Shown: piece after piece, positions 1-64,000 of the stretch
Numbering within the stretch: position 1 is the first letter of the stretch
Layout: every line of letters starts with the position of its first letter
Assembly (NCBI GenBank): GCA_049325335.1
Contig: JBMOMC010000002.1
Location: 64,001 to 128,000 of the forward strand
Length of the DNA: 64,000 bases
From: Nitrospirota bacterium
GTDB lineage: Bacteria; Nitrospirota; Nitrospiria; 2-01-FULL-66-17
Direction: 5' to 3'
Notes under the pieces: model-generated
What the model was told of the DNA's origin: nothing
The model's input: the letters and a program-made list of their open reading frames with translations, nothing else
Database searches by the model: none
Position numbers and translations under genes: made by a program

Positions 1-1619
1 TCAAGGCCGTCAAAGCGTCGAAGATGTATCTGCCGGAGCACGAGATTTGCCGGAAGTTCCGAGACGATTTTGCAGGGCGGCTGTTGCGGCATCTGGACGA
101 ACAGGGCGACCTGGCGCTGACGGTCAAGGGGTGCGAGTTCTATGTCGGAGACACGCCGGTGTATGAGGAGCCCAACCGGTTCGAGAATCTGGCGTTTCGG
201 TGTTCGTCGGACGGCCTTTGTGAATTGGTCCTCCACCAGGGGCTGACGCGCGCAGACCTCGACCGGTTGTTGGATGTGCTCACGTCCGACGCGCGGCCGC
301 TGGACAACGACATTGTCACTAGGTTGTGGGAGCAGCCGATTCCGCACGTCACGTATGAAGTGGCCGAGGTCGATGAAGCCTCGGATCGCGAGGTGGCGCT
401 GTCATCCCGACCGCCGGGCGCGAGATCGTTGTCCGAAGCCGCTGATGACGCTCCAGGGGCCGGGGCGCCCGCTCCTGAGCCGGAGGTCATTCCCGACTCG
501 CTGCGTCATGACAGTCCGGTGTTCACGCTGACGGATCAGGACATCGAGTTGCTGCAACGGCAAGTGGTGGAAGACAGCACGCAGGATTACGTGGGGCAGT
601 TGATCGATATTCTGACGTCGATTCTGATGTTGGACGACGATGAGCAGTCGTTTCTGGAAGTGTTGCAGGTGTTGGACGACATTGTGGCCGCCAGCGTCAC
701 GCAGGATCGGTTCGAGCGCGCCAACGATATCGTGAGCCGGTTGTCGGCGTTGCGGGACGACGAGGTCAAGGTCTCGGCGCGCAGTCGCGAGTTGATTCGC
801 GTAGTCTGGACCCAGATGGGGAGTTGGGAGCGCGTGGCGCCCTTGGGGAATTCCCTCAGTCGGCAAGGCGCGTGGGAGTCGGACGCCATTGCGCGCTATC
901 TGATCCAACTGCCGTCTTCCGCCGTGGACTCGCTGATCACTCTGCTCGATCACGTGCAGACCGCCAAAGGGCGACGGATCATTTGCGACGCGTTGACCGC
1001 GTTTGCGGGCGAGGCGCTGGACGCCATGCTCTCGCGGCTTCCGGAGGCGCCTTGGTACGTGGCGCGCAATCTGATCTATGTTCTGGGGCGCGTGAAGGAT
1101 CCTCGTGCTCAGCCGGCATTGGAAACGTTCATGGGGCATGCCGATGTGCGCCTTCGCCGCGAAACGCTCAAGGCGTTGGAAGCGCTCGGCGCCGAGCGGC
1201 TGGCCGAGGCGCTTCCCCAGTGGTTGGGTGATGATGACGACGGGGTGCGACTGCACGTGCTTCGTTTGGCGCGCCGTCATCCATCGCGGGATCTTCTGGC
1301 GGCCTTGATCGCGGCGATCAATGACCGCGGGTTTGCCCACCGCAAGGACGCGGAACAGCGCGAGTGGTTTGATACGCTCGCGGATGTTGGGGGCGACGCG
1401 GCGTTGTCGCTGATCCGGCCGTGGTTGGAGCTGGGACGCGGGTGGCGGCAACTCTGGTCGGCGCGGCACGATGCGCGGGCGCGGCATGCCGTGGCGCTGG
1501 TGCGGCGAGTCGGGTCCTCCGCCGCGGTGGCGCTCTTGCGGGAAACCGTCGCGTCCGCGCGAGGGGACATCCGCGAGGAAGCGCGCCGCGCCCTGCAGGA
1601 CCTGGAGCGTGCGGCGTGA
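1..1619 (+). CDS. HEAT-repeat domain protein (probably 5'-truncated by the window edge)
   Basis: Frame is open from the window start (KAVKASK-MYLPEH...). HEAT-like repeats such as WYVARNLIYVLGRV and ADVRLRRETLKAL. Stop overlaps the GTG of the next gene. Confidence 0.75.
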   Translation, partial: KAVKASKMYLPEHEICRKFRDDFAGRLLRHLDEQGDLALTVKGCEFYVGDTPVYEEPNRFENLAFRCSSDGLCELVLHQGLTRADLDRLLDVLTSDARPLDNDIVTRLWEQPIPHVTYEVAEVDEASDREVALSSRPPGARSLSEAADDAPGAGAPAPEPEVIPDSLRHDSPVFTLTDQDIELLQRQVVEDSTQDYVGQLIDILTSILMLDDDEQSFLEVLQVLDDIVAASVTQDRFERANDIVSRLSALRDDEVKVSARSRELIRVVWTQMGSWERVAPLGNSLSRQGAWESDAIARYLIQLPSSAVDSLITLLDHVQTAKGRRIICDALTAFAGEALDAMLSRLPEAPWYVARNLIYVLGRVKDPRAQPALETFMGHADVRLRRETLKALEALGAERLAEALPQWLGDDDDGVRLHVLRLARRHPSRDLLAALIAAINDRGFAHRKDAEQREWFDTLADVGGDAALSLIRPWLELGRGWRQLWSARHDARARHAVALVRRVGSSAAVALLRETVASARGDIREEARRALQDLERAA

Positions 1620-3085
1620 CGCGCGGCGGGACTCCTCATCACGCGGCGCCCAAACTGTTCGATGCGGTCAAGGGCAGTCACATCCGAGACGAGAACCTGC
1701 ACCGGATCGGCAAACGCCTCGTGTATCAAGTTCACATTCTCCTCAAGACCGCGCACATCCATTTGGCGGGCAACGTGGCGCTGAGTCAATCCGCGGACCG
1801 GCTGGTCAAGACCGTCGTGGAGGTGCACGACTGGCGGGCCGAGCCCGTGTTGCGCCAGGACGGCGATCATGTATACCTCGATGACATTCGGCTCAAGGTT
1901 GATCTGGAAGGGTACATCGGGTTCAGCGAAGTGATCGCCGCTATGCAGGCGCGCGGGGTGGGAAGCGTTCGGTTCGACGCGGGCCTGAGCCCTGGAGACG
2001 TCATCGCGTTCGCGCACGAGTGGGCGACCGCCGCGACCACGACCGCGGAGGAACTGGGCGCGGCCCTGACCCGCGTTGGGGTGTCGCACGTGGAGGTTGC
2101 CCCGCCGCTGTCGGCCCGCGCGAAGCCGTCCCGCGAACACGAGAGCCAGAAAGCGGTGGCCAAACGCACCTACTTCCGCACGATCTCCGCCGTCGCGGAG
2201 GTGATGGAGAGCGTCAAACTCAAACAGGCGGTGGGCGTACGAAAGTCCAAACGCGTGGTGCAGGGCCTCGTGGACAACCTGTTGCAGGATGAGAACACCT
2301 TGCTGGGTCTCACCACGCTGCGAAGCCACGACGAATACACGTACAGCCATTGCGTGAACGTCTGTATCCTCGCGCTCTCGATCGGTCAGCGGCTGGGTTA
2401 TGAACGGACGCACCTGTCCGAACTCGGCGTAGCCGCCCTGTTCCACGACGTGGGGAAGACGGACATTCCACTGGAGATCCTGAACAAGGCGGGGGATTTC
2501 ACGCCGGAGGACTGGCGGGTCATTCGGCGGCATCCCGTGTATGGCGTGAAAAGCCTGTTGCGCCTCAAGGGGCTCGACGACGTGTCCACGAAGATCGTGA
2601 TCGCGGGATTCGAGCATCACCTCAATTATGACTTGTCGGGGTATCCCAAGATCGCAGTGCCGCGCAAACTCACCTTGTTCGGGCGGATCATCTCGCTCGC
2701 GGATTGTTACGACGCCATGACCGCCTCGCGCGTGTACAGCCGGGTGCCGCTGTCGCCCGACAAGGCGTTGAGCCTCATGGCGGCCAAGGCCGGGACGGTG
2801 TACGACCCGTTATTGCTCAAGGTGTTCGCCAACACGATGGGCGTGTACCCGGTGGGGACGATTGTGCGGTTCGACACCGGGGAACTGGCGGTGGTCGTCG
2901 GTGGCCACCAGTCCGCGGATCGCCGCGCGCATCCATTGGTCAAACTTATTCGTGACGCCTCGGGCCGCGAGGTGGACGGGGACACGATCGACCTCGCGGC
3001 CGCGAACGCGCGTCCGACGCGTCGGATCGTGGACACCGCGGACGCCCAGTCGCTCGGCATCGACCTCGCCCGGTACTTTCTGTAG
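1616..3085 (+). CDS. HD-GYP domain c-di-GMP phosphodiesterase
   Basis: DEYTYSHCVNV, LFHDVGK, EHH..SGYP and ADCYDAMT motifs. GTG start overlaps the upstream TGA. Confidence 0.85.
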   Translation: MTRGGTPHHAAPKLFDAVKGSHIRDENLHRIGKRLVYQVHILLKTAHIHLAGNVALSQSADRLVKTVVEVHDWRAEPVLRQDGDHVYLDDIRLKVDLEGYIGFSEVIAAMQARGVGSVRFDAGLSPGDVIAFAHEWATAATTTAEELGAALTRVGVSHVEVAPPLSARAKPSREHESQKAVAKRTYFRTISAVAEVMESVKLKQAVGVRKSKRVVQGLVDNLLQDENTLLGLTTLRSHDEYTYSHCVNVCILALSIGQRLGYERTHLSELGVAALFHDVGKTDIPLEILNKAGDFTPEDWRVIRRHPVYGVKSLLRLKGLDDVSTKIVIAGFEHHLNYDLSGYPKIAVPRKLTLFGRIISLADCYDAMTASRVYSRVPLSPDKALSLMAAKAGTVYDPLLLKVFANTMGVYPVGTIVRFDTGELAVVVGGHQSADRRAHPLVKLIRDASGREVDGDTIDLAAANARPTRRIVDTADAQSLGIDLARYFL

Positions 3086-3211
3086 CCGCAGCGCGGTCTC
3101 CCCTTGATTTTCCCTCAGGCTGTGGTGTATCTCTATCCCGGTTTTGGGGACGGGTGTCCCCCTCCGGAATATGCATCCAACTGACATGAGAGAGGGGAGG
3201 TGATCGTAGTG

Positions 3212-3508
3212 ATGAAGAAGCTCGTGGTGGTGCCCTTGATTGCCGCGCTGTTGATGCTGCCCTTGACCGGGTGTGAATCCAAAAAGCTCAAAGAGGAGAA
3301 CGCGAGTCTGAAACAACAAGTGGACTCGTTGACCCAAGAGAAGAACGGGTTGGCGGCGAAGACCGACGAATTGAGCAAGTCCAACATGGACCTCCAGGCG
3401 AAGATCGGCGACTTGGAAAAGAAGGTGGAAGAGTTGTCAAAGCCGAAACCGGCTCCGAAGCCCGCGGCGAAGGCGCCCGCCAAGAAAGCTCCGGCGAAGA
3501 AGAAGTAA
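3212..3508 (+). CDS. Small coiled-coil lipoprotein with K/A/P-rich tail
   Basis: GGAGG RBS, signal peptide with LTGC lipobox, heptad repeats. Paralog at 7082. Confidence 0.8.
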   Translation: MKKLVVVPLIAALLMLPLTGCESKKLKEENASLKQQVDSLTQEKNGLAAKTDELSKSNMDLQAKIGDLEKKVEELSKPKPAPKPAAKAPAKKAPAKKK

Positions 3509-3530
3509 GGCGGTTGTCGATGATGTGTCG

Positions 3531-3560
3531 CGAGGGCGGACCGATTCGGTCCGCCCTTCG
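3531..3560 (+). terminator. GC-rich hairpin, probable terminator
   Basis: CGAGGGCGGACC-GATTC-GGTCCGCCCTTCG just after the stop codon; weak U-tract. Confidence 0.5.
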
Positions 3561-3654
3561 TGTTGTGGCTCCGCGTCATTCGTGGGGTGGCGTAGGGCTG
3601 CTGGGTTCAGGGCTTTACACGGTTCTGCGGCCGGCAGTAGGATAGCGGGACCCG

Positions 3655-5151
3655 ATGGTTACGCCACGCCTCCGTTCCGCCGCCCCGCGCGGTCCGTTCC
3701 GCGCGTTCCAACGTCTTCATCTCACCACCAAACTCCTCTTGATGATGGGAGTGCTGACCGTGCTATCGCTCGGTTCGGTCTTCCTGTTCTATGCGTATAA
3801 TGAACGACTGCTCATTCGAGAGATTACCGAGAATGTGAACGATCTCTCATCCGCGATCCAGATCAGCGGCGAGGAATTGACCAGCCAGGCGTCCACCAAC
3901 GAGGGCCGGCTTCAAGATTATGTGGGCCGGTTGACTAAAAAGGGCGTGCGGGAAATTTCCATCATCAGTAACTCCGAAAAGGTCATTGCCAGCTCAAACC
4001 CGACTCGCGTGGGCCAGAAAATCAACCCGCATCGCAAGGATTTGTTCATCACGGCGCGACTGGGCGAGGGCAACGCCGAAGGCGTTCAGACCCATAATCT
4101 CTTGGTGCCGATTGTCGTGGACAAGCAACAGGTCGGCTACGCCCACATCATGTTGGTGATGGACGATTACGAGCGGCTGCTCCGGACGAATCTGATCAAA
4201 CGGTTGATGGTGACGGGCGGGATCTTCGGGCTCGGAGCCGGACTGGTGCTGTTTTTGTCGTGGCGGTACACGCGTCCCATCTATCAGGTCGTTGCGGTCG
4301 CCAAGCAAGTGGCCGCGGGCAACCTGTCGGCCACGCTTCCTCAAGACCGCGGCGACGAAATCGGCGAGCTGATTGCCAGCGTGAACGAGATGGTCGATCG
4401 GCTCAGAGAGCAGCGCGCCTTGGAAGACCGGCTGCGCGAGGCCGAGCGGTTTTCGGCGTTGGGGCAGCTCGCGGCTGGGATTGCCCACGAGATCCGCAAT
4501 CCACTGAATTTCATCAGCCTGTCCCTCGACCGCGTTCGAGATCTCGTCAAGCGGGAGGATGGCGGCCGATCCGATGAGATCCCGGCGCTCCTCGGGAGTA
4601 TCAAGGGCGAGGTGTTCCGGCTCAATCGCCTGATCGATAGTTTTTTGAAGTACGGGCGTCCGGTGAAGCTGGCGCGGCAGTGGGTGTCGGTGCGCGCGCT
4701 GCTGGACGACGTGATCGCGCTGGTCCGCCCGAAAGCGGATGAAGCCCGCGTGGCGCTGTCGGTGGACGGGGAGTCCCTTCCGCCGTGTTTCGTGGATCCC
4801 GAGCAGATCACCCGGTGCGTCATGAACGTGATGCTCAATGCCTTTCAGTCGATGCCGGACGGCGGGAGACTGCGCGTGGTCTTGGCCTTGGAGCCCGGGG
4901 GCGACGAGTCCGTCGGGCGGTTCGTGCGGCTGGCAATCGGGGACACCGGGGCCGGTATCGGAGAAGAGGACTTGTCCCGGGTGTTCGAACCGTATTTTAC
5001 GACCAAGAAGCTGGGCATCGGTCTGGGACTAGCCCTGACCAAGCAGATTATCGAAGAACACGGCGGGACGATCGCGATTGCCAGCCGGATCGGCGAGGGA
5101 ACCACGGTCTCGATGCGGGTGCCGGTCGGACGCGACGAGGCGCGCGGATGA
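3655..5151 (+). CDS. Membrane sensor histidine kinase (HAMP-HisKA-HATPase)
   Basis: Two TM segments, HAMP (DEIGEL), H-box AHEIRNPL, N/G1/F/G2 boxes. Confidence 0.92.
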   Translation: MVTPRLRSAAPRGPFRAFQRLHLTTKLLLMMGVLTVLSLGSVFLFYAYNERLLIREITENVNDLSSAIQISGEELTSQASTNEGRLQDYVGRLTKKGVREISIISNSEKVIASSNPTRVGQKINPHRKDLFITARLGEGNAEGVQTHNLLVPIVVDKQQVGYAHIMLVMDDYERLLRTNLIKRLMVTGGIFGLGAGLVLFLSWRYTRPIYQVVAVAKQVAAGNLSATLPQDRGDEIGELIASVNEMVDRLREQRALEDRLREAERFSALGQLAAGIAHEIRNPLNFISLSLDRVRDLVKREDGGRSDEIPALLGSIKGEVFRLNRLIDSFLKYGRPVKLARQWVSVRALLDDVIALVRPKADEARVALSVDGESLPPCFVDPEQITRCVMNVMLNAFQSMPDGGRLRVVLALEPGGDESVGRFVRLAIGDTGAGIGEEDLSRVFEPYFTTKKLGIGLGLALTKQIIEEHGGTIAIASRIGEGTTVSMRVPVGRDEARG

Positions 5152-6512
5152 CGCGATCGCTGCTGGTGGTGGACGACGAGCGCTCGCAACGCGAGATTCT
5201 GGAGCGTATTCTTCGCGACGAGGGGTACGAGGTGCGCACCGCGGGGACGGCGCGGGAGGCGGCCTCGATTCAGCGCCGTGGTCCGTGTGACGTCGTCCTG
5301 AGCGACGTGAAGATGCCGGACACCGAGGGGGTGTCCGTGCTGAACGATCTGCTCGGCGCGGCGCCAAACTCGACCGTGATCCTGATGACCGCGCACGGAA
5401 CGATCGACTCCGCGGTGGACGCGATGAAAAAGGGCGCGTTCGACTACCTGACGAAGCCGCTGGATAAGGATGAGTTGCTGATCACCATCGCGCGGGCGTT
5501 CGAGCGCGTGAGCCTCTTGCGGGAGAACCGGCGGCTGCGCCAAGAACTAGATGACCGCGTTCGGGTCGGAAGCCTCATCGGACACCACCCGTCGATGCAG
5601 GACATCATCAAGGTCATCAAGAAGGTGGCGCCCAGCGCGTCGACCGTCTTGATCGTGGGTGAGAGCGGCACCGGCAAAGAGCTCATTGCGCGCGCGATTC
5701 ATGATGAGAGCCCCCGACGGGAGCTGCCGTTTCAGGCGATCAACTGCGCGGCCATTCCCGATCCGCTGATGGAAAGCGAACTGTTCGGCTATGAGAAGGG
5801 GGCGTTCTCCGGCGCGCAGACTCGCAGCATCGGCCTCTTCGAGGCGGCTCACCGCGGGACGATCTTCCTGGATGAGATCGGCGACCTCGGGCTCGGTCTG
5901 CAGGCGAAAATCTTGCGCACGTTGCAGGAGCGGACGATTCGCCGGGTCGGGGGACAAGAAGAAGTCCCGATCGACGTTCGCGTGGTGGCGGCGACCAACA
6001 AAGACCTCGAAGCGGAGATCACCGCGGGTCGGTTCCGTCTGGATCTGTTCTATCGCCTCAACGTGGTGACGCTCCGGGTGCCGCCGCTTCGCGAGCGTAC
6101 GGCGGACATCCCGTACCTGGTCGACGCGTTTCTTCACAAACACGAGGGTATGGACCGTGGCGCCAAGACCATCTCGAAAGACGCACTGCGCGTGCTGATG
6201 GACTATCCGTGGCCGGGCAACGTCCGTCAGTTGGCCGCGACCATCGAGCGCGCGGTACTGCTCTGCGAGAAAGATGAAATTCAGGTGGATGATCTCCCGC
6301 CGGAAATCCGTCGGCCGCCGTCTCCGCTTCCCACCCCGTTTCAACTCCCGGTCGGCGGCGTGTCGCTCGATCAGCTCGAACGATCCTTGATCGAACAGGC
6401 GATGGCTCAGAGTCATGGAGTGATCGCCAAGGCCGCCCGTCTCCTCGGGCTCTCATACAAGACGCTCCAATATCGGCTCGAGAAGTTGCGGGCCGCCGAC
6501 CCGCCGACCTGA
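5148..6512 (+). CDS. Sigma54-dependent response regulator (NtrC/AtoC family)
   Basis: Receiver domain (VVDDE, SDVKMP), GESGTGKE, GAFSGA, C-terminal Fis-type HTH. ATGA overlap with the kinase gene. Confidence 0.95.
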   Translation: MTRSLLVVDDERSQREILERILRDEGYEVRTAGTAREAASIQRRGPCDVVLSDVKMPDTEGVSVLNDLLGAAPNSTVILMTAHGTIDSAVDAMKKGAFDYLTKPLDKDELLITIARAFERVSLLRENRRLRQELDDRVRVGSLIGHHPSMQDIIKVIKKVAPSASTVLIVGESGTGKELIARAIHDESPRRELPFQAINCAAIPDPLMESELFGYEKGAFSGAQTRSIGLFEAAHRGTIFLDEIGDLGLGLQAKILRTLQERTIRRVGGQEEVPIDVRVVAATNKDLEAEITAGRFRLDLFYRLNVVTLRVPPLRERTADIPYLVDAFLHKHEGMDRGAKTISKDALRVLMDYPWPGNVRQLAATIERAVLLCEKDEIQVDDLPPEIRRPPSPLPTPFQLPVGGVSLDQLERSLIEQAMAQSHGVIAKAARLLGLSYKTLQYRLEKLRAADPPT

Positions 6513-6624
6513 ACACCCCAAATGGGGTAGGCGGTCGCCGCATTTCGGGTATCGCGGCGGCCACGCGTTCGGGCCACGGTTTGCAACTCTCTCGATTGCC
6601 GAGTGTTTTAACCCCGTCATGCTC

Positions 6625-6641
6625 CTGGCACGCCCTATGCT
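6625..6641 (+). promoter_or_regulatory. Sigma54 -24/-12 promoter
   Basis: CTGGCACGCCCTATGCT has exact GG-N10-GC spacing. Upstream palindromic sites at 6515-6528 and 6537-6550. Confidence 0.75.
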
Positions 6642-6676
6642 GTAGCGAGCTGTTTCAAGAAAGGAGGTGATGTCAG

Positions 6677-6940
6677 ATGAAGCAGTGGCTCAAGAGTGTG
6701 TGCGCGATGGCGGCGGTGTTGGTGTTCGCGGCGGCGGCGTATGCCGGGATGACCTCGGTCAGCGGCGAGGTCGCCAAGTACGAAGCCGGGAAGACCCTCT
6801 CGGTCAAAGACGCCAAGGGCGCGGTGGCGATGTTCGAGATCTCCAAGGACACGAAGGTCGAAGGCGAGGTGAAAGTTGGCGCCAAGGTGTCCGTGGAGGC
6901 TGATGGAAACAAGGCCCATTCGGTCAAAGCGGCCAAATAA
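6677..6940 (+). CDS. Small secreted beta-rich protein (OB-fold/DUF5666-like)
   Basis: AGGAGG RBS, Sec signal ending AYA, KDTKVEGEVKVGAKVSVE motif. Paralog at 49755. Confidence 0.8.
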   Translation: MKQWLKSVCAMAAVLVFAAAAYAGMTSVSGEVAKYEAGKTLSVKDAKGAVAMFEISKDTKVEGEVKVGAKVSVEADGNKAHSVKAAK

Positions 6941-7081
6941 CGGTCGGGTCTGATTCCGGCACGGTACGGTAGGGGCGCCGATCCTCTCGGGAGGGGGATC
7001 GGCGGCGCGCGCCGCACGGGCTTGCTTCCTTCTACCGTACCTGCCGGACGGCCTTGGCGTGAACACGACGGGAGACGCAAG

Positions 7082-7417
7082 ATGATGATGCGACGGGTGA
7101 TGCCGTGGGTGGCGATCGGGCTGGTGGCCGTGTTGCCGATCCTCGGAGGTTGTGAAAGCAAACAACAACGGGAGGACAACGCAAAACTCAAGGCGCAGGT
7201 CCAAGCGTTGACGCAGGAGAAGGGCGAGTTGCAACGCAAGGTGGACGGCGCGCAACAAGAGCAGGCTCAGCTCAAGACGAAAGTCGATGAGTTGACGAAA
7301 AAAATCAGCGACGCGGAGGCCAAGCTGGCCGCGGCGGCCAAGCCCGCTCCCAAGGCGGCGAAAGTAACGGTCAAGCCGGCGGCCAAACCCGCCCCCAAAC
7401 CGGCGGTCAAAAAGTAA
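7082..7417 (+). CDS. Small coiled-coil lipoprotein with K/A/P-rich tail
   Basis: LGGC lipobox; GCESK..EDNAKLKAQV matches the 3212 paralog. Confidence 0.8.
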   Translation: MMMRRVMPWVAIGLVAVLPILGGCESKQQREDNAKLKAQVQALTQEKGELQRKVDGAQQEQAQLKTKVDELTKKISDAEAKLAAAAKPAPKAAKVTVKPAAKPAPKPAVKK

Positions 7418-7442
7418 CCGTATCGAGCATCGGTTCTACCGA

Positions 7443-7470
7443 AGGGGCTTGCCTGGTCCGGCAGGCCCCT
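7443..7470 (+). terminator. Hairpin, possible terminator
   Basis: AGGGGCTTGCC-loop-GGCAGGCCCCT after the stop codon. Confidence 0.45.
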
Positions 7471-7556
7471 CGTGTATCAAGACCGAACAACGATTGACAG
7501 CAGCCGATTCGCCTCTATATTTGTGATGGCTGGATCTGCCGCCCGAGGAAACGATC

Positions 7557-7934
7557 GTGTTAGACCCCGAACAAACCATTCGTCCGGACCTTTCCCACCC
7601 GTATTTGCCGGGGCGAGAACCCGCGTATCCGTTGTTGCGCGTGTTGAGCGGGCCGCTGGAGGGGCGCGAGTTTACCCTGACGGCCGATCGGTACGCGGTG
7701 GGCCGTGACGTGCAATCGGATATCGTCATCGCGCAGCCGGAGGTCTCTCGCCGGCACGCCGAGATCATTCGGATGGCCAGCGAATACGTGGTGATGGACC
7801 TCAAAAGCGCCAACGGGATTTACATCAATAATTTGAAACTCGATCGAGCCGTGTTGCACCACGGCGACGTGTTCCAGATCGGCTCCTGTGTGTTTCAGTT
7901 CATCTGGAGCCGACACCAGTCGTCACCGCCGTAA
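7557..7934 (+). CDS. FHA domain protein
   Basis: VGR, VSRRHA, DLKSANG and LHHGD FHA signature residues. Confidence 0.9.
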   Translation: MLDPEQTIRPDLSHPYLPGREPAYPLLRVLSGPLEGREFTLTADRYAVGRDVQSDIVIAQPEVSRRHAEIIRMASEYVVMDLKSANGIYINNLKLDRAVLHHGDVFQIGSCVFQFIWSRHQSSPP

Positions 7935-7937
7935 CGC

Positions 7938-9563
7938 ATGGGCCGGCGCACACCCGCCAAGGGACGGTCGCGACGCCCGAGGGCGTCTCCACGGACGGCC
8001 GCGACGCCGTCGAAGCTCTCCACGCTCCTGGAACACCTCCCCGGCATGATGTATCGGTCGCGGGCCGACGGGCGTCACACGATCGAGTTCGCGAGCGAGG
8101 GGTGTTTCGACTTGACCGGGTATCGCCCCGAGGCGTTGACGGCCGGGATGACGAGGCCGGATCTGGTCCATCCCGACGACCAATGGTCCGTGGAGCGCGC
8201 CATTGGAGACGCGGTGGGCGCCAAACGCGCGTTTCGGGTGGAGTACCGATTGCGGACCGCGTCCGGGGAGACGCGGTGGGTCTCCGAGCAGGGGCGGGGA
8301 GTGTACACCCGTCGCGGCGCGCTCACCGCGGTGGAAGGCTACGTCAGCGACATCACGGAGCAGAAATCGGCCGAGCGGTTGCTGGCCGAGCAGGCGATCC
8401 GCGATGCGCTGACCGGTTTGTACAACCGCCGATTTTTCGACGAACGCATCGACATTGAGTTGGCCCGCGCCAGACGCAACGGCCACGCCGTCGCGTTTTT
8501 GATGTGCGATCTTGATCATTTTAAATCCATCAACGACAGCCGGGGGCATCAGATCGGCGACGAGGTGCTCAAGGCCGTGGCCAACGTGATCATGGCGGCC
8601 ACGCGCGGCAGCGACATGGTCGTGCGGTGGGGGGGCGATGAAGTCGTCATCGTATTGTCCGAAACGAACGAAGCCGGCGGCCGTATCGTGGCCGACCGCA
8701 TTCGGCGGGCGGTGTGTCGGCTGAGCGAGGCCCGGGACATCCGGTTCGACATCAGCATCGGGATCGCGGTGTTCCCGAGCCACGGCGAATCCGTGAGCCA
8801 GATCATTCGGCTCGCCGACCGCGCGCTGTATATCGCCAAAAAAAGCGGGGAGCGCATCCATGTCGGGGACGAACACTACCGGTTGGACGAACAGGCCATC
8901 AAAGTGGTGTTTCAGCCGATTGTGGACGTCTGGTCCGACCAGGTGTTGGGATACGAAGCCCTGAGCCGAGACCCCGAGGGCCGGTTGAGCGTGGCCGAGT
9001 TGTTTCGCAAGTACCACGTGGTGGGTCAACTCGACGAACTCAAAACGATCTGTTTCAAGGAGCAGTTGCGGGTCGCGGAGGAACTCCGATTGAACCGGAT
9101 TTTCCTGAACGTGGATTTCCACGTCTTGGAACATCTGGAACCGCCGCCCAAGCCGGACGGCACCGACGTCATCGTCGAAATCTCCGAGCGCGACGCGCTC
9201 CACGACGTGGAGCGGCATTTGGAGATCGCGGTGAAGTGGCGCGCGTGCGGCTACAAGTTCGCCATCGACGATTTCGGCGCGGGCTTCGTGTCGCTGCCGT
9301 TCGTGGCGCGGCTGATGCCCGAGTACATCAAGATCGACCGATCGCTGGTGCTCCAAGCCGTGGCGTCGGACACATTTAAGGGGTTTTCCAAACATCTCCT
9401 AATCGCCTTGAGGACCTATGCCACCGAGGGGATCATCGCCGAGGGGATCGAAACGGAACGAGAACTGGCGGCGATGAAGGGGATCGGGATTTTTATCATC
9501 CAAGGGTTTCTTTTGGGGCGTCCCCGGGCATTGGGGCCGGACCAGTCCGCCGACGCCGCGTAG
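7938..9563 (+). CDS. PAS-GGDEF-EAL protein (GGDEV variant)
   Basis: PAS/PAC, DALTGLYNRR, RxxD I-site, GGDEV, YEALSR, DDFGAG, AEGIET, QGF. Confidence 0.9.
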   Translation: MGRRTPAKGRSRRPRASPRTAATPSKLSTLLEHLPGMMYRSRADGRHTIEFASEGCFDLTGYRPEALTAGMTRPDLVHPDDQWSVERAIGDAVGAKRAFRVEYRLRTASGETRWVSEQGRGVYTRRGALTAVEGYVSDITEQKSAERLLAEQAIRDALTGLYNRRFFDERIDIELARARRNGHAVAFLMCDLDHFKSINDSRGHQIGDEVLKAVANVIMAATRGSDMVVRWGGDEVVIVLSETNEAGGRIVADRIRRAVCRLSEARDIRFDISIGIAVFPSHGESVSQIIRLADRALYIAKKSGERIHVGDEHYRLDEQAIKVVFQPIVDVWSDQVLGYEALSRDPEGRLSVAELFRKYHVVGQLDELKTICFKEQLRVAEELRLNRIFLNVDFHVLEHLEPPPKPDGTDVIVEISERDALHDVERHLEIAVKWRACGYKFAIDDFGAGFVSLPFVARLMPEYIKIDRSLVLQAVASDTFKGFSKHLLIALRTYATEGIIAEGIETERELAAMKGIGIFIIQGFLLGRPRALGPDQSADAA

Positions 9564-9667
9564 GCTCGGCCCCTCGTAGGATTCCTCCGTACGGCGCCGG
9601 CCGTCACGAGTCCGGCGTCAGCCGCCTCGGGGTGCGTGATCGTGCCGGAACCGTCCGGCGCACGCTG

Positions 9668-10756
9668 TTACGCGTCGTGGTGCGACGGGCTGTGTTTCGG
9701 CAGGACGGAGGGATCGAACAGCACGGTGTGTGTGGCGTTGATTTTGATGTCTACGCGGCTCCCGAGCTCGTAGACCACGTCCGAGGGTTGCGTGGAGTGG
9801 AGCGGGCGTCCGGACGCCAGGTGCACGGTGTAGAGGTTCTCCGAGCCGCGGAATTGGCGGTTGACCACGACCGCGGGCGCGTGGTCCGACGGCACGAGCA
9901 GCACGTCGTCGGGTCGGATCATCACGGACACGGCCATGCCGGTCGGGAATCCCGAGGTGTTGGGGAACGGGCCGAGTTCGGTGCGGACCTGCAGGCCGTC
10001 CACCGCGCCCGGTACGAAGTCGGCTTGGCCCACGAACTCGGCCACGAACGGCGTGGTCGGGAGGTGGTAGACGATTTCGGGGGTGCCGAGTTGTTCGAGA
10101 CGGCCGCGGTTCAAGACCGCGACGCGGTCGGCCATGGCAAAGGCTTCTTCGTGATCGTGCGTGACCAACACCGTGGTGGCGCCCGATTGCCGCAAGATCG
10201 CGTCGACTTCCTGCCGCATCCGCGAGCGCATATCCGGGTCGAGGTTGGAGAAGGGCTCATCGAGCAGGACCACGATCGGCTTGGGGGCCAAGGCCCGGGC
10301 CAGGGCCACGCGTTGCTGTTGGCCGCCGGAGAGTTGGTGCGGGTGCCGCGCTTGCAGCCCCGCGAGCCCCACGAGTTCCAAGACCTCCGACACGCGGCGT
10401 GTGCGCTCGGCCCGTCCCAACTGATGGAGACCGAACGAGACGTTGCGCGACACGGTTAAGTGGGGAAACAGGGCGTAGTCCTGGAACACCATGCCCACGC
10501 CGCGGCGTTCCGGCGGAACCCAGGCGCCGTTGCCCGCCACGCAATGGCCTCCGACATGGACCGTGCCGGTCGTGGGGTCCTCGAATCCGGCGATGAGACG
10601 CAGCAGCGTGGTTTTTCCGCACCCGCTGGGCCCTAGGACGGCGAGGGTGTGGCCGCGCGCCACGGTGAGCGAGAGCGCGTCGATCGCGGGCGCGTGGTCG
10701 GGTTGATACCGCTTGGTCACGCCCGCCAGTTCAATGACGGGGCCGGGCGCGTTCAT
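9668..10756 (-). CDS. ABC transporter ATP-binding protein (FbpC/PotA-like, TOBE domain)
   Basis: GPSGCGKT, FQDYALFPH, LSGGQQQR, LLDEP. Confidence 0.9.
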   Translation of the reverse strand: MNAPGPVIELAGVTKRYQPDHAPAIDALSLTVARGHTLAVLGPSGCGKTTLLRLIAGFEDPTTGTVHVGGHCVAGNGAWVPPERRGVGMVFQDYALFPHLTVSRNVSFGLHQLGRAERTRRVSEVLELVGLAGLQARHPHQLSGGQQQRVALARALAPKPIVVLLDEPFSNLDPDMRSRMRQEVDAILRQSGATTVLVTHDHEEAFAMADRVAVLNRGRLEQLGTPEIVYHLPTTPFVAEFVGQADFVPGAVDGLQVRTELGPFPNTSGFPTGMAVSVMIRPDDVLLVPSDHAPAVVVNRQFRGSENLYTVHLASGRPLHSTQPSDVVYELGSRVDIKINATHTVLFDPSVLPKHSPSHHDA

Positions 10757-10904
10757 CGCGGTCCCGTCCGGCGCTGCTCCGCGAGCGGGATGCGGCGGAT
10801 TATGAGGCAGGCTCGGCATCGGCTTTGATTATACGTCGGAAACCGCATGAAACGAAGGGTATCCACGCGTCCTGTCCAGACCGGCTCACGTCGGGCGCGG
10901 TCGA

Positions 10905-11951
10905 TCAGCGGTTGGCGAGCAGATACACGTCCATGAAGAGATACACGAACCACCCCGCCAGCAGCAAAAACCAGCCCGCAATCAAAATAAAATCCAGTGT
11001 AGTGTGGAACGACACCGAGAAATTTTCCGCGACCATGGTGGAGACGTCTTCGATCGTGTCCAGTTTATGTTGGACGGACGTTTGCCACGCCTCGATGTGG
11101 AATTTTTTGGCCAGGAGCGCGTACACGCGGGCCGCGTACCAGTCGCCGATGAGTTTGATGCGGTGCTCCGTGGCCTGCGACTCCAGGAGGGTCTCCGCAC
11201 GGATTCGCATGATCTCTCGGAGCAAGGCGCGGACTTCGCGACGGCGAAACATCGATTGTTTGGGCGTGGTGCGGAGCATCCGCGCGATATGGGCAATCCG
11301 CGCGTCGAGCGCCTGATCGGACATCCGCATGCGCAGCAGTTGGAAATTGGCGATTTCGATCAACTCGATGTTGGCGTCGAAATCCGCGTGCGGGTCAAAG
11401 AGCACCGCGCCGTCCCAGTCCACGATCGTCAGATCGTCCTTGCCGTATTTGATGTTGGCTCGGAGGGTGGCGTGAACCTCTTCTTCGTCGAGCGGGAGGC
11501 GCTCGTCCTTGATCAGTCCCACCAGCCGTTCTCCGTGCAGGGTCAGGAACACCTCGGGGTCGCCCTGATAATCGGCGATGCAATACACCCGGTACTCTTC
11601 CTGAAATTGCGGATCGCCGTCCAGACGACGAAGGATCGCGCGGCACGCCTCAATGAGCTCGGTGTGGATGTCGAACAACGGGGCGGTGAGCAGGTCGTCG
11701 ACCTCGACCGTGATCTCCGCGATCGCGAATCCGGGATCATAGGTCTTGACGATTTCCACTGCCGGGCGGCCGCTCAGCGTGACGGCGGTGCGTTCGATGA
11801 TTTGCTGGCGCGGCGTCAGATCCGGGTAATAGTTGGGCGCGGCTTTGGAGGACTTAGAGGCGACCGTCCCGGTCGGCGCCACCCGCGCGGCAACCGGGCT
11901 GATCACGAAACCGATCAGTCGGGCGGGGATCGCCAAGCGTTCCCGTTCCAT
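10905..11951 (-). CDS. Conserved hypothetical membrane protein (RMD1/DUF155-like C-terminus)
   Basis: Long ORF with LIGDWYAARVY...FHIEAW motif and a C-terminal TM helix. Confidence 0.6.
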   Translation of the reverse strand: MERERLAIPARLIGFVISPVAARVAPTGTVASKSSKAAPNYYPDLTPRQQIIERTAVTLSGRPAVEIVKTYDPGFAIAEITVEVDDLLTAPLFDIHTELIEACRAILRRLDGDPQFQEEYRVYCIADYQGDPEVFLTLHGERLVGLIKDERLPLDEEEVHATLRANIKYGKDDLTIVDWDGAVLFDPHADFDANIELIEIANFQLLRMRMSDQALDARIAHIARMLRTTPKQSMFRRREVRALLREIMRIRAETLLESQATEHRIKLIGDWYAARVYALLAKKFHIEAWQTSVQHKLDTIEDVSTMVAENFSVSFHTTLDFILIAGWFLLLAGWFVYLFMDVYLLANR

Positions 11952-12050
11952 TCCGAGATCATACGGACGGCTCGGGGGGAGAGTCAATTTGCGCCGCGCC
12001 GCGCATGCGCGGGGGTGGTATCCGGAAGGTTGACACGCCGGATTCTCTTC

Positions 12051-12079
12051 TTGACTTCGGTCGTGAGCCTCCCCTACAC
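12051..12079 (+). promoter_or_regulatory. Sigma70-like promoter of ispB
   Basis: TTGACT-17-TACACT. Confidence 0.5.
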
Positions 12080-12087
12080 TGGCGCCC

Positions 12088-13098
12088 ATGCAAACCGGAA
12101 GGCCGGGAGTCGAGTTATCGACCATGCAGGACGTCTGGGACTTCTATCGGACCGACCTGCGGGAGGTGGATCTCTCGATCGAAAAATACGTGGACTCCGG
12201 CGTTCCGCTCATCAACCAAGTCGCACTCTATATCTTGACCAGCGGAGGCAAACGCATTCGCCCGCTGTTGCTGATGATTTCCGCCCGGGTCTCCGGGTTC
12301 GAGGGACCCTCGGACCAAACGGTCACACTGGCCAGCGCGGTCGAATACATCCACGCGGCCACCCTGTTGCACGACGACGTGTTGGACGACGCGACCCTGC
12401 GCCGCGGTAAAGACCCCGCGCACGCGGTGTGGGGGAATCGCGCGACGATTCTGGTCGGCGATTATCTCTATACCAAGGCCGTATGCCTGGCCGTGCAGAT
12501 CGGCCTGTTGGAGGTGGATTCGATCCTGGCCAACGCGTGCCGGGTCATGGCCGAGGGCGAGGCGTTGCAATTACTGCACTGCGGGGACCTGTCGTTGACC
12601 GATGCGGCCTATCTAAAGATCGTCGAGTGTAAAACCGCGGCGTTGCTGTCGGCCGCGTGCCGATTGGGCGGGGTCATCAGCGGCGCGCCGTGGCGGACCA
12701 AAGACGCGCTCGGCCAGTTCGGCATGCACCTGGGTATCGCGTATCAAGTGGCCGACGATACGCTCGATTACGTGGCGGATCAGGGGCGCTTGGGCAAGGC
12801 GCTCGGCAAGGATCTCTCCGAAGGCAAAATCACCCTTCCGTTGCTGCACCTGTTGCGGTCGGTCAACGGCACCGAGCGCCGCCTGGTTGAAACCGTGGTG
12901 CGCGACGGGCAAGCCTCGGCCGAGCAGCTTCGGGACATCCTCGATCTGATGCAGACCTACGGTTCCACCACGTACGCCATGGACGTGGCGCGCCGGCACA
13001 TCACCCTCGCCCAGCAACAGTTGGAAGCCTTCGACAATGGTCCGCATCGACAAGCCTTGATGGCGGTCGCGGATTACGTGGTCGCGCGGGATCACTGA
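12088..13098 (+). CDS. ispB: Polyprenyl (octaprenyl) diphosphate synthase
   Basis: GGKRIRP, LLHDDVLD..RRG, KTA and DDTLD motifs. Confidence 0.88.
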   Translation: MQTGRPGVELSTMQDVWDFYRTDLREVDLSIEKYVDSGVPLINQVALYILTSGGKRIRPLLLMISARVSGFEGPSDQTVTLASAVEYIHAATLLHDDVLDDATLRRGKDPAHAVWGNRATILVGDYLYTKAVCLAVQIGLLEVDSILANACRVMAEGEALQLLHCGDLSLTDAAYLKIVECKTAALLSAACRLGGVISGAPWRTKDALGQFGMHLGIAYQVADDTLDYVADQGRLGKALGKDLSEGKITLPLLHLLRSVNGTERRLVETVVRDGQASAEQLRDILDLMQTYGSTTYAMDVARRHITLAQQQLEAFDNGPHRQALMAVADYVVARDH

Positions 13099-13180
13099 TC
13101 GGTTGCCCGTTGTTGTCGGTGGTCCCTTCCTACCAGCCCTCCTATCTGAACGCGAACCAGTGCCTCGACGAGGCCTGCTC

Positions 13181-13411
13181 ATGATCGGTCCAATCGTGCT
13201 GGGCCTCGTGCTGGCGCTTTCGCCAGCCGCATGTACGTCTTCCGAACGCGCCGCGCAAGAAGCTTACGAGCTCGCGCAGTTCGAAGAGAAACAGGGAAAC
13301 GCGGCCCACGCCCGGCAACTCTATCAACAGATCGTCACGAAGCACCCCGACACGCCCTGGGCCGAAAAAGCCCAAGCGCGGCTAGGCGAGCTTCCTCCGG
13401 CCCAGCCCTAG
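13181..13411 (+). CDS. Small TPR-like lipoprotein
   Basis: Signal peptide with AAC lipobox and a single TPR (YELAQFEE...YQQIVTKHP). Confidence 0.7.
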   Translation: MIGPIVLGLVLALSPAACTSSERAAQEAYELAQFEEKQGNAAHARQLYQQIVTKHPDTPWAEKAQARLGELPPAQP

Positions 13412-13457
13412 TTCCTGCTAGAAACACGCTCCTGCGGCGAGTAGGGTGACTGGGAAT

Positions 13458-14027
13458 CTAATACGCGTCCGCGTCACATCGCACTAATCTCACGTCGACT
13501 TCCCGCTCCACATATGTCCATTCCACCGTGCTACGGAGCGCTGCGACCAGCTTGTCGAACGCCGCACCGTCCTCGGCCGCATACTCGAACCAGGTCAGAA
13601 AATCGAACGGCTCGTTGTCGCCCAGATCCCGGCAATGGTGCAGCTTGCGCGCAATCGCGGGCAGGAAACCCATGCCGATCCGGATGTGCTGGGACTGCGC
13701 TTCAAAGATCGCTCGTCGTTCGTCCTGCGGTAGGTTCCACCACGCGGCGGATTTTTTGATCGGGATCAGCGCGGCGTGCGTGGCCTCGAATCGGCCCAGC
13801 GGAGGCTGATTCGAGGCCAAGAGGCGTTTCTCCACCCGCTCCACGTAACGCTCGTTGCTGGTGATCCCGCGAAGCGCCCACGAACCGCTCCGCAACGGTT
13901 GCTGCGACAGGCTGTCGACCACGGTGACGTACCCCACCGGGTCCAAGCCATGCCCCTTCACCGCGTCCATTGTAAGGACGCGCCATTGACCCGTCGTACC
14001 TCCGATAAATGTTGACCGTCGAGACAT
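13458..14027 (-). CDS. cld: Chlorite dismutase, short clade-II type
   Basis: LRGITSNERY, IPIKKSAAWW, QDERRAIFE, proximal His, IARKL catalytic Arg, PFDFLTWFEY, EWTYVERE; no signal peptide. Confidence 0.9.
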   Translation of the reverse strand: MSRRSTFIGGTTGQWRVLTMDAVKGHGLDPVGYVTVVDSLSQQPLRSGSWALRGITSNERYVERVEKRLLASNQPPLGRFEATHAALIPIKKSAAWWNLPQDERRAIFEAQSQHIRIGMGFLPAIARKLHHCRDLGDNEPFDFLTWFEYAAEDGAAFDKLVAALRSTVEWTYVEREVDVRLVRCDADAY

Positions 14028-14234
14028 CGCCACTCCGTCGAAATGTTCGATCGAAATACCCAATTTGCAACTTCCGGACCGAGTCGGGATGACTCGGGAT
14101 TGGCCGAGCGGTGAAATGTTACCGAGGGAATGACGCGTTGAAGCTTGAACCAACCATCAAGGGTAGACAACTTTGTCGCCCGTCCGTCATTTCTGTCGGT
14201 CTCACGGCGATCGCCGTGAGAAGGGTGAGGCCGT

Positions 14235-15197
14235 TTACACCGGGAAGAACACGAACGGGTAGGTGACGATGATGACGCCGTCATACAGGTGGGGGAACTT
14301 CCACATCTTGATCCGGCTGGCGAGGGCTTGTTCCAGCGGGGCGTGATCCATGGTGGTGGAAATGATGCGCGTTTCAATGACCTTGCCGGTGGCGTCGATG
14401 GAAAACTCCACGGAAATGGTGCCCTTGAGCGTGGGGTTGGCACGGAGTTCTTTGTTGTAGAGGTAGATCAGGCCGTTCTTGTACTGCTCCACCACGCGCG
14501 CGATGGCGTCGTAATCAATCGACGCGCCTGTCCCCGACCCACCGCCTCTCAGCCGGACGCCCACGCCGTCGCCGAGACGGTGCCCGCCGCTGCCCGCTCC
14601 GCCGGCGCCGGTCTCGGTTGGAATCCGGGCCAAGGCGACTTGTTCGCCGTGGGCGAGTCTGGTGCGGTCGCCGCTGCCCAGGGATTTGGATTTGGCCACG
14701 GTCTTGTCCACCAATGCGGTATCGTGCGACAGGGGTTTAGTAGCAATGGCGCGGGTGCTCTTGGCGGTCGGGGCCGTGATCAGATCCGACGATGACAAGG
14801 CCTGGGTCAGGCGATCGCTCTCGATGATGTCGCTGAGTCCGCCTTTTTCTTCTTCTTCGATCAACGAGGCGAGCAGGCCGCTCTGCCGCACGATCTCCCG
14901 TGTTTGCTGGGCCGAGGGTTTTGGCGGGGCCGCCGGCTTCTTGTCGGCTTTGGGTTTGTCGGCGTCCTTCTTTTCCGGGGCGACGTCCGCCACGTTAGGT
15001 TTCTCCGGTGTGGCTACGATGGGCGGAGGTTCCAAGATCAGCTTCGCCACACGTTCGGGCAGATCCTGAATGTCGGGGTGCTCGGGAACAGGCATGCGGA
15101 TGATGGTCACGAGCGCCGCGGCCAACAAATAGAAGCCCAGCGAGACACGCAGGGTCTTCTTAAACAGCTCATCGTCTGAATGCGGTACGATGATCAT
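14235..15197 (-). CDS. TonB-like protein with AgmX/PglI C-terminal domain (GltG-like)
   Basis: N-terminal TM, Pro/Lys-rich linker, C-terminal LYNKELRANPTLKG..V.F.I...G.V...YPFVF. Confidence 0.85.
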   Translation of the reverse strand: MIIVPHSDDELFKKTLRVSLGFYLLAAALVTIIRMPVPEHPDIQDLPERVAKLILEPPPIVATPEKPNVADVAPEKKDADKPKADKKPAAPPKPSAQQTREIVRQSGLLASLIEEEEKGGLSDIIESDRLTQALSSSDLITAPTAKSTRAIATKPLSHDTALVDKTVAKSKSLGSGDRTRLAHGEQVALARIPTETGAGGAGSGGHRLGDGVGVRLRGGGSGTGASIDYDAIARVVEQYKNGLIYLYNKELRANPTLKGTISVEFSIDATGKVIETRIISTTMDHAPLEQALASRIKMWKFPHLYDGVIIVTYPFVFFPV

Positions 15198-15209
15198 CTA
15201 CGGTCTCCG

Positions 15210-15707
15210 TTAACCGATCTGCTCTTTTTGCACCACCGCGAGCGCGATGTGCGGAAACTCCGCCTGCGCGCAGGTGGCCATGAGTTTTTTGAGCAACTGA
15301 AACGGAATCTTGCGATCCCCCATAATCGTGATGTTCCCGGTGAACGTGACCGACGCGGTCTTTTGCGCCATGGCGCGGGTGCGGTCTCCCAACCGAGTCA
15401 GCTCCTGCGTGAGCGGTCCCAGGATAGTGTCCGGTTGCGCGATGGCTTCCGCCACGCCCATGACGCGTTTCCCGTCCACGAAGATCTCCCTGTCCGTCAC
15501 CAACAAGGTGACGGTCGGACGCGGGGCCTTTTCCGCGGTGGAGGCTGGCAGCTTGAGGCCTTCGGAGTCTGGTAACGCTTCTTCACCCGCAAGATGAACC
15601 AGGAGAAACAATAGCAGGATGGTGAAAATGTCCATCAAGCTGATGAGGCTCAACGACACGACGGCGTCGCGGCCTCGTCGATTATGGAGCCGGTCGCGAA
15701 ACTTCAT
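15210..15707 (-). CDS. exbD: ExbD/TolR family protein (AglS-like)
   Basis: LISLMDIFTILLLFLL TM segment with conserved Asp; GDRKIPF...LMAT. Confidence 0.88.
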   Translation of the reverse strand: MKFRDRLHNRRGRDAVVSLSLISLMDIFTILLLFLLVHLAGEEALPDSEGLKLPASTAEKAPRPTVTLLVTDREIFVDGKRVMGVAEAIAQPDTILGPLTQELTRLGDRTRAMAQKTASVTFTGNITIMGDRKIPFQLLKKLMATCAQAEFPHIALAVVQKEQIG

Positions 15708-16192
15708 ACGCGTTTAACCTCGCCGATTGAAATGTCCGGAAACAACTCCTGGGACGGGCCGGCCTTCCGGCACACGTCCATGACTTCGACCAAGGACTCG
15801 TACGCCACGTCGGGCTCGCTCAATAGGATGACCGACTTTTCCTGCGGGTAGGAGGTTTTTACCCGTTGCAACAGCGCAGTCAGCCCAGCGAGGTCGTACG
15901 CGCCGTTTTGCAGCGCGAGCCGATTCGGAGCCAACCCGCTGCCTTGTACGCTGATTCCGTCCCGGTGCAAGGCCACGATCAAGCTGAACGGTTCTTGCGC
16001 GGGCGGCGCGGCGGCGTGCGCGCTCGATGCCGTGGGCAGGTTGAGCTCCAACACCGCGAGCCGGGAAAACACCACGCCCGTCAGCAAGAACGGGATCAAC
16101 ACCACCATGAGATTCATGAATGGCGTGATGTTCAGCGAGTTGTCGCCTTGCCCGAACCGGCGAGCCCGACGTAGCCGCACGCTATTTCGCAT
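15704..16192 (-). CDS. exbD: ExbD/TolR family protein (Asn in place of TM Asp)
   Basis: LNITPFMNLMVVLIPFLL; VAYESLVEVMD. Confidence 0.88.
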   Translation of the reverse strand: MRNSVRLRRARRFGQGDNSLNITPFMNLMVVLIPFLLTGVVFSRLAVLELNLPTASSAHAAAPPAQEPFSLIVALHRDGISVQGSGLAPNRLALQNGAYDLAGLTALLQRVKTSYPQEKSVILLSEPDVAYESLVEVMDVCRKAGPSQELFPDISIGEVKRV

Positions 16193-16904
16193 GCACGGTC
16201 CCTTTCATCCCCACCGCTCGGCGCGGCTGGAGCATTTCCGAGCCGTTGGAGTACGCGTCCGCCGCGTCACTCTTCGCCATCTGGCCGGCCAGATTCACCA
16301 GCCTCAGCGCGTACCCTTCCACGGTGTCGATAACCCGGTTGGTGCGGCTCTGGAGAAATCCGTGCACCAACATGAGCGGCACCGCCACGATCAATCCGAA
16401 CGCGGTGGTGTTCATGGCTACTGAAATCCCCTTAGCCAACAACGTGGCCTTCTGGGCGGGGTCGGCCATCGACACCGCGGTAAAGGCCTGGATCAACCCT
16501 ACGATGGTGCCGAGGAGTCCGAGCAGGGTGGCGACGTTGGCCAGATTCGGCAGGTAGTTGAGCCGTGCCTCCAGCCGCGGAATGACCTGCATCATGGCCT
16601 CGTCCACGCCGCCTTGGGCGTCTTCCCGGGTGAACGAGCCTTTCATGCCGCGAATTCCCCCCGCGAGGACCTGGTGGAGCGGGCGGTTGGACTGCGTGCA
16701 GTGACGCGCTGCTTCGTCCATGCGCCGGCCGTGGATGCTCGGCGCAATTTGCCCCCACAGCCGTTCGCCGTTGGTCCCGGCCCGCGCGATCACCACGATG
16801 CGTTCCACCACGATCGCGGTTGACACAGCCAGCACCAGGAGGATCGGATACATGAAGAATCCTCCGGCCTGGAAAAAGTTGATATATGTTGCCACGCTGG
16901 TCAT
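16182..16904 (-). CDS. MotA/TolQ/ExbB proton channel subunit (AglR-like)
   Basis: GGFFMYPI, ATLLGLLGTIVGLIQAF, GISVAMNTTAFGL. Confidence 0.92.
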   Translation of the reverse strand: MTSVATYINFFQAGGFFMYPILLVLAVSTAIVVERIVVIARAGTNGERLWGQIAPSIHGRRMDEAARHCTQSNRPLHQVLAGGIRGMKGSFTREDAQGGVDEAMMQVIPRLEARLNYLPNLANVATLLGLLGTIVGLIQAFTAVSMADPAQKATLLAKGISVAMNTTAFGLIVAVPLMLVHGFLQSRTNRVIDTVEGYALRLVNLAGQMAKSDAADAYSNGSEMLQPRRAVGMKGTVHAK

Positions 16905-17236
16905 TGGTTCCCTCCTCCTGTTCCGGATATCGGTGTGCGCAAAAGCTGGCGTTGAAAACGCGCTCGATCTACGGGTTCGAGTAGTTCTTGTTCAAAACTC
17001 CGGCGAAGCGGCATGTCGTTGTCCACCGCCGACAGCGTATTCTTCCACGGGACCACGTACACCACGTGCGGTTGCTCCAAGGTGCCCTGGATCTCGGTGC
17101 CTTCCATCAGAAAGCGTTCGACGTTCGCGTCCGTCCCGACGGACTCGGCTCCGGCGGGCGCGGTGTCCGCCGCTGAGGCCAGTCCGACAGCGAGCAGCAC
17201 GGTTGCGGGTATGAGCGACCCGATCAACCGCCTCAT
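16901..17236 (-). CDS. Small secreted protein (GltF-like)
   Basis: Signal peptide, EGTEIQGTLEQPHVVYVVPW motif, position between the TPR lipoprotein and the motor genes. Confidence 0.65.
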   Translation of the reverse strand: MRRLIGSLIPATVLLAVGLASAADTAPAGAESVGTDANVERFLMEGTEIQGTLEQPHVVYVVPWKNTLSAVDNDMPLRRSFEQELLEPVDRARFQRQLLRTPISGTGGGNQ

Positions 17237-17874
17237 GGCGTCTCCTTGACGCGGTCCACCCGCTTCTGGAGCGCGGCGATCCAGATCGCCACCTCCTCTT
17301 GCCCCTCTCCGCCCGCAGCCAGATAGGTCTGATAGTGCTCGATCGCCTTGTCGGGTTCATTGAGATACAGATCGTAGAGCACTGCCAGGTTGTAGTCGGC
17401 GTCTCGGAAATCCGGCGCGGCATTGAGCGCGCGGCGGTATGCGTCTTCGGCCTGGCGAAACTTGCCTTGCTCGCGCAATGCGAGCCCCATGTTGTAGTAG
17501 GCTTCGGGGTATTGGGGTTGGATCTTGATCGCCTGTTGGTACGCGGCTACGGCTTCCGGCAGCAGTCCCATGCGCTTGTAGACCACGCCGAGATTGTTGT
17601 GGAACACGCTCACGTGCGGGTAGCTGGTCCGCAAGTTTTCGAACGCGGCCCTGGCTTCCTTGAGCTTTCCGTTCTCAATCAGGCTCGTACCTTTTTGGAA
17701 GCGTAGGAGAACCTGGTCAAGTTTTTGTGCCTCAGCGGCACGCGATTCGTCGCTTCGCGCGGTGGTCTGAGTCGGGATCGGCGCGGGCGGCGGCAACATC
17801 GCGCGGGTGCAAGCCGTCAGCGCCGCGACAAGGACGAGCAACAGACGCATGAATTTCTGGGGACGGGTACTCAT
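17233..17874 (-). CDS. TPR lipoprotein (GltE/AglT-like)
   Basis: LTAC lipobox; TPRs NNLGVVY, YYNMG, YNLAVLYDLY. Confidence 0.85.
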   Translation of the reverse strand: MSTRPQKFMRLLLVLVAALTACTRAMLPPPAPIPTQTTARSDESRAAEAQKLDQVLLRFQKGTSLIENGKLKEARAAFENLRTSYPHVSVFHNNLGVVYKRMGLLPEAVAAYQQAIKIQPQYPEAYYNMGLALREQGKFRQAEDAYRRALNAAPDFRDADYNLAVLYDLYLNEPDKAIEHYQTYLAAGGEGQEEVAIWIAALQKRVDRVKETP

Positions 17875-20696
17875 CGTTCAGCCGCCAAGAGCCTGTCAAT
17901 GATTGACGAGAGCGGTTTAGCCGTCAACGTCTCGACATCGATATTCGAAGTGAGTCGCTCGGTTCGCTCTGGACGTTTGTAGAGCGCGGGCCGCAATTCC
18001 GCCAGCCGGTCGTAACTCTTCTTGACCCACTCGTTGTAGGCTCCCGGTTGGCTCGACGCCCGCTGCACGTTGCTGGCATACGCCTGAATCGCCTTTTCTT
18101 CAAACGGGAACGCTTTCTCTTCCAGTTGGAACTTGTACTCGTCCACCTGTTCCGGGGTGAGTTTCTTCGGGAGTTCGGCTTCGAGCAGCGCGGTCTTGAA
18201 GTGTTCGAACACCTCGCCCAGGCGGTACGCGGACGTGGCAACCACCTCCTGGTATCGCGTCTCCGCGGCCCGTGTGTAGAGCGTGATCGTCTTGTCCAAC
18301 GCCTGAGTCTTATTTTTGAGGTTCTTTTTGAACGGCTCCCTCAGGGCGATTTTTTTAAGCGACCGGAACGACTCCTCGGCCTGGTGGAACACGGCTTGCG
18401 CCGCGAACTGGGTGCCGGGTGCCTGTTGTTCCACCTCCGTGAACAGCTTGAGGGCCTCCATGGTCTTCCCCTGGCGCTGCCGGATCATGGCCATCTTCCA
18501 CCAACCTTCAGGCGCATCCGGGTGTTTGGGGAACCGCTCGGTGAATTGCGCGAAGACCGCGTAGCTCTTGTCCCATTGGGAGGCCTTTTCGTAATCGACA
18601 CCGGCGGTCCAGAGAATCTGTGGCGCCTGCGCGTGGTGTTGGGGTAACGTGGCCGCGGCTTCGAAAGCCTCGGCGGCTTCGCCCCACTGTTCACCTTGTT
18701 CGTAAATCAAGGCGGTTTGGAGCGCGGCTTTTGCGCCGAGGTCGGACGTGGGGTCGCGCTGGACCAGTTGCTGGTAGGCGGCGATCGCCTCGCGCGGCTG
18801 CTTGAGCGTTTCGTACAGACTCGCCGCCTCGAACAACGCGTCGGCCGCCAAGGGGCTCTCCGGGGCTTCGCGCGAGATGGCGGCAAACGTCTTGGCCGCG
18901 TCGCTGAGCCGATTGGCCTTCTTGTGCTGCTCTCCCTGCTTGTACATGGCCGCGGCCAACAGATCGTTCATCTCGCGCTGCTGGGCCTTGTCCGCTGTCG
19001 GGAGGAGCGACAGGGTCAGCGCGTACGCCGCGCGAGCCTCGTCGAAACGGCCTTGCCGCATATAGGAGTGGGCGATCAACTTCTGCGCGGTGGCGGTGCC
19101 CGTGAAATTGGGATACCGGGACAAGACCTGCCCCAACATCTCGCGCGCCTCGGCATCGCGTTGCTGGTCGAACAGGATCTCGCCGGACTTGAGCAAGACC
19201 GTGGGCGTCCGGGCATCCTTCGGGAACTGATCCGCGAACCGTTTCGTCAACGCGACGAATCGCTCGTGGCCCTTCTTGTCCTGAAGTTTTTCCGCGGCCA
19301 CGATGGCGGAGTACGCGGGTTCTTTGTCCGCCGCGACTCCGGGATAGCTGTAGGCCACGGCTTCGTACGCCGCGGCCGCCTGCGCATACTCCTGCAACGC
19401 CATCAGGGATTCGGCGTACAGCAGATGGACTTCCCGCGTGTCCTTTTCCTCAGGGAACTCCGCGAGGAACTGGCGATACCATCCGACTGCTTCCCGATAC
19501 TGCTCGGCCTGTTTGCTCTCCCGCGCAGCGGCATGCGCGGACACCCCGAGCCGGTACAGACTGTCTTTGACCAAGGGGCGCGAGCGGGCTCGACCGGCCT
19601 CGTCGGTGGCCTTGTACCAGACGCTGGTGCTCAGGTACCCGTTCACGAGTGCGATTCTGGCGTCACGCGCGGCTTCGGGATCCCTCTCCTTCTCGTACGC
19701 CTCGATGACATACGACGCGAAGATGGGCGCCATGTCGTGCATGGGATGCTGTTGTACGAACGTCCGGTAGGTCGCAATCGCCTGCTGCCGGTTCCCCTCA
19801 CCCAGATATTGGTTCCCCATCATGAGGTAGAGATCTTTCTCGTAGAGCGCGATCCCGTGTTGTTTGAAATAGTCGGCCATGGGTTGCGGCCCGCCCAACC
19901 CCCGGAATGAAATAGCCACGTACGTCAGCGCTTCCCACACGAGGGACCCGGAGTCGGCGGCCGTGGCCGGTTGTCCGGCGGTCTTCTTGTCCACGAGGTA
20001 CAAGAACTGATCGACCGCGTGCGGGTATGCGCGGAGATTGAAGTAGGTCCACCCGAGTTTGTACCGGGCCCGGTCTTGAAGGACCGGATCGTCGAGCCCA
20101 ATCGTCTGCTCATAGGCGTCAGCCGCCTGCTCGAATCGACGGCCGTCAAAGTCGGATTCGCCGATACGGAAATATGCTTCCTGGAGGTGGGGACTGGTCG
20201 GGTATTCCGCGACCAACTTACTGAGCAACGGCTGGGCCAGGTCCCGACGCCCGGTCTCCGAGTAGGCACGGGCCAGACCGTACAGCACGTCGTCCTGCGC
20301 ATGAAATGTCGGATCGGTTTCGAGCAACGTCCGGTAGGTCGTGATCGCGTCGTCGTAATTGACCAGCGGCGGGGGGCCTTGTGGGTCCTTCTCATACGCC
20401 TCCATCGCCGAGAGAAATTGCTGGTGCGCGCGTTCAAGATACAGATCCCCGAGCCGTTTGAGTGCCTCGGATCGCAGGACGGGGTCCACGGTTCCGTAAT
20501 CCTTGAGAAAGCCTTCATACCCTGTGATCACGTCGGCTTTGCGAACCACGGGCAACGGCGCGCTCGAAGCCGCGTTTACGGCCTCCGAGTCCACGCGCAA
20601 CACGCCGTGATCCTTCGCGCTTGCGCAGGCCGTCAGCAGGCATGTGAGGCCGGCGAGAGACCACGTGGTCGCGGTGTGAAAAACACGGTGTTTCAT
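17871..20696 (-). CDS. Large TPR lipoprotein (GltD/AgmU-like)
   Basis: LTAC lipobox, many TPRs, C-terminal LEEKAFPFEEKAI...WVKKSYDRLAEL. ATGA overlap with the upstream stop. Confidence 0.85.
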   Translation of the reverse strand: MKHRVFHTATTWSLAGLTCLLTACASAKDHGVLRVDSEAVNAASSAPLPVVRKADVITGYEGFLKDYGTVDPVLRSEALKRLGDLYLERAHQQFLSAMEAYEKDPQGPPPLVNYDDAITTYRTLLETDPTFHAQDDVLYGLARAYSETGRRDLAQPLLSKLVAEYPTSPHLQEAYFRIGESDFDGRRFEQAADAYEQTIGLDDPVLQDRARYKLGWTYFNLRAYPHAVDQFLYLVDKKTAGQPATAADSGSLVWEALTYVAISFRGLGGPQPMADYFKQHGIALYEKDLYLMMGNQYLGEGNRQQAIATYRTFVQQHPMHDMAPIFASYVIEAYEKERDPEAARDARIALVNGYLSTSVWYKATDEAGRARSRPLVKDSLYRLGVSAHAAARESKQAEQYREAVGWYRQFLAEFPEEKDTREVHLLYAESLMALQEYAQAAAAYEAVAYSYPGVAADKEPAYSAIVAAEKLQDKKGHERFVALTKRFADQFPKDARTPTVLLKSGEILFDQQRDAEAREMLGQVLSRYPNFTGTATAQKLIAHSYMRQGRFDEARAAYALTLSLLPTADKAQQREMNDLLAAAMYKQGEQHKKANRLSDAAKTFAAISREAPESPLAADALFEAASLYETLKQPREAIAAYQQLVQRDPTSDLGAKAALQTALIYEQGEQWGEAAEAFEAAATLPQHHAQAPQILWTAGVDYEKASQWDKSYAVFAQFTERFPKHPDAPEGWWKMAMIRQRQGKTMEALKLFTEVEQQAPGTQFAAQAVFHQAEESFRSLKKIALREPFKKNLKNKTQALDKTITLYTRAAETRYQEVVATSAYRLGEVFEHFKTALLEAELPKKLTPEQVDEYKFQLEEKAFPFEEKAIQAYASNVQRASSQPGAYNEWVKKSYDRLAELRPALYKRPERTERLTSNIDVETLTAKPLSSIIDRLLAAER

Positions 20697-22621
20697 TGGC
20701 TCGCCATATCCCACAGACGAATTTGGTTGAGCCGCGCCGCGGCGGCCATGGTTTCGATCCGCCCGTGGCGTTGGTCCACGGCTTTGACCAACAGGGCTTG
20801 CAGCGGCGGGAGGAGTTCGGCCCGCGCCGCGGTTAATCGGCGTTGGTGCGCAACCAAATCGCGTCTGATGTCACGGATGTCGCTGCGGAACGTGCCGAGT
20901 CGGTTTTCAATGCCCGCAATGGATTCCACCAACTTCCGTTGATCGCGATCCGCCTGCTCAAGGTCCTCGTGCAATCGGTTTAACGCACGTTGAAGGTCGT
21001 CGCGTCGTCCCGGGACGTCGGTGGCAATGGTCCATACACGCTCGCCATAGAGCACATCGAGCCAGCGATCGGTCGTTTGCCACTGCGCCCGAAGGTCGTG
21101 GAGCCGGTCACGCACGGCAGGTGTTCCGTCGTCCATCCGTCGGATGGATTCTCCGACCGCACGGCTCTTCCGCCGAGCGTCTTCCAGCTCGTCGAGCGCG
21201 GGGCGCTCAGCGCCCGATGCCCAGTTCCGCGCGGTCTCGTGCCGGACAGCCTGCTCGATCGCGGTTTGCAACACAGCCTCTCGCTGCGTGAGCGGGGCCA
21301 CGGGGCTTTCATCGAGAAAGCCTTGCACAATGGGCACGCGCTCGCGAAAAATCGCTTGTCGATGCTCGAGCATCACGTCGAAGACGGCCGTGTCCTCGAG
21401 TTTTCGGGCCAGGTAGTGCTCAAGGGCCGCGAGTTCGCCGTATTGTTTGACCCAGTATCGGAGTCCGTCGTCTTCCAGGATCGGAGCGAGGGGACTCCGC
21501 ATCACTGCGTGGAAGTCCGTAAACAGCGCGTCCAATTGATCGCGATCTCGGATCAGGGATTTGATCGCAAGAAGGTTCTGCTGTGTCCGCTGGTAGGTGT
21601 CCAGGGCCGTGACATACGATTCGAGCGCCTTGGCGTGTTGTCCCAGGCGGTCGTAGCAATGGCCGATCGTGGTGAGGGCTTCCAGCGCATAAGGATGGTC
21701 GGGGGCCGCGCGTACGAGCGCTAAAAACGCGGCAAGCGACTCGTTGTACCGCTTGCGATACAAATGAGCCCAACCTAAGCCGAACGTCGCGTCGGGGTAG
21801 AACCGGCTGCTCGAAGGCACGGAGGCCAAGGTCGGGACCGCGTTGTCGTACCACCCGGTCTCGGTGAACAACAATCCCAATGTCACTCGGCTCTTCTCGG
21901 CAAGGGCTTGGCGTTCCGCGTCGTCCTCGGGGGTGAACGCGCCCGCGCCTTCGAGCAGGCGGATCGCGGCCGACACGTCGGCCAGTTGCATCCGGGATTT
22001 GGCCGACGCCAGCGCGGCGAACGGGCGGTACGCGCTGGAAGTCGGAACCGTCGCGAACGCGCGCAGCGATTCGTCGAATTGCCCCAGCGCGTAATGGCTC
22101 ATTCCGGCGAAGTAGGCGGCTTGGTCAAGCGATGCGAATGTCGGATCGCGATCAAGTCGCTTGTACGTGGACACCGCAGCCTCGTACAAGGATCGCGAGT
22201 ATTGGAGCCGTTCGATCAGCAGCAACACCTGGTTACGGTCGTTTCCCGGTGGGAATGTGGCAACGAGCTGATCAAAGATGGTTCTGGCGGACCGGTGAAG
22301 GCCCCATGCCAGATAGAGGCTGCCCCGAAGCAGGCGGGTCTCGTTGAGCAGGCTGGGCTCGTTCTGAACCCCCTTTTCCATCAGCTTCAGTCGAGTCGCG
22401 GACGTCAGGTAGTCCTCCAGAAAGAAGTGGTAGTAGGCTTCTTTCTTAAGCGAGGCCACGGTGGCGGGGGATACGGGGGAGACCGGCCATGCCTCGGCCG
22501 TGGTCGCTCCGACCTGGAGGGTGTCGGAAGCCGCAGCAAGGGGCGTGGTGCCATCCCCGGCAAAGGCCGGGAACGCCCACGCGCCGAGACTCAGGACAAG
22601 GATGTTAATGCCACGCTTCAT
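20693..22621 (-). CDS. Secreted TPR/coiled-coil protein (GltC-like)
   Basis: Signal peptide, TPRs (FGLGWAH, GHCYDRLG), helical C-terminus. Confidence 0.75.
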   Translation of the reverse strand: MKRGINILVLSLGAWAFPAFAGDGTTPLAAASDTLQVGATTAEAWPVSPVSPATVASLKKEAYYHFFLEDYLTSATRLKLMEKGVQNEPSLLNETRLLRGSLYLAWGLHRSARTIFDQLVATFPPGNDRNQVLLLIERLQYSRSLYEAAVSTYKRLDRDPTFASLDQAAYFAGMSHYALGQFDESLRAFATVPTSSAYRPFAALASAKSRMQLADVSAAIRLLEGAGAFTPEDDAERQALAEKSRVTLGLLFTETGWYDNAVPTLASVPSSSRFYPDATFGLGWAHLYRKRYNESLAAFLALVRAAPDHPYALEALTTIGHCYDRLGQHAKALESYVTALDTYQRTQQNLLAIKSLIRDRDQLDALFTDFHAVMRSPLAPILEDDGLRYWVKQYGELAALEHYLARKLEDTAVFDVMLEHRQAIFRERVPIVQGFLDESPVAPLTQREAVLQTAIEQAVRHETARNWASGAERPALDELEDARRKSRAVGESIRRMDDGTPAVRDRLHDLRAQWQTTDRWLDVLYGERVWTIATDVPGRRDDLQRALNRLHEDLEQADRDQRKLVESIAGIENRLGTFRSDIRDIRRDLVAHQRRLTAARAELLPPLQALLVKAVDQRHGRIETMAAAARLNQIRLWDMASQ

Positions 22622-23153
22622 ACCCGAACTCGGGTTGTTTCTTGGCGTCGTCGTCGCGAATGACCAACTTTAAGAAAGCCGCGCCTTTCTCCTTGGCGAG
22701 GGGGATGTTCTCCGCTCGTTTGTAGTCCTGTCCTTGCGGACCTTTGCCCGTAAACACCGCGGCGATTTGATGGTCGCCTGACTTCACGTTACCCATATAC
22801 AGCCGCTGAATCCCGCCCTTTTTGAGCGCGGTGACTTCGCGCTCGGTATACAGGTGCGTGGTCACCATGGTGTCGTCGAGCACCAATTTCACGGAGTCTA
22901 AGACGAAGTAATTCCCGCCCTCGACGCTCAGGAAAATCACCAACGAGGAGTCCTCCGGATACAACAGATCTTCCTGGAGTCGAAAGAGCCGCGTGTTGAG
23001 ATCGAGCACGTCGTCTTTTAATCGCTGGATCTTCACGTCCAATGCCTCGATGTCGCGTTCAGGATTGGGAGGTTCCTCCGCCCGCGTGGGGAACCCCGTC
23101 GTGAAGACGAACGAAAGACACCAGAATCCGACGAGTGCGTGAAATGGTTTCAT
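22605..23153 (-). CDS. Conserved secreted hypothetical protein of Glt-core/DUF3570 clusters
   Basis: Signal peptide, short coiled coil, then HLYTEREV.AL..GG.QRLY.GN beta domain. Overlaps both neighbours. Confidence 0.75.
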   Translation of the reverse strand: MKPFHALVGFWCLSFVFTTGFPTRAEEPPNPERDIEALDVKIQRLKDDVLDLNTRLFRLQEDLLYPEDSSLVIFLSVEGGNYFVLDSVKLVLDDTMVTTHLYTEREVTALKKGGIQRLYMGNVKSGDHQIAAVFTGKGPQGQDYKRAENIPLAKEKGAAFLKLVIRDDDAKKQPEFGYEAWH

Positions 23154-24196
23154 CAGGGTTCCTTCCCGTGTTCCATAAGTTTTGCCCCGAGGCCGAGTCC
23201 CGCCAGCCCCGAGGACAGGTGCATGTCGCCGTTTCGGTCGATGATGATCGCCTCCACGTCGTCCAGTTGTTCGACCAGCGCCAGGCCTTGTTCCGGGCCC
23301 AGCACGAATACGGTTGTCGACAACGCGTCGCTGGTCATCGCGTCCGTCGCCAAAATGGTGGCGCTGCGAGATTTCTTCGCGGGATATCCGGTGGTCGTGT
23401 CGAGAATATGGTGGTAACGCACGCCGTCTTTGACGAAGAATCGTTCGTAGTCTCCGGACGTGGAAACAGCCTGGTCTTCGAGCGGCAACACCGCGAGAAT
23501 GCCGTCGGCCTTGTCCGGATCCCGAAGCCCGATTCGCCACAAATCGTCGCCGTTTGTGCCCCGGATCAGCGTGTCACCGCCCGCCATGACCATGGCGTTG
23601 TGGACTCCGTGTGCGTTGAGCACGGCCATGGCCCGGTCCATGGCGTACCCTTTGCCGATCCCGCCGAGGCCGATCTCCATCTCACGCGCAGGGAGAAACA
23701 CCGTGGAGTGGTCGTCGTCGACGCGGACCTTCCGATAATCCACAAAGGGGAGCTGGGCCTTCACGGCGGCGGGGTCGGGGATCACGCCCGCGCGAAAGTT
23801 CCAAAGTTTTCCGACCGACGCGAAGGAAATGTCGAACGCGCCGTCGGAGAGTCGGGAGAAAAACAGCGAGCGTTGAATCACCTGCAACAATTCGCGACTC
23901 ACCGCAACCGGCGCCACCCCGGCCTGTTGATTGATCCGGGACAGTTCGGTCTCCGGCAGAAAATTGCTCATGAGCCGTTCCAGACGGGAAACCTCGTCGA
24001 ACGCGGCGTTGACCGCGCGCCGCAGTTGTTCGCGATCGTTACCCACGGCTTTCACGATCACCTGGGTTCCCATCAACGCGCGCTCTTCGGACACGAGTAC
24101 GGGTCGGGAAGGCGGCGTGACGGCCTGAACCGGCGCCACCGCTGCGCCGGCCAGCAGTACGTTAGTAAGTAAAGCCAACGCTCGTGTGTAGGACAT
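23153..24196 (-). CDS. apbE: FAD:protein FMN transferase
   Basis: MGT, GAFDIS, LGGIGKGYA, STSGDYER, YHHILD..TG, DALST. Confidence 0.93.
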   Translation of the reverse strand: MSYTRALALLTNVLLAGAAVAPVQAVTPPSRPVLVSEERALMGTQVIVKAVGNDREQLRRAVNAAFDEVSRLERLMSNFLPETELSRINQQAGVAPVAVSRELLQVIQRSLFFSRLSDGAFDISFASVGKLWNFRAGVIPDPAAVKAQLPFVDYRKVRVDDDHSTVFLPAREMEIGLGGIGKGYAMDRAMAVLNAHGVHNAMVMAGGDTLIRGTNGDDLWRIGLRDPDKADGILAVLPLEDQAVSTSGDYERFFVKDGVRYHHILDTTTGYPAKKSRSATILATDAMTSDALSTTVFVLGPEQGLALVEQLDDVEAIIIDRNGDMHLSSGLAGLGLGAKLMEHGKEP

Positions 24197-25298
24197 GGGC
24201 TCTCTGCGAGTACAGTGCGCCGGTGCGCGGGTCCGTAAAGTTGTCGTAGTCGTACATCAACAATGCGTAGCTGAACAGGACCGACATGTTTTCCAGCCCG
24301 TGCCACTTGAACCCTTGGGGTTTGTATTGAAGCGATCCGCCGATCCAGTGGTCGGAGAAGCGTGATAACTCCTTGTCCCGGGCCTTGTAGATCTGGGTGG
24401 CCGGGACCCGGTCCCCGTAAAAACTGGCCTCGCCCTGACGGTAATATCGATAAAACACGCCGCCGAGCCAATCGGCGCGTATGTACCGCTGATATTCCAC
24501 CTTGCCGGTATGGGACCTGACCTCAAAGGTGTCCTGGTAGTACCGATAATCGATCTGGATGGCGCTGCGCCGCCCGATCGACACGTTGTCCGCTGATCCG
24601 GGATCAAACCCATAACTGGTTCGCAGCGCCCACGCGTGCCCGGTCCGTGATTCAGGATACCGTTCAGGAGCAAACGCCTCGCTGTCGAGGATCGCGCTGC
24701 GGTACGGATTGTTGAGAAAACCGGAGTCAGCCGTGTTTTCATAGTTGATCTGCCCCAACCAACGAGGGGTCAATGACTGACTCAGCCCGACCGCATAAAT
24801 CGTTCGGTTGGCGTGTTCCTGCCCGAACGCGGGATCGCCGTTTTTGCCGATCTCATCCCAGGAGCGAGCAAGCCGGAAAGTGAGCGTGGCGTTCTTCTCG
24901 AAGAGGTCGTGCGCCATGGCCACGGCGAACGTGTTTGAGGTGTAGTCGGACTCGTGGCTCCGCGTGTAGTTGATTCCGGTGAGGATGTCCTCGTGCAGGA
25001 CGTCGGCGCCCAATGAATATTCGGTCCGCTGTTCGCGGTACGGGCTGGCCTGGGTCACCACGTCGATCGATGCCGAGCTGACCAGATCCACCCTGGCGCC
25101 GGCCTTGACCGACAGGCGGTTGAGCAATTCCTTCTTGACGATCATGGCCGGTCCTTGAACCGTAATACCGCCGCCGCTGTAGAGGTTGTAGCCGATCGCC
25201 ATATCGTCTTGGGGAGGCTCCACGGCCTCCGCGGTACCGAGCAGCCCGGCCAGCAGCGCCGCACAACCGCCGGCTTGCATGCACGCGCGCGCGTTCAC
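24162..25298 (-). CDS. DUF3570 outer-membrane beta-barrel protein
   Basis: VDLVSSASIDVVTQAS, ESDY.S, GFLNNPYR, ERYPESR, YRYY.D; alternating beta strands ending in Tyr. Confidence 0.85.
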   Translation of the reverse strand: MNARACMQAGGCAALLAGLLGTAEAVEPPQDDMAIGYNLYSGGGITVQGPAMIVKKELLNRLSVKAGARVDLVSSASIDVVTQASPYREQRTEYSLGADVLHEDILTGINYTRSHESDYTSNTFAVAMAHDLFEKNATLTFRLARSWDEIGKNGDPAFGQEHANRTIYAVGLSQSLTPRWLGQINYENTADSGFLNNPYRSAILDSEAFAPERYPESRTGHAWALRTSYGFDPGSADNVSIGRRSAIQIDYRYYQDTFEVRSHTGKVEYQRYIRADWLGGVFYRYYRQGEASFYGDRVPATQIYKARDKELSRFSDHWIGGSLQYKPQGFKWHGLENMSVLFSYALLMYDYDNFTDPRTGALYSQRAHVLHTSVGFTY

Positions 25299-25522
25299 CG
25301 GCAGCCGCAGCCCCCGCCGCTTCCGCTAAACCCGCCGCGCGATCCCTCCAACACTTCTTCGATGTGCACGTGCCATTCCGCCTGGAGGACGTTGGCGTCG
25401 AACTGCATGATTTCGTCCGCGAGGTACTCTCGCTGCCACGGCTTCACCGCGGAGCAACCCGCGAGCAGGGCGCTGATCATCACGGTCGCAAGCACGAGGG
25501 CCTTCGCGGTCACCGGCGTCAC
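25295..25522 (-). CDS. DUF4266 lipoprotein
   Basis: LAGC lipobox, VKPWQREYLAD.IM, C-terminal GGGCGC. Confidence 0.88.
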   Translation of the reverse strand: MTPVTAKALVLATVMISALLAGCSAVKPWQREYLADEIMQFDANVLQAEWHVHIEEVLEGSRGGFSGSGGGCGCR

Positions 25523-26043
25523 TCCTTGAGCAATGCGCGGATTTCGGATTCGTACCGATCCGGGTCGGCGGGCCCAAACCCCCAGTGCACGTGACGAAGG
25601 GTCCCGTCCTTGGCCACGACGAACGTGGTCGGCATGGAGCGAATCTGGTACAGGTCCGATGTGCTCCCGGCCGGATCGAGCAACACGGGGAACGACAGGC
25701 CGAGCGCGGCGCTCAGGTGCGAGGCCTGGGAGGACACCTTGTCGATATTGACGCCGAGGACTTCCAACCCGAGGTTCTGATACCGACGATACAGGACGTT
25801 GAAATACGGGAGTTCCTCTTTACACGGCGTGCACCACGTGGCCCAAAAATTCACGAGCACCACCCGTCCGCGCAGTTCGCTCAACTTCACGTTGCCGCCG
25901 GTCGAGCGCTTCAGCGTGAAGTCGGGCGCCTTCTTTCCCGCGCGGGGGATCTCGCTTGAAACGGGTGGCGCCAACAGCAGCACACTCAACAACGAGGCGG
26001 CCAACAACGAGACAATGCGAATCGTACGCATCGGGTTCCTCAA
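25519..26043 (-). CDS. TlpA-family thioredoxin/disulfide reductase
   Basis: APDFTL, VNFWATWCTPC, MPTT. Confidence 0.92.
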   Translation of the reverse strand: MRNPMRTIRIVSLLAASLLSVLLLAPPVSSEIPRAGKKAPDFTLKRSTGGNVKLSELRGRVVLVNFWATWCTPCKEELPYFNVLYRRYQNLGLEVLGVNIDKVSSQASHLSAALGLSFPVLLDPAGSTSDLYQIRSMPTTFVVAKDGTLRHVHWGFGPADPDRYESEIRALLKE

Positions 26044-26690
26044 AAGAATAGGACGAGGGCGAGGGTGCCCTCGATGTTGTACGTGAGTTTGTTCACGCCC
26101 GTGACATCGGTTTCGAACATATGAAACCGCAGGTCGGGCCTCACGTTGAACCAGTCCGTGACAAAGATTTTGAACCCGGTCCCCGCATTGGCGCTGAAGT
26201 GGCTGCGGTCATCCATGGTGACCTGGCCTAAGCCGCCCGCCAGATAGATGGCGGAGTTGATGGTGCGTTTGCGCGTGAGAAAGAGTTGGCCCGGGAAGAG
26301 ATCGTAAGAGACGCCGACGTTCCAGTATGAGAGATCGTCATTGACCAATAACGAGCGGCCCGTCAGCCGGCGAAACGCGGATTGATCGACTTGCGAGATC
26401 GCGTAACTCGCCTCGAACGCGACATCTTCGTTGACGTGATAGGTGAGTCGCAGTCCGAACACGGAGGATGCGCCGAAGCCGTCGGGCGCGTAGATGCCGG
26501 CGTACGGACCCAACTCAAACCGTTCGGTGTCCAGGCGCGCTTCTTTGAGCCGCCGATCGTCGCTCGGCGGCTTGATGACGGGTTCCTCCTCGATCGGCAG
26601 GCCCTGACCGAATGCCGATGATCCGAGATCCACGCCCGCGCCGATTACCAGACCCATCCCCACCGCCATCCATGTCCGCCACGTCATCAT
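26040..26690 (-). CDS. Outer-membrane beta-barrel protein (GltA/B/H-like)
   Basis: Signal peptide, DTERFELG, amphipathic strands, terminal Phe. Confidence 0.8.
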   Translation of the reverse strand: MMTWRTWMAVGMGLVIGAGVDLGSSAFGQGLPIEEEPVIKPPSDDRRLKEARLDTERFELGPYAGIYAPDGFGASSVFGLRLTYHVNEDVAFEASYAISQVDQSAFRRLTGRSLLVNDDLSYWNVGVSYDLFPGQLFLTRKRTINSAIYLAGGLGQVTMDDRSHFSANAGTGFKIFVTDWFNVRPDLRFHMFETDVTGVNKLTYNIEGTLALVLFF

Positions 26691-26695
26691 GGTCG

Positions 26696-27463
26696 CTAGA
26701 AGTGGAACACCAATCCCGCGCTGTACTCTTGGAACTCCCTGGTGCGTTCGGTGGTCATGAACAGGGTGAAATGTCGGACGTCCACGCGCCCCTCCAGGTT
26801 CCGGAACAGCGGAACGATGACTCCGACGCCGGCATGCATGGTGGGAAACGTGCCGGAGTCGGCGTTGACCAACAGGGTGGTGGGCGTGACGTGCGCGACG
26901 CCCCCGCCCATGGCGGCGTTGACCGCCAGCCACGACGCGCGCCACGGGGTTACCACGATCCCTCCGTGGTAGAGTTGCGTGCTGCCCAAGTCCCCGGCCC
27001 CAAAGCCTCCGGTCGCTTCGAACGCGAGATGGTCGGTGAGCGTGTGCGTGAACCGCACGCAGAGGACCGGATCACCCGCGAACGTGCCGGCGCTCCACCC
27101 CAATGCGGTACGGCCCGCGATGAAGTCGTCATAGATTCGCTCGGTCCAACGCTTGCGGTATCCGGATGCCATCAAGGTTTTTTCGATCTCGCGTCGATGG
27201 GCCCATCCCACGGTTCCGTTGCGGAGACGGATTTCGTACCAGTCCACGCGTTGTTTGAGCAGCCGGATGGTTTCGCCTTTCTCCGCGATATAAAAGACCG
27301 GGTAGCTGCTTCCCGGTCCGGTATGGATTTCCAGAAACGGTTCGACCACCGCGGCTTCCCGGAAGACGGGCTCCTTTCCGAACGCGACGGCGGGGCCGAC
27401 CATCAGCCCCACCGCCATGATGCAGATCCCGAGTCCCCATCCCGCAATCACCCGCGCCCTCAA
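26696..27463 (-). CDS. SH3b domain plus beta-barrel protein
   Basis: PFLEIHTGPG..YPVFY...GE...W......G..GW SH3b pattern; barrel ending in Phe. TTG start overlaps the upstream TGA. Confidence 0.75.
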   Translation of the reverse strand: MRARVIAGWGLGICIMAVGLMVGPAVAFGKEPVFREAAVVEPFLEIHTGPGSSYPVFYIAEKGETIRLLKQRVDWYEIRLRNGTVGWAHRREIEKTLMASGYRKRWTERIYDDFIAGRTALGWSAGTFAGDPVLCVRFTHTLTDHLAFEATGGFGAGDLGSTQLYHGGIVVTPWRASWLAVNAAMGGGVAHVTPTTLLVNADSGTFPTMHAGVGVIVPLFRNLEGRVDVRHFTLFMTTERTREFQEYSAGLVFHF

Positions 27464-27927
27464 AGCGGGTTCTGGATCCAGCCCAAGATCGCGACATAAT
27501 CCGCGTCCGTCGCGCTCATGAAGATGTCTCCCCCCAGGTGCTGAATCCCGCCCGCCGCGAGCGCCAATGGTTTGGTGAGCAGTTTGCTGGTCGTCGGGTT
27601 GGCGAGGTTGGCCATGCCCGCGGCCGAGTCGCTGTTGGCGAGCAACTGATCCGCGGTGCAGGAGTTTCCCGAACAGTCGAACACCCGAAAACTCCCGCCG
27701 GGTCCTCCCGAATTCGGGTTGTCCTTGTCCCGGTAGTGGCACCCGCCCTGCGAGCAACTGCGCGCGTCGAGGATCGATTGAATCGCCGTGGCAAATACCG
27801 ACTGATCCAATTGACCGAGCGCCTCCTGCTCGCCGGGTTCCACGTGCCCGCAACCCGTTCCGAACCACGCCGTCATCATCGCGCACGCAAGTATACCCCT
27901 CGTGTGTGATCGGCCCGCCATCCTCAC
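27460..27927 (-). CDS. c-type cytochrome-like lipoprotein with CX4CH motif
   Basis: GTGC lipobox, CSQGGCH. Similar to the C-terminal heme domain of the upstream gene. Confidence 0.7.
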   Translation of the reverse strand: MRMAGRSHTRGILACAMMTAWFGTGCGHVEPGEQEALGQLDQSVFATAIQSILDARSCSQGGCHYRDKDNPNSGGPGGSFRVFDCSGNSCTADQLLANSDSAAGMANLANPTTSKLLTKPLALAAGGIQHLGGDIFMSATDADYVAILGWIQNPL

Positions 27928-30356
27928 TGCGCCGCGATGATCCAGTTGAGGATGGTGGCGTAATCCGCGTCCGTGGCGGCCAACGGCGCGGGATTCACCG
28001 GCTGGCCGTTGCGGACCATCGGCACCACGCCGGTGCCTTTGACGAACAGCAGGCTATTGGCCGGGTTGGTCACGTTCACGCGGGCCGCGGTCGCCCCAAA
28101 GTCGCCTTCGGGGTCTCCGGTCAGCACGAAATTGCTGTCGCCGCCCGCCACGTGACAACTCGCGCACCGTCGTTGCAAGATGGGCTGAATCGTGGTTTCG
28201 AACACGGTCTCGTCCAGATTCGCCCGGCCCGGATTGGTGATGACGTCGTAGTTGCTGAACTGCGCGCCCAGATCGATCCACTCCACGATGGTGCGTTTAT
28301 CTTGGGCCGACAACATCCCGGCGTGGTTATTGGCGTCGGTGGCCGGCAAGGCCACGGACGAACGGAGTTCCTCGCCGAAGATGCGCTCGACCAGATGGCT
28401 TTGGCGTGATTCCCCGGGCTGCACGAGGTCGGATCCGTCCGACTCCATTTCGCCGCCGAGCAGGGTGGTGTACGAGATCGGGAACCCGAGGCCCGACACA
28501 TCGCCGCTCAAATCAAGATTCCCGCTCGGGGTGGTTGACGAGTGGCACGACACGCATTCCGCGTCGAAGATCGTCTGCACGTGGTCCGTATAGTCAATGA
28601 CCGCGATGGTGGGCGGCGTGTACACGGACGGCGCGCGGTTGAGCGCGATCGAATCCGCGGCTGCGCGTTGCGGCTGACCGCGACGCGGCGAATGGCAGCC
28701 GTTGCAGGTCCGGCTTTCGCCGGGCCGCACCTGCAGCCAGTTTTCCTTCACCTTAAACGACCGTCCCTCATTATCGACCACGTGCAAGGTCAGGGACGTG
28801 TCGGCCGGGACCGTGACCCGGAACGAGCCGTCCGCTTCGACCGGGGCATATCCCAGGATTTTTTGGCGCTCGAAGTCGGTGAGCCCCATGTCTTCGACCC
28901 CCACCCCGGGCTGGCTCGGCACCGCCTGGACCACTCGAACCTGTCTGACCACTTGCAGCGACGCGTCGCCGACCAGCGCCGCGAAGTCGATGTTGCCGCT
29001 GCCGTCGCGCGGAATGGTCACCCCCAAGACGCTGTTCGACAACGCGCGGTTGGCTTCGGAGTCGTACACGCTTGTTGCCGCGAGCACGCCGGTTGTCCCG
29101 GTCCGGTTCGCAGGTGTACTGGGCTTGGTCGAGGGGATATCGCTGGCGGCCACGGCCATCAACGGCACCGGCTCCACGTAGACCTGCTGGGTTCCGGCGT
29201 TCGGCACTTTGATGGGTTTGAGCGTTCCGTCCGCGTTGTTGAGCATCCAGATGCCATACCGAGCCTCTTCCCCCTCGGTCACCACCCCGGTATCCTCGTC
29301 TTCCATATCTTCGACCACCTCACCGGTCGAGTAGGAGACCAGGTAGCGGTTGGTCCCGTCCGGCACCGGGTACACGTTGTGATACCGGCCGACCTCGGAG
29401 GCTTCCCGGCCGGTGGGAATCACTTGGCTTCCGGTCAACTGGAGCGACGAGGTGTTGGGGTTGTCGGCTTCCGCCGCCACGTCGACCACGCCGATGGCGC
29501 CGCCTTCAAACGTGCCGGTCAATGGCATCATGGTGCCGACCATTTGCCCATCCGGGAGCTCCCGGATGTCCAAGAACGAGTTCACCCCGGAATGGGATCC
29601 GTATTTGACGAACATGTCGGTTCCGTCCGGTCCCATCACGAACATGGGGAACTTGTTTTCTCTGCCCAAGTGTTCCCAACGACTGAACGCAATGTTCCCG
29701 TCGCGCAGGACAATCGGGTTGCGGTCGTGGCTTTGATTAAACGAAATCTGGACCACCTCGCCGCCGTCGCACGACGGTTGGGACGACGACACCGGTTGCG
29801 TGCGATCCAGCATGTGCAGCACGGTGGATCGCCGGCGTTCGTATTCGTCGAGGTGCCCGGGTCGATCCGAGGAGAACACGATTCGGCCGTCGGGCAGGTA
29901 CTGCGGATCCACTTCGTTTGACGAACCGCACGTGAGCTGGACCGGATCGCTCACCCGCGTCCCGTCCGCGTTCACGTCCACTTCGTACAGATGCCACCGG
30001 TCCGCGCTGCTGGTGCGCATCGCGAACACCACCCGAAACTGCTCGTCGGTGGTCTGGGCGAACACCTCCGGATCGCTCACATCGCCGACCCCGTTCGTGA
30101 CATCACCCGTGAGGTTTCGTAGGGTGCCGGATGGGGTGGCGGGCACCAGAGTCATCAGATCGCCGCCTGGTTCGAAGCGAATGGGATCCAATGGGTCACC
30201 AATCGCGTCGAGGCTCCGCGCCGCAAAGACGATCCCAGGGATGTCTTCCTGCGCGACCGGGCTCTCTCCGGTTCCGCAGGACCACGCGGCAACCCCGCCG
30301 ACCAGGGACAACGCGCCCCAACGGATCCACTTCATCGTTTGTGCGTGCAGTCGCAT
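27924..30356 (-). CDS. HzsA-like (hydrazine synthase alpha middle domain) triheme c lipoprotein with beta-propeller
   Basis: GAGGA RBS, AWSC lipobox, PD40-like repeats (DPQYLPDGRIVFSS), ILGYAPVEADGS..V.VPA...GESRTCNGCH, CVSCH, CASCH. Confidence 0.85.
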   Translation of the reverse strand: MRLHAQTMKWIRWGALSLVGGVAAWSCGTGESPVAQEDIPGIVFAARSLDAIGDPLDPIRFEPGGDLMTLVPATPSGTLRNLTGDVTNGVGDVSDPEVFAQTTDEQFRVVFAMRTSSADRWHLYEVDVNADGTRVSDPVQLTCGSSNEVDPQYLPDGRIVFSSDRPGHLDEYERRRSTVLHMLDRTQPVSSSQPSCDGGEVVQISFNQSHDRNPIVLRDGNIAFSRWEHLGRENKFPMFVMGPDGTDMFVKYGSHSGVNSFLDIRELPDGQMVGTMMPLTGTFEGGAIGVVDVAAEADNPNTSSLQLTGSQVIPTGREASEVGRYHNVYPVPDGTNRYLVSYSTGEVVEDMEDEDTGVVTEGEEARYGIWMLNNADGTLKPIKVPNAGTQQVYVEPVPLMAVAASDIPSTKPSTPANRTGTTGVLAATSVYDSEANRALSNSVLGVTIPRDGSGNIDFAALVGDASLQVVRQVRVVQAVPSQPGVGVEDMGLTDFERQKILGYAPVEADGSFRVTVPADTSLTLHVVDNEGRSFKVKENWLQVRPGESRTCNGCHSPRRGQPQRAAADSIALNRAPSVYTPPTIAVIDYTDHVQTIFDAECVSCHSSTTPSGNLDLSGDVSGLGFPISYTTLLGGEMESDGSDLVQPGESRQSHLVERIFGEELRSSVALPATDANNHAGMLSAQDKRTIVEWIDLGAQFSNYDVITNPGRANLDETVFETTIQPILQRRCASCHVAGGDSNFVLTGDPEGDFGATAARVNVTNPANSLLFVKGTGVVPMVRNGQPVNPAPLAATDADYATILNWIIAAQ

Positions 30357-30553
30357 AGCGTCCTCGTTTCTCGGGGTGAAGAGTGGGTACATGGCTCGTC
30401 GCATAGGTGCAAATCGCATGCGAGGCTCGGTGTGGAGCTCGATCGCGGCCGCGGGGGCGAAACGCTCGATTGCCGGCTTGTCGTTGTTCGAACATGGACA
30501 TCGGATTCAAAAATGGTGATGACCCTTCCATGGGTAATTACCATCCGGTGATG

Positions 30554-31921
30554 TCAGGCGATACGCGCCGGGGCGAGCGAGCCGTCGGCGGGGGGCGTAT
30601 GCTCCTGGAGCAACACGCGGCGGTGCCAGTGTCCGGCGCGGACGCGGTGCAGCAGCAGCGCCATGCGCACGAGCCAATCCGCGGCCATCAAGCTCCACAC
30701 GGTCGTCACGTCCGCGTGCCAGACCGCCGCGCACAACCACGCCGCCGGAACCCGCACGCCCCAACTCCCGATGACCGTGCTCAGGAAGAGAAACCCCGTG
30801 TCGCCGGCTCCGCGCAGCGAACCCGACAGCGTCAACGCGAGGGCCATAGGGATCTGGAGGATCGCGGCGATCAGGAGAAACGACGCGCCGAGCGCGATGA
30901 CTTCCGGATCGTGGGTGAACAGTCGGAGCAAGGGCCCCGGCGCGAGCACGAACAGCAACGCACATCCGGCCATCATCATGACGGCCAGGCGTGCGGCTTC
31001 ACGAGTGGCGATGACCGCCTGCGTGATCTGCCGAGCGCCCAACCGTTGCCCCACCACGGTGGTCGCGGCGATGCCGATTCCCAGACCGGGGAGAAAGGAG
31101 ATCGCTTCGATCGCCATGCCGATTTGGTGCGCCGCGTACGCCACGGTGCCGTACACGATCACGGCTTTGACGAAGAGCAGTTGCGCGAGTTGTTGCAGGA
31201 TTCGATCTGCGAAGACCGGCAGTCCGACCCGCAGCACGGGCGCCATGACGGTTTGCGGGGCGCGCCCCGCGAGGAGGTACCGTTTCTTGAGGCCGACGTA
31301 GAGGAGGTACGCGGCGCCCGAGGACTCCGAGACCGCGCCGGCGACCGCCGCGCCGGTGACCCCGAGCGCGGGGAGCCCCCAGAGGCCGTGGATCAAGGGA
31401 TAGGCCGCGGCCACGTGGATGACGTTCATGCCGATCGCGGCGCACAGGGGCGAACGCGTGTTGCCCGCGCCGTGCATCACGGCGGAGATCAGGTTCACGA
31501 GCAGGGAGCAGGTAAAGAACAAAAACACGATGCGAAGATAGGGCGCGACCACGTCCACCACGTCATCGGGCGCGCCCAGAAAGATCGCGCCGTAGCGGCT
31601 GCACAATATGCCGGCCGCGCTGATGCCGATTCCCATGACCGCGCCGACCATGACGGACCGCATTCCCACGCGGCCGGCGTCGTCGCGTCGCTGCGCGCCC
31701 CAGAGTTGAGCGACCAAGACGCTGGCGCCGGCCGCCAGCCCCCACGCCGCGGTCATCCCCGTCAGCATGAGGAGTTGTCCGATGCCGACCGTGGCGATGG
31801 CGACTGTTCCCAGGCCGCCGACCAACGCCAGATCAACGATCATGGTGGCGCGTTGGAGCAGGCTGCTGAGCACCACCGGCCCCGCCAAGGAGCAGATTTC
31901 TCGGCGAATCGCGTCCATCAT
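30554..31921 (-). CDS. MATE family efflux transporter
   Basis: About 12 TM; VDLALVGGLG, GAGNTRSP, LGVTGAA, LRGAGDT. Confidence 0.9.
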   Translation of the reverse strand: MMDAIRREICSLAGPVVLSSLLQRATMIVDLALVGGLGTVAIATVGIGQLLMLTGMTAAWGLAAGASVLVAQLWGAQRRDDAGRVGMRSVMVGAVMGIGISAAGILCSRYGAIFLGAPDDVVDVVAPYLRIVFLFFTCSLLVNLISAVMHGAGNTRSPLCAAIGMNVIHVAAAYPLIHGLWGLPALGVTGAAVAGAVSESSGAAYLLYVGLKKRYLLAGRAPQTVMAPVLRVGLPVFADRILQQLAQLLFVKAVIVYGTVAYAAHQIGMAIEAISFLPGLGIGIAATTVVGQRLGARQITQAVIATREAARLAVMMMAGCALLFVLAPGPLLRLFTHDPEVIALGASFLLIAAILQIPMALALTLSGSLRGAGDTGFLFLSTVIGSWGVRVPAAWLCAAVWHADVTTVWSLMAADWLVRMALLLHRVRAGHWHRRVLLQEHTPPADGSLAPARIA

Positions 31922-32328
31922 GAATGTGTGAGAGGCGGTAGCAAGATAACACAGCCCTGTGGCGTGTCTATCCAATGACGGGGTGAGCGGCGGACGTGCG
32001 CCTGAAGCGTGGCGGTGTCGAATGTGCCGCGGTGTCGCGATCAACACCCGTCGCGGCTTAATGCCAGAACAATGCCACCGTGTGTCGTTGATCTCGGCGT
32101 GGAAAACGCGGTGGGTTCATCAGAATATGCCGAAAATCCGTCGCGAGTGCCGGGTTTTGGCGTCACTGTTTCGCCGGGCGCTCTCCCCGTGAAATGGGAG
32201 GGGATCTGTTCGCGTCGGGTGATTCAAGAAGGAGGCGGTGAGTCGTCGCGACGTGTCATGATAAGGGCCCGTCGGTGGAGTGTCCGACGGGCCCTTGGGC
32301 CACGGGTTGGAACCGAGAGGGGAGTGGA

Positions 32329-32946
32329 TTACTTCGACGGTTTTTCCTGAATAGCCTCGATCTCCAATTTGATCTTCACCGTATCACCCACCACGAGGCC
32401 GCCCTTATCCAAGGTCTTGGTCCACTGCATGCCGAAATCTTTGCGGTTGATGACGCCTTCGCCGCTAAATCCCACACGGGTATTCCCGTACGGGTCGGCC
32501 ACCGCCCCGTTGAACGTCCCGGTGAGCGTCATCTCTTTTGTGACGCCGAGCAGGGTGAGGTCACCGATCGCGGTGTACTGATCGCCCGCCTTGGTGTACC
32601 TCTTCATTTTGTACGTCATGGTCGGGTGTTTGGCGACGTGAAAGAAGTCGGGACTCTTCAAATGGTCGTCTCGTTTTTTGTGGTTGGTGGTCACGGAAGC
32701 GGTCTGGATCACCGCGTCGATGGATTTAACCTCTTTCGTGTCGGGGTCCATGACCACCGATCCCGACAACTCCGTAAATCGCCCGGTGGTCCGGGAGACC
32801 ACCATATGGGCCACGTCGAACCCGACGATCGAGTGGTCGAGGTCCACGTTGAACCGCGCAACCTCGGCATACACGGCGTTCGGAAGCCACGCAACGGCCG
32901 CCGCGACCGCAAACAGACGCGCCCATCCTGGGAAAACGTGACTCAT
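32329..32946 (-). CDS. yceI: YceI family protein
   Basis: DLDHS.VGF..HM, RDDHLKSPDFF, GDLTLLGVTK, INRKDFG; AGGAGG RBS. Confidence 0.9.
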   Translation of the reverse strand: MSHVFPGWARLFAVAAAVAWLPNAVYAEVARFNVDLDHSIVGFDVAHMVVSRTTGRFTELSGSVVMDPDTKEVKSIDAVIQTASVTTNHKKRDDHLKSPDFFHVAKHPTMTYKMKRYTKAGDQYTAIGDLTLLGVTKEMTLTGTFNGAVADPYGNTRVGFSGEGVINRKDFGMQWTKTLDKGGLVVGDTVKIKLEIEAIQEKPSK

Positions 32947-33089
32947 CGTGTCCTCCTGTGCCTGTTGTCCTTGGTGTGTGGCGTCGAAGCCGAGGGATGC
33001 TAGCCATGAGGACATGAGCTTGTCAAGCGGGCCCGCGCGACGCGTCGGGGAGTTGACAGGCGAGCGGAAGCTGGTATGTCCATACCATC

Positions 33090-33932
33090 ATGACGATGAT
33101 TCACGGCGCGGATGGAGCCGCTAGGCGGCGCCCCAACAAATGGTTCGTGGCCGTGTGGCGCGCGATCTGCAAGTGGAGCGTGCGTCCCGTTGCGGACCGA
33201 GGCGATGTGCGTGAGACGCGGGCCCCCCGCGCCGCGGCCGGTTATACCGTGGATCTCGCCGAAGCGTTGCAGGTTCTTCGGCACGCCGGGTATCCGGAAC
33301 CGCCCAACCACGTCCGATCCGAGAATGCCCGAATCGAATACGTGTTGCACGCCTTGTGCGAATTGACGATCCATGACGGCTTGACCGGTCTGGTCAACGC
33401 CCGGCAGTTCATGACCGTGTTGGAACAGGAGGTGGAACGATCGTTCCGGACCGGACAGCCGTGTTCATTGCTGCTGATCGACTTGGATCATTTTAAGGCG
33501 ATCAACGATCACCGCGGGCACGTGGCCGGCGATCAAGCGCTTCGGATGGTGGGGCGTGTGATGAAGTCCGGAACACGCACCATGGACACTGCGGCACGCT
33601 ACGGCGGCGAGGAGTTCGCGGTGCTGCTCCCGAACACGTCGCGGGACAGCGCCGCGAAAATCGCCGAGCGACTCAGATGTCACATCGCGCAGGAGGCGGT
33701 GCCGGTCGAGGGCGGCGCGTTCCACGTGACGTGCAGCATCGGCATGGCCTGTCTGAGTGGTCAAGCCCGTCGCACCGGAACGGAATTCATCGCGATGGCC
33801 GACGAACAGCTCTACCGCGCGAAACACCAGGGCCGGAACCAAGTGTGCTGCGACGAGGAACCCGCGCTCGCGCTGACTCCGAACGAGCGGCTGGCCTTGT
33901 CGAATCGAACCCGCGGCACGGAGGGGATGTGA
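33090..33932 (+). CDS. Diguanylate cyclase
   Basis: DGLTGL.N, DLDHFK.IND, RxxD, intact GGEEF. Confidence 0.9.
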   Translation: MTMIHGADGAARRRPNKWFVAVWRAICKWSVRPVADRGDVRETRAPRAAAGYTVDLAEALQVLRHAGYPEPPNHVRSENARIEYVLHALCELTIHDGLTGLVNARQFMTVLEQEVERSFRTGQPCSLLLIDLDHFKAINDHRGHVAGDQALRMVGRVMKSGTRTMDTAARYGGEEFAVLLPNTSRDSAAKIAERLRCHIAQEAVPVEGGAFHVTCSIGMACLSGQARRTGTEFIAMADEQLYRAKHQGRNQVCCDEEPALALTPNERLALSNRTRGTEGM

Positions 33933-34744
33933 TGAGCACAACCATGCAACGGGCCCGCGTCATCGCGGTGACCAGTGGGAAAGGCGGCGTCGGCAAAACG
34001 CTCCTCACCGCCAACCTGAGTTATTGTCTGGCGCAGGCCGGTCACGCGGTGTTGGTGGTGGACGCGGATTTTGGTCTGGCCAATCTGGACATCATGCTTA
34101 ATCTCAGTCCGTCGGCCACGCTCCATGACGTCATCGTCGGCGCCAAATCGCTCGACGAGGTGATCATCGACGGACCCGGCGGCATCCGGATCGTGCCGGC
34201 CGCGTCCGGGATGGCCGAGTACACTCGGATGTCCGCGGACTTTCGGGACGCGTTGGTGGAGACGCTCGCCGCGCTCGCCGCGCGGTACGACTACGTGTTG
34301 CTCGATACCGGCGCCGGGATTTCCGACGCGGTGTTGTACACCACGTCGTTGGCGGATGAGGTGATCATTGTGGCGACGCCGGACCCGACCGCCATGACCG
34401 ACGCGTATGCCGCGGTGAAACTCATTGCGGGGCAACAGCGGCGGTCATGGCTGTGGTTGTTGGTCAATCAGGCGTCCGACGCCGCGACCGGTACGCGCAT
34501 CGCACAGCAACTTCAGCGCGTAGTCGATCAGTTTCTGCAACCGCAACTGGGGCGTCCGGTCCGGTTGTCCCCTCTGGCCGTGATTCCCGCGGACCCCCGA
34601 GCCGGGCAGTCCGTCTGCGCGCAGCAACTCTTGACGGCCGTGGCCCGGGACTCGAAGGCCGCGCTCGCCATCGCGGACGCGGCCCAACGCCTTCAGGTTC
34701 CTCCGGGGGAATCCGCCGTACCGCGTGTCGCCAACCAACGGTGA
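33932..34744 (+). CDS. MinD/FlhG(FleN)-like ATPase
   Basis: SGKGGVGKT, DADFGLANLD, LLDTGAGI, TDAYA. Start overlaps the GGDEF stop. Confidence 0.9.
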   Translation: MSTTMQRARVIAVTSGKGGVGKTLLTANLSYCLAQAGHAVLVVDADFGLANLDIMLNLSPSATLHDVIVGAKSLDEVIIDGPGGIRIVPAASGMAEYTRMSADFRDALVETLAALAARYDYVLLDTGAGISDAVLYTTSLADEVIIVATPDPTAMTDAYAAVKLIAGQQRRSWLWLLVNQASDAATGTRIAQQLQRVVDQFLQPQLGRPVRLSPLAVIPADPRAGQSVCAQQLLTAVARDSKAALAIADAAQRLQVPPGESAVPRVANQR

Positions 34745-34862
34745 CGGGGTCCGCCGGCGCGCGATTTGACGGCCTGACGGGCGGGCGGTACCTTTCCGGT
34801 ACGCGGGTATCCGAGATGGGGATGTGTCGCGCGGAGAACGGCTCCGCGCAGGGAGGAACCAC

Positions 34863-36137
34863 ATGACGGTACGTCACGTCGTCGCCGTTGTTTCGGCCGC
34901 CTGGGGCGTGGTTGCCTTGGGCGCGTTAGCGGGCCTTGCCGCGCTGTTCGTTCGATCGGGATCGGTCAGCGCTCCGGCATCGGTCGCCAGTCTTGCCGCG
35001 GTGGCCGGCGCGCTCGCCGCGTTGACCGTGATCGCCATTGGTCTGGCGGCCAGACGCCTGTTCGATCCGATGGCGCGGGCGCTCGCGGATCGGTGGTTGG
35101 ACGCGCAACGCTCCGCGCGCGAATTGGAGCGTTCCCACAAAGAATTCGCGATCGTGGCCCGTTACGCGGATTCCTGTACGAAGTTCCAAGACTCCGCGGA
35201 ACTTTACCGGAATCTGACCCATCACATGGCGCAAACGGTCGGCGCCGGCGTGTGTTTCATCATGCGATATGAAAAGGCGTCCAACCGCATGGTGGGTCAA
35301 GCCCCGGGATACGGGATCGCGGAGGAGGCCATCAAGTCGATCCAGTATGCGGTGACCCCTGCAGTCAAGGCCGTCTGGAACTTCTCGACCCAGGGGAGCC
35401 TGCTCAGTAACGATCCGCAAGGAGACCGGCGTATCTTGCCCGAGATCACCACCGCATTGGGGCTCTACAACTGCCTGGTGGTCCCGTTCTTTTTCCAGGG
35501 GCGCGTGGCCGGCCTTGTGGTGGCTGCGAATAAACCGCGCTGGTTTACCTACGATGAGGTGCGGATGCTGAGCGCGTTTTCGAGCTACACGTCGCTGGCA
35601 GTGGCCAACCAACAACTGCAGCAGGAAATGCGGCGGACCATTCGTGACGGCCTCACCGGGTTGTATGCCGCGCATTACTTCCGCGGGTTGTTGGATCAGG
35701 CCATCGCGGCCCAGGAGGCCGGGGGCCGCCACGTCTCGGTGTTGGCGGTGGCCATCGATAATTTTCAGGCGTGCCTGGAGTTGTACGGTCGCTCCGGCGC
35801 GGATCGGATCGTCAAGGAAGTGGCGTCGCGCCTGCTCGGTTACGTGGGCGCCGACGGGTACGTGGCGCGGTACGGAGCCCAGGAGTTCGTGATGGCGTGG
35901 CTGGGCCGAGACGGGAACGACCCGACGACCGCGGCGGAACGGATCCGCGGGCTGGTTGAGGAACACCCGGTTGCCGTCGACACCGGGATTCCGTTTGCCG
36001 TCACCGTGAGCATCGGGGTGGCGTCCGCCACCGTTCCGGTCGCTTCCGAACGACTGCTCCACGCGGCCCAGAGCGCGTTGCGTCGAGCCAACCAGAGCGG
36101 GAAGAACCACATCGTGACGGCCGGCGTCGACGCATAA
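34863..36137 (+). CDS. Membrane GAF plus degenerate GGDEF protein
   Basis: Two TM, GAF domain, DGLTGL, GAQEF in place of GGDEF. Confidence 0.8.
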   Translation: MTVRHVVAVVSAAWGVVALGALAGLAALFVRSGSVSAPASVASLAAVAGALAALTVIAIGLAARRLFDPMARALADRWLDAQRSARELERSHKEFAIVARYADSCTKFQDSAELYRNLTHHMAQTVGAGVCFIMRYEKASNRMVGQAPGYGIAEEAIKSIQYAVTPAVKAVWNFSTQGSLLSNDPQGDRRILPEITTALGLYNCLVVPFFFQGRVAGLVVAANKPRWFTYDEVRMLSAFSSYTSLAVANQQLQQEMRRTIRDGLTGLYAAHYFRGLLDQAIAAQEAGGRHVSVLAVAIDNFQACLELYGRSGADRIVKEVASRLLGYVGADGYVARYGAQEFVMAWLGRDGNDPTTAAERIRGLVEEHPVAVDTGIPFAVTVSIGVASATVPVASERLLHAAQSALRRANQSGKNHIVTAGVDA

Positions 36138-36234
36138 GCGTTCCCTTTTCCAGCTTCACGAGCCAGCCCACGAACGTCTCGCCGGATACACCCGCCGTCT
36201 CCGTAGTACAATAGGCCGCACAGGAGGGCGGGTG

Positions 36235-36621
36235 ATGAACGGATCGATGTGGATCGGCCTGTTGGCCGCGGCGATGATTGTGGTGGGTGGTGCGCCTGAG
36301 GTGGGCGCGGCGGATCTGACGACCATTCACGGTCCGCAACTTGAGGCATTGATGGCCGACGGCCGGCCGCTAACGGTCGTGGACGTTCGGGAGCCCGAGT
36401 TGTTCGCCGCCGGGCACATTCCGGGCGCCGTGAATATCCCGTACGACGACGCCAGGCCGCGCATCGTTCGGGACCTGTCGCCAGACGAACGGATCGTGTT
36501 CGTCTGCCACGGCGGCCCAATGGGTGATGAACTGGGTGCCCTGCTTGCGGCTCGCGGGTATGGCTCCGTCTACAACCTCGCGGGCGGCATGAAAAAGTGG
36601 CGAGGCGCCGTGGTGAAGTAG
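36235..36621 (+). CDS. Secreted rhodanese-like protein
   Basis: VDVRE, GHIPGA, active-site CHGG, LAGGMKKW. Confidence 0.88.
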   Translation: MNGSMWIGLLAAAMIVVGGAPEVGAADLTTIHGPQLEALMADGRPLTVVDVREPELFAAGHIPGAVNIPYDDARPRIVRDLSPDERIVFVCHGGPMGDELGALLAARGYGSVYNLAGGMKKWRGAVVK

Positions 36622-36654
36622 CGGAGCCCCGTTCGAGGCGGGCCGCGTCGGGTG

Positions 36655-37545
36655 TTAGAACGTGACGTAGACGTCCACGAGGCCTCCGGCGCCGCTCTCC
36701 TTGCCGGTTCGTTCAAAGTTCGTGACCACCACCCCCGCGGTCACGCCCCACGAATCAGCCAGGAAGCGGATGCCGGGCACGAACGACAGCGCGTCATCCG
36801 GCTCGTGCGCCGCGCTCCGGCGGGCGGATGTACCGCTTGCCTCCGCGATGAGTTGCAGTTCTCCGGCATCTTCCAACAATCCGGCCCGACCCAGGGGAAC
36901 CACGACCGCCACCCCATACACCAGGGCGGAGTCGGATTCCGGACGGCCGGGGTCGCGCCAGAATCCTCCCAACTCGGTTACCACCGACCACCGGTGTTCG
37001 CCGGAGGCCAGGTCGAGTTCTCCCGACAGCGTGGCCAGATACCCGTTGGTGCTGACGCTGCCGATCTCCAGTTTGTCCGCGGTTTCGCCCACCCAGGTGG
37101 CGGAGGCGGCGAGCGCGGGACGCCAACCGCGTTGATTCCACACCCGATGTTTCACCGAGAGGGTGGTGTCCCCGACGCCGTCGGTCGACACGTCGTTCGC
37201 CTGAACATTGACGTACGGGGCGGTGACGGCCGCCTCGATGCGCGCCGGGAGCCCCACTGCCACGGCCCATCGGATCTGGGTAAGGGCATCGGCCGCCGGG
37301 TCCTCTCCCAAAAGGATGTCCACGCGGTTGCCGACGCTTCCGGAGGCGCCGTAGGCCATGAGCCCGACACGGCCCTGCCCCGGGGCCAACACCTCGGGCG
37401 AGTTGACGGTGATCGCGCCGGTGTATCCCAACACCGTGGGCGCCGGGGCAAACGGCCCGGCCGTGCCGGGCCGCGGCGTTGCTGCGATCGCCAACAACAG
37501 GAGGAGCAGAGTGAATCGGCGCCGACGTATCAACCGTGTGGTCAT
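36655..37545 (-). CDS. Outer-membrane beta-barrel (transporter/MetA-pathway-like)
   Basis: Signal peptide, GVGDTTLSVK, terminal YVTF. Confidence 0.65.
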   Translation of the reverse strand: MTTRLIRRRRFTLLLLLLAIAATPRPGTAGPFAPAPTVLGYTGAITVNSPEVLAPGQGRVGLMAYGASGSVGNRVDILLGEDPAADALTQIRWAVAVGLPARIEAAVTAPYVNVQANDVSTDGVGDTTLSVKHRVWNQRGWRPALAASATWVGETADKLEIGSVSTNGYLATLSGELDLASGEHRWSVVTELGGFWRDPGRPESDSALVYGVAVVVPLGRAGLLEDAGELQLIAEASGTSARRSAAHEPDDALSFVPGIRFLADSWGVTAGVVVTNFERTGKESGAGGLVDVYVTF

Positions 37546-37751
37546 TAGGGGTCCCGGGTATCCCGTCAACATGGCGTGTAACCGCCGGGCGATCGTAGCC
37601 AGGGGGCCATCGACGTGTCAAGGGGTTCGCCGTCGATCGCGGGGCGGCGCCCGTGTATGGACGATGCGGCACGCTGGTCCGCGGTCGAGTTGACGGATCG
37701 CCACGCTGTGCGTACTCTCTTCTCCCGTCACCTCATGGGAGGAGTGGCGGC

Positions 37752-38138
37752 ATGCAAAACCGCATCGTGATCCATTTCGGCGACGGCCGCATCGTCAAAG
37801 GCAGCACCGGGGACTTTTTCCCGAACAAACAGTGGTTTCACTTGGTGGAGAAGGACAGCGGCAAGTCCAATCGCATCGACGTCGCCAAGCTCAAGGGGAT
37901 TTTTTTCGTCAAAGACTACGACGGCCAACCGGAATACCGGCATTGCAACGACGTGGAGCGATCCGGGCTTGGGAAACGGGTGAAAGTCAGTTTTAAAGAC
38001 GGGGAATCGATCGTAGGGTATACCTCGGGGTTTTCTCCGACCAAACCGGGTTTTTTCCTCTTTCCCGCGGATGGGAACGGGAACACGGAAAAAATCTTTG
38101 TGGTCAGCGTGGCCACCGAGGAAATCAGTTTTTTGTGA
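37752..38138 (+). CDS. Conserved hypothetical protein (DUF6982-like, internal two-fold repeat)
   Basis: GGAGG RBS; repeated V.F.DG..I.G....F.P motif. Confidence 0.7.
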   Translation: MQNRIVIHFGDGRIVKGSTGDFFPNKQWFHLVEKDSGKSNRIDVAKLKGIFFVKDYDGQPEYRHCNDVERSGLGKRVKVSFKDGESIVGYTSGFSPTKPGFFLFPADGNGNTEKIFVVSVATEEISFL

Positions 38139-38193
38139 GAGACCTCGCGGCCGGACGCCCTGCACCCCGCGCTCGAATGCACCATCGGGCGTC

Positions 38194-39177
38194 ATGTCCG
38201 GTGCCAACATGACACGAAGCGTCGTCCAGCCCCAACTGATGTCCGCGTTGAACGCGGCGAACAACGACGAGTTCCGCTTCGCCCTGATCTGCGGCATCTT
38301 GGAGGCGTCGCCCGACGGCATTCTCGTCGTGGATGATCAGGACCGGATTGTCACGCACAACCGGCGCATGCTGCACGTCTGGGACATCCCGGAGACCGAC
38401 TTGCCGGGAGCTCGCGACGGCGTGGCGGAAGGGATCGACGATCACCACCTGTTATCGCGCGTGCTTTCTCGGGTGGCGAATCCGGACGCGTTCCTGGCTC
38501 GGGTGAAGGAACTGTACGCCGATCCCAAGGCGGACGATCATTGCGAAATCGAGCTCAAGGACGGTCGGACGCTCGATCGGCATTCCACCGGGTTGTGGAA
38601 CCAAGCTGGGAAATACCTGGGGCGGGTATGGTTTTTCCGCGACATTACGCAGCGCAAGGCGACCGAAGCCGCGCTGAAAGACCTTGCGCAGACCGATTCG
38701 CTCACTGGGGTGGCGAACCGGCGGCACTTCTTGCTGCGCGCGAACGAGGAGTTCAGCCGCGCGAAACGGTTCGGTCGGCACCTCTCGGTGATCATGATCG
38801 ACCTCGATCACTTCAAGGCCGTCAACGACCGATGGGGCCACGCCGGGGGCGACGAGGTCCTCAAGGCGTTTTGCGCCGCGTGGAGTGCGATCGTGCGACG
38901 CGGCGATGTGCTGGCGCGGATGGGCGGAGAGGAATTTGCGTGGCTGTTGTCAGAAACCGGACGGGAGAAAGCGTGTCTGGCGGCCGAGAAGCTCCGTCGC
39001 GTGGCGGCCACGATCGCCGTCCCCCGCGACGGCGACGTGATCACGTTTACGATCAGCGCGGGGGTTGCGACCATGGCGCCGACCGATCGAACGGTCGAAG
39101 ACGCCGTGGCGCGGGCCGACGCGGCGTTGTATCACGCCAAAGCCAACGGCCGTAACCGCACCGAGTCCGACGCCTAA
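38194..39177 (+). CDS. PAS-GGDEF diguanylate cyclase
   Basis: PAS/PAC (FRDITQRK), DSLTG, GGEEF. Start codon uncertain. Confidence 0.88.
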   Translation: MSGANMTRSVVQPQLMSALNAANNDEFRFALICGILEASPDGILVVDDQDRIVTHNRRMLHVWDIPETDLPGARDGVAEGIDDHHLLSRVLSRVANPDAFLARVKELYADPKADDHCEIELKDGRTLDRHSTGLWNQAGKYLGRVWFFRDITQRKATEAALKDLAQTDSLTGVANRRHFLLRANEEFSRAKRFGRHLSVIMIDLDHFKAVNDRWGHAGGDEVLKAFCAAWSAIVRRGDVLARMGGEEFAWLLSETGREKACLAAEKLRRVAATIAVPRDGDVITFTISAGVATMAPTDRTVEDAVARADAALYHAKANGRNRTESDA

Positions 39178-39197
39178 GCCGCGCGGTCCATCACGGA

Positions 39198-40853
39198 TCA
39201 GCGGGCCGGATACGGAGGCAAACTCCGCAGCCGCGGGTCATCAACCGGTCCACCCAGCGTGAAGTGATACAGACTCTGGTACTGGAGTGTCGTCAGTCCC
39301 AACACCCGGTGCATGGGGTCGTCGAAGAAACAGCCGATGCCTGTGCCGCGGATGCCCGTGGCCTCGGCCTCCAAGTATAGGACCTGGCCGACGATGCCGG
39401 TTTCCCAAAACAGCCTGGGATACGCCCATGCGCCGTCGCGCTGCAAGGGCCGCTCGAACTCCGCGATCATGCCGAGCGCAAAACAGCCGTCGGCCGCAAT
39501 CGCTTGATGGCAGGAGACTTGCTCGGCGACTTGCCGGGCATCCCCGGTGAGTAACCGATATAGCGGCAGGCCGTCAGGGCACGCCGCGGGTCGCTCCCAG
39601 GCGAACTCCGGCTTCATGGCCGCGCGGAGGGCCTCCGCCTGCCCGGGCTCTCGTACCAGCAGATAGAGTCCGGGGTCCAGGTCCTGGACGCGATGGACAA
39701 AGAGCGCTAAGTGAACGCGCGGTGTCCAGGGGAGCATGGTGAAGGGGAATTGACCGGGACCGGCCAAGGTCTTGCCCAGAATCTGGTAGAACGCCTCGCG
39801 TGTAATGCCGGTCCGGCCGTCGAACGCCACCGCGCTGCGACGTTGAAAAATCATGTGGCGGAACGGAATCGGCACGGTTCCGATCGCGCGCGGCGGGCCG
39901 GCAGGATGAGCGCTCTCAGCCCCATGAGCGGTTGGCGGCTTGCGGGCCGCGGCGCTCACGCGGTCGATGATGGGCCAGTCCACGTGATCGGGACTCAACG
40001 GATTGGGGCGACCGTGCCACGACACACTCGCGAACGCGGCGATCGCATCGCTCGGCACCGTCACCGCTCCGCGGGATTCGCCTTGTGGGTAGACCGCGAG
40101 CACGCAGTCGGGGTCCTCGGCTTCGGCGCCGTGAGGATCCCCGACGCCGAGCAACGCCGCCACCTCGTCGCTGCTCAAATCATCCAGGAGGGTTGCCTGC
40201 CAGCCCAAACCCGCGGCCGCCAGGCTCACGGCGGCCATGGCGTGTCCCACGTCGTGCTGGCAATAGCGGTACGCCCGCTCGCCGTACTTCCACGCTTCCC
40301 GCCAATGGACCGACGTCAACCCAATCAACAACACCGCGCTCGGCAACTCCGCGGTCAAGGCTTGCCAGGTCTCCAACGGGACCTCGGCACGGCGTTCCAA
40401 CGCGTGTTCGGCGGGCGCGTAGTGGCACACCATCGGCGCAATGCACAATCCCTCGATCGGGCCGCAGATCAGGTACCCTTCAGTGGGATGGAGGTTGCCG
40501 CTGGACGGGTTGATCCGCAACGCCCATGACGAGTCCCCGGCCTGTTTCCAGGCGGAGAGCGCCAGGCTGTCCGAGAAGAGTTGCGACACGGTGCGATGCG
40601 TGAAGGGCTGCGGTACCACGTGGCCTGCGACAAACGCCGGCTCGTAGCGGGGGTCCGGAGTGGGCGCGACGTGCTCCAGCGTGATCAGCGTGGCGCCCGC
40701 GTACCGCCGAAACGGATCGGGCTGCGTGGCCCAGTCCAAGTGGCCGGGCCCGCGGGCATACGCGTGCAAGTGGTGCTTGGTTGCCTGGTGGTAGGCGATG
40801 ACTTCCGTGAGCGTATCAGACGTCACGCTGCCCTGGTCATCGCCGGTCGTCAT
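39198..40853 (-). CDS. SagB/ThcOx-like tandem nitroreductase-family protein
   Basis: YHQATKH, RINPSSGNLHP, QRRSA, GTGIGCFFDD. Confidence 0.88.
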   Translation of the reverse strand: MTTGDDQGSVTSDTLTEVIAYHQATKHHLHAYARGPGHLDWATQPDPFRRYAGATLITLEHVAPTPDPRYEPAFVAGHVVPQPFTHRTVSQLFSDSLALSAWKQAGDSSWALRINPSSGNLHPTEGYLICGPIEGLCIAPMVCHYAPAEHALERRAEVPLETWQALTAELPSAVLLIGLTSVHWREAWKYGERAYRYCQHDVGHAMAAVSLAAAGLGWQATLLDDLSSDEVAALLGVGDPHGAEAEDPDCVLAVYPQGESRGAVTVPSDAIAAFASVSWHGRPNPLSPDHVDWPIIDRVSAAARKPPTAHGAESAHPAGPPRAIGTVPIPFRHMIFQRRSAVAFDGRTGITREAFYQILGKTLAGPGQFPFTMLPWTPRVHLALFVHRVQDLDPGLYLLVREPGQAEALRAAMKPEFAWERPAACPDGLPLYRLLTGDARQVAEQVSCHQAIAADGCFALGMIAEFERPLQRDGAWAYPRLFWETGIVGQVLYLEAEATGIRGTGIGCFFDDPMHRVLGLTTLQYQSLYHFTLGGPVDDPRLRSLPPYPAR

Positions 40854-40857
40854 GCCG

Positions 40858-41667
40858 TTATCCCGCGGTGATCACGTCATTGAGCAGCCGACACCCGGCA
40901 AAGAGTGTGGCCTCTTCGTCACGCATCCACCGGCTGATGGCGCCCAGGTAGACGAGTGTGTCCGCGACGGCTTTGATGTCGTGGATCCCGGTGTCCGATT
41001 GGGCAACCGTGGGATTCACCGGTTTGCTGCGATCAATCAGATACCGCAAGAGTTGTCGTTCCGGGCCATGACCAATCTCGGCCGCGAGGCGCTGTACAAA
41101 GGGTTCCCACTGAGGCCGGCCCGTTGCGATCGGATTGTCCCCGTAGTGAAGCAACAACTTGGTCAGATACGGATGGTTCCCGGTCCACGCAGCCAACGGG
41201 GGGGCAGTGTCTTTCCCGATCAGCCGTCGCGTTTCCCCATCAAGGAGGACCGAGAGGGGGAACAGGCGGAACGACACATCAGCCAACATCTGGGTGTCGC
41301 CCAAGAGCGTTCTCAGTCGGCGCCCACCGGTCACCACCAGGCTGGTTGGTTTCGCCGCGCACACTCGCGCGAGCAAGGGGGTGATCACCGAGTCAGTCAG
41401 CGCGTCGAGATTGTCCAGAACGATGATCGAACCAGGAGACCACTCAGTGTGTGGAGAAGGGATTTCAGCGAGGTCGACCTCGACGGTTGGGCGTGACAGT
41501 CCCTGCAGGGCGGTTCGGACCAGGGAGGTCTTACCCAGCTTCGGCCCGCCGATCACCGCCAGTGACTCGCCCTGCGCGATGCGCCAACGCAGGTTCCGCA
41601 CGAGGCCCTGCCGACCGATGAATGTGTCTCCGGTCGTGGGAACGGACGTGAAGGGTGTGATGAACAT
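40858..41667 (-). CDS. P-loop ATP-binding protein (small AAA/STAND-like)
   Basis: FIGR, Walker A GGPKLGKT, Walker B IIVLDNLD, TGNHP. Confidence 0.7.
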   Translation of the reverse strand: MFITPFTSVPTTGDTFIGRQGLVRNLRWRIAQGESLAVIGGPKLGKTSLVRTALQGLSRPTVEVDLAEIPSPHTEWSPGSIIVLDNLDALTDSVITPLLARVCAAKPTSLVVTGGRRLRTLLGDTQMLADVSFRLFPLSVLLDGETRRLIGKDTAPPLAAWTGNHPYLTKLLLHYGDNPIATGRPQWEPFVQRLAAEIGHGPERQLLRYLIDRSKPVNPTVAQSDTGIHDIKAVADTLVYLGAISRWMRDEEATLFAGCRLLNDVITAG

Positions 41668-41843
41668 GGCTCACTGTAGCACAGGTCACGCCGCGCTCGA
41701 TGTGCTCCGCCTCGCAGCTCCTCCACTGAATCCCTCGGATCGAAGGATTCGGTTTGCCGGCCGCCTCCGTCGTTGATTTGAGAACCGCATAAACCTCACG
41801 GCGACTTCCCGGCATAGAGACCCGGGTTGGCGTCGAACTGCCG

Positions 41844-42014
41844 CTAACGGCCGACCGAACAGCAGGAGTATGTTTGGTCCCGATGCTCGCTCTGATCTGC
41901 CGTGTTCTTCGGGTTTGCCGACATGCAGCAGTCCGGATCCTTCTGGGGCATGCCGTGATGAACCGAAGTGGTATGTCCACACCCGCACCCCCCGGTTACT
42001 GTCTGTTTGTTCAT
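41844..42014 (-). CDS. 56-aa Cys/His-rich metallothionein-like peptide (not in ORF track)
   Basis: AGGAGG RBS; MNKQTVTGGCGCGHTTSVHHGMPQKDPDCCMSANPKNTADQSEHRDQTYSCCSVGR; preceded by an ECF-like promoter. Confidence 0.7.
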   Translation of the reverse strand: MNKQTVTGGCGCGHTTSVHHGMPQKDPDCCMSANPKNTADQSEHRDQTYSCCSVGR

Positions 42015-42060
42015 GTCCGTCCTCCTGTTTGGGGGTTCGCCAAAGGCTCAAGTGCCCTGG

Positions 42061-42096
42061 TCACCTCGGAGACGGACGACCGAGCCGGATATTACA
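42061..42096 (-). promoter_or_regulatory. ECF-type promoter, copy 1
   Basis: TGTAAT-16-CGTCT on the minus strand; 31/36 identical to the copy at 42850. Confidence 0.7.
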
Positions 42097-42196
42097 CCGG
42101 GCCAAACAATGCCCCGCCTTCCCTCCAAACACGTGGTCCGCACCGCTTGTCGGGTGAACGCGGAATACGATAGACTCCGGCCTCTGAGAGCTACCG

Positions 42197-42802
42197 ATGT
42201 CCGACCATCTGTCTCATCAGCCGCATGAGTCCGAGGCTCCCGAGTCGGCAGTCGTCCGGCTTGACGACCTGGTGGCGGCGCTCAACCAACACCAGGACGC
42301 GTTTCGCGGGTTTCTGCGCCGTCGGGTGGAGGACTCGGCGTTGGCGGAGGACTTGCTTCAGCAGAGTCTGGTGCGGGCGGTGGAGCGCCACCGCTCGGTC
42401 CGAGACGAGACCAGCGCGGTGGCGTGGTTCTACCAGATTTTGCGCAACACCGTCATCGACTATTACCGCTCGCGCGGGGCGGAAGCGCGGCGCGATGACG
42501 CGTACCTTCAAGAGCTGGTGGCGACCGGACAGGACAAGGAGCCGCCGCCGGGTGAGATCACCGCCACGATCTGCGCGTGCCTTAATCGATTGCTGCCGGC
42601 TTTGCGGCCGAACTACGCCGAACTGATCCGGCGTATCGATCTGGAAGGTGAATCGCCCCAACAGGTCGCGGCGGCACTGAACATCTCGGTGAATAACCTG
42701 ACGGTTCGACTCCACCGTGCCCGCCAAGCCCTCCGCGCCAGCCTGGAAGAGACCTGCGGCATCTGTACCACCCACGGGTGCTTAAACTGTACCTGCGAAT
42801 AG
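42197..42802 (+). CDS. CorE-like metal-responsive ECF sigma factor
   Basis: Sigma2 (AEDLLQ, WFYQILRN..IDYYR), linker CAC, sigma4 (VRLHRAR), C-terminal CGICTTHGCLNCTC. Confidence 0.9.
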   Translation: MSDHLSHQPHESEAPESAVVRLDDLVAALNQHQDAFRGFLRRRVEDSALAEDLLQQSLVRAVERHRSVRDETSAVAWFYQILRNTVIDYYRSRGAEARRDDAYLQELVATGQDKEPPPGEITATICACLNRLLPALRPNYAELIRRIDLEGESPQQVAAALNISVNNLTVRLHRARQALRASLEETCGICTTHGCLNCTCE

Positions 42803-42849
42803 GCCGGGAGGATCGGCGCGCCGTTTCCGGCGAGGCCCTGTTCCGGCAC

Positions 42850-42885
42850 TGTAATATCCGCGACGGTCGTCCGTCTCCAGGGTGA
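42850..42885 (+). promoter_or_regulatory. ECF-type promoter, copy 2
   Basis: TGTAATATCCGCGACGGTCGTCCGTCTCCAGGGTGA upstream of the YHS gene RBS. Confidence 0.7.
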
Positions 42886-42926
42886 GCACGGGCAATGGGC
42901 CTGGGGCACCACGAGGAGGGCGACCC

Positions 42927-43691
42927 ATGAACAGCGCGACGATGACAACTCGGGACCACGCAACAGCGCACCACCACGGCACGGTCACGGACCCGATCTG
43001 CGGGATGTCGGTTGACCCGGCGGAGGCGGCTGGCACGAGCGAGTACCGGGGCAACACGTATTATTTCTGCTCGATTCGATGCAAACAAACGTTCGATCGC
43101 GATCCGCCCGCGCACGTTCGTTCCGAGGCTCACGCAGGGCGCGGACCGGCGTCGAAGCCGCCTACGGTTTCCGATCAACCTGGCGGGTTGGGCTCGCTCA
43201 ATCGTCTGGCCTTGAGCGCGACCGTGCACTGCTTGACCGGTTGCGCGACCGGTGAAGTGCTGGGTCTGGTGATCGGCACGGCGTTGGGGTGGGGTACATG
43301 GCCCACCATCGCGTTGGCGGTGGGCTTGGCCTTCGTGTTCGGTTATCTCTTTACTCTGGTCCCGCTCGTGCGGGGAGGGCTGGGATTCCGCGCCGCGTTC
43401 GGTCTGGCTTTGGCCTCGGACACGGCGTCGATCGCGATCATGGAAGTGGTCGACAACGGCGTGATGCTCGTGATTCCCGGCGCAATGGACGCGGGGCTGG
43501 CCGATCCGCTTTTCTGGGGAAGCCTTTCCATCGCACTGACGATCGCGGGCGTCGCCGCGTTTCCGGTGAATCGGTGGCTGATCGCCCGCGGGCGAGGGCA
43601 TGCCTTGGTCCATCAGTACCACGGCCACACCCCGTCGGAGGGTGGGCCTGCCGGCGGGCAGCATGCCGGGACATACGGAGCGCACCATTAA
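42927..43691 (+). CDS. YHS domain plus DUF4396 membrane protein
   Basis: GAGGAGG RBS; DPICGM.VD...YYFCS..C; ATVHCLTGCATGE, FPVNRWLI.RG.GH. Confidence 0.88.
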   Translation: MNSATMTTRDHATAHHHGTVTDPICGMSVDPAEAAGTSEYRGNTYYFCSIRCKQTFDRDPPAHVRSEAHAGRGPASKPPTVSDQPGGLGSLNRLALSATVHCLTGCATGEVLGLVIGTALGWGTWPTIALAVGLAFVFGYLFTLVPLVRGGLGFRAAFGLALASDTASIAIMEVVDNGVMLVIPGAMDAGLADPLFWGSLSIALTIAGVAAFPVNRWLIARGRGHALVHQYHGHTPSEGGPAGGQHAGTYGAHH

Positions 43692-43805
43692 TGGATTGGG
43701 ACGCGTGAACGGCATCGTTATCACCGTGCACCACCGTCGGAGGCCTGTCATTCCGCGTGGTGATATGGTCTGCGGGTTTGCCAATTCCGCGAGGGGACTT
43801 CCGGC

Positions 43806-44630
43806 ATGACCGACCGCGCAGGTGGCGCGTCCGTGCGGTGGCCGCTCCCCAAACACGACTACTGGTCCACGCCGTTCGCCGAGGCGTTGTTACACCATTT
43901 GGTGCTCGTTCCGGGATTGACCATCCTGGATGTTGCCTGCGGCCACGGTATTCCCGCGTTCTATGTGGCCGAACAGATCGGCCCGACCGGGCAGGTCTTG
44001 GGCCTCGACATCAGCGAGCACCAGATCGCGCGCGCTCGGGCGATTCAGGGATCGCAGCTCCCGTGGTTGAAGTTTGAGTGTGTGGACGTGCGCGTATTGC
44101 CGTCATCGGTTCCGACGTTCGATCGCATTATCGGCAACTTGTCGGTCATGTTCTTTCGCCCGAACCGGTTCGACTCGGTCCGCGGGTTGGTTGAGCATCT
44201 CAAGCCCGGCGGCCAACTGGTCCTGACCTTCCCGTCCCTCGGCACGTTCGATGCGCTGTGGCGGAGAATCGATCGCGAAATGGTCGCGCGCGGGCTGAGG
44301 GTGGAAGCATCGCGCCTTGCGGCGTATGTGGCGGAGCGGCCGTCCGCCAAAGACGGTCGGGGATGGCTCGAAGCATTGGGTCTCGATCGGATCGAGGTTG
44401 CCGAGTGGCCCCTGGAAATCGCCACCGGTCCCGGCCCGGCGTTTCTTTTCCATCCGTTGCTGCGAGGAGGATTTCTTGACGATGCGTATGAGTGTTTCGA
44501 TGATCAGCGGCTTGCGGACGAGGTCATGAAGGCGGTATCCGAGGACTTGCCGAGTTTCACGCCGTTGATCGCCCAACGGTGCGTCTTGTCGGGGTGGAAG
44601 CGCGGCCTGAACGACGCCGCGGTCAAGTGA
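43806..44630 (+). CDS. Class I SAM-dependent methyltransferase
   Basis: ILDVACGHG, GLDIS, LKPGG. Confidence 0.88.
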   Translation: MTDRAGGASVRWPLPKHDYWSTPFAEALLHHLVLVPGLTILDVACGHGIPAFYVAEQIGPTGQVLGLDISEHQIARARAIQGSQLPWLKFECVDVRVLPSSVPTFDRIIGNLSVMFFRPNRFDSVRGLVEHLKPGGQLVLTFPSLGTFDALWRRIDREMVARGLRVEASRLAAYVAERPSAKDGRGWLEALGLDRIEVAEWPLEIATGPGPAFLFHPLLRGGFLDDAYECFDDQRLADEVMKAVSEDLPSFTPLIAQRCVLSGWKRGLNDAAVK

Positions 44631-45174
44631 TGTGTGTGAGCCGTAGCCGGGGCGTGTCCGATCCAGACGCCGGTCTGACCCCGGTGTCCACCAGCCCGAG
44701 ATAGCGATCGACATCGGTCCGGAATGTTTCGACTGCGAGTCCCATCCAGATTCCGTGGAATGCACCGAGTCGCTCGCCCGCTGCTTTGGCGAGCGTGCGC
44801 GCCGCCCGCGTGTGGCCCATGCGGAGTTTAAGCAACGCAGCGGCCGAGCCGATCAGTCCCTGGACGAACCGCGCGTGGTCTGACTGCGGGGGGTGCGCGC
44901 GCCACAACGGTTCCCACGCTTCATGCGCCTCCCAGAAATACCAACGGTTGAACAGGTCGACCCCGCGAAGATAGGCCTGCAGCGTCGGCCACTGCTCGGG
45001 CGTCCATGGTGCGTGCACGGCGGGTACACTGCGCGCGATGCGACCGGTTTCCGGGTTTCGGTCAGGGTGCGGCGAGAGGCCGGGGATGAATCGCGACGCG
45101 GGGAGCGTCCGGTCGGATCCGTACCAGGGAATCGTGGCGACGTCAGATGGATCAAGGGGCGGGGTGACGGGCAT
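44623..45174 (-). CDS. DUF309 domain protein
   Basis: GVDLFN..YFWEAHEAWE..W, QGLI. Confidence 0.85.
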   Translation of the reverse strand: MPVTPPLDPSDVATIPWYGSDRTLPASRFIPGLSPHPDRNPETGRIARSVPAVHAPWTPEQWPTLQAYLRGVDLFNRWYFWEAHEAWEPLWRAHPPQSDHARFVQGLIGSAAALLKLRMGHTRAARTLAKAAGERLGAFHGIWMGLAVETFRTDVDRYLGLVDTGVRPASGSDTPRLRLTHIT

Positions 45175-45206
45175 CAGGTGGTGGATAGAAGATGACGGGT
45201 GGGTCG

Positions 45207-46874
45207 CTACTTCGCGGAGAATGAAAAGTTAGCGTTGGTCTGTCGGTTTGGACGGATCGTGACGTGGGCGTCCTGTTTTCCCAACGTGGGGTGCCACGCG
45301 TAGACGTCGTACGTCCCCGGCGGGATGTCGTGAATCCGGAATGAGCCGTCGTCCCGTACGATGGCGTAGTAGGGATTCTCCACCGGGAGGAAGAATGCCT
45401 GCATGAAGTTATGCTGATCGCACTCCAGTTTGAAGATACGGTCTTTCTTCCGGAGGATTACCGGCTTCTTGATGATCTGGCCTTTTTCAGGGAGGGGAAG
45501 ATTGAAGATCGATATGTTGCTCGAGCCCACGACTTCATAACTATGCAGATTGTGCAGGACGCCAGTGGCGGCTTTGGGATCGGTTGGGTCCGCGTCCAGA
45601 TTTTCGATCACGATTTCCTTTTTCTTGACCACCACGCCCGCAAACGTCGATGCGCCGCCCTGCACGAGAAAGCGACACCCCTCCGCCGTCACCTTGGTCC
45701 CCGTGAACTCAAAGGGCTCCCCGCTCTGGACATCCTTCATGTAGACCACGACGTCCTTGAGCGCGTTGTCCTTGCCGATTCGGACCTCCTGGACAATACG
45801 ATTGCCGTGACCGTCGGAGTCGGCTCGGGCGCAGAATCCCATGTTGGGGAACTTGTCGAGGGCAACCACCTTGGGCGCGGGCGGAACGCCTTTGAACGTC
45901 ACCATGCCCGTCAGCGTTCCACCCGTCCTGGCCGGGATTTCGACGGAGTCCTCGTCGTCTTCGATCTCGTCTGACTCAGCCGGCACAACGACGAGGTGGA
46001 TTGGATCCGGCGTATCGAATGTCAGGGTGACGCGCTGCGTTCGTTCATTACCGGCGGCGTCGCGCGCTGAGACGGTGATGGTGTTGGTCCCCTCGAGCAA
46101 CGGCACGCTGTGTGAGAATTCGCCGCGATCCAAGGCAAGGGGAACGTCGTTAAGTCGCGCCTCCACCACGTCGTCGGTATCGGAAATTCGACCCTCCACC
46201 GTGATCACTCCGACATTCGTCACCATGCCATCAGCCGGCCTCGAGATCGAGATATCTGGAGAGATGGTATCAAGCGCGACCATGATCGAGTCCCGGCTCT
46301 GATTGCCGGCGCGGTCCACAGCGGTGGCCACCAGCGGATTCGATCCCTGATCGGTCAGCAGAACGTGAGCGGTAAAAGTCCTGCCCGTCGTCGTCGCCCG
46401 TACGTCATTGACCGTTACGACCGCAGTCGCGTCATCAACCGTGCCAGTGACGATCACGAGGTTACGATTCAGGAGTGCCCCATACGCCGGGGACGTGATG
46501 GTCACCGCGGGGCGGGTAGTATCTGGACGTGTGGAGACGGTTCCTTTCGGCGTGGCTTCGACCGTGTCCGTCGTCGGAGCTTCGTTGGCGAGCACCAGGG
46601 GTTCACGGGCCGGATCGTGCTTGATAGGCGCTGTGTTGGGTGCGGGCCCGGTCGTTTGGTCTCGATGTGGAGCGGCTTTTGTATCCGCTGATTCCGTGGG
46701 GGCTGGAGGTGAGGCGAGTGGCGGAGCGGTGGATTCGGTGGTTGTTGCAGAATGGTCGGGTGGGCTGTCGGACTGCGCCGACGGCTCTGCGATCTTCCGT
46801 GATTCACATGCGGTCAGCAGCGCCAGGACGAACACGCTGGTGCGTAGAGCGTGAGCCGATCTCAGCGGCGTCAT
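45207..46874 (-). CDS. Lipoprotein with two Ig-like repeats and a cupredoxin-like/carboxypeptidase-regulatory-like domain
   Basis: GAGGAGG RBS, LTAC lipobox, D.AGN Ig repeats. C-terminal half closely matches the 55428 gene (HNLH, CDQHNFM). Confidence 0.8.
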   Translation of the reverse strand: MTPLRSAHALRTSVFVLALLTACESRKIAEPSAQSDSPPDHSATTTESTAPPLASPPAPTESADTKAAPHRDQTTGPAPNTAPIKHDPAREPLVLANEAPTTDTVEATPKGTVSTRPDTTRPAVTITSPAYGALLNRNLVIVTGTVDDATAVVTVNDVRATTTGRTFTAHVLLTDQGSNPLVATAVDRAGNQSRDSIMVALDTISPDISISRPADGMVTNVGVITVEGRISDTDDVVEARLNDVPLALDRGEFSHSVPLLEGTNTITVSARDAAGNERTQRVTLTFDTPDPIHLVVVPAESDEIEDDEDSVEIPARTGGTLTGMVTFKGVPPAPKVVALDKFPNMGFCARADSDGHGNRIVQEVRIGKDNALKDVVVYMKDVQSGEPFEFTGTKVTAEGCRFLVQGGASTFAGVVVKKKEIVIENLDADPTDPKAATGVLHNLHSYEVVGSSNISIFNLPLPEKGQIIKKPVILRKKDRIFKLECDQHNFMQAFFLPVENPYYAIVRDDGSFRIHDIPPGTYDVYAWHPTLGKQDAHVTIRPNRQTNANFSFSAK

Positions 46875-46917
46875 GTCATCCTCCTCCCCCGGCATGCCGA
46901 GGGCCGACGCGTGGTAG

Positions 46918-48423
46918 TTACGACGAACAACTCACTTCGACGTGGGCGCCCCAGTCAGGCGGGGGCTTGGCGTAGGCATCGTGTTCCGGCTGCTCGTCGA
47001 AGGGATTCGAGAGAATCGCGAGGAGCCGATCGATTTCCGAAAAGTCTTTTTGTTGGGCTTTTTCGATCGCGACCTGCGCCAGATAGTTGCGCAGCACATA
47101 CTTGGGGTTCACCGCGTGCATCGCCAATTTGCGCGGAGCATCCGCGCTCCCTTCCTGCCGCAGGCGCGCGCGATACCGCGCGGCCCACGCATCGAACGCT
47201 TCGCGGTCGATCACTAGATCCCGCAGGGGTTCATTCGCCGCCGGGTTCTCAATCTGCAGGTCTCCGAGGCGCCGGAAGAACAGGGTGAAGTCCACCCGGT
47301 TGGTCTGCATCATCGCGAACATCGCGTCAACCAGGGCGGCATCGTCGGGCATCGCGGTTCGGAGTCCGAGTTTGGCGCGCAGCAAGGCCTCCCACTTGGC
47401 GGAAAACTCTGGCACGAACAATTCCAGCGCGGCTCGCGCGTCCTCTTCGCTGCCGATTAAAGGCAGCAATGTCCGGCCCAGCCTGACGCAGTTCCAGTAC
47501 GCGACATCGGGCTGCCGGTCGTAGGCATAGCGCCCGTGGTGGTCCGAGTGGTTGCAGATGTGCTGCGGGTCGAACGCGTCCATGAACCCGAACGGGCCGT
47601 AGTCGATGGTGAGGCCGAGGATCGACATGTTGTCGGTGTTCATCACCCCGTGCATGAACCCGACGGCTTGCCACTGGGCCATCAGATGCGCGGTGCGGCG
47701 GGTGACTTCCGCGAGCAGGGCTTGATACGGATTCTTGGCGTCGCGCAGGTCCGGGTAGAAGCGGTCGATCACGTAGTCCGCGAGTGTGCGGAGGGCGTCC
47801 ATGTGCTCGTTGTAAAACCAATGCTCGAACGACCCGAACCGAATGAACGTGGGCGCCATACGCGTGACCACGGCCGCGGTCTCCGGCGTTTCCCGCATCA
47901 CGCGTTGGTCCGAACCGGTCACGCACAACACGCCCGAGGTGGGAATACCCAGTCCGGCCATGGCTTCCGAACACAAAAATTCGCGGATCGAGGAGCGTAA
48001 CACCGCGCGGCCGTCGCCCATGCGCGAATACGGGGTCTGGCCAGCGCCTTTGAGTTGTAACTCCATCACCCCCGGATGCCCCACCCCGCGCGCGGGCACC
48101 TCGCCCAGCAGGATCGCCCGCCCGTCGCCCAGTTGGCCGGCCCAAATGCCGAATTGGTGGCCCGAATACACGGCCGCGATGGGCGACGCGCCCGCCGGAA
48201 GTCGGTTGCCCGAGAAGCGTTCGATGAACTCCTGCGTCTGAAACTCCGCTGGGTCCAAGCCGATCATGTTCGCGGCCGAGACGCTCCCCGCCACCAAGTA
48301 CGGCGCGGGCAGGGGCGTGGGCGTCACCTGGGTGTAGAATGCGGGCGGCAAGCTCGCGAACGAGTGACGCCACGGTAATGAGTCCGTGCGATGGAGTACG
48401 GCCGGTTCCGTGGGCGGAGTCAT
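46918..48423 (-). CDS. selO: Protein adenylyltransferase SelO/YdiU
   Basis: [39 protein letters not shown]-terminal SCSS. Confidence 0.95.
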
Positions 48424-48462
48424 GTCGGTCGATCGGGCGGAAAGGCTTTCGACGATTCGCGG

Positions 48463-49335
48463 TTAGTCTTCCAAATACCCGAATCGACCGGCGTTAAAGT
48501 CCTCCACCGCCTGGTTGATTTCATCCGTGCTGTTCATAACGAACGGGCCGTAGTGCACGAGCGGCTCTTCGATCGGCTCGCCGCTCAAAAACAGCACAAC
48601 GGCGTCGGTCACCGCATGGACGCGGACGTCGTCGCCGTCGTGTTTGAACAGGACGGCCTGCCCCTCCGTGACCGCGGCCGAGTCATTGGCCTTCACGGTG
48701 CCGCTCAACACTAGCAACGCGGTGTTGTAGTCCTTGGGTGTGGGAAGCCGTACCTCGGCGCCCGCCTGTAATCGCAGATCCAGCATGTGCGCGGGCGTGA
48801 ATGTGGAGGCCGCGCCCTTGGTTGCCTCGTACGCGCCGGAAATCACCCGGACCACGCCCTTGTTGTCCGGTAGGACGACTTCCGGGATATCCGCGGTGGT
48901 CAGCGGCTGATACTTCGGCGCGGTCAGTTTGTGGCGCTTGGGCAAATTGACCCAGATCTGCATCATGTGCATGATGCCGCCGGCTTTCGCAAACGACTCT
49001 TCGTGGTATTCGTTGTGCAGAATGCCGCCGCCCGCGGTCATCCACTGCACCTCGCCGGGACGGATCACCCCGCCCGCGCCGGTGCTGTCGCGGTGCGCGA
49101 CCGCTCCTTGATACGCAATGGTCACGGTTTCAAAGCCGCGGTGCGGATGCGTGCCCACCCCTCGCCGTTCGGTCGTGGGGTCGTACACGCGCGGCGCGTG
49201 ATAATCCAACAGAAAGAACGGGCTCATGCGTTTTTCAAAGTCCGTGGCCGACGGGAAGTAATTGCTCACCCGAAAGCCGTTGCCCACCCAATGTTCCCGC
49301 GCTCCCCGAAATACCCGCTCGATCGTTCGGTCCAT
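48463..49335 (-). CDS. Pirin family protein
   Basis: HPHRGFETVT, QWMTAG.GI.H.E, QIWVNLP, GPFVMN. Confidence 0.95.
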   Translation of the reverse strand: MDRTIERVFRGAREHWVGNGFRVSNYFPSATDFEKRMSPFFLLDYHAPRVYDPTTERRGVGTHPHRGFETVTIAYQGAVAHRDSTGAGGVIRPGEVQWMTAGGGILHNEYHEESFAKAGGIMHMMQIWVNLPKRHKLTAPKYQPLTTADIPEVVLPDNKGVVRVISGAYEATKGAASTFTPAHMLDLRLQAGAEVRLPTPKDYNTALLVLSGTVKANDSAAVTEGQAVLFKHDGDDVRVHAVTDAVVLFLSGEPIEEPLVHYGPFVMNSTDEINQAVEDFNAGRFGYLED

Positions 49336-49703
49336 CGCAGTCCCTCCCGCTCCCTTGATACCACAGCGGAGGGGCTTATTCCATCGTGGTCCATGATCCG
49401 CGATCGGGATTGGCTTCGCAATGGTGGTGGCGTAGCGGCGTACCTCGTGGTCCGCCGTCCTCAACCGTCACTCGGCGCGTCGCGACGATGATGAACGGAA
49501 CACTGAAACCATGGACGTTGTCCGCGTCGCTCGGGTGCTGCGTGCTCGCGGTGTCCGCCTTCGGTGGGGCGCCAATCGAAGCCGGAAATTCGGCGCTCGG
49601 CTGATGCAAAGTCGGCAGGATCGACGAGACTGTTCTTATGAAGAGCGATGGATCAAAGTTCGGAATTCCCCGAAGTTGTTGATGCTTTTGCGCCCCGCGC
49701 CGA

Positions 49704-49720
49704 CGGGCACGGGCAATGCT
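49704..49720 (+). promoter_or_regulatory. Sigma54 -24/-12 promoter
   Basis: CGGGCACGGGCAATGCT has GG-N10-GC spacing, upstream of the paralog of 6677. Confidence 0.6.
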
Positions 49721-49754
49721 ACGAGATGTGGTTGTGGAGAGGAGGTGATGACGG

Positions 49755-50051
49755 ATGACACGTTGGCGTAACGCTATGTGGATGCTGGTGCCTGTGCTGC
49801 TGGTTGTCGCGGTGTCGTATGCAGCCATGACCACACTGAACGGTGAGGTGACGAAATACGAAATTGGGAAGACCATTTCGGTCAAAGATTTCACCGGCAA
49901 CGTCTTGGCCTTGGAGATCACCAAAGACACCAAGGTTGAAGGCGACGTGAAAGTGGGGTCCCAGGTCATGGTCGAAGCGGACGGCAAGAAGGTCAAAAGC
50001 CTAAAGGTAATGGCCAGCAGGCCAGGATCCGACGGGTTTGGCGGCGGTTAG
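49755..50051 (+). CDS. Small secreted beta-rich protein (paralog of 6677..6940)
   Basis: GGAGG RBS, signal peptide, GEVTKYEIGKTISVKD..EITKDTKVEGDVKVG. Confidence 0.8.
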   Translation: MTRWRNAMWMLVPVLLVVAVSYAAMTTLNGEVTKYEIGKTISVKDFTGNVLALEITKDTKVEGDVKVGSQVMVEADGKKVKSLKVMASRPGSDGFGGG

Positions 50052-50170
50052 GTGATGCCGCCGACGTTCGGGGTATGCAGGGGCGGTCCTGATCTCACGG
50101 GATGGGACCGGAGCCAGGCCGCCTCTGCCTGACCACGTGCAGTGACTCGAAGCGGACAGGAGGTTTTCTC

Positions 50171-51160
50171 ATGACCGTGAGGACGGTGGAACAGTGGAAC
50201 ACGTGTGAGCGCGAATCACCAACGAGTGCGTCGCCGGAGGCGTGTCCTCGCGCTGCGGTGGTGTTGGCCGGCGGCGACGGCCGGCGGCTCGAACCGTTTG
50301 TCCGTCGATTACGTGGGGATGCATTGCCGAAGCAGTACGTGTCGTTGTACGGGACACGGTCCCTGCTGGAGCGCACGTTCACACGGGTCGAACGCCTCGT
50401 GCCGCCGGACCGCATCATGACCGTGGTGACGCGCGATCATCTCCTCTATGCCGACGCGTGCCGGCAACTGGCCAACCGTCCCACGCACACCGTGATCGTC
50501 CAACCTCGGAACCGAGACACCGCCCCCGGACTCCTGCTCCCGCTGGCCTATCTGCAACGGCGGTCAGCGGACGCGCTCGTGGCCGTGTTTCCATCCGATC
50601 ACTATGTGAGTAACGACTGGGCGCTCATGCAGCACGTGGAGACGGCGTTTCGGACCGTGGAGGCCCGGCCGGAGTTGATCGTCATGGTCGGCGTGCGGCC
50701 CGATGCGCCGGAAACCGACTACGGCTACGTGGTGCCCGGTTCCGCGATGGCGAGTGACGGACTGCCCGGCGTCCGGGAGGTGCGTCGCTTCGTTGAAAAA
50801 CCGACCGCGTGTCAGGCCGACGAACTGATCCTTCACGGGGCGTTGTGGAATACGTCGATTCTCGTGTTTCGCCTTCGCATGCTGCTTGATCTGATGTGGA
50901 GCATCGCCCCGACCTTGTCCCTGCACTTTCTGGAGATCGCGGAGGCCCTGGACACGCCTCGCGCCCGCGAGGTGATCGACGAGGTCTATCGGACCGTGGC
51001 CCCCATGAATCTGTCCCGTGGAATTCTGGAATTGATCAGCGACCGGTGGCCATCGCATCTGGCAGTGTTGCCCATCGACGACGCGTTCTGGAGCGATTGG
51101 GGCGTGGAACATCGCATCCTCCGCGACCTGTACGTGCTGAGTGAGGGCTTGCGGGCGTAA
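50171..51160 (+). CDS. Sugar-phosphate nucleotidyltransferase (mannose-1-P guanylyltransferase-like)
   Basis: VLAGGDGRRL, PKQY, RDTAP, PSDH, YGY, FVEKP, WSDWG. Confidence 0.88.
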   Translation: MTVRTVEQWNTCERESPTSASPEACPRAAVVLAGGDGRRLEPFVRRLRGDALPKQYVSLYGTRSLLERTFTRVERLVPPDRIMTVVTRDHLLYADACRQLANRPTHTVIVQPRNRDTAPGLLLPLAYLQRRSADALVAVFPSDHYVSNDWALMQHVETAFRTVEARPELIVMVGVRPDAPETDYGYVVPGSAMASDGLPGVREVRRFVEKPTACQADELILHGALWNTSILVFRLRMLLDLMWSIAPTLSLHFLEIAEALDTPRAREVIDEVYRTVAPMNLSRGILELISDRWPSHLAVLPIDDAFWSDWGVEHRILRDLYVLSEGLRA

Positions 51161-51312
51161 GGTTCAGCGGCGAGCCGAGAACTTCAAAAGCTCTGGTCTA
51201 AGACCGGAGGCCTGTGGGGCGGCCGTAACGATGAGCGATTGTTCCTGGTCGTAGCCAAAATATCAACTGGTGATGAAAAATTATCACATAAATTAGACCC
51301 GTCCCAAGCCGG

Positions 51313-51488
51313 TCCCAGGGCGATCAGCAGCAGCGCTCTGGGCAAGCGCTACGGCGGATCGACGGCCAGCCCATGCGGCTGTGCATAGCGTCGAAGGTCG
51401 GCGAAAAGCTTATGAGTGCGTCGTCGGCCACCGCCTTGAACATCCGCATGGCCTGCGCCGCCGGTAGCCGTATTCCCGGGGCAACATA
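51313..51488 (-). pseudogene. IS5-family transposase N-terminal remnant
   Basis: Translates YVAPGIRLPAAQAMRMFKAVADDALISFSPTFDAMHSRMGWPSI, then frameshift/stop and RLPRALLLIAL. Resembles the recalled consensus YVSPE.RVP.DHPLR...LSPTFDAMYS..GRPSIPPERLLRALLL. Confidence 0.7.
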
Positions 51489-51746
51489 ATTTAAGGCAGA
51501 TCACGTGGGGCGTATGGTCGCTCCTCCGGGATTGAGACCCCGTGAGTATCCCGTGGTACTCACCGGCAGGGTCTTTCCGTCACCGCCGAGATTCTTCTCG
51601 CGGGATGGGTGCGGTCTGCGGGTCGGCGAAGTCTGAATCGTCTGTCCCTGAGCTGCCACTGGGGACGTCACAGACACCAAGTTGTGTTTTCACGTCGCAA
51701 CAGGATGGATTGAGGAGTCTGACGACAGATGGGCGAGAAAGGAGTC

Positions 51747-52124
51747 ATGACCGTGGACGGACATACTTCGATGAGGTCTATGTTGGTTGCTTCGCTCGTG
51801 GTGAGCGGGATCGTGGCCAGCTCCGGCGCCGAGGCTTCCGGCACCGTGGTGATGCACGAAGGTTTGGGACAGTTTGCGCCGCAGGTGACGACGGCCGAGG
51901 TCGGTGAGCGAATCACGTGGGTGAACTACAGTCGCACCGACGATGTCTTTGTCACCGCATCACAGCCTGTGACGGGGCACGTGAGGGAGGGGATGGGTGA
52001 GTTGGAGGTCAATACCGTTCTCCATCCGGGATCCATCTATTCGCATGCGTTCAAGGCGCCTGGAGCCTATTACTATTACTGCGCCGGCCACGAGGGTATG
52101 TGGGGGATCGTTGTCGTGAGATAG
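51747..52124 (+). CDS. Cupredoxin-fold secreted protein
   Basis: AAGGAG RBS, signal peptide, F.P....VGE.ITWVN, F..PG.YYYYCAGHEGM.G. Confidence 0.8.
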   Translation: MTVDGHTSMRSMLVASLVVSGIVASSGAEASGTVVMHEGLGQFAPQVTTAEVGERITWVNYSRTDDVFVTASQPVTGHVREGMGELEVNTVLHPGSIYSHAFKAPGAYYYYCAGHEGMWGIVVVR

Positions 52125-52380
52125 ATCGGTGTCCTCAGATGGCCGGTCTTATCCGGGTGTTTTTGGTGCCGTCGTTAAAGCCATGGACCGCGCCGAATGG
52201 GGGGATGCGACCAACGGTGGATGTGAAGCGGTTTCGCGCTGGGAGGAGAACGGTAAGCCAAGAAGCGCAGGAAAGGACGAACCTGGTGCACCCCGTAGTT
52301 AAAGATGCGGTGGTGATGAAAAATTACGTGATTGCTTGGGACCGTCCCCAAAGAGGAGAGTCCCCACAGAGGAGACGACC

Positions 52381-53664
52381 ATGAAGACGGACAATCTGGC
52401 GAACGAACAGATCTATACCCAGGAACGGACCGCTCAGTATGTCTGGCAGCGCGCCAAAGACGTGGGGGTCTCACGGCGCCGTTTCATGCAGTGGACGGCT
52501 GCGGGCACCGGGGCAATGCTCTTGTTCCAGTTCCCCGGCTCGGGCTCGATACGGCCTGCCGTGGCCGCGCACGTTGGCCCGGTGGTAAAGCCAGTCCCCC
52601 CTGAGCTGTTTTTCAACTATGGGACCAATTTCGAGATGCGGTTCGAGGTCATGGCCGACAAGGGGTACCTTGTTCCGATTGAAAACTTTTTTATCCGGAA
52701 CCACACCCGGACGCCCCACATCGATCCGTCCACGTACCGATTGAGGATCCACGGATCCGGCGTGCGCAGGGACATCGAGCTGAGCTATGACGATATCCTT
52801 CGGATGCCCATGGTCACCGAGAAAAAATATGTGGAATGCGCGGGCAACGGACGCCGCTTGTTCAACCTGAAAGGAGGATGCGGTCAACGGCCGGGGAGTC
52901 AATGGTACCTTGGCGGCATCGGGGTGGCCGAGTGGACCGGCGTAAGGCTTGCCGAGGTGCTGGAACGCGCGCACCTCAAGCGGACGGCCGTTGACGTGAT
53001 GCCGGCGGGGCTTGATCCCGAATTCGGCGCGGACGGACACGTCCGGAAGCCGCACTCGATCGAGAAAGCCTTGCACGACACCCTGCTTGTGGTCGGCATG
53101 AACGGCCAAACGCTGCCCGCGGATCACGGCTTTCCTGCACGGATCCTGACCCCGGGCTGGGCGGGCATCAACAGCATCAAGTGGGTGGGGGACATCGAGG
53201 TCGCGGACGTGCCGCTGTTTTCCGCGTGGAATACCAAGTTTTATGTGTTGGAGAACGACGATTCGGTCGGTTGCGGACCAGGGTTCTATCCGTGTCCGCC
53301 GCCCGCCGTGACCGAGCAGACCGTCAAGAGCGCCTTCGAGATCGCATGGCCGACCGACGGGGTCTCGGCCGAGATACCCGCGGACCGACCCGTCACGGGC
53401 CGCGCGTGGTCGCCGGCCGCCAAGATCAAGAGGGTCGAGGTCAGTGTGGACGGGGGGGCATATCACGAGGCGGAACTGACCAAGCCCAATATTCCTCAGG
53501 CATGGGTGCGGTTGGGCATTGACCTGGATCTGCCGCTCGGCCCCCACGTGCTGCGGTGCCGGGCCACGGACGACAAGGGGTATACGCAACCCGACAGCGT
53601 GCCGTGCAACCGGCAAGGGTACCTCTACAACGCGGTGGTGACCCACTCTGTGATGGTGGTCTAA
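52381..53664 (+). CDS. Tat-exported sulfite oxidase family molybdoenzyme (SorA/SoxC-like)
   Basis: SRRRFM Tat motif, FFIRNH, ECAGNGR, WTGV.L, DHGFPAR..PGW.G..SIKW, Mo-co dimer domain. Confidence 0.9.
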   Translation: MKTDNLANEQIYTQERTAQYVWQRAKDVGVSRRRFMQWTAAGTGAMLLFQFPGSGSIRPAVAAHVGPVVKPVPPELFFNYGTNFEMRFEVMADKGYLVPIENFFIRNHTRTPHIDPSTYRLRIHGSGVRRDIELSYDDILRMPMVTEKKYVECAGNGRRLFNLKGGCGQRPGSQWYLGGIGVAEWTGVRLAEVLERAHLKRTAVDVMPAGLDPEFGADGHVRKPHSIEKALHDTLLVVGMNGQTLPADHGFPARILTPGWAGINSIKWVGDIEVADVPLFSAWNTKFYVLENDDSVGCGPGFYPCPPPAVTEQTVKSAFEIAWPTDGVSAEIPADRPVTGRAWSPAAKIKRVEVSVDGGAYHEAELTKPNIPQAWVRLGIDLDLPLGPHVLRCRATDDKGYTQPDSVPCNRQGYLYNAVVTHSVMVV

Positions 53665-53699
53665 TCGAGAAGGCCGCCGGCGTTTAGCTTGGCGGCCTT

Positions 53700-53880
53700 C
53701 TCGGGTAAACGGTAGCGAGGCGGTGCGGACCAGCAGGTGCGCGTGATTGGTGCGAGCGACCAGGCGTAGACGCGGACCTCTGTCGGCCCTAACGCGCGCG
53801 GCGACGCGCCTGACGAAGTCATCGCGATCGTAGTCGTCGAGAAAGATCGGCTGGCGATCGATGCCGCGCGCCATGACGGG
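53700..53880 (-). pseudogene. REP-associated tyrosine (Y1/IS200-like) transposase remnant
   Basis: VMARGIDRQPIFLDDYDRDDF and NHAHLLVRT (HUH motif) in one frame, VRVYAWSL in another; truncated. Confidence 0.7.
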
Positions 53881-54119
53881 TCGTTCCCGTAGCATAAGGC
53901 CACGAAAGCCGTAACGTCCCCGATCGGTAACCCCGACCACCGGTTGACGCGAACGGTCCACGCCGGCCGAAGACCAGGACACCAAGACATCAATCAACAC
54001 GACGGAATCACTCGGAGCGCCCGTGTCACGGCCACCGCCACCGTAGGATTTTCCAGGGAGCAGGTCTGACTTCGAGTGGGCCGTGCCGCGAGGACCGAAA
54101 TCATGACGAATGTTCCTAG

Positions 54120-54250
54120 CAGGGTGCTGAAAAACCCTCTTGAAGTCCTTCGGCAAGCTCAGGATGAATGGGTGGGGCATTGAACGTCCGGCAAATTCTC
54201 CGTTCGTGGTGAGCCTGTCGAACCACGCTCAAGACTTTTTCAGCACCCTG
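54120..54250. mobile_element. 131-bp MITE-like element with 15-bp terminal inverted repeats and internal REP-like arms
   Basis: CAGGGTGCTGAAAAA...TTTTTCAGCACCCTG flanked by CTAG/TTAG. Inner imperfect arms TTCGGCAAGCTCAGGATGAATGG and CCGTTCGTGGTGAGCCTGTCGAA. Confidence 0.75.
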
Positions 54251-54309
54251 TTAGTAACAACAATCCGCTGGTTCAGCCGGAACTCTCGCTTTCGTATAAC
54301 CGCGCGACG

Positions 54310-54822
54310 TTTACGGCGTGGTTAAACGGTGATCTGGATGAAGGGCACATCAACGAGATCGATTTGCTCGCCGGGTACACCTGGGAGTCGGGACCGCTGT
54401 CGGTCACACCGGGCACGCCGATTTTCTCTATCCCAACCGGGAACTGTGCCGCCGCCTCGCAAGAGGTGTATTTCGATGTGGCGTATTCCGCCGTGGTCGA
54501 CGTGGCCCTCAGCGCGCACTATGATTTTGACGCGGGGGGACGGTGCCTATGGGTCGCTGGGCCTCAGTCGTGAGATCGGCACTGCGTTTGGCGCGGTGGG
54601 AGTGGGCGCGACGCTCTACTACCGGAGAGAGTATTACGCGGTCAGCGGCATCCCCTCCCTGGAGTTCGGGGTCAGTTATGCCGCCACGGTCGGCGCGTCA
54701 CGGTCACGCCGTCCCTGTCGTACTTCGCGACGTGGGACAACGGCGATTTCCGCGACACGGACCCCGGGGGCGCGGTGCCCAGCAAATGGCTGATCGCGCT
54801 CTCCATCGCTCCCAGCGACTAA
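54310..54822 (+). pseudogene. Frameshifted TorF-like outer-membrane porin remnant
   Basis: NEIDLLAGYTW and QEVY motifs; the beta-strand pattern continues across two frame changes to TAA at 54820-54822; no start or signal peptide. Confidence 0.6.
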
Positions 54823-54877
54823 GCGTCGTCGGATGACGACGGTTTCAGCGGCGCAGTCCTCACCCCCGCATTGAATC

Positions 54878-55180
54878 GTGGCGACGGGTTTTACCACCGC
54901 CTTTCTTGGGGACGGACGCACCTTGCGGGAATTCATATCGAGCTTGGTCCAGGCGTTTCATCACTACACGAAAAACAGGATCATCGCCGAAGAGATCGAA
55001 ACCGATGACGAGTTTCGCACCGCCAAAGAAACGGGCGTCTACCTGATCCAAGGATTTCGCTTCGGGAAACCCACCGTCATCGCGACGCTTCCGACATTTC
55101 GCCGGGCGGTGGTGGTTCAGGCGCCAGACGGTCCTCTGTCGTTGCGCTCTTCCGGCATGGGTGCCCGGAGTATTCCTTGA
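54878..55180 (+). pseudogene. EAL-domain C-terminal fragment
   Basis: IIAEEIET...GVYLIQGFRFGKP resembles the end of the 7938 gene; the rest of the domain is absent. Confidence 0.6.
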
Positions 55181-55206
55181 CATTGCTTTTTGTTTAGGTT
55201 TATAGT
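55177..55206 (+). promoter_or_regulatory. Sigma70-like promoter
   Basis: TTGACA-18-TATAGT. Confidence 0.5.
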
Positions 55207-55427
55207 TCACCCCGCCTTTTTTGCACTCGACGTATATTCGTGAGTTGTCCCCACCGCGTGCGTGTATGTTCCGGTCGTGGGAGTTCCGATAGGGGCGAGT
55301 GGTGTGAATAGGGCGGCGTCGCAGCCGTCTAACGGGTTGCGAAGGTTGGTGGGCGCGACGCGTTTCGGGGGGCGGGCTGCGGTGTGGCAGCGAGCTGTGG
55401 TCAGATCGACAAACGGGAGGGGAACAA

Positions 55428-56243
55428 ATGAAACTCAGTAGGGCAGTGGTGGCAGTGGCGGTCGGGGCGACGTTGGCGTTTGGGTCCGGGGCGAAAGCCG
55501 AATATACCGAAGCGCCAGTGGCTGACGGCGGAACGGTGAGCGGGAAAATTTCCTTTAAGGGCGCGGCGCCGGGTCCCAAGACAGCGGCCTTCGCCAAATT
55601 TCCGAATTCGGGATTCTGCGAGAAGACCGACTCGGACGGCAAGGGCAACCGGGCGGTGCAAGAGGTCAAGGTCGGCAAAGACGGCGGCTTGCAGGATGTC
55701 GTGGTGTATATCGAGAGCGTGGAGAAGGGCAAACCGTTTAAATTCGACGGCACCGACGTGTCGATCGAGGGGTGCAAGTTCCTCGTGCAGGGTGGGCCGT
55801 CCAAGATGGTTGGCGTGGTCCAGAAGAAGAAGGAGATCCGGGTGTTGAATACGGATGCCGACCCCTCGGACCCCAAAGCCGCGACCGGCGTGCTCCACAA
55901 CCCGCACAGCTATGAAGTGGCGGGCGCGAACAACACCACCATCTTCAATTTGCCGTTGCCGGAAAAGGGACAGACCATCAAGAAACCGGTCATCCTTCGC
56001 AAGAAGGAGAGTACCTTCATGATCGAATGTGATCAACACAACTACATGCAGGCGTTCTTCCTGCCGATCGAGAATCCGTACTATGCGGTTGTGGGCGAGG
56101 ATGGAACGTTTTCGATCGGGGATGTGCCGCCGGGGACCTACGAGGTGTATGCGTGGCACCCCAAACTCGGCAAGCAGGAAGCGAATATCACGGTGACCGC
56201 GAAGGGGACGACTAAAGCCGACTTCGCATTTGCCGCGAAATAA
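55428..56243 (+). CDS. Secreted cupredoxin-like/carboxypeptidase-regulatory-like domain protein
   Basis: GGAGG RBS, signal ending AKA, HNPH, CDQHNYM, DGTFSIGDVPPGTY..AWHP.LG. Confidence 0.85.
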   Translation: MKLSRAVVAVAVGATLAFGSGAKAEYTEAPVADGGTVSGKISFKGAAPGPKTAAFAKFPNSGFCEKTDSDGKGNRAVQEVKVGKDGGLQDVVVYIESVEKGKPFKFDGTDVSIEGCKFLVQGGPSKMVGVVQKKKEIRVLNTDADPSDPKAATGVLHNPHSYEVAGANNTTIFNLPLPEKGQTIKKPVILRKKESTFMIECDQHNYMQAFFLPIENPYYAVVGEDGTFSIGDVPPGTYEVYAWHPKLGKQEANITVTAKGTTKADFAFAAK

Positions 56244-56309
56244 CTCGGTCGGTCGATGGGTCGGCGTGGTGAGGACGGCTGACCCGCGAACGAACGCACG
56301 TGATGCAAC

Positions 56310-56347
56310 AAAGGACATGGCGGGGGAAACCCCGCCATGTCCTTTTT
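56310..56347 (+). terminator. Rho-independent terminator
   Basis: AAAGGACATGGCGGGG-GAAA-CCCCGCCATGTCC followed by a T-tract. Confidence 0.85.
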
Positions 56348-56429
56348 AGGCCGATGAGCGCGGTTCGGATCAGGGCCGTGGTTGGGCGGGGATGATGGGG
56401 ACCTGTCGGCGGAAAGGGGAAGACGCCAC

Positions 56430-57359
56430 ATGGATGAGCGGTCCGAGTCTCGGGCAAAGACCCCGATGAAGCGTGATGCCTTGTTTTACGGTCTGGTGGC
56501 CGCGTTCATTGCGTTTGTGCTCATGATTGTGTTCATGTTGTATGCGATGGTGCAGTCGCGAGCCGTGCTGCGCCAGGCCGCGCAAACGCGGTCCACGCCG
56601 GCCGAAGCGGTGAGGACCGAGCAGTGGGACTTCACGCAACTCCGCGTGGTCAAGCAGGACGACGGTTCCGACATGGTGTTGGTTCCGGAAGGGCCGTTCC
56701 TGATGGGAAGCCCGCCGGTTGAGGGTGACCAAGATGAGATGCCGCAGCGCGGTGTGTTTGTGGGCGCGTTTTGGATCGATCTTTTCGAGGTAACGTTCGC
56801 GCAGTACGAGTTGTTCACGCGGGCCACGCGGGCGCCCACGCCGGTGATCCCGGTCCTGCAGGACGATCCCGCCAAACTGACGGCGCCCGAGCAGCCGGTG
56901 GTTGCCGTGTCGTGGACTCAGGCCAGCGCGTACTGCGCGTGGCTGGGTAAGCGGCTTCCCACCGAGGCCGAATGGGAAAAAGCCGCACGGGGTGATCGTG
57001 CGGTGGCCTGGCCGTGGGGATCGGTATTCGGCCCAGGGCTCGCGAATATACAAGGCGCCGACGACGGATTCGCGTACACCGCGCCGCCCGGGTCGTTTCC
57101 CAAAGGACGAAGTTTTTATGGGCTGTACGACGCGTCCGGCAATGTGGCCGAGTGGGTTGCGGATTGGTACGACCACACCTATTACTTAGGCGCGCCGTTT
57201 GAATCGCCCAAAGGGCCGGAAACTGGGAAACATCGCGTGTACCGCGGCGGGTCGTGGAATGATACGCCGTCGGACGTCAGAGCCGCCAAACGATTTGCGG
57301 CGGCGCCGCACCAGACGAGCGCAGTGATCGGTTTTCGGTGCGCGAAAAGCGACGGCTGA
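56430..57359 (+). CDS. Membrane-anchored formylglycine-generating-enzyme (FGE/SUMF1) domain protein
   Basis: GPFLMG, KRLPTEAEWEKAARG, GNVAEW, RGGSW, GFRCA. Confidence 0.9.
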   Translation: MDERSESRAKTPMKRDALFYGLVAAFIAFVLMIVFMLYAMVQSRAVLRQAAQTRSTPAEAVRTEQWDFTQLRVVKQDDGSDMVLVPEGPFLMGSPPVEGDQDEMPQRGVFVGAFWIDLFEVTFAQYELFTRATRAPTPVIPVLQDDPAKLTAPEQPVVAVSWTQASAYCAWLGKRLPTEAEWEKAARGDRAVAWPWGSVFGPGLANIQGADDGFAYTAPPGSFPKGRSFYGLYDASGNVAEWVADWYDHTYYLGAPFESPKGPETGKHRVYRGGSWNDTPSDVRAAKRFAAAPHQTSAVIGFRCAKSDG

Positions 57360-57367
57360 TGTCGGAA

Positions 57368-57505
57368 TCAGAATAACTCGAAATAATACAACACCATAAA
57401 GGCGGCGATGACGATGTTGATGACCATGCCCAGCAATACGATCCAGTCAAAGACCGATCGCTTGCGCGCCGCGACGTCTTCCTGGGTTTCCGTTTGTGCG
57501 TCCAT
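57368..57505 (-). CDS. 45-aa single-TM protein (not in ORF track)
   Basis: AAGGAG RBS; MDAQTETQEDVAARKRSVFDWIVLLGMVINIVIAAFMVLYYFELF. Confidence 0.65.
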   Translation of the reverse strand: MDAQTETQEDVAARKRSVFDWIVLLGMVINIVIAAFMVLYYFELF

Positions 57506-57593
57506 ACCCTCTCCTTACCGATTGGCGTAGCATGCCAAAACCCACTGAAGCGAGTCAAGCCTGAGTGGATAACCTGGGTGAACAACCGTCGGC

Positions 57594-57623
57594 TTGACTT
57601 GGTTCGTCACCGGCTCCTATAAT
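57594..57623 (+). promoter_or_regulatory. Sigma70-like promoter
   Basis: TTGACT-18-TATAAT. Confidence 0.55.
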
Positions 57624-57644
57624 GCCTCCCTGGGTTTTCCGACG

Positions 57645-57794
57645 ATGTACGAATTCGATTTCGGTCATATCGTCCTGTATCCCCTCGGCGTGTTCGCGTT
57701 GAGCGCGGTCTTTTTTGGGTGGGGCTACCGCGTGGGACGTCGCAAGGAGCGGGATCGTGTGCTCGCCGTTGCGGCGTCGTCGGGGGGGCGATGA
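57645..57794 (+). CDS. Small membrane protein
   Basis: One TM plus basic tail; stop overlaps the next ATG. Confidence 0.6.
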   Translation: MYEFDFGHIVLYPLGVFALSAVFFGWGYRVGRRKERDRVLAVAASSGGR

Positions 57795-58036
57795 TGCGGA
57801 CGCGGTTTTACGTGGCGATGATGGTGGTGGTGGTGGGCGCCGCGTTTTTGGTGGACTACTTGATGGGCAAGCTGTACGTGCGCTACATGATTTTGTTTTC
57901 GGGCGCGATTTTTCTCTGGGGCATGGCGGTGGGGCAGCGGTCGGAGCAGGCATGGATGCGCCGACAATCCGGACGCCCGGTTGGGATCATGCGCCGTCCT
58001 CGCTTCAGCCACTCGGATCGGGAGACTTCGCAGTGA
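57791..58036 (+). CDS. Small membrane protein (2 TM)
   Basis: ATGA and GTGA overlaps on both sides; two hydrophobic helices. Confidence 0.6.
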   Translation: MMRTRFYVAMMVVVVGAAFLVDYLMGKLYVRYMILFSGAIFLWGMAVGQRSEQAWMRRQSGRPVGIMRRPRFSHSDRETSQ

Positions 58037-58242
58037 AACACCTGTTTTATGCGTTTTACGTGTCGTTTTATGCGGGCGCGATGTTCGTGGCGGGCTTGTT
58101 CGTCGGACAGTTTATGGAGCGACGCTGGGCCGTGAAGGAACGCGAACAGACGGACCAGACGGAGTCTCGGACCGCGGGGACGGGCCTGATCCTCGACAAA
58201 TCCCCGGTGGCGCTTTCCAATCAGTCGACGCCGTCGCGCTAA
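58033..58242 (+). CDS. Small membrane protein
   Basis: GGAG RBS plus GTG; one TM segment. Confidence 0.6.
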   Translation: MKHLFYAFYVSFYAGAMFVAGLFVGQFMERRWAVKEREQTDQTESRTAGTGLILDKSPVALSNQSTPSR

Positions 58243-58311
58243 ACGGCGGTTGCCCGTCTGCGAAGGGCACGGTTCCCAACCCGTCGCGTCGCCCCCTCGC
58301 CTCCAGTCGAT

Positions 58312-59217
58312 ATGAGCAGTTTCTTTAAATGGCTCTATCTCGGGTTGGTCCTGGCCATCGTCGGGATCCTTATGGTCGGCATTAAGCGGACCGGGAAGGT
58401 GCCGGGCGAGGAGGTCGAGTCGTCCGGGTACACGCCGTTGGCGGTCAAGATTAAAGCGGCGGAAGAGCAGATGAAAAACGCCGAGTCGCAGCTCGCGACC
58501 GTGACTATCGACCCGGAATTCGATCGGATGATTCATATTCCCGGCGGTCCGTTTACCATGGGCGATCGGTTGGGAGGGGCGATCGAACAGCCGGAACGCA
58601 CCATCACGTTGGCTCCGTTCTGGATCGATGCCTACGAAACCACGTTTGCGCACTACTATGCTTTTATGGCCGCAACGAGCCATCGCAAACCCCGGTTGGC
58701 CGGATATCTCGCGGTGGACAGCAGCGCATTGCCGTTTCTCATGAATCCCTACAACCCCGTGGTCGGGGTGTTTTGGGAGGACGCCAACGCCTATTGCATC
58801 TGGAAAGGGAAGCGGCTTCCGACTGAGGTCGAATGGGAACGGGCCACCAAAGGGCCGAGTCAGCGGTTGTACCCGTGGGGCGACGAGCCGATCGCCGCGA
58901 ACGCGAATTTGGTCGATGACGCGGATGGGTTTAAGTACACGTCTCCGGTCGGCGCGTTTCGAGGCGACCGGAGTCCCGAGGGGGTGTTCGATCTTGCCGG
59001 CAATGTGATGGAGTGGACCGCAGATTGGTTCGACGAGCGCTACTACACGACTATGTCAGATCGCGATCCGTTGGGGCCCCCGAACGGCAAGGAGCGGGTT
59101 ATTCGAGGCGCGTCCTGGAACGACTCGGTGTCGAGGGCGAGGGCCACCACCCGATTCAAAATGCGTCCCGATTATCGGGACGTAACGATCGGATTTCGCT
59201 GCGCGAAATCCGGGTAA
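58312..59217 (+). CDS. Membrane-anchored FGE/SUMF1 domain protein
   Basis: KRLPTEVEWE, YPWG, GNVMEW, RGASW, GFRCA. Confidence 0.9.
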   Translation: MSSFFKWLYLGLVLAIVGILMVGIKRTGKVPGEEVESSGYTPLAVKIKAAEEQMKNAESQLATVTIDPEFDRMIHIPGGPFTMGDRLGGAIEQPERTITLAPFWIDAYETTFAHYYAFMAATSHRKPRLAGYLAVDSSALPFLMNPYNPVVGVFWEDANAYCIWKGKRLPTEVEWERATKGPSQRLYPWGDEPIAANANLVDDADGFKYTSPVGAFRGDRSPEGVFDLAGNVMEWTADWFDERYYTTMSDRDPLGPPNGKERVIRGASWNDSVSRARATTRFKMRPDYRDVTIGFRCAKSG

Positions 59218-59283
59218 TTCCGATCCTTGAGTACGCGAATCAGTCGTGCGTCCGGTTGGTGAAATTTTGACTGGATTTTTTGC

Positions 59284-59312
59284 TTGACTCCGTTTTTCGC
59301 CTTCCCTATAAT
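59284..59312 (+). promoter_or_regulatory. Near-consensus sigma70 promoter of the oxidase operon
   Basis: TTGACT-17-TATAAT. Confidence 0.75.
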
Positions 59313-59365
59313 GCCGCTGTTCTGATTGGAATTTGGGCATTAAGGGACTCGCCAAGGAGTAAACG

Positions 59366-59509
59366 ATGGAAAAGAACACCCACACCACCCCAGAAGGCAC
59401 TGGAAGTCGAGCGGGAGCCATCATCTACATCGTGGTATCGATAATTTCGATCTGGTTCTTCTATTGGTTCGGGAATATCGGCGCGGCGAGCCACGCCGGT
59501 GCTCACTGA
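59366..59509 (+). CDS. 47-aa single-TM protein (not in ORF track)
   Basis: AAGGAG RBS; MEKNTHTTPEGTGSRAGAIIYIVVSIISIWFFYWFGNIGAASHAGAH. Confidence 0.7.
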   Translation: MEKNTHTTPEGTGSRAGAIIYIVVSIISIWFFYWFGNIGAASHAGAH

Positions 59510-59540
59510 GCGACCTCGCCACTGAAAGGGTCTCATTCAT

Positions 59541-59660
59541 ATGAAAATGGTCGTCTTAATTGGAATCGCAATTGTGGGGTGGTTCTTTTATTTTCAGTTT
59601 ATTGATTGGTTGATGATGAAGGCGCAGGGGCTCGACTACTTCACGTTTTTGAAGATCTAA
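59541..59660 (+). CDS. 39-aa single-TM protein (not in ORF track)
   Basis: MKMVVLIGIAIVGWFFYFQFIDWLMMKAQGLDYFTFLKI. Confidence 0.6.
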   Translation: MKMVVLIGIAIVGWFFYFQFIDWLMMKAQGLDYFTFLKI

Positions 59661-59862
59661 GTTCCTGTTCGCGCGTTCTGCGCGGGGTAGGCTGTTTTGT
59701 CGTCCGTGAATCCGGCGGGCGTGGTCCTCGGAAGTCGCCGATCGAACCGAGCAATTGGTGGCGAGAACGCGGGACTGGATGGCGAGATTAAGTAAGGCAA
59801 AGGACCTCTCTGGGGTTCGCTCAATTCCATATTGGGCGGTTGGAACAACGAAGGAGAAAGCC

Positions 59863-61806
59863 ATGAAGCTGATAAGAGCGATGGGGAACGGGCAAAGAGT
59901 GTGGTCCTTCCTGATGTTGGGGGCAATGCTCGCGACGTTGCTCCTTCCTCTGGCGCTCGTCCTGACTCCGGGCACCTCGATGGCAGCCGAGGAAGCCGCG
60001 CAGCAGGTTGCCGGGTGCGAGAAGAAGGGAAAGGATGTCTACTTCAAGGTCGAGGGGTGCGTCTCCGGTCCCCCGGCGCCCACTACCACGGCGGCCGATT
60101 ATCCTGCGTACCAGTTGCCTTATCCGTTAAGCGAAAACCGCGTCGTCATTTGGACCATCGCACAGCAGCATCTCTATTTCGGGAGCTTTGTGCTGGCGGT
60201 ACCGATTTTCTGCATGATCATCGAGCTGGTCGGCATCATGTCCAAAGATCGGGTGGCTGGCAAGCGATATGACGATCTGGCCCACGATTTCATCCGGATC
60301 AGTTTAACCGCGTATTCGGTCACCGCGATTTTGGGCGGGATACTCCTCTTTTCATTTATCGCGTTGTACCCGACATTCTTTGCGTACATCGCGTCGCTCT
60401 TCAAGCCCTTCATGCATATTTACGCGCTGCTCTTTTTGGCTGAAAGCGGCACGTTATATATCTACTACTACGGGTGGGACAAGATGAACGATGGCGGGTT
60501 CCTCAAGTGGATCCACGCCACGCTCGGTATTTTACTCAATGTGTTCGGCAGCGTGCTCATGATGCTCGCGAATTCGTGGAGCAGCTTCATGATGTCGCCG
60601 GCTGGCGTTGATGAAAAAGGGCAGTTTCTCGGTAGTCTGATCAATCTGCTGCACAACGCGCTCTGGAATCCGTTGAACGTGCACCGTATCATCGGGAATA
60701 TGGTGTTCGGCGGCGGGATTGTGGCGGCCTATGCCGCGTACAAGTTCCTGGCGGCTAAGACCGACCGTGAAAAGGCCTACTACGATTGGATGGGCTACGT
60801 GGCCATGTTTTTGGCGATCGCGTCCCTCATTCCGCTCCCATTCGCGGGGTATTGGCTGATGCGCGAGGTATACGCCTACCGTCAGCAAATGGGCATTACG
60901 CTGATGGGCGGGTTGCTCGCGTGGTTGTTCATCATTCAAGCCGTGTTGATTGGCGCCTTGTTTTTTACCACCAACTACTATCTGTTCAACGGCATGGGCC
61001 GCATGCGCGGGTCCGAGCCATACCGCAAATATGTCAAATACATCCTGTTCTTGACCACGGCCGCGTTTTTGGTGTGGCTGACCCCGCACACCTTGGTGAT
61101 GCGCGCCGCGGAGTTAAAGGCGATTGGCGGTCAGCAGCATCCGGTGATCGGGAACTTCGGAGTGATGTCCGCGAAGAACGGCGCGGTCAACACCATGTTG
61201 ATCACCACGATTATCTCCTTCGTCCTATATCAACGCTGCAATAAGATCATCACGGTGTCGTGGGCCGCGTTGGGAAATGCGGTCATGATCGCGATGTTCG
61301 CGGTGGCGCTGGTCAACAACTGGTGGCTGGCGATCATCGGCTACTTCATCCCCGCGAACGTCCGCGTGGGCTTGTCGGTTCCCCAGGTGGTTGGCACGCT
61401 GACGTGTTTGTTTGTCGGGTTGGGTCTGAACGTGGCCATGATGAAAGGCGCACGGCTGACCGGGCCCGTGGAATGGGGCAAAATTTCGGTCCGATCGCAG
61501 TATGGGTTGTTTGCGCTCGGGGTGTCGTTTACCTGGCTCATGGCCCTTATGGGGTACATCCGATCTTCGGTGCGACTGTTCTGGCACTCCATGGAGGTCT
61601 TTCGCGATAACTCGCCATGGGCGTTTACCCACGCGATCGGGTTTGCCGCGAATGTGATGTCGTTCAACGTGTTGATCTTCTGGACCTTCACCTTGTTCGT
61701 GTTCTGGCTTGGGGAGTTCTCCTCGCACAAGCAGGTCCCTTCGATGGTGGATGAGCGGCAGCCCTCCGGTCTTGGGCAGCCAGTGATCGCTGGAGGCTCA
61801 AAGTAA
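59863..61806 (+). CDS. Cytochrome bd-like oxidase subunit I (Nitrospira-type)
   Basis: AAGGAG RBS; QQHLYFGSFVLAVP, FLAESG..Y.YYYGW, ANSW.SFMMSPAG, HRIIGN, MGYIRS; many TM helices. Confidence 0.88.
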   Translation: MKLIRAMGNGQRVWSFLMLGAMLATLLLPLALVLTPGTSMAAEEAAQQVAGCEKKGKDVYFKVEGCVSGPPAPTTTAADYPAYQLPYPLSENRVVIWTIAQQHLYFGSFVLAVPIFCMIIELVGIMSKDRVAGKRYDDLAHDFIRISLTAYSVTAILGGILLFSFIALYPTFFAYIASLFKPFMHIYALLFLAESGTLYIYYYGWDKMNDGGFLKWIHATLGILLNVFGSVLMMLANSWSSFMMSPAGVDEKGQFLGSLINLLHNALWNPLNVHRIIGNMVFGGGIVAAYAAYKFLAAKTDREKAYYDWMGYVAMFLAIASLIPLPFAGYWLMREVYAYRQQMGITLMGGLLAWLFIIQAVLIGALFFTTNYYLFNGMGRMRGSEPYRKYVKYILFLTTAAFLVWLTPHTLVMRAAELKAIGGQQHPVIGNFGVMSAKNGAVNTMLITTIISFVLYQRCNKIITVSWAALGNAVMIAMFAVALVNNWWLAIIGYFIPANVRVGLSVPQVVGTLTCLFVGLGLNVAMMKGARLTGPVEWGKISVRSQYGLFALGVSFTWLMALMGYIRSSVRLFWHSMEVFRDNSPWAFTHAIGFAANVMSFNVLIFWTFTLFVFWLGEFSSHKQVPSMVDERQPSGLGQPVIAGGSK

Positions 61807-61880
61807 CCTCGACCGACTGATGGTCAATCGGCCCCTCCTGGTCGGAGGGGCCGGAAATTTCCAGACGAGGAGATGAGACG

Positions 61881-63122
61881 GTGATTCCAGGAAAGCTTGG
61901 TCTGCTTATAGGTGGCGTGGCTGGTATCGCTTTCATCAAGTGGGCGACGGCTGGTGGGGGAACACTTGGTCTGGCGTTCGGGCTGTTGCTGAGCGCGATC
62001 TTCCTCATGTGGCTCGGATACATGTTGCCCAAGGTTCGTATGTTGCTGGTGGCGGTCGGGTTCTTCACTCTGATGAGCGGAACGTTCGCCAGCTACTCGA
62101 ACTGGTTGCCGCAGGTTCGCGGCGAAGTGCCGGTTGCAGAGCCTGCCGGTTCCGCGAAAAAAGCCGAAGATATGAGCACCCAGGAACTCGCGGATAAGGG
62201 TGAGATGATCATCTTCGGGGAAATGGGTACGCTCCACGGCCAAGGCAAAGGGCAGTGCCCACTCTGCCACGGGTTCCAGAAGGGGGCGTTGAGCGAACGG
62301 GCCCCGAACCTTTCCGGGATTCCTACGCGGGCCGCTGAGCGAATCAAGGATCCCCGCTATTTGAAACCGGATAGTGTCAAAACCGAGTCCTTCTCGGGGA
62401 GCGGTCGGGCCACGAGCGCGATCGAGTATATTGCCGAATCCCACTCATGCCCGAACTGCTTTATCGTGGCGGGTTACGGCGTGAAAGGCAGCAATGACCG
62501 TGAGAGCCCGATGCCGGAGATCCATAAAGGTGCTATCGGGTTGACCATCGACGAGATGATTGCCGTCGATACCTGGCTCTTTACTCGTGAGGGAGAAGAG
62601 GCCCCGGCGGTGGCCGATCTGCGTGCCGCCTACGAAAAATTTATTCCTGAAAGCGAACGGAAGGCCCCGGAGCCTGAGGTGGCAGGCGGCGTGCCTGCCG
62701 GACCTCCTATCGCGATGGGAACGGATACGCCGGAACAGATGATCAAAAAAATGGGTTGCGCTGGATGCCACGCGATCCCAGGGACGGAATTTACTACCGG
62801 AGCCGTTGGGCCGGTCCTTGCGGAAAAAATCACCTCGGTCAAACGACTGGCGTCGGCGGAGTATAAGGCGCGAGTGAAGGAAGGGAAAGCACACGCCAAG
62901 ACGCCAAAGGAGTACGTGATCGAATCCATCATGAACCCAAGTGCGTTCGTGGTACCGGCGTTTACCTTTGGCAACCCGAATCAATCGATGATGCCGCCTG
63001 ATTTTTCAAAGAAGTTTACGTACGAGGCGGTAGAAAAACTTGCGGAGTTTTTGCTGTCACAGGATGAGGCGGCTATGGCCAAGAGCGGCCTGAAGATGGA
63101 TAAGGATGGGAAAAAGAGCTAG
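61881..63122 (+). CDS. Membrane-anchored diheme c-type cytochrome
   Basis: N-terminal TM helices, CPLCH and CAGCH, YVIESIMNP...SMMP. Confidence 0.88.
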   Translation: MIPGKLGLLIGGVAGIAFIKWATAGGGTLGLAFGLLLSAIFLMWLGYMLPKVRMLLVAVGFFTLMSGTFASYSNWLPQVRGEVPVAEPAGSAKKAEDMSTQELADKGEMIIFGEMGTLHGQGKGQCPLCHGFQKGALSERAPNLSGIPTRAAERIKDPRYLKPDSVKTESFSGSGRATSAIEYIAESHSCPNCFIVAGYGVKGSNDRESPMPEIHKGAIGLTIDEMIAVDTWLFTREGEEAPAVADLRAAYEKFIPESERKAPEPEVAGGVPAGPPIAMGTDTPEQMIKKMGCAGCHAIPGTEFTTGAVGPVLAEKITSVKRLASAEYKARVKEGKAHAKTPKEYVIESIMNPSAFVVPAFTFGNPNQSMMPPDFSKKFTYEAVEKLAEFLLSQDEAAMAKSGLKMDKDGKKS

Positions 63123-63209
63123 TGGTTGTATGTCTCGGCCCGGCGATCGCCGATTTGTGAGACGAAATAGGTTGGGTTAACCGAAGTTTTCGCGGGAGGA
63201 GGGGGTCCG

Positions 63210-64000
63210 GTGGGAAAGATTTGGATTCCGGGAGCAATGCCGATCGAGCTCCTGCTGATCCTGACGGCTGTGTTCTTCGCCTTTGTGATCGGCGGTTGGA
63301 TGCTGAAAAAGCAAGGTCGTTCCATTCCCAAATTTTGGCAGGCGTTGTTGATCTGGGGTGCCGCCTACATCGTACTTCGTTACGTGTTGTTTCCACCTAT
63401 TCCTTCGGCCCTGCTCAAAACCTATATGGGGCTGATCACCTTGGTGCTCTTCCTGCTGGTGTCGGCCGACGAAGAATCATGGGCTGAATTTAAGCGGCCC
63501 ATTCTGGATACGCTCGGCGGAGTAACCCCGACACACCGGGGAGTGCGGACGGTCACGTTTGTTGCGCTTCCTGCGTTGATGGCGTGGGGGACATGGAGCA
63601 ACGTGGTCCCGAAGTTCGAGGAGCCGATCGAGCTCCGGACCGTGCATCCGGCACCCCCGGCGTCGGTCAAACTCAATAATGGGAAGACCTACACGCTCCA
63701 GACGGCGCAGAATCCGTTCCGTGTCGATGACAGCGGCAATTATGCCAAAGATATCCAGCAAGAGCACGTAAATGATAACCCTTTTGATCCGAACGCTTCG
63801 AAATACATGCAGTACGTTCGGGAAGGCGGGGCAATCTTTTTCCAGAATTGCCACTTCTGTCATGGAGATAACCTCGATGGTCGAGGGATGTTCGCCTTTG
63901 CGTTCAACCCGATTCCCGCAAACTTCTCGGATCCGGGCACGATCGCGCAGTTGCAAGAGACGTTTGTGTTCTGGCGCGTGGCCAAGGGCGGAATGGGTCT
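63210..64000 (+). CDS. Membrane-anchored c-type cytochrome (3'-truncated; not in ORF track)
   Basis: GGAGGAGG RBS plus GTG; open to the window end; TM helices, ELRTVHPAPP, NCHFCHGDNLDG, NPIPANF.D.GTI. Confidence 0.85.
   Translation, partial: MGKIWIPGAMPIELLLILTAVFFAFVIGGWMLKKQGRSIPKFWQALLIWGAAYIVLRYVLFPPIPSALLKTYMGLITLVLFLLVSADEESWAEFKRPILDTLGGVTPTHRGVRTVTFVALPALMAWGTWSNVVPKFEEPIELRTVHPAPPASVKLNNGKTYTLQTAQNPFRVDDSGNYAKDIQQEHVNDNPFDPNASKYMQYVREGGAIFFQNCHFCHGDNLDGRGMFAFAFNPIPANFSDPGTIAQLQETFVFWRVAKGGMG

Follow-up and report, generated by a model that had tools for sequence, protein, structure and literature searches.

Gene content and layout of the locus

Seventeen minus-strand ORFs were found between positions 14235 and 30356 of the window, the whole 64,000-nt stretch of Nitrospirota DNA analysed here (Table 1). 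Intergenic distances among them range from -35 to +12 bp. The first-pass annotation had described 17 same-strand genes with overlapping or at most 12-bp junctions, and both the ORFs and the family calls reproduce its order. The redox half comprises HZS_alpha, a C-x4-CH cytochrome, SH3_3 with a barrel, a TIGR04565 barrel, an AhpC-TSA/ResA-like protein, DUF4266, DUF3570 and ApbE; the calls in the motor half are three TPR proteins, MotA_ExbB, two ExbD and an AgmX/PglI C-terminal domain. The cluster is intact and in identical 17-gene order in 3/3 same-genus genomes (G108, G171 and G231, 58-95% identity), and is therefore not a chance arrangement. The gene overlaps suggest that the 17 genes share a single transcript. 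A promoter and terminator scan did no better than chance (4 against 3.9 expected) and gave no convincing internal terminator. A literature search by locus tag returned no match.

Flanking MATE and YceI genes are separated from the unit by a 197-bp gap. A chlorite-dismutase-domain gene also flanks it and is present in only 2/4 same-genus genomes. These genes were left out of the unit because they were undetected in distant loci.

Table 1. Features of the 17-gene cluster, in the order of transcription.
Feature	Position	Strand	Basis or remark
HzsA-like lipoprotein, 810 aa, lipobox Cys27	27924..30356	-	Pfam/NCBIfam, AF2, Foldseek, conservation in 95 rows
153-aa lipoprotein cytochrome, C-x4-CH	27460..27921	-	paralogue of third haem domain of HzsA-like protein
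SH3 domain + OmpA-type beta-barrel; start codon uncertain	26696..27463	-	Pfam SH3_3, OMP_b-brl; weak TIGR04565
TIGR04565 outer-membrane barrel, conserved N-terminal periplasmic extension	26040..26690	-	TIGR04565 over cut-off
TlpA/ResA-like thioredoxin, WCxxC	25519..26031	-	Pfam/NCBIfam
DUF4266 lipoprotein, Gly-rich tail ending in CGC	25295..25522	-	Pfam
DUF3570, predicted 16-strand outer-membrane barrel	24162..25298	-	Pfam; model pLDDT 95
Two relaxed ApbE motifs of DUF3570, D71..S77 and D79..S85	about 25044-25088	-	loop between strands 3 and 4
ApbE flavin transferase, conserved motifs intact	23153..24196	-	Pfam/NCBIfam
Gene X, conserved secreted 182-aa protein	22605..23153	-	no Pfam hit
GltC-position TPR/coiled-coil protein, 642 aa	20693..22621	-	size/position as in Luciano tables
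GltD-position TPR lipoprotein, 941 aa	17871..20696	-	Pfam; Luciano tables
GltE-position TPR lipoprotein, 213 aa	17233..17874	-	gliding_GltE E 7e-12, below cut-off
Small secreted protein, slot of Luciano's unnamed 'additional gene'	16901..17236	-	positional GltF analogue
AglR-like MotA/TolQ/ExbB channel subunit	16182..16904	-	Pfam/NCBIfam
First ExbD/TolR subunit	15704..16192	-	Asn28 replaces ExbD-type transmembrane Asp
Second ExbD/TolR subunit, transmembrane Asp kept	15210..15707	-	Asp in 31/31 rows
GltG-like transducer, 320 aa	14235..15197	-	short N-tail, one TM helix, Pro/Lys linker, AgmX/PglI (TonB-C-like) domain

The redox half

The HzsA-like lipoprotein consists of a beta-propeller, an HZS_alpha middle domain (E 8e-20) with CxxCH at 551-555, a bis-His haem domain (601-605 plus His678) and an extra third haem domain (731-735); three CxxCH is the maximum for any protein in the operon. 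Its AF2 model (pLDDT 88) matched 5c2v_A in Foldseek (E 1e-33, TM 0.61). The HzsA fold is full-length, and the propeller, the haem alpha-I middle domain and the bis-His haem alpha-II are shared with hydrazine synthase alpha (PDB 5C2V). The haem alpha-II distal His, reported absent in clade I non-anammox homologues (PMC12758564), is retained here. However, the position of the ligand Tyr591 is Arg in 83/95 rows, with Tyr outside the four commonest residues, and the score under the hydrazine synthase alpha model is 104, where 800 is the cut-off. Unlike that subunit, the protein is a lipoprotein with a third haem domain and without beta or gamma partner genes; in the 99% complete genome the gamma subunit has no match and the beta subunit only a sub-cut-off one (59 bits against 560). 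This lipoprotein is no hydrazine synthase. An HMM of its third haem domain finds the 153-aa cytochrome at E about 1e-11. Both haem lipoproteins may lie at the cell surface. Full-strength HzsA-like matches in the phylum sample were confined to the 4 genomes with the operon.

The SH3 barrel and its TIGR04565 neighbour form a paralogous pair (hhalign probability 98%) which, with one member N-extended, flanks the propeller lipoprotein. In Myxococcus xanthus, GltA/B have been modelled as binding GltC via N-terminal extensions and holding the propeller lipoprotein CglB at the surface (PMC11761067), and these barrels serve to retain CglB, not to secrete it (PMC9946355). By analogy the pair may be GltA/GltB-like, the TIGR04565 barrel being the candidate GltA/GltB counterpart. 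Paired small barrels, a propeller lipoprotein and a GltC-type TPR link are shared with the M. xanthus GltABHK-CglB platform and with Nfs. The window lipoprotein differs in carrying haems rather than a VWA adhesin domain.

The middle genes had been read as a flavinylation cluster, and they match the ApbE/DUF3570/DUF4266/thioredoxin clusters in the excerpted account of Meheust et al. (2021, PMC8238504): all four genes, a DUF4266 CXC tail and two Ser/Thr sites in DUF3570 are shared. Like 316 clusters counted there, the one described here has no DsbD gene next to it; DsbD_TM genes lie at other sites in the genome. That excerpt makes no mention of a barrel fold, predicted here, or of the HzsA-like cytochrome and the motor present here, and the window's DUF3570 departs from the clusters described there in missing the canonical Gly and in belonging to a subfamily that groups apart from same-phylum stand-alone clusters. 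The TlpA CxxC cysteines are kept in 35/36 rows, and the top NCBIfam match is ResA.

In the DUF3570 model the first strand begins about 9 residues past the mature N-terminus, with no plug domain or TonB-box segment. Its nearest structures are the 16-strand export barrels PelB, PgaA, BcsC and CdiB. The two FMN motifs read SSAS and TQAS; the strict form, [S/T]GA[S/T], is absent. Motif 1 is nonetheless conserved among 110 rows at D71 (97), A76 (97) and S/T77 (102), and motif 2 at D79 (101), A84 (94) and S/T85 (103), although only 4/110 rows have two canonical motifs. In one model substrate a Gly-to-Ala change only halves flavinylation (PMC12052999). The barrel probably bears FMN, attached by ApbE, on an outer loop. 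At one locus (L107) the FMN motifs and the CGC tail are both lost, and the barrels are still beside the core. Ten stand-alone DUF3570 rows formed one clade, split from the core-linked rows (tree support 0.996).

In the MtrCAB porin-cytochrome system an outer-membrane barrel is likewise encoded with multihaem lipoproteins, a large barrel surrounding a decahaem wire. The barrel here is instead predicted to have 16 strands, with a putative FMN and dithiol relay, and MtrB/PioB (PF11854) has no match in the genome. If DUF3570 is indeed a flavinylated barrel, it would constitute an outer-membrane electron path of a new type.

The motor core and gene X

The first-pass annotation had likened the last eight genes to the Agl-Glt core, and the comparison stands. 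The order gltC-gltD-gltE-(unnamed gene)-aglR-aglQ-aglS-gltG, similar gene sizes, two ExbD and the AgmX/TonB-C domain are shared with the core as tabulated by Luciano et al. (2011, PMC3169522, excerpt). The best full-length model for the GltG-like protein is gliding_GltG (E 1e-26), its AgmX/PglI domain (NF033768) scores 84 bits against a cut-off of 40, its TM helix lies within the first 35 residues and, unlike in the M. xanthus machinery, an FHA search was empty. A 'GltF-like' label for the small secreted protein could not be upheld beyond position and size: 0/35 family members match NF033764 (CglF/GltF), and the Atlas annotation is hypothetical. The first ExbD/TolR subunit has Asn at the Asp position in 20/31 rows. 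The distal genes do not fit an ordinary Tol-Pal or TonB system. The channel protein misses the equivalog cut-offs (TolQ 66 against 221, ExbB 43 against 206), and no TolB-Pal, 22-strand plugged receptor, TonB-dependent receptor or inner-membrane transporter occurs among the 17 genes. Nothing in the genome scored above cut-off with the models for CglB, CglE and CglF (the latter two of which we take to be GltH and GltF). NF033759 was set aside as it turned out to be TraA, which is irrelevant here. The core tree was built from the window and the fetched loci only.

In the loci examined, X sits directly upstream of gltC or is fused to it. Its database name, 'AraC regulator', was rejected for a secreted protein with an empty Pfam search. 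The published core is described, in the excerpt of PMC3169522, as seven genes plus one and 'standalone', whereas the cluster here adds X as a ninth gene and an upstream client. The same excerpt held such small barrels to be later additions, yet a pair is present upstream here; Nitrospirota is not among the lineages it names for the core. Specialisation of the core by cargo was already suggested by Wartel et al. (2013, PMC3858216).

A disulfide tether between client and motor, as in the T9SS (PMC12635249, excerpt), was considered and rejected, Cys columns being too rare in the five proteins checked (X, GltC, the small protein and both small barrels). Outside the TIGR04565 barrel, every Cys column in these proteins reached 30% of rows or less; in that barrel the sole column above 30% (31/88 rows) falls in the N-terminal region.

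Linkage of the two halves and exchange of clients

Metagenomic loci anchored on X were sampled as the best 80 of 562, ranked by how closely their X resembles that of the window, and are therefore biased to this subtype; 51 exceeded 5 kb, and 40 extended 3 kb or more upstream. Among these 40 informative loci from the best 80 of 562, ApbE, TlpA, DUF3570 or DUF4266 lay upstream in 39, haem-module genes in 34 and redox or haem genes in all 40, and an HzsA-like gene was found in 19 of the 22 with at least 9 kb upstream. The two small barrels travel inside the redox half in the same best-80 sample. The linkage of redox genes and core persists across phyla and through inversion and rearrangement. At three loci (L086, L096 and L129) ApbE alone of the redox genes is kept beside the core. 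A search of genome contigs with the single X protein gave one locus only, viral contigs held no X relative, and plasmids lacked X and gave HzsA-like matches that were all distant. No published account coupling the Agl-Glt core with a DUF3570 flavinylation cluster was found; the halves have been published separately.

Each half also occurs alone. Stand-alone DUF3570 clusters without a motor are common, and the genome itself has a second, motorless DUF3570 cluster, which contains cytochrome lipoproteins, a ResB-like gene and DsbD. In family f13 of the phylum, X, the marker of the core, is present in 28/64 genomes, none of them among the 4 DUF3570 genomes, and an HzsA-like gene in 0/64; instead, 14/16 fetched f13 loci have giant DUF11 adhesin-like and OmpA/barrel genes upstream of the core. 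A second core in G000 and G231 has a single lipoprotein gene upstream. All client types observed have a large gene for an exported protein or a lipoprotein, and 2/3 types have barrels as well. The pairing of redox and motor genes described in the first-pass annotation is widespread, both in the 40/40 informative loci (best 80 of 562) and in the same-genus genomes. Its picture of one machine is weakened by the separate occurrence of each half and the swap in f13, which point to a modular motor with an interchangeable client rather than a dedicated redox machine. Since relatives exchange the redox set for other surface proteins, the core is probably, judging from gene neighbourhoods, a motor that handles surface-protein complexes.

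Possible roles of the cluster

From the genes present, their folds and motifs, the conserved linkage and the exchange of clients we tentatively propose, at somewhat less than even likelihood, that a PMF motor serves to hold, load or move a client at the outer membrane that differs between lineages; here the client would be a surface redox complex of haem, FMN and dithiol. The proton-driven ExbB/ExbD/ExbD' motor would pull on the GltG-like transducer. Force would pass through a periplasmic TPR shaft, made up of GltD/E, the small protein, GltC and X, to an outer-membrane platform formed by the pair of small OmpA-type barrels. The client would comprise the two haem-c lipoproteins, the 16-strand DUF3570 barrel with its probable FMN and a periplasmic dithiol relay (TlpA and the DUF4266 CGC) fed in trans by DsbD/CcdA. 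It would reduce or oxidise something at the cell surface, and the job of the motor would be mechanical, to retain, load, expose or reposition the complex, rather than electron transfer. All contacts in this scheme are proposed ones, as are the direction of electron flow and the substrate.

It is rather unlikely that the halves are co-regulated but physically separate, the redox half being a periplasm-facing enzyme or maturation unit in which TlpA reduces apo-cytochrome CxxCH. The ResA match of TlpA, the motorless second DUF3570 cluster with its ResB-like gene and DsbD, and the dissociation of the halves elsewhere agree with this. However, the linkage survives across phyla and inversions, the small barrels, expected in a motor-side platform, ride in the redox half, and the core-linked DUF3570s form separate subfamilies.

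Energised reductive uptake had been offered as one function: in TonB-like fashion the motor would open the DUF3570 barrel, gated by the FMN loop, and import a surface-reduced metal or solute. Although the motor genes are of ExbB/ExbD type and include a TonB-C-like domain, the barrel is porin-sized and 25 DUF3570 clusters contain an iron transporter (PMC8238504, excerpt), the idea fits poorly and is unlikely, because a TonB-dependent receptor and a plug domain are absent. The model also has no TonB-box, the operon has no inner-membrane transporter, and DUF3570 clusters occur without motor and the motor without DUF3570.

We consider it quite unlikely that the core energises export of folded lipoproteins, which would be holo-cytochromes in this operon and giant adhesins in other lineages, across the outer membrane, as a secretion motor later co-opted for gliding. 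The large exported or lipoprotein gene in all client types, the barrels in 2/3 of them and the resemblance of DUF3570 to 16-strand export barrels would suit such a motor, and the T9SS uses one energising mechanism for both export and gliding (PMC12635249, excerpt). Against it, M. xanthus CglB reaches the surface without Glt barrels (PMC9946355), the DUF3570 fold neighbours are generic (Z 20.6, 20.5 and 18.9; identity 13% or less) and small barrels would hardly pass a folded protein.

It is very improbable that the cluster encodes a machine for gliding or surface motility in which the propeller lipoprotein acts as the adhesin: core homology and the CglB/GltAB-like arrangement of propeller lipoprotein and barrel pair are offset by the very short cytoplasmic tail and missing FHA of the GltG-like protein, the unmatched CglB, CglE and CglF, and the judgement of Luciano et al. 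that motility is unlikely to be driven by the core on its own (PMC3169522, excerpt). A hydrazine-synthase-like, N-N forming complex is almost certainly wrong, the full-length HzsA fold, both haem sites and the distal His notwithstanding, given Arg at the Tyr591 position, the low alpha score and the subunit searches.

The role of the Agl-Glt core in non-gliders has been open since 2011 and that of DUF3570 flavinylation clusters since 2021. Conserved linkage and the redox-to-adhesin client swap turn both into one question, whether the motor acts on the products encoded upstream, and client swapping offers a testable clue to the motor's job. A broader and doubtful version of the proposed mechanism takes the Agl-Glt core as a general proton-driven handler of lineage-swapped upstream clients, the commonest being a flavin-barrel electron conduit, with gliding arising via an adhesive propeller. 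The conduit would be the DUF3570 flavin barrel wired to the dithiol relay and surface HzsA-family lipoproteins, the motor would position or move it on the cell surface, and in myxobacteria an adhesive propeller lipoprotein would have replaced the redox one. Thioalkalivibrio sulfidiphilus HL-EbGr7, a cultured strain in the original core study, very probably carries the compact cluster.

Organisation and conservation of the operon

Seventeen ORFs are tightly packed on the minus strand, with intergenic gaps of -35 to +12 bp, bearing out the same-strand arrangement described in the first-pass annotation (see table). The GC content of the operon is approximately that of its flanks, and all 17 genes keep an identical order in G108, G171 and G231, the three other genomes of the genus that were searched. 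Homologues with names such as Nitrospiria put the host in Nitrospirota. The operon is real and conserved. Searches against Pfam and NCBIfam supported all but one of the gene labels originally assigned, the exception being 'GltF-like', a label based on position only. The upstream MATE transporter and YceI genes are kept across the genus; the downstream gene with a chlorite-dismutase domain was seen in just one of G108, G171 and G231.

Coordinates of the operon, its neighbours and comparison loci
Feature	Location	Strand	Remarks
17-gene operon	window 30356-14235	-	
ExbD subunit with Asn	window 15704-16192		
Chlorite-dismutase-domain gene	window 13458-14153	-	just downstream of operon
MATE transporter and YceI genes	window 30554-33015	-	197 bp from operon
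Second DUF3570 cluster (L172)	G000:C2:205150-214300		window's own genome; ApbE, thioredoxin, DUF4266, DUF3570, two haem-c proteins (cytochrome lipoproteins), FG-GAP protein, ResB-like gene, DsbD/CcdA; no motor
Degenerate variant	L107:5585-9058		DUF4266 without CGC tail; DUF3570 without motifs
Apparent cobalamin uptake/salvage genes, TonB-dependent receptor	L155:10839-18443	opposite to core	family f13; assigned by eye
Second core (L171)	G000:C43:8300-18000		divergent Agl-Glt core; X fused to gltC
Second core (L170)	G231:C7		as L171
Type A trio	L063:3965-9207		
Type A trio	L103:3143-8766		

Two known modules in one operon

The flavin/thiol half is a module already known as a gene cluster. The accessible part of Meheust et al. 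2021 (PMC8238504) describes ApbE/DUF3570/thioredoxin/DUF4266 clusters, with or without DsbD, and reports two flavinylated serines in one DUF3570 protein, which was recovered from the pellet. The DUF3570 protein of the window is predicted to contain 16 long strands (pLDDT 95, 110-row alignment), and the model gives generic matches to outer-membrane barrels, the best being PelB and PgaA. Both putative FMN sites are placed in the loop that joins strands 3 and 4; to judge from the strand pattern, this loop would face outward. In their motifs, which read D-x-x-[ST]-x-A-[ST], another residue takes the place of the Gly. Between 85 and 94% of the 110 rows keep the motif Asp, the Ala and the acceptor Ser/Thr, yet two canonical motifs are found in only 4, so flavinylation of this protein is likely (PMC12052999) and can be put no higher. 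Two DsbD_TM genes lie elsewhere in the window genome, one of them within a second, motor-less DUF3570 cluster that corresponds to the classical DsbD-type cluster of Meheust et al. (PMC8238504). The degenerate locus L107 has neither an HzsA-like nor an ApbE gene in its vicinity, yet both small barrels still adjoin the core.

The motor half is also an already-known module. The core set out in the available text of Luciano et al. 2011 (PMC3169522) comprises gltC, D, E and G, aglR, Q and S and one unnamed gene. No function was assigned to it there, and its carriers were Geobacter, Fibrobacter, a single betaproteobacterium and members of the Gammaproteobacteria. It is termed 'standalone' by Wartel et al. 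2013 (PMC3858216), who suggest specialisation by cargo. Gene order and sizes in the window agree with those from the PMC3169522 locus tags, and in both the unnamed gene lies between gltE and aglR. X, the secreted-protein gene that precedes gltC in the loci examined, is absent from the core published there. The last gene of the operon carries an AgmX/PglI domain over cut-off, with gliding_GltG as best match, and the TolQ, ExbB, TolR and ExbD equivalogs all score far below cut-off against the motor genes; the proposed resemblance to the Agl-Glt core, and not to ordinary Tol/TonB systems, is therefore supported. No FHA domain was found in the GltG-like protein. One ExbD subunit has its transmembrane Asp in 31/31 rows and the other has Asn at this position in 20/31, suggesting a 5:2 motor that is asymmetric, just one of the two ExbD subunits being protonatable.

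The operon thus joins two modules, each known yet unexplained, whose physical or functional link is putative. Within a literature search that most subscription papers lay beyond, no paper linked the modules and none described DUF3570 as a barrel; the PMC8238504 supplement, spanning five genes each side of DUF3570, may contain TPR genes as raw rows. In their accessible parts, one preprint (10.1101/2023.06.07.544157) covers only the DUF4266/DUF3570/TlpA neighbourhood, and a follow-up on flavinylation (10.1101/2024.03.13.584918) makes no mention of DUF3570.

Coupling of the two halves

A metagenome scan with the X alignment returned 562 relatives, of which the best 80, a sample biased to the window's subtype, were kept. 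Fifty-one loci >5 kb were analysed, 40 of them with at least 3 kb upstream. Among these 40, ApbE, TlpA, DUF3570 or DUF4266 was present in 39 and haem-module genes in 34. Of the 22 loci from the best 80 with at least 9 kb upstream, 19 contained an HzsA-like gene, which in many cases was oriented oppositely. DUF3570 itself appeared in just 6 of these 22, because in the divergent layout the 10-kb flank stops short of where this gene is expected. The claimed coupling of redox and motor halves consequently stands for this biased sample, but it is not obligate.

Across the phylum, X was found in 33/301 genomes, DUF3570 in 28 (25 over cut-off) and a full-strength HzsA-like match only in the 4 operon-bearing genomes. 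Within one family, f13, X occurs in 28/64 genomes and DUF3570 in 4/64, with no overlap. All 16 loci fetched from this family contain the core and none contains redox genes; DUF11-repeat and OmpA/barrel giants lie upstream of the core in 14. At L154, L162, L166 and other f13 loci these are DUF11/SdrD-repeat proteins of 1,500-3,200 aa, with OmpA-domain/barrel proteins, directly upstream of X-gltC, and the core protein sizes match the Geobacter core in the available tables of Luciano et al. (PMC3169522). The upstream flank of another f13 core, L155, is listed in the table. A second core in the window genome and in G231 is preceded by a single lipoprotein (~310 aa, no Pfam hit), a third type of client. 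Among 20 DUF3570 regions fetched, a core gene was not seen in 17, some on short contigs.

A tree of AglR and GltD from 54 loci places the adhesin-type cores in a single clade with a long branch, inside the redox-linked ones (support 0.84-0.99), possibly a long-branch artefact. The window's lineage is a deep branch, so it was not acquired by recent transfer. Stand-alone DUF3570s form a clade of their own.

A proposed mechanical motor with interchangeable clients

In the M. xanthus AlphaFold model (accessible part of PMC11761067), force passes from AglRQS to GltG, then to GltD/E/F and GltC, and reaches the GltA/B barrels through their N-terminal extensions; held by these barrels is CglB, a propeller-containing lipoprotein. 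The redox half of the operon encodes a propeller lipoprotein and a pair of small barrels that are paralogues of each other, and one of the pair has an N-extension that is conserved. Given this and the swapping of clients, the simplest reading, which we favour tentatively, is that the motor would act mechanically on whatever outer-membrane complex the upstream genes encode, here putatively a haem/FMN/dithiol redox complex. It is unlikely that the two halves, adjoining in the operon and each also found alone, are co-regulated but separate modules. That the motor energises uptake is less likely again. CglB was found experimentally to be retained, not secreted, by the Glt barrels (available text of PMC9946355), and energised export appears improbable. 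Motility by the core alone is considered unlikely in the accessible part of PMC3169522, and a gliding machine is very improbable here. The mechanical reading with modular clients, together with the barrel fold, makes function testable.

Haem proteins of the redox half

The 810-aa lipoprotein has the entire fold of the hydrazine synthase alpha subunit HzsA (TM 0.61 to 5C2V) and both its haem sites, with the alpha-II distal His in 95/95 rows. The Tyr591 ligand position is Arg (residue roles from the available text of PMC12758564), and no hydrazine synthase beta or gamma subunit was found over cut-off in the window genome. On these grounds the lipoprotein was ruled out as a hydrazine synthase, and hydrazine chemistry is scarcely credible.

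The third haem domain of the HzsA-like protein, the 153-aa cytochrome and the haem domains of the LamG lipoprotein of other loci are homologous. Two architectures were distinguished. The compact type B, with a trihaem HzsA-like protein and a small cytochrome, is that of the window and of L059, L070, L094 and L118. In type A the HzsA-like protein is dihaem and is accompanied by a trio: a protein with one haem, a LamG lipoprotein with two, and a large protein of twin-arginine type (~520 aa, no Pfam or NCBIfam match).

In Thioalkalivibrio sulfidiphilus HL-EbGr7, one of the genomes of PMC3169522, GltC is ACL71640 and a trihaem HzsA-like protein is ACL71648. The seven accessions between them equal the seven intervening genes of type B loci L059, L094 and L118, and the accession numbering suggests that this genome has the type B layout. 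Hosts named by the sources extend from a sulfur oxidiser to marine Gammaproteobacteria, which gives no pointer to a specialised role in lithotrophy. The type A trio is absent from the window genome; its monohaem protein shows weak similarity to DUF1585.
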